A stretch of DNA of 33,578 nt from a virus. The notes beneath the pieces are model-generated. The model was not told where the DNA came from. It ran no database searches and worked only from the letters and a program-made list of their open reading frames with translations. Made by a program: the position numbers and the translations under genes. Location: the IMG/VR virus record IMGVR_UViG_3300020185_000016; one strand, 5' to 3'. Below, piece after piece: positions 1-33,578 of this stretch; the stretch's first letter is position 1; each line of letters opens with the position of its first letter.

Positions 1-153
1 TTGCCGCAAACGAGCAGCTTCACTAAATTCCCAATCATTAGCCATTTTGCGAATTTCATCGGCATTAAACCAGGCACAATTCAATCGCTTCTGCAATCTT
101 TCGGCTAGCCATGTTTTACCAGATCCGGGTAAACCCATAATTAAAATTTTCAT
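1..153 (-). CDS. Adenylylsulfate (APS) kinase-like P-loop kinase, 5' part (runs off window)
   Basis: Not in ORF track. Manual translation from ATG at 153: MKILIMGLPGSGKTWLAERLQKRLNCAWFNADEIRKMANDWEFSEAARLRQ. Has Walker A GLPGSGKT, a D-x-I-R motif and a D-x-x-F-S-x-x-x-R motif typical of CysC-like kinases. Confidence 0.7.
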   Translation of the reverse strand, partial: MKILIMGLPGSGKTWLAERLQKRLNCAWFNADEIRKMANDWEFSEAARLRQ

Positions 154-163
154 TTTTATACCT

Positions 164-463
164 TTAATTTACATCTTCTATAAGAGCTTCATCATTTATA
201 ATTGCCTGCTCAATAACTGAAACTAAGATATCACCCGCAACAATATTAAAATCAGGACCTTCTTTTAATCCATCTATTGGGCTGCTTACAATACTATATT
301 CAAATTGTAATTTGGGATCTTTATCAGGGGTAGTATCATCTATTCGAACTTTACCAAATCGCAAAACAGTTTCAATATAATCCCCCCGTAAAATACGTAT
401 CAACCAATGTTTATCACTAGTGTCTGGAATTAGTTCATAATCAATTTTTTCTTCGTATTTCAT
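164..463 (-). CDS. Probable gp40-like head vertex assembly chaperone
   Basis: 99 aa directly downstream of uvsX, the T4 gp40 position; weak resemblance only. Confidence 0.45.
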   Translation of the reverse strand: MKYEEKIDYELIPDTSDKHWLIRILRGDYIETVLRFGKVRIDDTTPDKDPKLQFEYSIVSSPIDGLKEGPDFNIVAGDILVSVIEQAIINDEALIEDVN

Positions 464-1509
464 TATTCACCTACAATTTCATCCATAGAAACTACATCTT
501 TATGGCCGATAGTAAATTGCTTTTTAATAAACTCTTTAAAGTCTGTTTCTGCCATAATACGTGTCCAGAAAGGCTCTTGTAATGTATCAGCAGCACGGGC
601 TTTATTAGTAAGAACTTCTCCATCAGCTGGATTAACCCCTTCGTACCAGCCATTAGATGGCTTACGTGCATATCCGCCAGCAATAGCAACTTCTAACAAT
701 CCAGAATAAGGTTCAACGCCACCCTCCCATGATACCGAGATAGGAATTTTGGATTTTTCTTTGACGGAACGAGACTTTTCAATATTAATAACAAAATCAT
801 ATCCAGTAACTTCTGTACCAGTTTTATTCTGCCGGCGCCCAAGGATCCAAATATCATTTGCTGAATAGTAAATTCCCGTACCACCCGAAACAATAGCCTT
901 TGGAAATAATCCAATCTCTTGATATGTGTGATTAACAGCCAACATTGAAATATCTTTCATAGCTAGATATGGGGTACACATACGAAACAAACTTTTTAGT
1001 TGTTTGGCGCGCGACATATCTGCAACAGATTTTTCATTCTGAGTATCTTCTATTTCTTTCTTTGAAGCAAGGTTACCAATTGAATCAATAACAACAATAA
1101 CATTATCTTTACGATCCATGCCTTCGAGCTGTGAAATAAGATCAAATTTTAGTTCTTCAACATTAGTAATAGGTGTATGCAAAACTCGGCTTGTATCAAT
1201 ATTGAATTGTTCAAAATATGTCTGTGGTGAACCAAACTCTGAATCATAAAACAACATTACTGCATCTTTGTGTTTTTCCATATAAGCGCCGGCCATAAGC
1301 AACGCAAAAGATGTTTTAAAATGTTTAGATGGTCCGGCAAGTACAAGAAGCCCCGGGGATAGCCCGCCATCCACAGAACCAGATAATGCAACATTTACCA
1401 TTGGTACTGATGTTGATACCATCTCTTTATTATTAAAAAAACTCGATTCTGACAACACTTCGGTTGCTTTAAGTTTTGAGTTCTTTTTTAGCTTATCCAT
1501 AATACTCAT
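463..1509 (-). CDS. uvsX: UvsX RecA-like recombinase
   Basis: AGPSKHFKT Walker A, FYDSEFG, VIDSIGNLASKKE, SGGTGIYYSA: characteristic UvsX motifs. Confidence 0.97.
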   Translation of the reverse strand: MSIMDKLKKNSKLKATEVLSESSFFNNKEMVSTSVPMVNVALSGSVDGGLSPGLLVLAGPSKHFKTSFALLMAGAYMEKHKDAVMLFYDSEFGSPQTYFEQFNIDTSRVLHTPITNVEELKFDLISQLEGMDRKDNVIVVIDSIGNLASKKEIEDTQNEKSVADMSRAKQLKSLFRMCTPYLAMKDISMLAVNHTYQEIGLFPKAIVSGGTGIYYSANDIWILGRRQNKTGTEVTGYDFVINIEKSRSVKEKSKIPISVSWEGGVEPYSGLLEVAIAGGYARKPSNGWYEGVNPADGEVLTNKARAADTLQEPFWTRIMAETDFKEFIKKQFTIGHKDVVSMDEIVGE

Positions 1510-1546
1510 TTAAATATAGTACTCCTAAAAATATTTGATTACGTTT

Positions 1547-1575
1547 ATTATATCATGTGAGAGGTACAATGTAAA
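1547..1575 (-). promoter_or_regulatory. Sigma70-type phage promoter for uvsX
   Basis: Minus strand TTTACA-N17-TATAAT. Confidence 0.8.
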
Positions 1576-2397
1576 CTAATTATAATTTACATTTTGTTCT
1601 AATTCGCGATCATTTTTTAAATAATTTCGTCTATAATTATTATTGGCTTCAATAATATTTTCAAGTATTGGAAATTCACTTGTTTGCGATGCAAATGCTG
1701 CAAATGCTGCTGTATCTTTTGGAAAACATGCACCACCAAATCCACGCTTATTATCAAATCCCGGAACTAATGTATGTGAGCTATTAATACGCATATCACT
1801 TCCAATAGCAGAAATAATAGTTGAAAAATCGGCGTTAGAGCCATTTACAACATCATAGAATTGATTAAACCATAATACCTTAGATGCTAAAAAACAATTT
1901 ATCCCATATTTCACAAAGCTAGCTTCTACTCCAGTCATATGAAAACTTGGGCAAGGTTTGCAATTACTTAGTTTATTATATAGCTCTTCGAGTTGCAAAG
2001 TTTGTTCTTTATTGCCCCCAAAAATATGCATTGGAGGATTAACAAAATCTTCATTAGCATTTTTCTCTGTGAGGAATTCTGGATTATAAATTACATTAAT
2101 TGAATCTTTTTGAAGTTTTTCAATAATATCTGGTGTAACTGTTGACTTAATCACAATAAGGCCTGTAGCGTTATCTTTTAGCCAATTGACTGTTTCTTCA
2201 ACAATACTTCCATCAATTGCTCCATCTTTTCCCATTGGAGTTGGAACAGCAACAAATATTAGATCAAAGTCACCCTCTCGAAGATCCTCAATAGTATTGC
2301 CATGAATAGGATCAACAATAAATTTCGGAGTATTAACAAACCCATATTCAATAGCTTTACCAACAAACCCATGCCCTACGATAGCAATCTTATTCAT
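1576..2397 (-). CDS. UDP-glucose/GDP-mannose dehydrogenase family protein (short form without C-terminal domain)
   Basis: GHGFVG Rossmann motif, VAVPTP, KSTV, YNPEFL, catalytic GFGGACFPKD; 273 aa. Confidence 0.88.
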   Translation of the reverse strand: MNKIAIVGHGFVGKAIEYGFVNTPKFIVDPIHGNTIEDLREGDFDLIFVAVPTPMGKDGAIDGSIVEETVNWLKDNATGLIVIKSTVTPDIIEKLQKDSINVIYNPEFLTEKNANEDFVNPPMHIFGGNKEQTLQLEELYNKLSNCKPCPSFHMTGVEASFVKYGINCFLASKVLWFNQFYDVVNGSNADFSTIISAIGSDMRINSSHTLVPGFDNKRGFGGACFPKDTAAFAAFASQTSEFPILENIIEANNNYRRNYLKNDRELEQNVNYN

Positions 2398-2422
2398 AAT
2401 GCATTCTCCTTTAATTAGTATT

Positions 2423-2451
2423 ATTATATACTATTTTTTAAACATTGTAAA
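2423..2451 (-). promoter_or_regulatory. Sigma70-type promoter
   Basis: TTTACA-N17-TATAAT, followed by AAGGAG RBS. Confidence 0.75.
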
Positions 2452-3109
2452 TAGATTTATAATGCTTTCTTGCTTTAATTAAATCTTTTAAATAATCATG
2501 CGGTTTGGTTATAAAAGTTTGAGGGGCATCGCCATCTACCGTAATAAGAACAACGCTTTGTTTAATCGGAATTCCAGTTCTTTCGAAAAATGCCGCGGCA
2601 TAAAATGCACATTGCATAAAATAGTTTTGAATCCATTCTTCTTTTTTGGGTTTTCTTGATGTTTTAAAATCAATAATAGAAAGTTCTCCGGCCCATTCGC
2701 CAATACAATCAACTTGACCCGCGCATTTAAAATGATCAGAATATAGAAATTCTTCTTGAAACCAAACATTATTAATATTTGCATCAATGATAGGTTTAAT
2801 GTCATTAAAAGACGCTACATTATTCGGCAAGACACCCTTTAAATAATCTTCATTATTATTCAAATAATCTTCACATATTTGATGAACTTTTGTGCCCCGC
2901 TTTGATGCTCGGGCAGAAATTTTATTAGCTTCTTCTTCGCCAACTCTTTTGCGCCATGCTTTAATACTATCTTTGCTAAGTTCACTTAATACAGTAGTAA
3001 TTGAAGGATAAGTATTACCTTCTGGAGTAAAATACCGCCGCCCCTTTTCAGTTGTTTTGCGAGTAAGCTTTGGTAAAATTATTCCATGATCATAATGTGT
3101 AATAGGCAT
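2438..3109 (-). CDS. PD-(D/E)XK exonuclease (conserved T4-like phage exonuclease)
   Basis: YPSITTVL, RGTKVH, AGQVDC..IIDFKTS, YFMQCAFYA. Confidence 0.88.
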   Translation of the reverse strand: MPITHYDHGIILPKLTRKTTEKGRRYFTPEGNTYPSITTVLSELSKDSIKAWRKRVGEEEANKISARASKRGTKVHQICEDYLNNNEDYLKGVLPNNVASFNDIKPIIDANINNVWFQEEFLYSDHFKCAGQVDCIGEWAGELSIIDFKTSRKPKKEEWIQNYFMQCAFYAAAFFERTGIPIKQSVVLITVDGDAPQTFITKPHDYLKDLIKARKHYKSIYNV

Positions 3110-4065
3110 TAGTTAACACCATAAAATTCTTTGTACCATGTAATAAAGTTTGCAACGCCAACACTCATCGGTGTAGTTGGTTTATAGCCTAGTTTTTGAA
3201 GTTTAGTGGTATCACTCCAGGTTGCTTGGCTATCCGCAGGATGCATTGGCACTAATTCTTTAATAGCAGTGCGATCAAGATTGTATTCAATAGCTTCTAC
3301 AAAATCCGCAAGCTTAACCTGATCACCATATCCAATATTATATATCTCTCTAATATCAGTCTTAGTTAATGTTTCATTAATAACAATTTCAATACCCTGA
3401 ACAATATCATCTACATAAGTAAAATCACGAATCATATCACCATAATTAAATAATTCGATTGGTTTTTCATCGATAATATTTTTTGTAAAATCAAATAGCG
3501 CCATGTCAGGACGCCCCCATGGACCATACACAGTAAAGAAACGCAAACCAATAGTATTGGTAATAGCACTTGCCATAAACTGGGATTCATTTGTAGATTT
3601 ACTAAACCCATATGGATTTAGCTGATAGCCAGTTTTTTCGTCTTCTTTCCATGGTAATGGGTTTCCAACCATAGTGCATGATGTTGATGCGTATACAACA
3701 TTCTCAATGCCGTTATCTTCACATACACTAATAAGATTTTGAGTACCAGTAATATTATTATCAATATACAATTGAGGATCTGTCATTGAATGACGCACAC
3801 CAGCATAACCCCCAAGGTGAACCACCACATCTGGTTTATGTTCCTTCATAAAATCTTCTAGGTCGGGTTTCCATGTTAAATCAGCTACATCAATTTTAAT
3901 ACCAAAATCTTTGTATAGCTTCACAGTTCGGGCTGTCTTTAATGCCGGATCATAGTAGTCATTAAAATTATCAAAGCCACATACTTCAAAGCCATTGCTA
4001 TGTAATGATTGCGCCAAGTGAAAGCCAATGAAACCAGCTCCTCCAGTAATTGCTACTTTAGTCAT
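3109..4065 (-). CDS. NAD-dependent nucleotide-sugar epimerase (UDP-glucuronate 4-epimerase-like)
   Basis: TGGAGFIG, DNFNDYYD, AGVRHS, YxxxK (YGFSK), RFFTVYGPWGRPDMA, RDFTYVDD. Confidence 0.92.
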   Translation of the reverse strand: MTKVAITGGAGFIGFHLAQSLHSNGFEVCGFDNFNDYYDPALKTARTVKLYKDFGIKIDVADLTWKPDLEDFMKEHKPDVVVHLGGYAGVRHSMTDPQLYIDNNITGTQNLISVCEDNGIENVVYASTSCTMVGNPLPWKEDEKTGYQLNPYGFSKSTNESQFMASAITNTIGLRFFTVYGPWGRPDMALFDFTKNIIDEKPIELFNYGDMIRDFTYVDDIVQGIEIVINETLTKTDIREIYNIGYGDQVKLADFVEAIEYNLDRTAIKELVPMHPADSQATWSDTTKLQKLGYKPTTPMSVGVANFITWYKEFYGVN

Positions 4066-4092
4066 TCAGTGTATCCTTTTAATTATAATATT

Positions 4093-4121
4093 ATTATAAC
4101 ACAATAATTGTATTTTGTACA
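4093..4121 (-). promoter_or_regulatory. Sigma70-type promoter
   Basis: TGTACA-N17-TATAAT upstream of the epimerase. Confidence 0.65.
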
Positions 4122-4124
4122 TGT

Positions 4125-4490
4125 TTAAAATGTTACTACTCGCCCAGCTACTTTAAAATATAATTCTTCACTACCGTCATCATGTATAACATGACCGCAT
4201 GCCATTTTACACTTATTACATGCCGCATCAGGATCTTCAAATAAAAGTTTATAGAAGTTATTCCACTGAGGAGAAGATATAATTTCGAGGGGGGTTTTAC
4301 CAGATTTTACATTTAATTCTTCATCAAATAAATTATGGACATTATCTCTTTTGCAATCAAATGTGTCCATCCAGCAACAGGGTAAATAATTTCCTGAAGC
4401 AGTAAAAGCAATACAATTACCCATTGTATAGCGAACATTATTTCCATCTTTATCAAATGGAAAACATTTAGGTCTAATCTCTAATTTCAT
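4125..4490 (-). CDS. Stand-alone SPASM/twitch-like Fe-S domain protein
   Basis: PKC...FTASGNYLPCCW...EIISSPQW...ACNKCKMAC matches the SPASM Cys pattern; overlaps the radical SAM gene by 17 nt. Confidence 0.65.
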   Translation of the reverse strand: MKLEIRPKCFPFDKDGNNVRYTMGNCIAFTASGNYLPCCWMDTFDCKRDNVHNLFDEELNVKSGKTPLEIISSPQWNNFYKLLFEDPDAACNKCKMACGHVIHDDGSEELYFKVAGRVVTF

Positions 4491-5250
4491 TTAAAATCTC
4501 ATTATATTCGTCTACACTATTAATATATAGTTTTTTTGAAAACCCACTGAAGTTTTTTAATGCAGGCGCTGTAGGGGGTTGAAGCGGATTGTCATTTCGG
4601 CCTGGCGCGCCAAATCTAGATGATGTTAATAATTGAAATTTTATTCCATAATCATTTGCCATTTGGATAGCGGTGGGTATATCTTTTTCATTATATTCAA
4701 ATACAATGTATTGCCAAATAACCTCTCCGTGATCTTTTACGTTTTGCGCAACATATTTCATAGCATTGAAAGCAGAATCAAAAGATTGATTTACTCGATG
4801 CAAACTAGTTTTTTGATTTATACCATCTATACCGAAAATCCATTGCATAAAATAATTACCAGAATTAGTAATATCAACCAATTCTTCCCACCATACAGTT
4901 TTTTTCCCATGGCCAGTTGTATGAAATTCAATAAATTTAAGATTATCAACAGTATTAAGTGCACGCATTAAATCATGCATTTTAGGGTGATACACTGGAT
5001 CGGATATTTGTCCACAAAAACAAAGTCTTGTCCATGTTTGTGCCATTTTTATAGCATCATTTATTCTAAGATCACCATATTCAACTTGATATTGTTTAAC
5101 AACAGCTTTACCAACAGAATTTTGTCGAGTGCAATATGGGCATTGGAGTAAACATCTATGAGAAGTATCTACATTTATGGTCCGATCTGTCATAATTTTT
5201 AAGGCGGAAGAATAATAGTTATTCCAATTTTTTAACATACGAGTGGTCAT
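4474..5250 (-). CDS. Radical SAM protein
   Basis: CLLQCPYC (CxxxCxxC), CGQISDP, HTTG, FGIDG, WQYIVFEYN. Confidence 0.85.
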   Translation of the reverse strand: MTTRMLKNWNNYYSSALKIMTDRTINVDTSHRCLLQCPYCTRQNSVGKAVVKQYQVEYGDLRINDAIKMAQTWTRLCFCGQISDPVYHPKMHDLMRALNTVDNLKFIEFHTTGHGKKTVWWEELVDITNSGNYFMQWIFGIDGINQKTSLHRVNQSFDSAFNAMKYVAQNVKDHGEVIWQYIVFEYNEKDIPTAIQMANDYGIKFQLLTSSRFGAPGRNDNPLQPPTAPALKNFSGFSKKLYINSVDEYNEILNEIRD

Positions 5251-5253
5251 TTT

Positions 5254-5697
5254 TTAAATCTCTATAAATTCATATTTAAGGTCAACTTCACCAAACATAG
5301 CGCTAGTGCGGTCAAATACATCTAGCCATTTATCTGGATAATCCATAGCAGGCATAATTACTTTTTTAATTCCAACTTGAATAATCCCCTTGGCACATTC
5401 GTTACAAACAGGTAATCCCCAAACATAAAGAGTAGCGCCATCTAATGATACTCCATTATATGTAGCATTATATATTACATTCTGTTCTGCATGGACAACA
5501 TATTGGTGCTTGACAGCTTTATCATTATAACGAATTGCACCATCATATATTCCTCGAGGAAATCCATTATAACCTTGCGCTAATACTTGACCCTTATCAC
5601 CAATAGCAACCGCGCCAATTTGGCGCGCCGGGTCTTTTGACCAAGTGCTAATTTCTTTAGCCAATTTTAAATAACGAAGATTCCAATTTTCACTCAT
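5254..5697 (-). CDS. dCMP deaminase
   Basis: WSKDP, GYNGFPRG, HAEQN, PVCNEC zinc-deaminase motifs. Confidence 0.95.
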   Translation of the reverse strand: MSENWNLRYLKLAKEISTWSKDPARQIGAVAIGDKGQVLAQGYNGFPRGIYDGAIRYNDKAVKHQYVVHAEQNVIYNATYNGVSLDGATLYVWGLPVCNECAKGIIQVGIKKVIMPAMDYPDKWLDVFDRTSAMFGEVDLKYEFIEI

Positions 5698-5722
5698 TTA
5701 TATATCCTTGCTAGATTTAAAT

Positions 5723-5866
5723 CTACCCATTATACCCCAGACAAGGAATAAGAAGTGATTGTTTGCAATTATCCGGATAAGCAATAGCCGATCCAAGAAT
5801 AGGTAATCCTATCATTATAATGGTAATTAACACAAATGATAAAAATAATCCATTAAAATTATTCAT
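5723..5866 (-). CDS. Small hypothetical membrane protein (47 aa)
   Basis: Not in ORF track: MNNFNGLFLSFVLITIIMIGLPILGSAIAYPDNCKQSLLIPCLGYNG. GAGG RBS; TATAAATA at 5890-5897; fills an intergenic gap. Confidence 0.65.
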   Translation of the reverse strand: MNNFNGLFLSFVLITIIMIGLPILGSAIAYPDNCKQSLLIPCLGYNG

Positions 5867-5917
5867 TTATAGCCTCTAAAATTAAATATTATTTATAATT
5901 AAACATATACTTATTAC

Positions 5918-6130
5918 CTATACGTTCCATTCTAATTTATCTTCGATAGCCATTGAAACAAATTGATAATAATCTCGGTTTTCATCATCCATTTGGGCAA
6001 AGTATATGGCTGCTCGCCCCATTAGCTCGTGAATCTTACTATCTGGTTCAAGGTGTGCGTTAGGATGGCTTTCCATAAGCATTTGTATTTCATCCATGAT
6101 ACCATTTATTTTTTCTTGAATCTTACTCAT
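5918..6130 (-). CDS. Hypothetical protein
   Basis: 70 aa ORF overlapping the stop of the upstream gene. Confidence 0.65.
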   Translation of the reverse strand: MSKIQEKINGIMDEIQMLMESHPNAHLEPDSKIHELMGRAAIYFAQMDDENRDYYQFVSMAIEDKLEWNV

Positions 6131-6572
6131 TTTTTAAACCATTTGAACTATCGTGTTTTTCAAGTTCTGCATGCAGAACACGTCGCCTTAATCCTGAAGA
6201 CGAAAACCTATGATCGCGCTTATTAAAGTATAAACTAATATTTCTGCGGCGGCATTCATCCTTACCAGTAAAATCTTTATTTTTATATTCATCACCGAGG
6301 ATACGCACATTGATTGGATACATATTAATAATATCTATTAAATCACTTTCAGTACAATATACAATAACTTCATCAACATATTTTACAGCATTTAGCTGAG
6401 AATATCGTTCAACTATTGATTGAATAGGCGAATTTTTTTCTGCGCGGTTTACTGCAGGGTCAACCTGTAAAGCACAAATTAAATAATCACAATTTTCTTT
6501 TGCTTCTCTTAACATGGCAATATGGCCACTATGCAATAGATCAAATGTAGATGCTGTTAATCCAACAATCAT
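6123..6572 (-). CDS. Cytidylyltransferase (TagD/glycerol-3-phosphate cytidylyltransferase-like)
   Basis: TASTFDLLHSGH (HxGH), KYVDEV, RILGDEY, RFSSS. Confidence 0.9.
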   Translation of the reverse strand: MIVGLTASTFDLLHSGHIAMLREAKENCDYLICALQVDPAVNRAEKNSPIQSIVERYSQLNAVKYVDEVIVYCTESDLIDIINMYPINVRILGDEYKNKDFTGKDECRRRNISLYFNKRDHRFSSSGLRRRVLHAELEKHDSSNGLKNE

Positions 6573-6590
6573 GCGTATCCTCGTTTTTTT

Positions 6591-6830
6591 TTATTTTTTA
6601 CGCAAGGGCGTAAGTAGCCATGAACCGTCATTATTATCGGTCCAAATAATAGTATCACCAATTTTCAAGTTAAGGGCATCCATTAAATCATCCGGGAAAT
6701 TTAAATACATTTCACCGTCATCAGTTTCTTCAACTCCTACTTGAAAATCAATTGGTAATTGATTTTGAATATCGCCGGCGCTCGGTTCAAGGCCAGGTGA
6801 CAATTTTACGTCAGTATTAATATTTACCAT
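6591..6830 (-). CDS. AbrB/MazE-like swapped-hairpin domain protein
   Basis: DDGEMYLNFPDDLMDALNLKIGDTIIW pattern. Confidence 0.55.
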   Translation of the reverse strand: MVNINTDVKLSPGLEPSAGDIQNQLPIDFQVGVEETDDGEMYLNFPDDLMDALNLKIGDTIIWTDNNDGSWLLTPLRKK

Positions 6831-6989
6831 TTAATCTTCCTTTTTCCAAATAGTCCAGGCACCATAAAAGATTGCTGCATAAGCAATCAAATCCACCGGT
6901 ACCAAAATCATAGCAACCCCCGTTGCAATTAAAACTCCACCATCAAGTGTGGTTCTTTCAGTTAGTCTTTGCATTAGCCAATTTGTCAT
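6831..6989 (-). CDS. Small hypothetical membrane protein (52 aa)
   Basis: Not in ORF track: MTNWLMQRLTERTTLDGGVLIATGVAMILVPVDLIAYAAIFYGAWTIWKKED. TAATG coupling to the upstream gene; abuts the downstream start. Confidence 0.75.
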   Translation of the reverse strand: MTNWLMQRLTERTTLDGGVLIATGVAMILVPVDLIAYAAIFYGAWTIWKKED

Positions 6990-7333
6990 TACGCGTGTCC
7001 TACCGTTTCTCTTACAATATCATTATGCGAAAATTCTGCCCAATATAATTCAAATGCTACTCCGCTTTCTAAACATTCAAATTGATGATATACACCGGGC
7101 TTAACTTTGGTGTACATTCCTGCTTCAAGAATAGTTTCATCTACTAAATCATAATCGTTTTGCCATACACGAATAAGCATACGTCCAGATTCAACATAAA
7201 AACCATTCCATTTAAAGGCATGAAGATGTTTAGAACACACTCCGCCTTTATTCATTTCAATGCGGTGAAATTCTAAAGCACCGTTAGCTTCTACAAGTTC
7301 GGTATTGCCCCAAACTTTTCCAAAAATACCCAT
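6989..7333 (-). CDS. Cupin domain protein (sugar isomerase-like)
   Basis: CSKHLHAFKWNGFYVESG and VKPGVYHQF cupin motifs. Confidence 0.8.
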   Translation of the reverse strand: MGIFGKVWGNTELVEANGALEFHRIEMNKGGVCSKHLHAFKWNGFYVESGRMLIRVWQNDYDLVDETILEAGMYTKVKPGVYHQFECLESGVAFELYWAEFSHNDIVRETVGHA

Positions 7334-7335
7334 AC

Positions 7336-7461
7336 TTAATCCTTATCTCTCCATACTCTTTTTCCATTTTCAATATTCCAAGTTTTACCTGTGAATTTCT
7401 TGTGTCCAACATGAGTACCTTTATTCCAAGGAATATTACCCCTTAAAGTTTCAGCAATCAT
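7336..7461 (-). CDS. Small basic protein with PWNKG (NUMOD-like) motif, 41 aa
   Basis: Not in ORF track: MIAETLRGNIPWNKGTHVGHKKFTGKTWNIENGKRVWRDKD. AAGGAAG RBS; fills the gap exactly. Confidence 0.6.
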   Translation of the reverse strand: MIAETLRGNIPWNKGTHVGHKKFTGKTWNIENGKRVWRDKD

Positions 7462-7462
7462 A

Positions 7463-7681
7463 TTAACTTCCTTTTACTTTTTTCAAAGAGTTTTCAAAGG
7501 CAAAAAACAATTGTTCAAATTTCCATTGATACAATTGGTGCATGCCCATCAATGCGTTTGTAATTTCATCAATAGTAGGATCACGCTCACCGTCACATAT
7601 CTGTTTATACATGGTTTCCAAATCATCGCAAACCTGCCAACAATGCATAATGCTTTGCTCTAAATCAGTAGTCACAGCCAT
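7463..7681 (-). CDS. Hypothetical protein (start re-assigned to MAVTTDLEQ)
   Basis: GGGAG RBS before the ATG at 7681; avoids overlap with the upstream ORF. Confidence 0.7.
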
Positions 7682-7682
7682 A

Positions 7683-7871
7683 TTAGCATACTCCCTTAAA
7701 CATTTCTTTTCGGCCCTCGATGCCAAGTTGAGAATCAAAAATATCTTTGAGACTTATAAGCATCATTGATGCTAGCATTAGAATTTCTTCGCGGCCATCA
7801 CACATTAAAATTGCTTCATCAATGGGGCGAGATAATTCTAGCATTTTAATTTTTACATTAGAGTCGTTCAT
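7683..7871 (-). CDS. Hypothetical protein
   Basis: 62 aa, tightly packed in the operon. Confidence 0.6.
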
Positions 7872-8553
7872 TATTCCATCTTTCTGCGTCTTGAGGAGTG
7901 TTGATTTCTATTCCATTAAATTCTGTTAATAATACACCAATATCCCATCCAGCTTTAAGCCAGCGCAACTGTTCCAAACTTTCAACGCGTTCTTCTTGTG
8001 GAATTGTTAATGTATTATATAGACTTAAGGCATTTCGAGTGTATCCATAAATGCCAAGATGCCAATCACCATAACCAGTCATGCCGCGGCCAAACCATAA
8101 AGCTTTATCACCAGCACGAACCAATTTAACAGTATTAGGATCTTCCTGTTGCTCTTTTGGCATTTTAGCTGCCATAGTAGTAACATTATAATGTTGAAGA
8201 TGCCATTTAGTTTTTTCAATCATATGCTGCGTTACGTCTGGCATATCACCTTGAACATTAATAAACTGATCATAATGCCCAATGTGCTTAGTAAACATTT
8301 GGTTTGTAATTGCACCAGCACATCTTTCGGTACCGTTTTCATATTTTGATTCTTGATCTATCCAGCATGCTCTTGGGCCAAGCTTATTAAAGACTCTCAT
8401 ATCATCAGTTAAAACATAGGTATCTAACTCAGATTTTTTGCATTCTGCATATACCCGCATAACCATTGTCATACCACCAAGGTCTGTTAATGGTTTACCT
8501 GGAAATCGGGTGCTATGGAATCTAGCTGGAATTAATATTGCGGTTTTAGTCAT
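7858..8553 (-). CDS. kdsB: 3-deoxy-manno-octulosonate cytidylyltransferase (CMP-KDO synthetase)
   Basis: IPARFHSTRFPGKPL, NGTERC, INVQGDMP, PNTVK, HLGIYGY, ESLEQLRWL. Confidence 0.93.
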   Translation of the reverse strand: MTKTAILIPARFHSTRFPGKPLTDLGGMTMVMRVYAECKKSELDTYVLTDDMRVFNKLGPRACWIDQESKYENGTERCAGAITNQMFTKHIGHYDQFINVQGDMPDVTQHMIEKTKWHLQHYNVTTMAAKMPKEQQEDPNTVKLVRAGDKALWFGRGMTGYGDWHLGIYGYTRNALSLYNTLTIPQEERVESLEQLRWLKAGWDIGVLLTEFNGIEINTPQDAERWNNERL

Positions 8554-9197
8554 TTGGGGCTAAGCACTTTCATACTTCTAAGTGTTTCAATATCAGTTAA
8601 TCCCGTAATTTTAGATATTAAATTTTTAGTAATAGCATCGTTTCTTAAATACAAATTTTCATACGATATACAATGCACATTAACTGCATCTATAAATTCG
8701 GAATTTTTCTTGTTTAGATCATTTAATATTGTATTAACAGTAGGATAGCTACCTCTAGTTATAATTAAATCCAGGTCCATAATTATTTGTGAAGCAATAC
8801 GAGCCCTACCATCTTCTCGATATAAGAAAAAAGCGTTATAATTGTAGTCTTCCATATGGGCTAAAAGAATTTTTATAAACCAAAGTGGAGTAAATTCAAC
8901 CATTACTTTTATATGAATTTTATGAGATAATATGGTTTTAACTGCTAAAACTAGAGATTCCATATTTTTATCTTTTTCATATTGTTTAATAATACAATAA
9001 AACTCTCCAATTTGATGATCAAATCGTTCATGCGAATAGGGCAAGTGCGGTAATGTATAGCCTAATTCTGATACACTTTTCAATACTGACTGATTAATAG
9101 AATCTAAATCAATTTCTTTTCTATAATTAATATCTAGCCAAGAAGTAAAACTACTAGATCCAGTACGCTGATTTGAAAATAATATAATAGGATTCAT
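8550..9197 (-). CDS. Sulfotransferase-like protein (Stf0-like P-loop fold)
   Basis: IILFSNQRTGSS (5'-PSB loop), FLYRED...S (3'-PB), ISYENL; very AT-rich. Confidence 0.6.
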   Translation of the reverse strand: MNPIILFSNQRTGSSSFTSWLDINYRKEIDLDSINQSVLKSVSELGYTLPHLPYSHERFDHQIGEFYCIIKQYEKDKNMESLVLAVKTILSHKIHIKVMVEFTPLWFIKILLAHMEDYNYNAFFLYREDGRARIASQIIMDLDLIITRGSYPTVNTILNDLNKKNSEFIDAVNVHCISYENLYLRNDAITKNLISKITGLTDIETLRSMKVLSPK

Positions 9198-9238
9198 TCT
9201 AATTTACCTCTATAAGTTTATTAATTATTAATACATTT

Positions 9239-9267
9239 ATATTAACATATTATAACCCAAAAGTAAA
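9239..9267 (-). promoter_or_regulatory. Sigma70-type promoter for the sulfotransferase-like/kdsB operon
   Basis: TTTACT-N17-TAATAT. Confidence 0.55.
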
Positions 9268-9337
9268 CACTTATTTTGAAAATAAATGATACTAAAATAA
9301 CACACTTTATAAGTTTAAAAAAAAAAATTAATTAATT

Positions 9338-9378
9338 GCGTTTTAGGGGTTTACATTCCTTTTCATATACGGTATAAA
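9338..9378 (+). promoter_or_regulatory. Early-type promoter on the plus strand
   Basis: GCGTTTTAGGGG-TTTACA-N17-TATAAA with an upstream A-tract; same upstream motif as 29561-29578. Confidence 0.75.
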
Positions 9379-9407
9379 AATGTATAAGATGAAACAAAGG
9401 AAACAAC

Positions 9408-9764
9408 ATGACAAATACACATACCGATTATGACAATAACGAATTCTTCAATGCGCTTGCTGTTAAGCTGGCTGATGAGGGGTTTGAAGATACTTCATAC
9501 GGCAATGATACGTGTCCATCACTTGGTTTAGAATTTGATCATGCTGGCCAAGAAGGTTTTATCCAGATTTTTATTGAATATGTAAATCCAGATCTTCGTG
9601 AATATCCACTCGAAGATAGCGAAGATTGTGTTATTATTAATTTCAGCATTGATGGTGATTTTATTCATAGTATGGCTTTAACCCATTTTAATATTGAAGA
9701 CACTCTTGCGCTAGTTGAAAAAATGCGCAAATATGTTTTGGAACAAATTCTTACAGTAGAATAA
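9408..9764 (+). CDS. Acidic hypothetical protein; only credible plus-strand gene
   Basis: AAAGGAAAC RBS, own promoter and terminator; D-T-S-Y-G-N-D-T-C-P-S motif. Confidence 0.8.
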   Translation: MTNTHTDYDNNEFFNALAVKLADEGFEDTSYGNDTCPSLGLEFDHAGQEGFIQIFIEYVNPDLREYPLEDSEDCVIINFSIDGDFIHSMALTHFNIEDTLALVEKMRKYVLEQILTVE

Positions 9765-9783
9765 TAAGAATTTAATATTTTTT

Positions 9784-9814
9784 AAAAAGCGGTGAATTTC
9801 GGTTCATCGCTTTT
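9784..9814. terminator. Bidirectional intrinsic terminator
   Basis: AAAAAGCGGTGAAT-TTCG-GTTCATCGCTTTT between convergent genes. Confidence 0.85.
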
Positions 9815-10595
9815 AATCTTTTAATTCGTACTTAAGGGCCGGACCGGATTCATATCCAATAATACTAATATCATCCGGAACAAAACTATAAATGTCTGTT
9901 TGATCAGTAAATTTAATTATTGGTTTAGCATCTAATATAGGGCGCGCAATTTGTTCTTTTGCATTATCAATATGCTCTTCATAGATATGGGCGTCGCCAA
10001 CAATCATAGTAATTTTACCAGCTTTTTTATTAGATACTGATGCAAAACACATAAGCATTACAGCCGCAAAAACTGCATCACTTGGCACACCAATCATCCA
10101 ATCACCACTTCTTTGGACCCATAGCATATCTACAATACCATCGTGCTCATAAAATTGATAATTATGATGACAACATGGCAAATTCAAATCATTAAGATTA
10201 TCTGGGCGCCATCCACTAATAACCATGCGGCGGTCATGTGGATTATTAATAAGGCTATCAACCACAGCCGCCATTTGATCAACACCGTTAAAATCGCGCC
10301 ATGCATTGCCGTAATCAACATTAATAGATCCATCGGCATTTGCCCACAGATCCCAGTAATTACAACCCCATTTACGGAAATCATCAATGTGTTTTGGTCC
10401 GCGGATCATTGCGGCATATTCACCAATAACACCAGCATAAAACATTTTACGGGTAGTTAGTAAAGGAAATTCTGTTTCTAAATCAAACTCAAGTGTTTTA
10501 AACGGAAGGCTGAGCGTAGTGCCATTACGCCCCTTCCGCTCATAACCATTATTTAGAATTTCTTCAGTAACTTTTAAAAACTGCGCTTCAAACAT
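9813..10595 (-). CDS. ThyA-family thymidylate synthase homolog with Asp at the Asn177-equivalent position (possible dCMP methylase/hydroxymethylase)
   Basis: RNGTT, FPLLTTRKM, DRRMVISGW, LPCCH catalytic Cys, QRSGDWMIGVPSD, DAHIYEEH. Confidence 0.9.
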   Translation of the reverse strand: MFEAQFLKVTEEILNNGYERKGRNGTTLSLPFKTLEFDLETEFPLLTTRKMFYAGVIGEYAAMIRGPKHIDDFRKWGCNYWDLWANADGSINVDYGNAWRDFNGVDQMAAVVDSLINNPHDRRMVISGWRPDNLNDLNLPCCHHNYQFYEHDGIVDMLWVQRSGDWMIGVPSDAVFAAVMLMCFASVSNKKAGKITMIVGDAHIYEEHIDNAKEQIARPILDAKPIIKFTDQTDIYSFVPDDISIIGYESGPALKYELKD

Positions 10596-10936
10596 TAATC
10601 GATATGCTCCGGTTGATTTAGAAAATTACGACCCGGAATTTGACCATCCATTTCACCACGAAGATATGCAACAATAAATGACGAATAATTAATCATATCT
10701 TTAGCGCTATCTTCAAGGCTTTCAAAGTTAGGCTCATAGTCTTTTGATTGCATTGCTTCCATCACAGATTGAATGCGTAACATTTTCATGTGGCACATAT
10801 CAAGTAGAGTAGCTACACCATTAGGGAAATAATCCGCTTGACGGATTCTGCTATTAGGGTTTTGATAATCATTACCTTTGCGTTCTTGTAGTTCGATACA
10901 TTCATGCAAAACTGCTACACTGGCGCTAACTGTCAT
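10595..10936 (-). CDS. Nucleotide-modification-associated domain 1 (Nmad1/DUF1599-like) protein
   Basis: LQERKGNDY...MKMLRI...ESLEDSAKDMINYS pattern; TAATG-coupled to the ThyA homolog. Confidence 0.65.
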   Translation of the reverse strand: MTVSASVAVLHECIELQERKGNDYQNPNSRIRQADYFPNGVATLLDMCHMKMLRIQSVMEAMQSKDYEPNFESLEDSAKDMINYSSFIVAYLRGEMDGQIPGRNFLNQPEHID

Positions 10937-10965
10937 TATAAAGTTCTCCGTTAATATTTGATACT

Positions 10966-10994
10966 ATTATAGCATATATTTTTACAATAGTAAA
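10966..10994 (-). promoter_or_regulatory. Sigma70-type promoter for Nmad1-ThyA
   Basis: TTTACT-N17-TATAAT with extended -10 TG. Confidence 0.8.
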
Positions 10995-10996
10995 CA

Positions 10997-11533
10997 TTAA
11001 AGTGGTGTTGGGTTTTTAAAAAAGTTTTCTATATTTACAACATATTTTGCAAATTTACCAGGAATCTTTCTTTTAATTATATCAGAGGCTTTTGCAATAC
11101 CAACAAAAGTGTGGGTAACAATATCCCCTTCTTGCAATAGAATAGCTGTATTACGGTTATCCTTATAGAAAAGAATATGTGACACAAGGCCGGCCTTTAC
11201 TGCATCTTTGAAGCTGTCTTTAATTGGAAACCAAATTGAAGAAATACATTTATTATCGATGCGCATATCAGCAATATTATAATCTGGCCAAAAATTAGCT
11301 GCAGTCCCGTATTCTTCGACAGTAGTATCTTTCGGTTTTACAAGTTTATTGTGGAGGAGCCACCATTCCAATAGTTCATAATCAATTCCAAGTTCGCCCA
11401 ATTCATAGTTAGATTCGCTTGCTTTTTTATTGCGGTACTCAATAAAATCTTTATCTACAACAATTTTAGCATTATTAATAAGAAGATTTAATTTACAAGC
11501 AATTTCATTATAATCAATCAAAGTAGGGGACAT
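10997..11533 (-). CDS. Hypothetical protein, possible PD-(D/E)XK nuclease
   Basis: E..EWW...FWPDYNIADMRIDNK resembles a PD-x8-D-x-K active site. Start uncertain (ORF track 11569; ATG at 11533 preferred). Confidence 0.45.
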   Translation of the reverse strand: MSPTLIDYNEIACKLNLLINNAKIVVDKDFIEYRNKKASESNYELGELGIDYELLEWWLLHNKLVKPKDTTVEEYGTAANFWPDYNIADMRIDNKCISSIWFPIKDSFKDAVKAGLVSHILFYKDNRNTAILLQEGDIVTHTFVGIAKASDIIKRKIPGKFAKYVVNIENFFKNPTPL

Positions 11534-12305
11534 AGGAATACTCCACAATATCGTGTAAAATGTCTTCAAAATCTTGGAGGTTTACCATATTAGGCCCATC
11601 AGATGGAGCATTATCCGGATTAGGGTGCACCTCTAAGAAGAAGTTAGTAACACCCAAAGCAGCGGCAGCACGAGTAAGACCTGGAACGTAGTCACGATTA
11701 CCGCCAGACGAGCTGCCGTGTCCCCCAGGCTTCTGGCACGAGTGGGTAGCATCAAATACGATCGGTACCCCCAAGTTATCAAGCATGTACTGAAGGCCAT
11801 TAAAATCGACCACAAGATTATTATACCCAAAACTAGTTCCCCTTTCTGTAATCCATACTTCTTTAGCGTCTTCTGTTTTGCTAAGGATGCCTTTTATATC
11901 CCATGGCGCTAAAAACTGACCCTTTTTAATATTAATAATTTTATCAGTCATACAAGCTGCACTAATTAAATCTGTCTGACGACAAAGAAATGCCGGAATT
12001 TGAATTACATCAACTGCTTCATTGTATTTGTAAGCTATTGCAGCAATATCAGTTGTAGAATGCACATCTGTTAAAATTTTAACATTAACCGTTTCTTTTA
12101 ATGACAAAAAGTCAAGCATTGTGGGTTCAAATCCCACACCACGTATACCATCAATACTTGTACGATTAGCTTTATCATAGCTAGCTTTAAAAATATATTC
12201 AACATCATATTTTGCACAAATATCAGCACAATGCTCAGCAATATCTAATGACATTGAAAGATTTTCATGTTGGCATGGACCGGCAATAATTCGTAAAGAT
12301 TCCAT
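11514..12305 (-). CDS. kdsA: KDO-8-phosphate synthase (metal-dependent type)
   Basis: IAGPC, KASYDKANRTS, QIPAFLCRQTDL, KKGQFLAPW, ERGTSFGYNNLVVD, FDATHS, EVHPNPDNAPSDGPN. Confidence 0.96.
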   Translation of the reverse strand: MESLRIIAGPCQHENLSMSLDIAEHCADICAKYDVEYIFKASYDKANRTSIDGIRGVGFEPTMLDFLSLKETVNVKILTDVHSTTDIAAIAYKYNEAVDVIQIPAFLCRQTDLISAACMTDKIINIKKGQFLAPWDIKGILSKTEDAKEVWITERGTSFGYNNLVVDFNGLQYMLDNLGVPIVFDATHSCQKPGGHGSSSGGNRDYVPGLTRAAAALGVTNFFLEVHPNPDNAPSDGPNMVNLQDFEDILHDIVEYSYVPYFD

Positions 12306-12307
12306 AA

Positions 12308-12445
12308 TTATAATTTATCCTGTAATTCTGCAATTCGAATATAAGAATTTTGCAATTGAGCTTGTAAATCATACACATTTTTTTCTAGAATTTGAATTTT
12401 TATATTCATTTCAGCAAATGCTTTTTCAATATCTTTATTACTCAT
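12308..12445 (-). CDS. Small coiled-coil hypothetical protein (45 aa)
   Basis: Not in ORF track: MSNKDIEKAFAEMNIKIQILEKNVYDLQAQLQNSYIRIAELQDKL. GGAGAG RBS; promoter TTTACT-N17-TAAAAT at 12472-12500. Confidence 0.75.
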   Translation of the reverse strand: MSNKDIEKAFAEMNIKIQILEKNVYDLQAQLQNSYIRIAELQDKL

Positions 12446-12511
12446 ATCAATCTCTCCATATTATATATTATATTTTACTATAATTATCAAAAAAAGTAAA
12501 CAGCTATTTAA

Positions 12512-13606
12512 TTAATTCCACCCAATCTTTTCCCACGGAACATCTTTATTGCCAAAATGACCGTACGTACAGTTTTTACTATATTCATAAAAATTAAACA
12601 TATCAAATCGGTCAATAATTCCTTTAGGGCTCAGATCAATTTCTTTACGAATAAACTTTTCAATACTTTTACTATAACCATTGGATTCTACATAAATGCT
12701 GATAGGTTGTTTAACTCCAATTGCATAGCTTAATTGAATATTACACCAGTCAGCCATTTCATCTGCTACAACATTTTTAGCGAGCCAACGTGCCATATAA
12801 GCCGCGCTGCGATCTACTTTCGTGGGGTCTTTACCACTAAAAGCACCGCCGCCGTGGGGAGCAAAGCCCCCATAAGTATCAACAATAATCTTACGTCCAG
12901 TAACACCAGCATCCCCATCAGGGCCGCCAATAACAAAATTACCAGTAGGATTAATATGCCATACAGTATTTTCATCAATCATATCTCCTAAACCACAATG
13001 CAATACGGCACCCCTTGCAAGGGTCCTTGCAGTTTGAATTTCATTAGCGGCATGTTGAGTACTAATAACAATTTGGTCTACCCGTTTAGCTATACCACCT
13101 TCGTATTGTATACTAATTTGTGATTTTGCATCGGGGCCTAATATATTATCTAATAATCGAATTTCTTTCAATTCTTTAAGAATTTCATGCGCATAATAAA
13201 TAGGAGCCGGTAAATAGGCATCATTATCATTACAAGCATAGCCAAACATAATACCCTGATCCCCAGCCCCAAAATCATCGGTGCCTAATGCAATATCAGC
13301 GCTTTGTGCATGGATTTCATTGTAAATTTTTAGATTATCCCAATGAAATCCCTCTTGTTCATATCCAATTTTTTTTACTGTATTACGAACAATTTCTTTA
13401 ACTTCTTCGTTGCTCACATTAAAGTTTTTTACTTCACCGGCCAACGTTACCATATTAGTAGTTGTAAGAGTTTCAACAGCAACACGAGTTGTCTCATCGC
13501 CGGCGCGCAATCCCGCATCAACAAGGGCGTCACTGATTTGGTCTGCTACTTTATCGGGGTGGCCGTCACTAACACTTTCACTAGTAAAAATATAATTTTG
13601 ATTCAT
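12512..13606 (-). CDS. metK: S-adenosylmethionine synthetase
   Basis: FTSESVSDGHPDK, GAGDQG, GGPDGDAGVTGRKIIVDTYGG, GGGAFSGKDPTKVDRS, YGHFG. Confidence 0.98.
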   Translation of the reverse strand: MNQNYIFTSESVSDGHPDKVADQISDALVDAGLRAGDETTRVAVETLTTTNMVTLAGEVKNFNVSNEEVKEIVRNTVKKIGYEQEGFHWDNLKIYNEIHAQSADIALGTDDFGAGDQGIMFGYACNDNDAYLPAPIYYAHEILKELKEIRLLDNILGPDAKSQISIQYEGGIAKRVDQIVISTQHAANEIQTARTLARGAVLHCGLGDMIDENTVWHINPTGNFVIGGPDGDAGVTGRKIIVDTYGGFAPHGGGAFSGKDPTKVDRSAAYMARWLAKNVVADEMADWCNIQLSYAIGVKQPISIYVESNGYSKSIEKFIRKEIDLSPKGIIDRFDMFNFYEYSKNCTYGHFGNKDVPWEKIGWN

Positions 13607-13608
13607 AA

Positions 13609-14424
13609 TTATTTCTTTTTTCTAAGTGGTAGGGCAATATCCACATCATCATCAATACATTGTTTACCATATTGTAATTCTACTATATGCGAAGCAATTT
13701 TAAATGGATTACTTGCTTCATACCAAGATTTAGCTGGAATAACTTGTGGTGGATCTTGTGGAGTTAATATTTTTTTATCTAAACCCCTATGTAGGTTTAG
13801 CTGAGTTTGCCCCTGTATTTGTGTCCAAAGTTCACTTCTATTTTTATGGCGTTGATTCATTAATGACTTTTTAGGCAAAATCATTAATTCTCTTAATTTA
13901 TAATGTAATCCTGTTTTTGGATCCACACCTTCGGCTAATATTCTATACCAGCCCCATTCCTGTAAAGTTTTTGCGCTTCTCCATTCATCAAGAATTTCAA
14001 AAGATGAATTAACTACTTCTCTGCCCACATCAAAAACAAAGGTTACTTGGGGGTTATCAATAAGTGGTTTATTATCTTCGGGTGGTTTGCTATAACCATT
14101 AGCACATATAATATCAGCTTTAGGATATTCTAGCATTATTTGTTGAATAAATTTAAGAGCAGTATCATCAGCATCCATATCAGAGGTAAAACAAACTGCT
14201 TTATTTACAAAACCAAGTTCCGCAATAATAGCATGTCTATCTTCTATATCAAGAAACGGCCGACCCCGACGTCGGGTCAACCGCTCATTAGAATGAATTC
14301 CAACAATAAGCATATCGCCAAGGCGAGCTGCTTCTTTTAAGTATTTAATATGTCCTTTATGTAATGGGTCAAACCCACCTGTTGCAAGAACAATTTTCTT
14401 TTTTCTAAACGGTTTTATACGCAT
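13609..14424 (-). CDS. Cytidylyltransferase fused to a cupin (mannose-6-phosphate isomerase-like) domain
   Basis: TGGFDPLHKGH; C-terminal WGWYRIL...QRHKNRSELW...IVELQYG. Confidence 0.8.
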   Translation of the reverse strand: MRIKPFRKKKIVLATGGFDPLHKGHIKYLKEAARLGDMLIVGIHSNERLTRRRGRPFLDIEDRHAIIAELGFVNKAVCFTSDMDADDTALKFIQQIMLEYPKADIICANGYSKPPEDNKPLIDNPQVTFVFDVGREVVNSSFEILDEWRSAKTLQEWGWYRILAEGVDPKTGLHYKLRELMILPKKSLMNQRHKNRSELWTQIQGQTQLNLHRGLDKKILTPQDPPQVIPAKSWYEASNPFKIASHIVELQYGKQCIDDDVDIALPLRKKK

Positions 14425-15346
14425 ATTCTATAGCCCTGTCTGCTTCTACTTGCAAGTTTCTTGATTCATATATTCGGGCAGTATCGTTATCTAATTCTCT
14501 TATAATATCTGCAATTTCATATGATGTTATTGGGTATTGTCGTCTAATAGCGCTAATTGCTATTGAGCTCATAATCTTATATATCATTCTATATCGGCCG
14601 CTGCCATCAGTAAAAGCCATTGTACGGTATTCATCAATTAATTTCTTTGAAACAAACGGACAATCACGATAACCATCCCAATGAATATTACTTTTTTCTA
14701 ATTGGTTAGCTCTAAAACTAACTATTTGTTTTTGTATTTCAGTCGGAAGCCTATCAATAAAATTTGCACTATGTTTTTTTTCTTCATACGGATGCTTGTC
14801 CATTAACCGATAGGGATTAATAGATGCGCCGTCAAGGTTAGAAAAAATAAAATTGTTACTATTAGCATAAGTTGCAGGCACGTAATACATACGAGAAAGG
14901 TCTTTAGTCTGCGTATCTCCGAGTCTGCCGATCTCTGTATTAAGGCTGTGCCAAAAATGTTTGATTCGTGAGCTTTCAACATGCGTCTCAAGAGGGAAGA
15001 CGAGGCGAAACTTCGGTAAAGAATTAGTACTGCTAGCAGTGCTATAACACACGTACCGATAATGGCCGAAATTAGTATATAACTCATCTTTTAAGTTACC
15101 CTTGAACTCATGATCGTCAACATCAGCAGCAGCCCAACCTGCCCAAGCCAATACATTAGCATTGGCTCTAGTTGTGCCAGCCTGGTAAGTAGCTGGAGAA
15201 ATAAGTTCTGCATCTTTTTTTCCATTTCGTTTAATATCAGACAATTTATATAAAAAGGATTCAAACGCATCAAAATCTTCGAAATCCATTTTTCGATGCG
15301 TTGCGTTATCAAATATAGATTTAAAAATCGTAGAAGAAATATTCAT
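14405..15346 (-). CDS. Archaeo-eukaryotic primase (PrimPol)-like protein
   Basis: LISPATY, RANANV, AAADVDD (DxD), YSTASS, PKFRLVFPL, KDLSRMYYVP. Confidence 0.7.
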   Translation of the reverse strand: MNISSTIFKSIFDNATHRKMDFEDFDAFESFLYKLSDIKRNGKKDAELISPATYQAGTTRANANVLAWAGWAAADVDDHEFKGNLKDELYTNFGHYRYVCYSTASSTNSLPKFRLVFPLETHVESSRIKHFWHSLNTEIGRLGDTQTKDLSRMYYVPATYANSNNFIFSNLDGASINPYRLMDKHPYEEKKHSANFIDRLPTEIQKQIVSFRANQLEKSNIHWDGYRDCPFVSKKLIDEYRTMAFTDGSGRYRMIYKIMSSIAISAIRRQYPITSYEIADIIRELDNDTARIYESRNLQVEADRAIEYAYKTV

Positions 15347-15374
15347 GATATTATCTAATTCACCAATTATAAGT

Positions 15375-15794
15375 TTAGTCGTTAAGAAGTGCTTTGTTTA
15401 AATCGCCGTGATTACCTATATGACTCGGAGCTACCCACCCATCCGGCTTAATAAGGTCCGGAAGTCCGAATTTGTTCGGACGACCTTCTTTTACACCTGG
15501 TGATTTAGCCATATTTGCTTCATACACTCGATCCCACGCGTCATTAGCATCAACACCAAATACATCAAGAGTACCAATAGCAAATACACACAAGTCAATA
15601 AGGCCATCAACAATTTCTTCTGGATCTTTTGCATCCAGCGCGTCAAGTGTTTCGTCTAGTTCTTCTTTGCACATCGACAAGCGGAATTTTAAATATTTAT
15701 CCATCAATTCTTTATTATTACAATTAGCAAGGAACCAATCCCTAACACCAAATTTATTATGCATCATATAGATGTCATTTACCCAGTCACTCAT
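15375..15794 (-). CDS. All-alpha NTP pyrophosphohydrolase (MazG/PRA-PH-like; dUTPase/dCTPase candidate)
   Basis: EELDE..EEIVDGLID (ExxE..ExxD), ANMAK, DLIKPDGWVAP. Confidence 0.8.
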   Translation of the reverse strand: MSDWVNDIYMMHNKFGVRDWFLANCNNKELMDKYLKFRLSMCKEELDETLDALDAKDPEEIVDGLIDLCVFAIGTLDVFGVDANDAWDRVYEANMAKSPGVKEGRPNKFGLPDLIKPDGWVAPSHIGNHGDLNKALLND

Positions 15795-15825
15795 AATATA
15801 TCCTCTTATTATAATTTATAATACT

Positions 15826-15854
15826 ATTATACCACACCCGCAAACCGATGTACA
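15826..15854 (-). promoter_or_regulatory. Sigma70-type promoter
   Basis: TGTACA-N17-TATAAT with extended -10 TG, inside the 3' end of the HAD gene. Confidence 0.7.
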
Positions 15855-16564
15855 TCAGAATTTTCAATTGCCCAAAGAATCCTTTGGGTATCTTGCCAGT
15901 CTTTTACATGAAATGCTTCTGAACCCGGACGATCCTTAATAGCGGCTTTAAGAGGGAAATCATTACCACCCCAATCCATACTATCTCCGAAGAAATAAAT
16001 GGGACCACTTAACCGATCTGCTAACTGACGCTTATCAAAACCAATAGGGGCAATATCCAGACCGGTTTCGCCAGCAATTTGGGCAACTACACCTGCCCCA
16101 ACAAACCGTTCATTAAAGGCAGAAGCAATTTGCAAACGATCACCGGTATGATAATCCCATTCTACATAAGCGGCTCTTTGTTCAAGATTACAATTTCTTC
16201 CAACAATACTAAAATTAACCAAGCCCGGCCGGTGATCAATGTGCAAGCCGGTTTTATGAAAAAATTTATTTTCCACAACTTGATTATTTAGCCAGTTTTG
16301 AATAGCTTTTGGAAGAACCCAATCCGAACTTTCAATTTCTATTCCTTTTTTCCAAATTGAATTACCAGAACAATTATGAATTTCCCTTACGCTATTACAT
16401 ATTTTATCTCCGAGCTGCGCATATGTTTTAGCATAATCGGATCCAGTAATAAGATATACTGTATTATTTTTTACAAAGTTCAAGAAAAATGTTTTAAAGT
16501 CTTTATCCATTTTTTGACGGCTTGGCGTAAGCGTACCGTCCACATCAAAAACATAATTAATCAT
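15827..16564 (-). CDS. HAD-IIB phosphomannomutase-like hydrolase
   Basis: FDVDGTLTPSR, ITGSD, NFSIVGRN, FFGDSMDWGGND. Start re-assigned to the ATG overlapping the gp43 stop (TAATG). Confidence 0.85.
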   Translation of the reverse strand: MINYVFDVDGTLTPSRQKMDKDFKTFFLNFVKNNTVYLITGSDYAKTYAQLGDKICNSVREIHNCSGNSIWKKGIEIESSDWVLPKAIQNWLNNQVVENKFFHKTGLHIDHRPGLVNFSIVGRNCNLEQRAAYVEWDYHTGDRLQIASAFNERFVGAGVVAQIAGETGLDIAPIGFDKRQLADRLSGPIYFFGDSMDWGGNDFPLKAAIKDRPGSEAFHVKDWQDTQRILWAIENSDVHRFAGVV

Positions 16565-19089
16565 TAGCCAAAGAAATCCTCTAGTGTTGCTTTTTCTTCT
16601 ACACTCCATCCAATTGCATCTAAAATTGGGGTGAGTGGTTCAATAAAAGTTTTTTCAAATTGTTTATCATAATCCACATATTTGTGAAGATGAAGCTCTT
16701 CCGGCAAATATTCCGGAAATGCAATAACGTTTTCTTTAATAGGATTAGGTAAAGTAAGATAAGTGAATTTAATCTTTTCTCCATTTTTAATCAATTCAAA
16801 CTTTTTACTTAAATCATTAGTTTTTATACAGTTATTATATAAAATGCTACCTCTTACATGAATAGGGGTACCTTTATTATATAAAGTAGTTTTATCTTGC
16901 CATTTTTTAATGTCAGAAACAGATCTGGGAAACGATACTTTTTCGGGTGGAAGGGATTTAAATACTTTCTTAAAATCGCTAATATATTTACGAGTTTCTT
17001 CTTCAGAACCATTAATAAGCACATAGAAAATTTCTCTAAATTTATCGCGGACAACTTCGGGTGTTGAAGATTTAATAGCTTCAATGCCCATAATCTTAAG
17101 CTTAGGAACAGAGTATTGCACACCCTCATTATTGTGAACATTTAAAATATACCGTTTTTTCGCAGTCCAAATGCCGCGATCAGCAATTGCTTCCCGTCCC
17201 ATTTGCATTCTATTATCATAAGCATTCATTTTTTCAAATAAAGTATTATACGACTTTGCAAGGAATTTTTCAAATTGATCTCGACAAATCTGATCAATAA
17301 CTTTTACTGTGTCTTCAGTGCTAAGTTTTTGCTTAAAGCGATTAACTAATGGTCCAAAGTGAATATATACTGAGTCTGTATCAATAGCAATAACATAATC
17401 AACATCTTCAGTTTTCATAATTTTATTCATTGCATCATTAACAGCTCTTTCAGCTGAACGAATTGCAAGTTGGCCAGATAAAGTAATACCTTCTGCAATA
17501 TCCATATCAAAATATCTAAAGTATTGATTGCCTAGTGCACCATAAAGAGAGTTTAAAAGAATTTTAATAGCCATTTGGCGATTTTCAAGTTGGTTGATTT
17601 TCTTTTCTAAATCAGCAGATTTATTCTTTTCATATTCAGATTGGGTAGCAAGCATTTCTTTTTTAACTTGAGAACGCTCATTATAATAATCAACAATAAT
17701 TTTAGGAATAACACCCTGTGATTTTTTACTATAGCAACTGCCATTTGCTGCAACAGATAAATCGGCTTCACGCTGGGTATCTCGAATTTCACCGCTTTGA
17801 AGATAATAGTCTACCCCGCTTTGACCTCGTAGCATTGGATCTTTAATCAAAGTTTCGGGTGACATATTATATTGCACAATAAGATTTGGATAAAGCGAAT
17901 TCAAATCAAAGGAAACAACCCAATCGTACATGCCCGGAATAGGCTCTTTTACGTATCCACCTGGATATGGAAGCTTATGGCTATTTCTATTAGGAGGAAC
18001 AATAATATTATCTTTTGCTAATTTGCGATAGATAATAGAATCCCATATAGCAGTAGTACCAAATGTATCAGAATAGTTAACACCACCCTTATATGCCATA
18101 GTCATAGCAAGAGTAATAAGATCCATTTTTTCATCGATACGGTCAACAAGTTCAACATCTTTAATATTATAATCAATAAATTTTTGATGATTTGCTTTGT
18201 ATAAGCCATGAAGATTTCCATATTCTTCATATGAAATTTTATGTTCACCCAATACAACATGAGCAATATGGTCTAGTTTATAAGATTCTTGCGGACCATA
18301 TGAATAACCAAATTTTTGAAATAGTTCAATGTAGTCGAGTTGTTGTACACCCGCAATATCAAATGAAGTTGTTAATTTACCGCGGATATTAATTTGCCGC
18401 TTACCAACCACTCCCCACGGAGAAAGTTTTTTAGCAACAGCCTCGCCGGCAATGCGTGTAATGCGGTTGTAAATATATGGAATATCAAACATACGGATAT
18501 ACCAGCCAGTAATAATATCTGGCGTGTTATTTCTCCAGTATTCCATAAACTGAGCAAGCAATTCAATTTCAGAATTACACTTGCGATACTGGATAATTTT
18601 ATCTTTATGTTCACTATTTTCTACATTCCAATCACCAAGACCCCAAGCATGATAAACATTACTTTGATTAGATTTTAATGCAATAGAAATAATTGGATGT
18701 TCTGCAACATCCGGTTCTGGAAAGCCATCGTCCGAAGCAACTTCAATATCAAAATTGGAAATGTTAACGAGGTTTCTATCAAATGTAATATCATCCGGAA
18801 ATTTTTCGGTAATAAATTGTTGAGCGTAATTAGTATTTCCATATACACTAAAGTTATCTACATCTTTATATTGAGCAACAAATTGATATGCGTCATTCAT
18901 ATTATCAAATGTAATAGGCGCAACACGCACGCCGTCCAAAGAACGAAGTTCATCCTCTGGTTTAGTGCTTCTTATATAAAGAGTAGGTTTAAATTTATGC
19001 TTAGTCTCAATCCGAGCACCGCTTTGATTAACTCCTCTATACAGAATTTGATTACCGTGTTTAAAAACTGATGTATAAAATGGTTTCAA
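16564..19089 (-). CDS. gp43: Family B DNA polymerase gp43 (TTG start)
   Basis: FDIEV exonuclease, [41 protein letters not shown]-terminal clamp-binding TLEDFF. Confidence 0.98.
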
Positions 19090-19137
19090 TTAACTTCTCC
19101 ATATGGGATGGTATCATAATATATTTATATTATTATT

Positions 19138-19172
19138 ATTATAGCATAAAAGGGGGGCATTGAACACCCCCC
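19138..19172 (-). terminator. Intrinsic terminator overlapping the gp43 promoter
   Basis: GGGGGGTG-TTCAA-TGCCCCCC-TTTT; embedded TGTTCA-N17-TATAAT; TATAAATA late box at 19122-19129. Confidence 0.8.
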
Positions 19173-19190
19173 AATTAATATTAGTATTAG

Positions 19191-19412
19191 TTATGTTTTA
19201 CTTGAAACAAAGCTATACATTTCTTTAGCTTTTTCCATCAATTCATCCACTGAATACATCTGGTAAGACTCTTGAATATCTTCAAGGCTCTTCTTACCTT
19301 TTTCCATCATTGCTTCAGCAAACTGAACATTAATTTGCTGCTGTTGATCCATGTACTCTTTTGCAAGTTGCAGCATATCTGCACGGATCTCGAATGGGTT
19401 TTTATTAGTCAT
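19191..19412 (-). CDS. Hypothetical protein
   Basis: 73 aa, AAGGAG RBS. Confidence 0.8.
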   Translation of the reverse strand: MTNKNPFEIRADMLQLAKEYMDQQQQINVQFAEAMMEKGKKSLEDIQESYQMYSVDELMEKAKEMYSFVSSKT

Positions 19413-19438
19413 AATAGACTCCTTTGTGTGTTATGTGT

Positions 19439-19537
19439 TTACATGCATAGATCTTCGTATTTAATAGTATGAGCCCTATGCTGACTCGCGCTATTATTTC
19501 GGGAAGTACTTGTTAAGAATTTCCATATGATCTTCAT
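19439..19537 (-). CDS. Putative 32-aa overlapping small ORF
   Basis: MKIIWKFLTSTSRNNSASQHRAHTIKYEDLCM; GAGGAG 10 nt upstream; fills the 19413-19493 gap. Confidence 0.45.
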   Translation of the reverse strand: MKIIWKFLTSTSRNNSASQHRAHTIKYEDLCM

Positions 19538-19706
19538 ATTTTGCCATCTCCTCAAGTTCTTTTTCAATTGCGTCCATAACATCAGAGTGTTCGCCAACTC
19601 CAACTGGATTTGTTAAATAGATTTCAATATTCATTTTATGTTTTTCAACATGTGCTTTAGCATGATCATATGCTGCATTAATCATTTGCAATCTTAGTGT
19701 TGTCAT
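19494..19706 (-). CDS. Hypothetical protein
   Basis: 70 aa, YLTNPVGVGEH motif; ATGA-coupled to cytochrome c. Confidence 0.8.
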   Translation of the reverse strand: MTTLRLQMINAAYDHAKAHVEKHKMNIEIYLTNPVGVGEHSDVMDAIEKELEEMAKYEDHMEILNKYFPK

Positions 19707-20068
19707 TGTTTTACTCCCATTGATTGTAGATATTCAATAATAACTTGGCGCCCAGATTCTTTCTTTTCTTTGAAATTCATCTTAGTACCTTTAACCAGTT
19801 TTTTAGAATTGGTTAGCCACTTATCTATAAGCTCAGGAGTCCATTGGGGGTTTTCTTCTGCCCATGCTAATAGTTTTTTACTATAACGATAATCTTCATT
19901 TGTTGCTACGCCACGATTCATAACATTCCATAGGTTTGGTCCAGCGCCGTTTTTTGCGCCTTCTTCAATACTATGACAAGATGCACATTTTCTAAATGCT
20001 TTATCAGCATGCGCTGCGGAACCTGTTACGATAAAAAAAGCAATAAATGCTACTAAGTTTTTAGTCAT
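19703..20068 (-). CDS. Class I cytochrome c (c2/c550-like) with signal peptide
   Basis: Signal peptide ending AHA, CASCH heme motif, GPNLWNV, YS, KGTKMNF (axial Met). Confidence 0.93.
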   Translation of the reverse strand: MTKNLVAFIAFFIVTGSAAHADKAFRKCASCHSIEEGAKNGAGPNLWNVMNRGVATNEDYRYSKKLLAWAEENPQWTPELIDKWLTNSKKLVKGTKMNFKEKKESGRQVIIEYLQSMGVKQ

Positions 20069-20107
20069 ATTATATTTCCTCTCAATGCTTAGTATTTAAT
20101 ATTCTGT

Positions 20108-20139
20108 AAAATAAATTGGGAGGCTAACCGTGGCCTCCC
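20108..20139 (-). terminator. GC-rich hairpin / probable terminator
   Basis: GGGAGGC-CACGGTTA-GCCTCCC followed by AATTTATTTT (imperfect U tract). Confidence 0.5.
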
Positions 20140-20162
20140 GCGCACTTATTAAGTAGTGACCC

Positions 20163-20336
20163 TTACTTTTGAAGCTTGGCGTATTCCATCATACACTTTT
20201 TAGCTTCTTCATGAAAACCATGATTAGCCAAATGAGCTGCTGCTCTAGCATAGCCAATCATTTCCAGTTTATTCATAATATTCTTACCAAGACCGGCAAA
20301 GGGACTGGCAATATAGTTATATGTAATAGCAACCAT
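20163..20336 (-). CDS. Small hypothetical protein (start at MVAITY)
   Basis: GGGAG RBS before the ATG at 20336; GYARAAAHLANHGFHEEAK motif. Confidence 0.7.
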   Translation of the reverse strand: MVAITYNYIASPFAGLGKNIMNKLEMIGYARAAAHLANHGFHEEAKKCMMEYAKLQK

Positions 20337-20337
20337 G

Positions 20338-20598
20338 TTACACTCTCCCACGAATTTTGCCATGGTAATCACTAACATTTTGATTAGCTATGGTATAAAT
20401 ATCACCACGACTAATACCAATGTCAGATAATTCAGCGTTTGAAAGTTTATTCAACTCCTGAATAGTTTTAGCAACATCTCTTGCCATACGGTACGAAGCG
20501 TGAAGCTTAGTTAAGTAATTGCTAACAACGCTAAAGAGTTGTACGACTGGGGTGATTACCGTCAGTTTCGGTAAGTAGTTGGTTATTGTGTGTGTCAT
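20338..20598 (-). CDS. DUF1127 (YjiS-like) small protein
   Basis: TIQELNKLSNAELSDIGISRGDI matches the DUF1127 core; GAGG RBS before MTHT at 20598. Confidence 0.85.
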   Translation of the reverse strand: MTHTITNYLPKLTVITPVVQLFSVVSNYLTKLHASYRMARDVAKTIQELNKLSNAELSDIGISRGDIYTIANQNVSDYHGKIRGRV

Positions 20599-21019
20599 TT
20601 TGACCCTCGTTTTTTCCAATTGAAATTATACGAGGACGCTGATTTTCTGGGACAACATATTTCAGTTCAACTGCTAGAATGCCATCTTGAATATCTGCTC
20701 CATGCACGTAAACGTGCTCAGACAGCCTAAAGGTGCGTTTAAATTTCTTCGTAGAAATACCACGGTGAATAAACTCACGACCCTTTGAAATGTGATCCCC
20801 CATTACTGTTAATGTTCGGTCTTTGACCTCAATTGACAGTTCATCTTTTGAAAACCCCGCAACAGCCAATTCGATTAGATAATTATCTTCATCAGTTTTG
20901 ATTATGTTGTGGGGTGGATAATGATCATTAGCATGTTTAGCAACATGATCAAGCTCATTAAATAAATGGTCAAAACCAATAAATGAGCCACGGGGGAATA
21001 AATTTTGAACGCCTGTCAT
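20531..21019 (-). CDS. Small heat shock protein (Hsp20/IbpA family)
   Basis: FIGFDHLF, YPPHNI, IELAVAGF, FIHRGIS..FKRTFRLSE, DGIL, PRIISI (IxI). Confidence 0.96.
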   Translation of the reverse strand: MTGVQNLFPRGSFIGFDHLFNELDHVAKHANDHYPPHNIIKTDEDNYLIELAVAGFSKDELSIEVKDRTLTVMGDHISKGREFIHRGISTKKFKRTFRLSEHVYVHGADIQDGILAVELKYVVPENQRPRIISIGKNEGQNDTHNNQLLTETDGNHPSRTTL

Positions 21020-21024
21020 AGTTT

Positions 21025-21073
21025 TCTCCTTTTACAAGCAAGATTGTTAAGTAACCGGTCTATCCGCATTACC
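21025..21073 (-). promoter_or_regulatory. ROSE-like RNA thermometer in the sHSP 5' UTR
   Basis: UCUU-G-CUU/GUAA/AAG-GAGA hairpin with bulged G masking the SD, plus an upstream hairpin GGUAAUGCGG..CCGGUUACU. Confidence 0.65.
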
Positions 21074-21077
21074 ATTG

Positions 21078-21115
21078 TATTTATATAGTATAACATATTT
21101 CAGCTATAATGTAAA
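21078..21115 (-). promoter_or_regulatory. Tandem sigma70-type and late (gp55) promoters for sHSP
   Basis: TTTACA-N17-TATACT closely followed by TATAAATA. Confidence 0.75.
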
Positions 21116-21124
21116 TAATTTTTT

Positions 21125-21874
21125 TTAATTTTTTATGATTTTATCAAATAAATTTTGATTATTTGAAGATACTACATAAGAATATTTTGCGCATATAAGA
21201 GGTATATCTAATGTTTGTAAACGCTCTACTTCTTTAATTAAAGCAAATAATCTACCGATTGGATTTTTTATAGAATCAAATTCATAATTAATATAAGGCA
21301 TAAATTTAAACCCCAAATCTTCCATTAATGGTTTAATATTTGGTATTGAGTACCATAGCATGGGGTGGCCAGTATATAATCCGCGAATTATTTTATTACT
21401 AATAATATTATTTTCTATAGGAACGTATATACTACTTTTTCTATATCGTTGATTTAAAAAAATAGTACGCGATTTTTCAAAATTCCATTCTTCGATCCGC
21501 TTACCATCTTTTTCAAAATTAACTGATTTAAAATATCCTTTAGGAATAGCAGTAGCTCTACAAAAAGAAAGAATATCATAAGAATATAAATCATCGTGAT
21601 TTCTATAGTTTAACCAATCATAAGTTCGGCCGCGATCTATGGAATTCTTAATATATGTTGAACAAATATTATCATCTAATATTTTTTTATTTTTCTTTAA
21701 AAACTCTATATAGGCTCTAGTTGTAAAAGGTCTATTATATCCAATTGTATTAAAATTAAATAAAAACCGATGGTCATATTGTCTAAAAATATCATATCGA
21801 AAAGTACTTTGATCTGGAACTAAAGCCAAAGCTTTTCCATAACTAGTAATTAAACCCTTAATATCAAATTTCAT
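21125..21874 (-). CDS. Hypothetical protein, possibly glycosyltransferase-like
   Basis: C-terminal ISNKIIRGLYTGHPML...LGFKF...YEFDSIKNPIGRL...EVERL resembles the 'TEK..R....P...GF...D' pattern of GT10-like proteins; AT-rich. Confidence 0.4.
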   Translation of the reverse strand: MKFDIKGLITSYGKALALVPDQSTFRYDIFRQYDHRFLFNFNTIGYNRPFTTRAYIEFLKKNKKILDDNICSTYIKNSIDRGRTYDWLNYRNHDDLYSYDILSFCRATAIPKGYFKSVNFEKDGKRIEEWNFEKSRTIFLNQRYRKSSIYVPIENNIISNKIIRGLYTGHPMLWYSIPNIKPLMEDLGFKFMPYINYEFDSIKNPIGRLFALIKEVERLQTLDIPLICAKYSYVVSSNNQNLFDKIIKN

Positions 21875-21896
21875 AATATACCGATTTATAAAAAAA

Positions 21897-21968
21897 TTAT
21901 CTTTTCACTCTACAATGCGGACAAAAATTATCTTGACCTAGATCTGTCATACATTCCGGACAAGTCAT
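21897..21968 (-). CDS. 23-aa zinc-ribbon micro-protein
   Basis: MTCPECMTDLGQDNFCPHCRVKR; ATGA overlap with the regA stop. Confidence 0.6.
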   Translation of the reverse strand: MTCPECMTDLGQDNFCPHCRVKR

Positions 21969-22375
21969 TTTTTACCAATATTATATTTTGGACAGAGTTC
22001 CCATTTATCTTTATCTTTAAATGGAATAATTTTTATATGACGTAATGGAGATACTGGAGTTGCCAATTCAGCATTTACAATTTCAATCAATCCCCAATCA
22101 GACATTAATGTAGCAATTGTATTTCTACGGGCTACATCACTTTCTTCAAGATTTGATTTTTTGCCGTCCAAAAGAAATAATTCTTTGAAATGTACAATAA
22201 AATATCTGCCTTGTTTATGCAAAATATGGCAAGACTGAAATAGTTTATTTTCTTTTTTTGATGCAATACCAATTCTAGTGAGGGTTTCTCGAATCTTTAA
22301 AAAATCATCGGGCTCGGCAATAGTGATTTCGAGCATCATCTCGGGAGACCACTGCGCAATTTTATTATCTTCCAT
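21965..22375 (-). CDS. regA: RegA translational repressor
   Basis: PDDFLKIRETLTRIGIAS, LFQSCHILHKQGRYFIVHFKELF, RRNTIA, PKYNIG. Late box TATAAATA at 22448-22455. Confidence 0.97.
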   Translation of the reverse strand: MEDNKIAQWSPEMMLEITIAEPDDFLKIRETLTRIGIASKKENKLFQSCHILHKQGRYFIVHFKELFLLDGKKSNLEESDVARRNTIATLMSDWGLIEIVNAELATPVSPLRHIKIIPFKDKDKWELCPKYNIGKK

Positions 22376-22467
22376 TCAATCAATCCATATCTTTTTATTT
22401 GTTATTATATACTATTACTAAAGCATATTATTGTTGCCTATATGGATTATTTATACAAATAAAATAT

Positions 22468-22851
22468 TTAAGGTTTTCTTTTTCCACCTTTAAAAAGTTT
22501 TATTTTTATTTCAGCAAGTTGTTCTTCGGATAGTAAATCTATAATTTGATGGGCTTTTTCATTAGAATATCCATAGTATTCTTTAATTAAATTAATATTA
22601 TCTTCTTTAGATGCTTTATTCCATTTTGAGAACCGCTTTTTTTTCCGCACAATTTGTCGCAAGAAATCATATTGCAATCTACTATCCAAATGACTATATT
22701 TGTTCATTTCATTAGCAAACAATACAGTATCATAAAAATATGACAATCCGCGATTAACCATAAATGAATTATAGGCTTTTTCATCTATATCATCGCACAT
22801 AATGTCGATTTTACTAGAAGTAATTGATGTCATATAATCAAAGTGATTCAT
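22468..22851 (-). CDS. gp62: Clamp loader small subunit gp62
   Basis: YNSFMVNRGLS, ANEMN, RKKKRFSKW, KEYYGYS; synteny. Confidence 0.93.
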   Translation of the reverse strand: MNHFDYMTSITSSKIDIMCDDIDEKAYNSFMVNRGLSYFYDTVLFANEMNKYSHLDSRLQYDFLRQIVRKKKRFSKWNKASKEDNINLIKEYYGYSNEKAHQIIDLLSEEQLAEIKIKLFKGGKRKP

Positions 22852-23515
22852 TAATTTTTTCCCATTGCGAGTGTGCTGCTATTTCAATTTCTTTTTTTAC
22901 TTCTGGCCAATCGTCAATTAAATCTGTTTTTTGACTCAAATCTTTTGAAAGTTTACTTGCTTTGCTTGGATCAAAAGAAGATATCATTGATGGTGTTATA
23001 ATCTTTATATTATTTGATAAAAACTTCACTATAGTATTAAGGCGAATAAACGCGTTAACATGCCGGGTATAATATCTAATAGCATCAAAAGATTCCTCGC
23101 GCGTTACTGGTTTTTTTAATTGAGCATAAAAATCTGTTGGTGTTAATACAGCATTAACTGATTTATTAATAAGTTTTAAATTCCAATACTTTCCAGTCTC
23201 ACCAGTGGTATCTCTATTAGTCATAGCGACGGAAATTATAAAAGAAGTATAGCACTCTAAATAAGTGGGTGGTTTTATAATTAATATTTTATTATTAGAA
23301 AGAATATTATCTATATTATATTTTTCGTTATGATCGAAATAATCTAATGGCTGTAATTTTGCTATGCAAGCATCAGTAGAACAAAAATCATTTAATTTAT
23401 GAATATTGTACGATTTAAATAATTCATCATAACTTACCAAATTATGAATTTTAGCATAATGACGTATTACAAAAGAAGATGCTGTTCGTGGTAAAGAAAT
23501 AATAATAGTATTCAT
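22838..23515 (-). CDS. Sulfotransferase-like protein
   Basis: IIISLPRTASS (5'-PSB-like), ELF, IAKL; AT-rich insertion between dexA and gp62. Confidence 0.5.
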   Translation of the reverse strand: MNTIIISLPRTASSFVIRHYAKIHNLVSYDELFKSYNIHKLNDFCSTDACIAKLQPLDYFDHNEKYNIDNILSNNKILIIKPPTYLECYTSFIISVAMTNRDTTGETGKYWNLKLINKSVNAVLTPTDFYAQLKKPVTREESFDAIRYYTRHVNAFIRLNTIVKFLSNNIKIITPSMISSFDPSKASKLSKDLSQKTDLIDDWPEVKKEIEIAAHSQWEKINESL

Positions 23516-23520
23516 TTTAT

Positions 23521-23549
23521 ATGATATCTCAAATTTAAAATTTTGTAAA
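23521..23549 (-). promoter_or_regulatory. Promoter predicted to give a leaderless mRNA
   Basis: TTTACA-N17-TATCAT ending 5 nt before the ATG at 23515; no SD. Confidence 0.55.
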
Positions 23550-23554
23550 CAATT

Positions 23555-24148
23555 TTATGTTATAGCCTGTACTAATGTTTGCATTCTCATTACATCGATT
23601 GAAATATCATGTGTAGGGTCATGCTTTACAAAGCCTTCACATTTCGGTGGGATAAAGGTATTTTTTAAGTCGGTCCCCCAAGATAAACCCTCAATAAGTG
23701 AACGGGTGTCACGAACTTCCCACCAATCATACGGCATCATATGTTCAGTTTGGCGTATAATACTTTCAACAAAAATTGGATCAAATGTATTACCACGGGT
23801 ATATATTTTTTCAATTGAAAATGGTTTATTTAAAATAAAAAAATCATAAAGTTTTGCAATTGATACATCAGAAGGAGTTGGATTAATCTGTTTTTTTACT
23901 GGCGGTATTTGTTCACCCCACCAATCAAGGGTTTCTTTTTCAATCTTACGGTTATACTTTTTCACTTGCTCTTGGACATTAAATTTAATAGTTTTTGTGG
24001 CACGTACTAATTCTGGAAAAGTATATGGTTGAGTAGTAAAGCGGGCTTCACTAAAATTAAGCATTGTCATTGAAACAACAACCCCATTAGTTGTATCTCT
24101 GGACAATGTTTCAAAATCAAAAATACATGCATTATCTTGCGTTGTCAT
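23555..24148 (-). CDS. dexA: DexA-like DEDDh 3'-5' exonuclease
   Basis: IFDFETL, TLDWW, RGNTFD, VRDTRS, HDPTHD. Confidence 0.8.
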   Translation of the reverse strand: MTTQDNACIFDFETLSRDTTNGVVVSMTMLNFSEARFTTQPYTFPELVRATKTIKFNVQEQVKKYNRKIEKETLDWWGEQIPPVKKQINPTPSDVSIAKLYDFFILNKPFSIEKIYTRGNTFDPIFVESIIRQTEHMMPYDWWEVRDTRSLIEGLSWGTDLKNTFIPPKCEGFVKHDPTHDISIDVMRMQTLVQAIT

Positions 24149-24158
24149 ATAAAAATCC

Positions 24159-25097
24159 TTACTTAAAATTTACATTAGCCATAATTTCGGTTAAGCATGC
24201 TACAATATTTATTTCATGATCGGCAACAAATGCATTTTTATACTGGTAATCCGCCAAAATAAGAACCAACTGTGGGATTGTAGATGCATCAACCTTATCG
24301 TTCATTCTGTCATAGATACCTCTAAAGATTGAGGAAGCATCTGTATCTACATTATTAACTACCCAGTTACGCATCTTTTTAAAATCTTTTGTTTTTAAAA
24401 ATAAAAAGAGATCGTCAAATGTTTTATCTGTTAAATTAACTAAAATACCAGCATCAATTTTACCAGAAACAGAATATCGCTGTACTTCATTTAAAACTCT
24501 CCGCCAATCTGGCGCAAATTTCATAATAAGATTTGCAAGGGCATTTTTCTCGTATGCAACATTTTCTTTTTCAAGAATAGTAATAGTTTTATTCATGAAT
24601 TCAGCTGCTAAGCCAGCCATTTCTTTTTTAGTGGTATTAAATTCATATACACTACAACGAGAATGTAATGGTTCAATAATGCGATTTTTAAAATTACATG
24701 TTAAAATAAATCGACAATTATTAGAAAATTCTTCAATAAATCCACGCAAAGCGGGTTGAGTTGATTGTGCATTAAGATAATCAGCTTCATCCAAAATAAC
24801 TACTTTGTATCCTCCTTGTAGTGAAACAGATGAAGCAAATTGTTTAATTTTAGTGCGTAGCGTATCAATATTACCTTCTTCACTACCATTAATAATAATA
24901 TAATCTAATTCAAGTTCTTTACACATAGCTTTTGCTATAGTTGTTTTACCTAAACCGGCACTACCAGAAAATAGCATATTGGGCAATTCACCTGTTGCAA
25001 CAATTTGCTTAAAAACTGCTTTAAATTCTGGTTGTAGAATTGTATCGTCTACACATTGTGGTCTATATTTTTCGGTCCACAAAAAATCATTGCTCAT
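24159..25097 (-). CDS. gp44: Clamp loader large subunit gp44
   Basis: LWTEKYRP, GSAGLGKT, ILDEADYL, EPLHSRC. Confidence 0.97.
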   Translation of the reverse strand: MSNDFLWTEKYRPQCVDDTILQPEFKAVFKQIVATGELPNMLFSGSAGLGKTTIAKAMCKELELDYIIINGSEEGNIDTLRTKIKQFASSVSLQGGYKVVILDEADYLNAQSTQPALRGFIEEFSNNCRFILTCNFKNRIIEPLHSRCSVYEFNTTKKEMAGLAAEFMNKTITILEKENVAYEKNALANLIMKFAPDWRRVLNEVQRYSVSGKIDAGILVNLTDKTFDDLFLFLKTKDFKKMRNWVVNNVDTDASSIFRGIYDRMNDKVDASTIPQLVLILADYQYKNAFVADHEINIVACLTEIMANVNFK

Positions 25098-25131
25098 AAT
25101 ATAATACCTATAACTTTATTCATTCAAGGAT

Positions 25132-25157
25132 AAAAAAGAGTGACTTTCGTCACTCTT
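25132..25157 (-). terminator. Intrinsic terminator
   Basis: AAGAGTGAC-GAAA-GTCACTCTT-TTTT. Confidence 0.85.
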
Positions 25158-25161
25158 CATT

Positions 25162-25377
25162 TTATTTTTTTTGTGGGGCTTGTGGGGCTTCTGATTGTTC
25201 CTGTTTCCAGTTTTCTACAATCTGTACTGCATTAGTAGCTTGATCTCTAAGCTGCCCAATAGTACTAAGTTCTTCGCCGCGGAATCCTCCGCGCTGTGTA
25301 ACTGTATCAATTACTGCAATAGTGCTCCGAGCAATATTGTTCATAGTATCATAAGCTTGTTTATGGTCGGCCATCAT
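25162..25377 (-). CDS. Hypothetical protein
   Basis: IDTVTQRGGFRGEELSTIGQLRD; coupled to gp45. Confidence 0.8.
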   Translation of the reverse strand: MMADHKQAYDTMNNIARSTIAVIDTVTQRGGFRGEELSTIGQLRDQATNAVQIVENWKQEQSEAPQAPQKK

Positions 25378-26051
25378 TATTCTCCGTATGTTGATGTTTT
25401 TTCAAGAGCAATCCAATAGGTTAGAGTGCTTTCTGAGTGAGTTAATTTCGAAATTAGTTTAGATGAAATTTCTACGTTATAGGTACCTGGTAGAACTTTC
25501 AAGTTTGCGATATTAAAAATAAAGTTATAGTTATCTGCGTTTGAGCTACCTTCAACATCAATTGAATAGGTATTTGCGGTGGCATTATCTGAGCTAGTTA
25601 CGGTCAAGGTAATGCTGTCTCGGGATCCGGATACAGATACTTCCGAATGTCCAAGAGCGGCTGCGGCGCGCTTAATGCGATTAAGAGTATCGTTATCAAG
25701 AGTAAACCGCACATCTGCCTCAGGCATTTTTACTTCTTTGGTAGGAGTAGTAAGCATTTCTGGGTCAGAAAAGAAATATTTTACTTTAGATCGGCCAGTA
25801 GAATCACCAATCTTAACAGAATTTTCATCAAACGTAAGTCTTGGGATATCAACTAAATTAAGAACTCCGAGAAATTCATTTAGATCATATACACCAAAAG
25901 CTTGAGGAAAGTTTTCAGGAATTTCAGTACGAGCCAAAATGTTTTTAGCTTCTGAAATAGTATGTACTACATTACCTTGCTGCATAACCAAATTTGAGTT
26001 AATAGTAGAAAAGTTTTTTAGTACTGAAAGTGTTGTTTCGCTTAGTTCCAT
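25377..26051 (-). CDS. gp45: Sliding clamp gp45
   Basis: LKNFSTINSNL, FGVYDLNEFL, YWIALE. Promoter TTTACT-N17-TATAAT at 26076-26104. Confidence 0.96.
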   Translation of the reverse strand: MELSETTLSVLKNFSTINSNLVMQQGNVVHTISEAKNILARTEIPENFPQAFGVYDLNEFLGVLNLVDIPRLTFDENSVKIGDSTGRSKVKYFFSDPEMLTTPTKEVKMPEADVRFTLDNDTLNRIKRAAAALGHSEVSVSGSRDSITLTVTSSDNATANTYSIDVEGSSNADNYNFIFNIANLKVLPGTYNVEISSKLISKLTHSESTLTYWIALEKTSTYGE

Positions 26052-26107
26052 TATATATCTCCATCATATATTAGTATTATATACTATTTTTTGTGTAAAG
26101 TAAACAC

Positions 26108-27826
26108 TTATGCTAAAATTTTACTAAAATTCTTATCTTTAGTAAATTCAATTTTCTGCTTAAATTTTCCGTCTAAAATTTCTCCTTTATGAGATATTAC
26201 AAAAACATTAGTGTCATCGTCAAGGGTATATAATATTTTCATAAGATTATCTACACCATCATGGTCTAAAGATGAATCGAATGTTTCATCTAAAACAAGC
26301 AAGTTGGTTGCTACAGAATTTTTCATTTTAGCAATCATACGCCATGTGAAAAGCAATGCTAGATCAATACGTTGCTTTTCGCCCTCACTAAATGAGTCAT
26401 ATGTGAATGAATCACGATGTCTAGATTTGATTGTTTCAGTAAAACTTTCATCAAGATTAAAGTGAACATAAAAATCTAGGATTTGCAGATATTGATTTAC
26501 AAGTCTATTTATTACTGGAATATATTGTTTAATAACTTTAGTTTTAATGCCGGTATCTTTTAGCATTTCCATCATAACAGCGTTATAATTAAATTCGTCA
26601 TTAATACTTAGTTTGGTTTCAAAATACTCTTCTTTTTCATTTTCAAGTGCTTGAAGACTTTCCCAAGACTTTTTAATATCGCCTTCATTACCCTTAATTT
26701 TAGAAATAGCAGTTGATAATGTTTCAATTTGTGAGCGAATTCTTACAATCTCTCTGTTATTACCAGACATTAATAAAGTCTTATCGCGGATAATAGCTGT
26801 TGAATCATTTAATTTTTCAAGTTTTTCCTCAACTAATTTAGAGTTTTCCTGGGCAATATCTAATGCTGATTGCAATTCTATAGCTTTATTTTTTGCTTCA
26901 GATAATTTTGTTTTAATTAATTCTTCTGGAATACTTTGCGAACATGTTGGACAATTATCATGCTCTTCATAGAATTTGGAATCTTTAACTAATAATCGAA
27001 TTTTTTGGGTAAATTCGCTTTTATAATGCAAAAGGTTTTGCCGCTTATCATGGCAAATTTTTAACGACTCTTCAAGACCATTACTTAATGTTTCAATTTC
27101 ATCAGACATAGTATTATTAAAAGATTGCAATTCTGCAATTTCTGATTCATACAAAGCAATTTCGGCTTGCTTTTCATCGACCTGATCATTATTCAGATCC
27201 TCGACTTCCCGAATATATTTTTTCTGTAAAGAAATTTTTTCTCTTATCAATTCAAACTGATAATTAATATCTTTTAGTTTATCTTTAAGACCAGTCTGTT
27301 TTTCTTTTAAGATTGAATTCATTTTAGAAAAAATATTAATATCTAACAAATCTTCAATAACATCTCGCCGTTGCTGTGCAGGCAATTGCATAAATGGTAT
27401 AAATGAGGATGATCCCAACACAACAATTTGATGAAAGCTTTTATGATTAAGTTTAATAATATTTCTTTCAAGAATTTGTTGATATTCTTTAGCGTGCGAT
27501 GATTGATTTATCATTTCGCCGTTTTTCCAAATTTCAAATATTGTTGGTTTAATACCACGCACTACTTTAAATGCTGCTTTACCAATATAAAAATTGACCT
27601 CGACTAAACAATCCTTATTATTTACAGTATTAACAAGTTGAGGCTTATTAATATTACGGTGAGGTTTTCCGAATAATGCAAATGATAAAGCATCCAGTAA
27701 AGTAGATTTACCTGCACCATTATGACCAACAATAAGTGTTGATTTAGTTTTATTCAAATCAATTTCTGACCAATTATTACCAGTAGACAGAAAATTCTTC
27801 CATCGAATATTTGAAAATACAATCAT
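26108..27826 (-). CDS. gp46: Recombination ATPase gp46 (Rad50-like)
   Basis: GHNGAGKS, CPTC zinc hook, FSEGEKQRIDLAL, LVLDETFDSSLD, ISH. Confidence 0.97.
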   Translation of the reverse strand: MIVFSNIRWKNFLSTGNNWSEIDLNKTKSTLIVGHNGAGKSTLLDALSFALFGKPHRNINKPQLVNTVNNKDCLVEVNFYIGKAAFKVVRGIKPTIFEIWKNGEMINQSSHAKEYQQILERNIIKLNHKSFHQIVVLGSSSFIPFMQLPAQQRRDVIEDLLDINIFSKMNSILKEKQTGLKDKLKDINYQFELIREKISLQKKYIREVEDLNNDQVDEKQAEIALYESEIAELQSFNNTMSDEIETLSNGLEESLKICHDKRQNLLHYKSEFTQKIRLLVKDSKFYEEHDNCPTCSQSIPEELIKTKLSEAKNKAIELQSALDIAQENSKLVEEKLEKLNDSTAIIRDKTLLMSGNNREIVRIRSQIETLSTAISKIKGNEGDIKKSWESLQALENEKEEYFETKLSINDEFNYNAVMMEMLKDTGIKTKVIKQYIPVINRLVNQYLQILDFYVHFNLDESFTETIKSRHRDSFTYDSFSEGEKQRIDLALLFTWRMIAKMKNSVATNLLVLDETFDSSLDHDGVDNLMKILYTLDDDTNVFVISHKGEILDGKFKQKIEFTKDKNFSKILA

Positions 27827-28884
27827 ACTATTTCTAATGCCTGCGCTTCAATCAATAAATTGTGCATATTCGTTTTAATTCTATTTTTATCAAGATCTGT
27901 ATCAACAGCATCTACATAACTATCAAGCAATGTCGAAGTATCATCAACCGAAATTGATTCGTCCTCAACATTTTCACCAATGAACTCACTAAAATTTTCA
28001 GCAATTTTTAGTTCATAAATCTTCTTATTTTGTATTTTATCAACAAATCGCTCAAATGTAAATAGGTCTTGTTTATTTATTACAACTATTTTTACAAATT
28101 TATAATCTAAATTATCTAATGGATAGTCAGTATAATCATATTTAGAATCATCGTATATAATCTTTTCATGTAAAGTATGCGGATTATGAATAGCTTCTAT
28201 TTCTCGAGTTTCGGTATCAATCACATGAAAATATTTTTTGTCATGGGCATCAGACCAAGAAAACTCCATTTGTGAACCCAAGTAATGAATATTATCACGA
28301 CTGGATTTTGTATGAAAATGTCCAGACAAAACAGTTTCAAATCTAGAAAATTCTTTATGATTCATACCATGGGTATTTTTAATACCTCTCATCATTTCAA
28401 AATCATTCAATTCTAAATGGCCACCAAGCCAATCTGCTTTGCATTCTTTTACAAATTTTATAGAAGCATCGTAATTTTCAGTAGTAATCCATGGAAGCAA
28501 GGCCATTTTTAATGAGCCATACTCCATAACACGCGGTTCCATAATAATATGGATTTCATTCATAAAATGACCAAGTAATTCCTTTAATGAGTTTAAATCA
28601 TTTGTATTTTTATAATAAGTGTCATGATTACCTGGAATAATATCCATGGTCATTTTGTTTTCACGTAGCTTATCTAAAAAATGCTTGCGATTATGATTAA
28701 GTGCTTTAAAATTTACAAATTTGCGATGGTCAAAAAAATCGCCAAGATGTAAAATTTGAGTAATATTGTTTTTTTTACAATATGGGAAAAAAATTTCATC
28801 CCAAAACTTAGCTGAGTTATCAAGGAACACTTCTGAACTATTTCTAATACCACAATGTGTGTCATTAATTACTGCTATTTTCAT
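27823..28884 (-). CDS. gp47: Recombination nuclease gp47 (Mre11-like)
   Basis: DTHCG, HLGDFFD, GNHD, GHLE, SGHFH. Confidence 0.97.
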   Translation of the reverse strand: MKIAVINDTHCGIRNSSEVFLDNSAKFWDEIFFPYCKKNNITQILHLGDFFDHRKFVNFKALNHNRKHFLDKLRENKMTMDIIPGNHDTYYKNTNDLNSLKELLGHFMNEIHIIMEPRVMEYGSLKMALLPWITTENYDASIKFVKECKADWLGGHLELNDFEMMRGIKNTHGMNHKEFSRFETVLSGHFHTKSSRDNIHYLGSQMEFSWSDAHDKKYFHVIDTETREIEAIHNPHTLHEKIIYDDSKYDYTDYPLDNLDYKFVKIVVINKQDLFTFERFVDKIQNKKIYELKIAENFSEFIGENVEDESISVDDTSTLLDSYVDAVDTDLDKNRIKTNMHNLLIEAQALEIV

Positions 28885-29474
28885 TCCAAAAATTCCTGCA
28901 AGTCAGAATCAACATTTTGTTTACGTTTAGCTCGAGTTTTTTGAGCTTTTGCAAACTCTTTAATCTCTGTATCGTATACTTTAATTTTATCAATTCTATC
29001 TTTAAGAGTATCAACAAAGTGAGTAGCAACAGAATTTGCGGCATCACCGCCTTCATTTACAAGAAAGGCTTCAACACCAGATTGGGATAAATATTTTTCT
29101 TTAATTTCTTGCTGGCGCTTTTCTTTTGCAATCCGGCGTAAAAAAGCAAACCAAATAATTTGAGTAAAATATGCAAAAGCATTTGGTTTACCGGTTCGTG
29201 TTACGGCATTAATATTATAATTCTCAACTGCTTTAAGACAATTTTCTACCGAATCCATAACCATTTCTTCTCTATACGTATATCGAATAAAATTAGATTT
29301 ATGTGAAAGATTTTCAGCAATTTTTAAAAAACATATTGCAATATAATCTGGTACAACTGGTAATTGCTCGCCGGCCTCGCGAGCAGCATTTACTGATTCT
29401 ACATATGCAACAATAGCAAGAGCAAACTCTTGGTTATTTACGTAGTGTAAATTTTTAGATTTTTTCTTAGCCAT
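28881..29474 (-). CDS. gp55: Late transcription sigma factor gp55
   Basis: HYVNN, FLKIAENLS, MVMDSVENCL, AFAYFTQI..AFLRRI.KEK. Confidence 0.96.
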   Translation of the reverse strand: MAKKKSKNLHYVNNQEFALAIVAYVESVNAAREAGEQLPVVPDYIAICFLKIAENLSHKSNFIRYTYREEMVMDSVENCLKAVENYNINAVTRTGKPNAFAYFTQIIWFAFLRRIAKEKRQQEIKEKYLSQSGVEAFLVNEGGDAANSVATHFVDTLKDRIDKIKVYDTEIKEFAKAQKTRAKRKQNVDSDLQEFLE

Positions 29475-29499
29475 ATTAATATTCTCCTAATATAGTAAT

Positions 29500-29528
29500 A
29501 TTATAAACTAATTTACATTAAAAGTAAA
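29500..29528 (-). promoter_or_regulatory. Sigma70-type promoter for gp55-47-46
   Basis: TTTACT-N17-TATAAT, then AGGAG RBS. Confidence 0.8.
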
Positions 29529-29570
29529 CAAGTTTTTTTTATATTTTTTTTCAGTTATATGCATTTTAGG

Positions 29571-29741
29571 GGTTTACAAATTTAATATTTGTGATATAAT
29601 AGAAGAGTAAGCTTCTAAAAAGGGAGGATAGTATATCGACATCCCATATATTTTATTGATGCACATATGCATTAGAGGTTTACAAATTTAATATTTGTGA
29701 TATAATAGAAGAGTAAGCTTCTAAAAAGGGAGGATAGTATA
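29571..29741 (+). repeat. Exact 65-bp direct repeat (29571-29635 and 29677-29741), each copy a plus-strand promoter
   Basis: GGTTTACAAATTTAATATTTGTGATATAATAGAAGAGTAAGCTTCTAAAAAGGGAGGATAGTATA twice, 41-bp gap. Confidence 0.95.
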
Positions 29742-30164
29742 CTAATGCATTGTTGGTTTAGAATTCTTAAAGATCGATACAATTTTTTCTTTATCTTCTT
29801 CACTTAATTCTTCATCAAGTTCATCTAAAGTTTTTTCATTTTCAAGTGGTTGTTCATATTCTTGCATTTCTTCATCCCACTCTTCTTTCATTTTCTGCAA
29901 AGCAAAATAATATTGATCTATTGTTTTAATATGAGGAATACTAGATGCAGTAATGTGATCTCTATTAAGCCCAATGATTCCATTTTCACCTTCAACATAT
30001 GTCATCATCGGTCTAAAAATATAATATGTTCCCTCTTTTACATTCATTCGAGAAATAATTAAACAGTTTCTAACAACCATATCATTAAGTTCTTCATCAT
30101 CTTCAAGTATTTCTGCTACGATTTCAAGGCCATTAGCAAGAAGAAATTGTCCGTAATTATTCAT
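29742..30164 (-). CDS. Hypothetical protein (Sm-like fold candidate; usual position between uvsW and gp55)
   Basis: LANGLEIVAEI N-terminus, acidic tail. Confidence 0.75.
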   Translation of the reverse strand: MNNYGQFLLANGLEIVAEILEDDEELNDMVVRNCLIISRMNVKEGTYYIFRPMMTYVEGENGIIGLNRDHITASSIPHIKTIDQYYFALQKMKEEWDEEMQEYEQPLENEKTLDELDEELSEEDKEKIVSIFKNSKPTMH

Positions 30165-31668
30165 TTAAATCTACCATATGTATTTTACAATTAAATTGTT
30201 CTCGTTTATATATCTTCAATCTTTCTTCAGCATGTACTAAAGAATAATTCTTTTTAGACTTATATTTTAAATTATCTGCAATATCGTATAGCTGAGTTGT
30301 TTTACCATTTTCACTTTTTCTTAACCCCCTGCCGATACTTTGTAAAATTCTGATTTGAGATTTTGAAGGGGAGGCAAATACAATGTTATGCAAGTTCCTT
30401 ATATTTATCCCTGTACTAAACGTACCTAAACTTGCCACAATAATTGCATCTTTTTGTGTCTCAACTATTTTACGTATTGCTTCTCGATCGCTAGCTTCAG
30501 TGCCACCCGATACAAAAAAGATCTTGCGTTTTTCATCAGCTTTATTTGCTATTAAAGTATGTAATGGTTTACCATGTTTTTCAACAAACTGATACAATAC
30601 AAGCGTATTACCGTCCAAAGATAAAGACAAATTACTAATAAATTTATTACGCTTTTCATTAGTAACAATAAAGTTAATTTCTTCTTGATAAGATTGACCA
30701 GATAAAATTTTCTTTGTCTCTTCTTTATATTGCAGCGTTAACAGATTAATGTCTAATTGGGCGAGCGTATTTTTGTCTTGAAGCGTTTTTGTTGTAGTGA
30801 CATTTTTAACTTTACCAAATAATCCTTCAAGTGTTAATTTATGAGTTTGTGTACCATCTAGCGTTCCGGTTGTACCAAATCTATACGCAGCCAATCTGGC
30901 TTTATTCATAATAGCTGTTAAAGATTTAGATTTAAATCCATGGCACTCGTCCCCAAACACAGCACCAAATTGTTCGAACCATGCTGGCCCTAATTTGTAA
31001 ATAGATTGCCACGTTGAAATATAAATTCTATTATGAATATTAGTTTTTTCTTTACCCGAATAAATCACATGACATTCTTTTTCTACCTGGAATGATTCAT
31101 CGGCAGTCGAATAGTCTGCGAAATCTGCATACATTTGTTGCACTAAGGAGGTTGTTGGAACAATAACTAATACTTTTTGATTAAAATTTTCAAGGTACCA
31201 TCGCATTAAAGCATAAATTATAAGTGATTTACCGGACCCAGTTGGCGACAAAAGAATAGCGCGTTTTTTTCGAATTGCATCACATATTGCATCAAACTGA
31301 TAATCTCTAACTTCAATAGGTTCTCCGCGCCCTTGTAAATTTAATCGCTTAAGAAAATCCATAATTGCTTTTGGATCTATATCATTATATTGCTCAGGCA
31401 TGCCATATAAAGAATCTTCATATTCTATGGTATAATTTCTTTTTTCAGCAAATTCTTTTACATATGGTAATAACCCAAGGCCTAGTTCATTTGTTTGAGC
31501 ATTATATAGCCTAACTTTACCATCCCATATTTTATTTTTGTATAATGGCATAAATTTATACCCTGGAACAAAAAAACTGAAGAAATCTGATAATTCTGCG
31601 CCGATGCCCCAATCGCAACCAATTAGCATCATTGACTCATTCTTTTTTTGAATTACTATTTTATCCAC
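30157..31668 (-). CDS. uvsW: UvsW RNA-DNA/DNA-DNA helicase (probable GTG start)
   Basis: WDGKVRL, RDYQ, SPTGSGKS, DECH, GTTGT, GTFSTGINI, QSIGRGLR. Confidence 0.97.
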   Translation of the reverse strand: MDKIVIQKKNESMMLIGCDWGIGAELSDFFSFFVPGYKFMPLYKNKIWDGKVRLYNAQTNELGLGLLPYVKEFAEKRNYTIEYEDSLYGMPEQYNDIDPKAIMDFLKRLNLQGRGEPIEVRDYQFDAICDAIRKKRAILLSPTGSGKSLIIYALMRWYLENFNQKVLVIVPTTSLVQQMYADFADYSTADESFQVEKECHVIYSGKEKTNIHNRIYISTWQSIYKLGPAWFEQFGAVFGDECHGFKSKSLTAIMNKARLAAYRFGTTGTLDGTQTHKLTLEGLFGKVKNVTTTKTLQDKNTLAQLDINLLTLQYKEETKKILSGQSYQEEINFIVTNEKRNKFISNLSLSLDGNTLVLYQFVEKHGKPLHTLIANKADEKRKIFFVSGGTEASDREAIRKIVETQKDAIIVASLGTFSTGINIRNLHNIVFASPSKSQIRILQSIGRGLRKSENGKTTQLYDIADNLKYKSKKNYSLVHAEERLKIYKREQFNCKIHMVDLNE

Positions 31669-32131
31669 CGGCTTGAAACATCTTCCATTTAATGATATTA
31701 CCAATTGATGTATGCCTCCACCGTAAGGTTTCAACAATTTCTTGCAAGGTTTCTACTAAAGTTTTTGAATATGCAATTTTTTCTTCGCTTTGTTGAATTT
31801 CTTTATCTGAATCATAATAATAATTCATATCACCCTTCATAACTTTAAGGCCATCAAAGGGATCAAATTCCCATCCCCGTTGTTCAATTTCTTCGGGCGG
31901 CATTTTACCATTATAGTATAGCCACTTAATTTTAAGCAAAGATTTTTGATTTATTTGAGATTTTTTTAATTGAAGTTTGGCTAAAGAAAGCCACTGCAAA
32001 TATTTAGCATGTAGTTTAGCTGTATCTACTGATGCACTATCCAATTTAGTATCATCAATTACGCTGTCATTTTGCCATTCTATAAGGATTTTTTCAATAT
32101 CTAGTAACAACGGAAACTCCATCTGGTTCAT
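31661..32131 (-). CDS. uvsY: UvsY recombination mediator
   Basis: WQNDSVID, LHAKYL, WLYYNGK, IGNIIKWKMFQAGG. TATAAATA at 32142-32149. Confidence 0.92.
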   Translation of the reverse strand: MNQMEFPLLLDIEKILIEWQNDSVIDDTKLDSASVDTAKLHAKYLQWLSLAKLQLKKSQINQKSLLKIKWLYYNGKMPPEEIEQRGWEFDPFDGLKVMKGDMNYYYDSDKEIQQSEEKIAYSKTLVETLQEIVETLRWRHTSIGNIIKWKMFQAGG

Positions 32132-32157
32132 AATATAATAGTATTTATAACGTCTAA

Positions 32158-32889
32158 TTACACCTCAATATGGAAATTATTTATTTCAATTGGAATTAAA
32201 TCCACTAATTGGGCTTCTATATGATCTGTATTAACATCAATATGGTTTATTTTTTCACGTATCTCTATAAAATTATGTATACTATAAAATAGCCATTTAA
32301 ATGTCAAGTATAATATTGAATCATTATAACTATTAAATTGAAAAAAATCTTCATGCATTAAACCAGCAAATCTAACCCCATACCGGTTTAACGAATGAAA
32401 AATAAAATTATTAATTTCACGGCATGTATTTTCATTATCACGTAGATTTTCAATATAATTTAAATTTTTTAACCTAGTTACGGGTTTTTTACAGTAAAAT
32501 AAAAGATTGCTAAAATGATAAAGATTAGACATAGATATAATTGAATTTATAATTTCTTTATCAATAGTTTCATTAATGATATAAAATGTTGGTCGATACG
32601 ACATTATTAATCTTATAGCGGTATTCAGTCTATTAATATCATTTGTTTTTTTGTATTGTAATATAATATCCCGAAAAATTCCGGACTCTATATTAAAAAT
32701 TTCGCAATTTTCGCAGTCATTTATATCAACATTATATCCTAATGCTATTAAATTTTCAGTTAATAAATCATATTTAATATATTTTTTATGGGCTTCTGCA
32801 AACCAATTTGTTAAAATTTCACCGCTATTGCCGTTATTAGTCCAAACTATTAATGCTCTATATCGCCGTATATCATTATCTATCATCAT
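32158..32889 (-). CDS. Hypothetical protein; diverged paralog of the 8550-9197 sulfotransferase-like protein
   Basis: EIFNIESGIFRDIILQYKKTNDINRLNTAIRLIMSYR aligns without gaps to ERFDHQIGEFYCIIKQYEKDKNMESLVLAVKTILSHK. Confidence 0.55.
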   Translation of the reverse strand: MMIDNDIRRYRALIVWTNNGNSGEILTNWFAEAHKKYIKYDLLTENLIALGYNVDINDCENCEIFNIESGIFRDIILQYKKTNDINRLNTAIRLIMSYRPTFYIINETIDKEIINSIISMSNLYHFSNLLFYCKKPVTRLKNLNYIENLRDNENTCREINNFIFHSLNRYGVRFAGLMHEDFFQFNSYNDSILYLTFKWLFYSIHNFIEIREKINHIDVNTDHIEAQLVDLIPIEINNFHIEV

Positions 32890-32891
32890 AC

Positions 32892-33377
32892 TTAGTCCCT
32901 AAGTTCAAAATATCCTATTTTAAATGTTACTTCAAAAGTAACTACTGGTGCTTCGCTAACGCCCGCTTGAAATGACAAAGGCCCAACAAATGTTGGTATA
33001 CAATCAATATATCGAAATTCTTTAACTTTATTATTATGACTTGACATAATAATAGCTGATATATCTACTTGAATTCTTTTTTCTGCATCATTATGGTGTT
33101 TTTCCGTAAGTTCGGTTAACCATTCAAACATTTCTTTATAAGAATTCATATCCTCATCACAGATAACTTCAATAGTCAAATCACCAAATGAAATATTATC
33201 ACCAGTTAATGATATTGATTGAATCCTTTTATACGATACCACAGGTGCATCAATGGTAATTGCAGGATGATCGAATCTTTGTGCAAAAAATTCTAAATTA
33301 CCGTATTCTTTTCTATCTAAAACTATTCTAAAATTAGTTGGTTGGAGATAGTTAATATTGCTAGTTAATTCTGACAT
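32892..33377 (-). CDS. gp3: Tail completion / sheath stabilizer gp3
   Basis: NYLQPTNF, GDNISFGDL, DEDMNSYKEMFEWL; position after gp23; late box TATAAATA at 33403-33410. Confidence 0.85.
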   Translation of the reverse strand: MSELTSNINYLQPTNFRIVLDRKEYGNLEFFAQRFDHPAITIDAPVVSYKRIQSISLTGDNISFGDLTIEVICDEDMNSYKEMFEWLTELTEKHHNDAEKRIQVDISAIIMSSHNNKVKEFRYIDCIPTFVGPLSFQAGVSEAPVVTFEVTFKIGYFELRD

Positions 33378-33471
33378 TCCATAATACTCCGTATGTTATA
33401 ATTATTTATATGCAAAAATAATACAAAAAAAATGCATTTATATCTATATCTAATTGCTATCTACACCGAAT

Positions 33472-33496
33472 AAAAAAGAGGCGCCGAAGCGCCTCT
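33472..33496 (-). terminator. gp23 terminator with cUUCGg tetraloop
   Basis: AGAGGCGC-TTCG-GCGCCTCT-TTTTT. Confidence 0.92.
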
Positions 33497-33535
33497 AGTT
33501 GTTCTGTTACCAGAATAATATTATTTAATCTAATC

Positions 33536-33578
33536 TTATGCAGACAAGATATTGTCAACCCGAAAGATTCTGTAATAT
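33536..33578 (-). CDS. gp23: Major capsid protein gp23, extreme C-terminus
   Basis: YYRIFRVDNILSA* matches T4-like gp23 ends; followed by a terminator and gp3. Confidence 0.8.
   Translation of the reverse strand, partial: YYRIFRVDNILSA

Follow-up and report, generated by a model that had tools for sequence, protein, structure and literature searches.

The window analyzed comprised 33,578 nt of IMGVR_UViG_3300020185_000016 from an uncultured marine T4-like phage, covering only 33.5 kb of a phage genome of ~150–220 kb. An island of ~25 genes on the minus strand was found between gp43 (16564..19089) and uvsX (463..1509). The family-B DNA polymerase encoded by gp43 (minus strand; Pfam DNA_pol_B and exo domain) was 56% identical to that of Phage C48C1 and ~50% identical to those of cyanomyoviruses, and the UvsX recombinase (minus strand) was matched by Pfam T4_UVSX_C and RecA. 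T4 possesses 42 and b-gt in this interval, as the original prediction stated. Gene identities, drawn from Pfam, NCBIfam and PHROGs matches, as well as active-site residues, synteny and co-occurrence were read directly, whereas all enzymatic products and the DNA chemistry are predicted. The minus-strand genes agreed with the inventory given in the original prediction, to which an AEP primase, a PD-(D/E)XK nuclease, an AbrB/MazE-like ORF, a plus-strand ORF and an orphan ORF (10997-11569) are added.

The thymidylate-synthase (ThyA) homolog (9813..10595, minus strand; Pfam 9.5e-67) contained PSD in place of PFN and hence, as originally predicted, Asp at the position of E. coli N177. It also possessed Leu143, Cys146, His147 and Asp169 and retained Trp80, Trp83, Tyr94 and the C-terminal tail. 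Previous results showed that N177D confers dCMP as the substrate, while L143 to D/E accompanies hydroxymethyl transfer and D169N accompanies 5-hydroxylation (PMC13326640), and that the residues Val85 and Asp145 and a missing tail are the marks of T4 dCH (PMC6400193). The residues of the ThyA homolog predict a dCMP C5-methylase (5-methyl-dCMP synthase) with the signature of methyl transfer, neither that of hydroxymethyl nor that of hydroxy transfer. Such an enzyme would leave no hydroxyl for glycosylation. The Leu143 rule is a correlation, and the proven methylase of XP12 has Asn at 143. Moreover, the ThyA clade of the window possessed an unusual Asp right before the catalytic Tyr (NVDYG), adjoining the site of water activation in T4 dCH.

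In the phylogenetic tree, the ThyA homolog fell on the thymidylate synthase (TS) side and clustered (100/99) with marine contigs that are not T4-like, and six T4-like relatives clustered (100/98) with T4 gp42. Given that true gp42 orthologs occupy the same position in the T4-like relatives, the ThyA homolog is, as judged from its sequence, a xenologous replacement of a gp42-type hydroxymethylase. It was the only foreign member of the nucleotide module. The Nmad1, MazG and deaminase proteins were 56–84% identical to those of T4-like relatives and 35–56% identical to those of the donor-type contigs. Family searches identified no second ThyA-family gene in the window.

The other genes of the nucleotide module encode an all-alpha NTP pyrophosphatase of the MazG/PRA-PH type (15375..15794, minus strand; Pfam PRA-PH 2.7e-10), a small helical Nmad1/DUF1599-like protein that is a conserved partner in the module (10595..10936, minus strand) and a dCMP/dCTP-family deaminase (5254..5697, minus strand; Pfam dCMP_cyt_deam_1 3.1e-18). 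The MazG-like protein is a candidate dCTPase/dUTPase, and its best solved relative was the dUTP-specific MazG-like DR2231. Its close orthologs (58–84%) were found only in islands that also carry Nmad1, a ThyA-family gene or both. The Nmad1-like protein matched Pfam DUF1599 below threshold (E 0.003), as well as phrog_18404 'hydrolase' (2e-15), and was 56–61% identical to homologs of T4-like relatives; six of its eight orthologs matched DUF1599. The deaminase was 59–65% identical to those of gp42-carrying relatives and 31% identical to that of XP12. Neither a dNMP kinase nor a DHFR was found in the window.

Five minus-strand genes were grouped as sugar set A, whose orthologs in relatives often lie next to glycosyltransferase (GT) genes. 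They encode a PMM-like HAD-IIB phosphomutase or phosphatase (15827..16609; Pfam PMM 3.7e-22), with orthologs (41–55%) in the islands of relatives that carry TAGT; a small cupin (6989..7333; Pfam Cupin_2 and a weak WbuC-like NCBIfam match), whose island orthologs were 80–89% identical; a TagD/RfaE-II-like nucleotidyltransferase with a HIGH motif (6123..6572; Pfam CTP_transf_like 1.5e-12; NCBIfam g3p_cytidyltrns and rfaE_dom_II below cut-off), whose orthologs (61–80%) adjoin TAGT; an NAD-dependent nucleotide-sugar epimerase/dehydratase (3109..4065; Pfam Epimerase 3e-48), whose orthologs (64–72%) adjoin UGDH-like and GT genes; and a truncated nucleotide-sugar dehydrogenase-like protein (UGDH-like; 1576..2397; Pfam UDPG_MGDP_dh_N and central domain). 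The UGDH-like protein covered positions 76–303 of the 413 of TIGR03026, below cut-off. It possessed GxGxxG and the catalytic Cys motif GGACFPKD, and the C-terminal UDP-binding domain was absent.

In addition, the island encodes KdsA, the Kdo-8-phosphate synthase (11514..12305, minus strand), which matched NCBIfam equivalogs above cut-off (NF003543, 343 bits with a cut-off of 242; TIGR01362, 326 with a cut-off of 314), and a KdsB-like CMP-Kdo synthetase (7858..8553, minus strand; Pfam CTP_transf_3 3.3e-21), whose best NCBIfam matches were KdsB models, all below cut-off. Another HIGH-motif nucleotidyltransferase was fused to a PMI-type cupin (13609..14424, minus strand; Pfam CTP_transf_like and MannoseP_isomer; NCBIfam rfaE_dom_II-like, below cut-off). 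The prediction of a sulfotransferase-like gene (8550..9197, minus strand; P-loop kinase/sulfotransferase fold) was backed by ESM Atlas scores of 0.95–0.96 to Stf0/Sulfotransfer_3 clusters, by a PSB-loop-like N-terminus, PIILFSNQRTGSS, and by a weak fold match, as its model (pLDDT 72) gave weak Foldseek matches to PezT, sulfotransferases and P-loop kinases. This protein was also considered as a GT and rejected, as Foldseek found no GT fold.

The remaining genes are diverse. The AEP-type primase-polymerase (14405..15346, minus strand; phrog_9765 'DNA primase') possesses an invariant DVDD motif, and its AlphaFold model (pLDDT 84) matched the RepB' primase (2.6e-4) and the AEP domain of S-2L PrimPol (2.9e-4) in Foldseek. 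It showed no similarity to T4 gp61. It is a replication gene outside any sugar or base pathway, and as a GT candidate it was rejected because its predicted fold is not that of a GT. MetK, an S-adenosylmethionine synthetase with all three Pfam MetK domains (12512..13606, minus strand), had no homolog among the related loci fetched. A radical SAM enzyme (4474-5250, minus strand; CLLQCPYC motif; phrog_21308 1.6e-17; Pfam sub-threshold) overlaps a separate minus-strand ORF for a Cys-rich SPASM-like partner (4125-4490), and this pair was duplicated in G004, whose island is the most similar among the relatives. The PD-(D/E)XK exonuclease gene (2438..3109, minus strand; phrog_298 exonuclease 6.6e-74) lies between the epimerase and UGDH-like genes; relatives L093 and L102 carry it upstream of gp43. 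The small AbrB/MazE-like DNA-binding protein (6591..6830, minus strand) matched Pfam MazE_antitoxin below cut-off (8.9e-5). The only plus-strand entry in the ORF list (9408..9764) encodes an acidic protein without a family match in Pfam or PHROGs and is followed by a terminator-like hairpin (9785-9814). Finally, the orphan ORF (10997..11569, minus strand; 178–190 amino acid residues) had no match in Pfam, PHROGs or NCBIfam, matched only unnamed clusters of the Atlas and had a single homolog (87%) among 5.8 billion proteins.

The caveat that the island contains no recognizable DNA glycosyltransferase was upheld by folds, tblastn and profile comparisons and now extends to the 33.5-kb window, in which no AGT, BGT, TAGT or other GT was detectable. 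When the window was searched by tblastn with AGT, TAGT and C5-MTase, all matches had E > 0.4. By hhalign against the TAGT profile, the probabilities of four ORFs without assigned function were below 1%, that of the orphan ORF being 0.15%. T4 alpha-gt is encoded away from the gp43-uvsX interval. Similarly, the part of this genome outside the window could encode a transferase, a dNMP kinase or a second ThyA/ThyX.

The gene order of G004 matched that of the window, except that G004 carries gp42, then AGT beside the epimerase and UGDH genes, and then a C5-MTase; its AGT aligned over the full length with T4 alpha-GT 1xv5 (1.2e-42). These three genes, the gp42, the alpha-glucosyltransferase and the C5-methyltransferase, were together missing from the window. 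TAGT was present at this locus in many other relatives. Co-occurrence was assessed in 37 islands. Half of the loci had been retrieved through TAGT itself, and the statistics ignore phylogeny; on this basis, sugar set A accompanied TAGT in 20 of 21 islands (p 5e-5), and ThyA-family genes were found in 0 of the 21 TAGT islands versus 6 of 16 others (p 0.003). The sugar genes thus track TAGT and not the ThyA family. No co-variation of sugar set A with ThyA-family genes was found (odds ratio 0.95, p = 1), which, by the criterion of the original prediction, counts against a single pathway. The nucleotide module was present in 3 of 3 islands with Kdo genes versus 4 of 34 others (p 0.0045), which would fit a functional link, but these phages form one subclade.

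The gp43-uvsX interval is best explained as a hypervariable DNA-modification hot spot that is here a mosaic of a 5-methyl-dC replacement module and an inherited sugar/Kdo cassette without a DNA transferase or a known acceptor, and to this explanation as a whole we give an even chance. MetK, the radical SAM pair, the AEP primase, the nuclease and the small ORFs would be separate passengers. In the module, the MazG-like and Nmad1-like proteins would hydrolyze dCTP (and dUTP) to the monophosphate; the N177D enzyme, whose gene would have taken the place of the gp42-type gene, would methylate dCMP through the usual folate-dependent hydride transfer, giving 5-methyl-dCMP; and a kinase encoded outside the window would form the triphosphate, which gp43 would incorporate so that 5-methylcytosine replaces cytosine. 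Similar to that of Xanthomonas phage XP12, the deaminase may supply dU or dT nucleotides. Because the hydroxymethylase and DNA sugar transferase of the relatives' locus are missing, the phage most likely methylates cytosines rather than adding sugar.

Sugar set A consists of orthologs of the cassette that adjoins DNA-type glycosyltransferases in relatives, and in this phage it is extended by KdsA, KdsB, the sulfotransferase-like gene and the second nucleotidyltransferase-cupin. Together they may make activated sugars, CMP-Kdo and a possibly oxidized NDP-sugar. No transferase is present in the 33.5 kb, and the acceptor could be DNA, via an enzyme not seen here, or a host or virion glycan. Against this explanation, all sugar genes are intact, which would be surprising after loss of their transferase.

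Among the closest known systems is XP12-type 5mC replacement, in which an Asp177 TS homolog and a dCMP-family deaminase are often joined by PRA-PH/MazG. The cassette of an Asp177 TS, a PRA-PH protein and a deaminase is a signature of 5mC phages, and 5 of 7 tested enzymes make 5mdCMP (bioRxiv 2024.12.05.627091). The window clusters the same three genes and fits the cassette statistics of that study. Different from XP12, whose enzyme has Asn143 and Pro147, the ThyA homolog of the window was only 25% identical to that of XP12 and its product is a prediction. Moreover, the phage is neither a siphovirus nor a PolA podovirus but a T4-like myovirus; its deaminase is inherited from gp42-bearing relatives, not acquired with ThyA; and it lacks DHFR in the window.

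Both alternatives raised by the original prediction bear on these results: two independent modules are favored, as no co-variation with ThyA was found, and a single acidic-sugar pathway is disfavored. In the latter, ThyA would make a hydroxylated cytosine nucleotide, and a transferase that is unrecognized or encoded outside the window would add Kdo or a uronate, perhaps sulfated, on DNA. This is unlikely, although several observations fit it. T4 and RB69 hold complete base-plus-sugar pathways in the same interval, the sugar genes have orthologs in relatives that immediately adjoin AGT or TAGT homologs, Kdo genes are confined to islands that carry the nucleotide module and, in L107 and L108, alternate with gp42, the Asp preceding the catalytic Tyr is atypical for TS, and the orphan ORF has no named relatives. 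However, methyl transfer, rather than hydroxymethyl or hydroxy transfer, is predicted from Leu143, Trp83, Asp169 and the C-terminal tail (PMC13326640, PMC6400193), no GT is found in the 33.5 kb, hydroxymethylase and AGT are jointly missing relative to G004, and sugar set A and ThyA-family genes assort independently.

Similar to the T-even glucosyl-hydroxymethylcytosine system (gp42, gp56, cd, alpha-gt, beta-gt, TAGT), the window has a pyrophosphatase and a deaminase in the gp43-uvsX slot, where its closest relatives have gp42 and alpha-GT orthologs, but it lacks AGT, BGT, TAGT and a gp42-type enzyme (no Asp145 or Val85; tail kept). In RB69, the entire 5hoC-arabinosyl cluster is inside the same interval, and its sugar-nucleotide genes feed DNA glycosylation (PMC13326640). 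Similar to RB69/DLP3, whose isomerase, HAD phosphatase and nucleotidyltransferase genes lie beside a ThyA homolog (PMC13326640), the window has sugar-nucleotide genes next to ThyA. However, the sugar enzymes are non-homologous, RB69 gp48 has Glu143 and Asn169 where the window has Leu143 and Asp169, and the GT-B arabinosyltransferases and nucleotide kinase of RB69 are absent. The TAGT-plus-sugar cassettes of uncultured marine T4-like relatives share sugar set A orthologs (41–89%) and the AEP primase in the same interval. They carry one or two TAGT and in some cases a GT4, and ThyA-family genes are absent, even from a complete genome, whereas the window is the reverse, a ThyA-family gene without GT. 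The DNA-modification idea of the original prediction is right for this locus at the lineage level; in relatives, the same sugar genes adjoin DNA glycosyltransferase homologs in this interval. The window is an island variant without GT or hydroxymethylase.

Host-envelope remodelling is the usual reading of such sugar genes in marine myoviruses. Equally improbable as the single pathway is that DNA is not modified wholesale, with the N177D enzyme and deaminase forming a uracil-free dTMP route (dCMP to 5-methyl-dCMP to dTMP), MazG acting in house-cleaning as in cyanophages, and the sugar, Kdo and sulfotransferase genes remodelling the host envelope. XP12-type phages are documented to form dT nucleotides by a route in which the deaminase acts after the methylase, and the window offers neither a second ThyA-family gene nor a glycosyltransferase or dNMP kinase. 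Phage KdsA, KdsB, epimerase, TagD and UGDH have been published as cell-wall or LPS genes (PMC12801897, PMC5332604), and the window shares all five types with cyanomyoviruses such as S-SCSM2R, which carries kdsA and kdsB (PMC12801897). However, the copies of the window are in a DNA-modification slot, interleaved with nucleotide-modification genes, and those of relatives are beside DNA glycosyltransferase homologs. Moreover, the same enzymes yield full 5mC replacement in documented cases, close orthologs of MazG and Nmad1 are found in this lineage solely together with ThyA-family genes, as a dCTP-exclusion function predicts, the displaced gp42 ortholog served DNA modification, and envelope remodelling also requires a transferase, none of which is present.

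Far less probable is that the donor-sugar genes are functionless and on the way out after loss or replacement of the hydroxymethylase and DNA glycosyltransferase: the GT is gone while its usual neighbours remain and the nuclease gene is inserted between two genes adjacent in relatives, but every sugar ORF is intact and 41–89% identical to orthologs, a second metagenomic copy (L002) retains the sugar genes at 99–100% identity, and the sulfotransferase-like gene and nucleotidyltransferase-cupin fusion are extra genes missing from most related loci fetched.

The sigma70-type promoters originally proposed for the island were without statistical support, as 102 sigma70-like sites were counted versus 95.6 ± 8.2 in shuffles. 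As for their location, the top-scoring sites fall in intergenic gaps.

The window was part of the genome of an uncultured marine T4-like myovirus. Its gp43 (16564–19089) was 56% identical to that of Phage C48C1 (Kyanoviridae) and about 50% identical to those of cyanomyoviruses. The T4 gene order was kept after gp43 with regA, gp62, gp44, gp45, gp46, gp47 and uvsW, and all credible genes except one were on the minus strand. A megablast search with 20 kb of the window against 50,697 phage records returned no match, whereas fragments nearly identical to it occur in the metagenomes IMG 3300025880, 3300009508, 3300025694 and 3300020169. About 25 genes were found in the island between gp43 and uvsX (463–1509). 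The original prediction's inventory of these genes was borne out by Pfam, NCBIfam and PHROGs, with qualifications on several of them. For instance, the radical SAM match was sub-threshold, its CLLQCPYC motif was present and its Cys-rich partner was a separate ORF. The Nmad1 match was also sub-threshold, DUF1599 was matched by 6 of its 8 orthologs and the Nmad1 profile had no match in the PDB. In addition, the island contained genes absent from that inventory, namely an AEP primase, a PD-(D/E)XK nuclease, an AbrB-like ORF, an acidic plus-strand ORF and an orphan (10997–11569) with a single homolog. The sigma70-type promoters assigned to most of the island were not upheld, as sigma70-like sites were no commoner than in shuffled sequences.

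The residues of the ThyA homolog, numbered as in E. coli ThyA, were read from alignments to solved thymidylate synthases (TSs) and from a residue table. Its GVPSD motif aligned to PFN, which puts Asp at E. coli N177. The TS catalytic set was kept, including Cys146, Arg21, Glu58, Trp80/83, Tyr94, Arg126/127, Asp169, His207, Tyr209 and the C-terminal tail. Leu143, His147 and a full TS-like C-terminus were also found. By its residues, the homolog has a complete TS active site, of which the N177D specificity switch is the sole change. By the published diagnostics, N177D makes dCMP the substrate, L143 is replaced by an acidic residue in hydroxymethylating enzymes and D169N is associated with 5-hydroxylation (PMC13326640). 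In the structure of T4 dCMP hydroxymethylase (gp42), Val replaces Trp83 and the C-terminal tail is lost (PMC6400193). Engineered N177D synthases are cited in PMC8670742 as methylating dCMP. In viromes, moreover, an Asp177 synthase in a cluster with PRA-PH and deaminase is a marker of 5mC phages, and 5/7 of the enzymes tested made 5mdCMP (bioRxiv 2024.12.05.627091).

Similar to T4 gp42, the window enzyme possesses Asp177. Different from gp42, however, it has neither an acidic residue 143 nor Val83 (Leu143 and Trp83 instead) and retains the C-terminal tail. It also differs from RB69 gp48, a 5-hydroxy-dCMP synthase, in that the diagnostic Asn169 is missing and its QRSGD motif keeps Asp169. Similar to the XP12-type dCMP methylase, it combines N177D with the TS catalytic set and, as in the XP12-type cassette, deaminase (5254–5697) and PRA-PH (15375–15794) genes are linked to it in the island. 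The deaminase was 31% identical to that of XP12 and may supply dT nucleotides. The best solved relative of MazG was the dUTP-specific DR2231, a similarity compatible with a putative gp56-like dCTPase/dUTPase role. Given Asp177 together with Leu143, Asp169, Trp83 and the C-terminus, and the published diagnostics, the product of the ThyA homolog is therefore predicted to be 5-methyl-dCMP. Two caveats apply: the proven methylase of XP12 has Asn143, which bears on the Leu143 rule, and the clade of the window enzyme has an unusual Asp directly before the catalytic Tyr, which bears on the methyl prediction. Enzymes of the N177D/Leu143 clade were abundant in marine viromes and may be of practical use in making 5mdC nucleotides.

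Clear T4 gp42 orthologs were found at the equivalent position in six T4-like relatives whose gp43 was 58–64% identical to that of the window. These orthologs possess Asp143, Thr147, Asp169 and Asp177, and in a maximum-likelihood tree they grouped with T4 gp42 (100/98). The window enzyme was on the other deep branch, split from the gp42 clade with support of 99/96, and lay inside an Asp177/Leu143 clade that was sister to ordinary Asn177 synthases. There it clustered (100/99) with non-T4-like contigs, in which the ThyA gene is part of an adjacent Nmad1-ThyA-MazG cassette lacking sugar genes. Its nearest isolate homolog was from the Pelagibacter siphovirus Kolga (51%). The identities of the window Nmad1, MazG and deaminase to those of T4-like relatives were 56–84%, whereas those to the donor-type contigs were 35–56%, suggesting that only the ThyA gene was exchanged. 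Thus, as judged by phylogeny, the ThyA homolog is an apparent xenologous replacement.

Between 43 and uvsX, T4 carries imm, 42, b-gt and segA. The same interval of RB69 contains an arabinosyl-5-hydroxycytosine cluster, which consists of an arabinose-5-P isomerase, a nucleotidyltransferase-kinase, a HAD phosphatase, a ThyA-like 5hodCMP synthase, a glycosyltransferase and a nucleotide kinase (PMC13326640). Given that a phage sugar-nucleotide pathway feeding DNA glycosylation is already known at this locus, the proposal that an acidic sugar is attached to a modified cytosine was a reasonable one. Among relatives of the window phage, the island was hypervariable, and gp43 and uvsX were adjacent in many of them. 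A large group possessed TAGT (PF20691, E 2.5e-38) in the interval; the T2/T6 beta-glucosyl-HMC-alpha-glucosyltransferase belongs to this family (PMC13216743). The AEP primase accompanied TAGT there, as did orthologs of the window PMM-like, cupin, TagD-like nucleotidyltransferase, Epim and UGDH-like genes. Some of these islands had a second TAGT or a GT4 in addition. No ThyA-family gene was found in the TAGT genomes, including the 100% complete G009. TAGT was very common in this interval of marine T4-like contigs (L180, L187, L212, L092 and about 70 other loci), and an ORF of about 100 aa always followed it.

A second group of relatives possessed MazG, primase, Nmad1, gp42 and deaminase genes, with or without sugar genes. 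The gene order most similar to that of the window was found in the relative G004: gp43, PMM, MazG, primase, PEPCK, Nmad1, KdsA, KdsB, cupin, nucleotidyltransferase, gp42, deaminase, two radical SAM/SPASM pairs, AGT, Epim, UGDH, C5-MTase and uvsX. The AGT of G004 aligned over its entire length with T4 alpha-glucosyltransferase (1xv5, 1.2e-42). This full-length ortholog was directly upstream of the Epim/UGDH-like genes, and the C5 cytosine methyltransferase adjoined uvsX (L247:3477–4724 and 6482–7672). The complete genome G005 contained gp42, deaminase, an epimerase-like gene, an unknown ORF of 381 aa, a UDP-galactopyranose mutase and a C5-MTase. In relatives with gp42 and no sugar genes (L088:16905–19791, L142:10124–13020), three conserved ORFs of about 300 (weak PALP match), 315 and 355 aa preceded uvsX; they could represent a different, non-sugar hypermodification of 5hmC.

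The co-occurrence of these genes was assessed in 37 non-redundant gp43-anchored islands by tests that ignore shared descent, with TAGT as bait for half of the loci and many contigs incomplete; the tests give direction, not proof. Sugar set A (PMM-like, cupin, TagD-like nucleotidyltransferase, Epim and truncated UGDH-like genes) was present in 20/21 of the islands with TAGT (Fisher p 5e-5). TAGT and ThyA-family genes were mutually exclusive (0/21 vs. 6/16, p 0.003). The original prediction joined sugar genes and ThyA homolog in one pathway or, alternatively, viewed them as two independent modules; in the 37 islands, sugar set A did not co-vary with the ThyA family and was independent of it (odds ratio 0.95, p 1.0). 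Kdo genes, in contrast, were found only with the nucleotide module (3/3 vs. 4/34, p 0.0045).

The original observation that the island lacks a recognizable DNA glycosyltransferase held for the whole 33.5 kb when Pfam, tblastn, hhalign and the folding of two ORFs were used. None of the scanned window ORFs matched a Pfam glycosyltransferase family, the DNA-type AGT (PF11440), BGT (PF09198) and TAGT (PF20691) included, and tblastn of the alpha-glucosyltransferase/AGT, TAGT and C5-methyltransferase of a relative against the window gave no match (E > 0.4). The probability in hhalign against the TAGT profile was <1% for each of four unknown ORFs; ORFs 21125–21874, 22838–23515 and 32158–32889 were examined by Pfam and by this comparison. 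The 215-aa product of 8550–9197 was predicted to fold as a P-loop kinase/sulfotransferase-like protein, and its fold and motifs rule it out as the missing glycosyltransferase; profile searches of the PDB with it returned no match. Exact-word extension gave the contig L251 (99.9% over 1217 bp) as the left flank of this phage. It carries gp41 and genes for a P-loop kinase, a cell-wall hydrolase and a small HIGH-motif nucleotidyltransferase; no glycosyltransferase was found on it. The C48C1 "DNA methyltransferase" was ruled out as a mis-annotated TAGT. With regard to a base precursor with a hydroxyl group (5hmC, 5hoC or 5hmU), the only ThyA-family gene of the window has the methyl signature; no Tet_JBP was found in relatives, a family for which the control genomes were uninformative.

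The sugar, Kdo and sulfotransferase-like genes of the window are intact. KdsA (Kdo-8-P synthase) scored above the NCBIfam equivalog cut-offs. The five best NCBIfam matches of the KdsB-like protein (KdsB is CMP-Kdo synthetase) were all KdsB models (E to 7.5e-48), each below its curated cut-off. Pfam and NCBIfam identified neither a SIS domain, as in the arabinose-5-P isomerase KdsD, nor a KdsC-type HAD (Kdo-8-P phosphatase) in the window; that the cupin and the PMM-like HAD stand in for KdsD and KdsC is speculation. The short nucleotide-sugar dehydrogenase (1576–2397, minus strand) possesses Rossmann and GGACFPKD motifs in its N-terminal and central domains. Its C-terminal UDP-binding domain is absent and its score was below the TIGR03026 cut-off. 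This short form was kept in the orthologs of relatives (270–295 aa); it may act on something other than a UDP-sugar, or a partner may bind the nucleotide. Genes for ATP-dependent PEP carboxykinase were found in islands carrying KdsA (L107:8020–9318, L108:13032–14231), which suggests that the phages themselves provide phosphoenolpyruvate for making Kdo-8-P.

Taken as a whole, the window looks like a nucleotide module with a now methylase-like key enzyme plus a sugar cassette without the usual DNA-type glycosyltransferase. Compared with G004, it lacks the hydroxymethylase, AGT and C5-MTase all together, and their joint absence is coherent with a possible switch from glycosyl-hmC to 5mC. If the 5mC prediction is true, this T4-like phage moved from hydroxymethyl/glycosyl-cytosine to 5-methylcytosine by a one-gene swap at the classical modification locus, a natural experiment in changing the anti-restriction coat of a phage. 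The sugar genes have been placed under envelope modification in the literature (PMC12801897, PMC5332604). The fact that they are syntenic with DNA glycosyltransferases in this lineage speaks for a DNA-related role, at least of the ancestors of the sugar/Kdo/sulfotransferase genes. More generally, marine myovirus genes for epimerase, dehydrogenase, TagD-like and PMM-like proteins are usually annotated as cell-envelope auxiliary genes; their synteny with DNA glycosyltransferase homologs questions this annotation and makes them candidates for new DNA sugars. It appears unlikely that the window genes themselves, providing CMP-Kdo and possibly a sulfated or oxidized sugar, are donors for DNA hypermodification through a transferase of unrecognized type or encoded elsewhere and, more broadly, that many "LPS-type" auxiliary genes in marine T4-like phages act in DNA glycosylation and not in remodelling of the envelope. 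If this were true, the island would encode an acidic octulosonic-acid or sulfated decoration of DNA bases, so far undescribed.

The 313-aa ORF adjoining gp43 (14405–15346, minus strand) was folded with 13 orthologs (pLDDT 84). Foldseek matched the model to RepB' (2.6e-4) and the PrimPol of cyanophage S-2L (2.9e-4), and a DVDD motif was invariant in the ORF and its orthologs. By its modelled fold, it is a predicted stand-alone AEP-type primase-polymerase. A gp61-type primase was ruled out, with no BLAST match to T4 gp61, and the AEP PrimPol fold also ruled out a base or sugar enzyme. No other gene of the interval was as conserved in the lineage: it was found in 59/78 TAGT-anchored loci and also in C48C1.

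Just past uvsX, two genes are encoded on the minus strand from window 1–153 into L251:4192–5041. One is for a P-loop kinase of 147 aa (APS_kinase/AAA_28-like), the other for a nucleotidyltransferase of 137 aa that bears the motif GRWQPWHDGH. The pair was 45–79% conserved in relatives, whether or not these carry ThyA genes. The kinase was rejected as the missing dNMP kinase, given that its GRWQPWHDGH partner is constant even in islands without a ThyA gene; this constant pairing points to a NadR-like pair. Thus, the two look like an NMN adenylyltransferase/ribosylnicotinamide kinase.

No homolog of MetK (12512–13606) was found among the about 150 related loci fetched, and it is therefore specific to this phage. 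MetK is near a radical SAM/SPASM-like pair, which relatives carry in one or two copies. At the right end, L249 was set aside as a flank, since it overlapped the window by just 142 bp at 97%. A near-identical strain, L250 (99.7% over 4.6 kb), had about 650 bp extra (window 33437–33578 vs. L250:69–859). The extra sequence adjoins a 142-bp segment, 97% conserved, that is common to another phage (L249, where gp23 follows), and the difference could mark the junction of a recombination event or a mobile insert.
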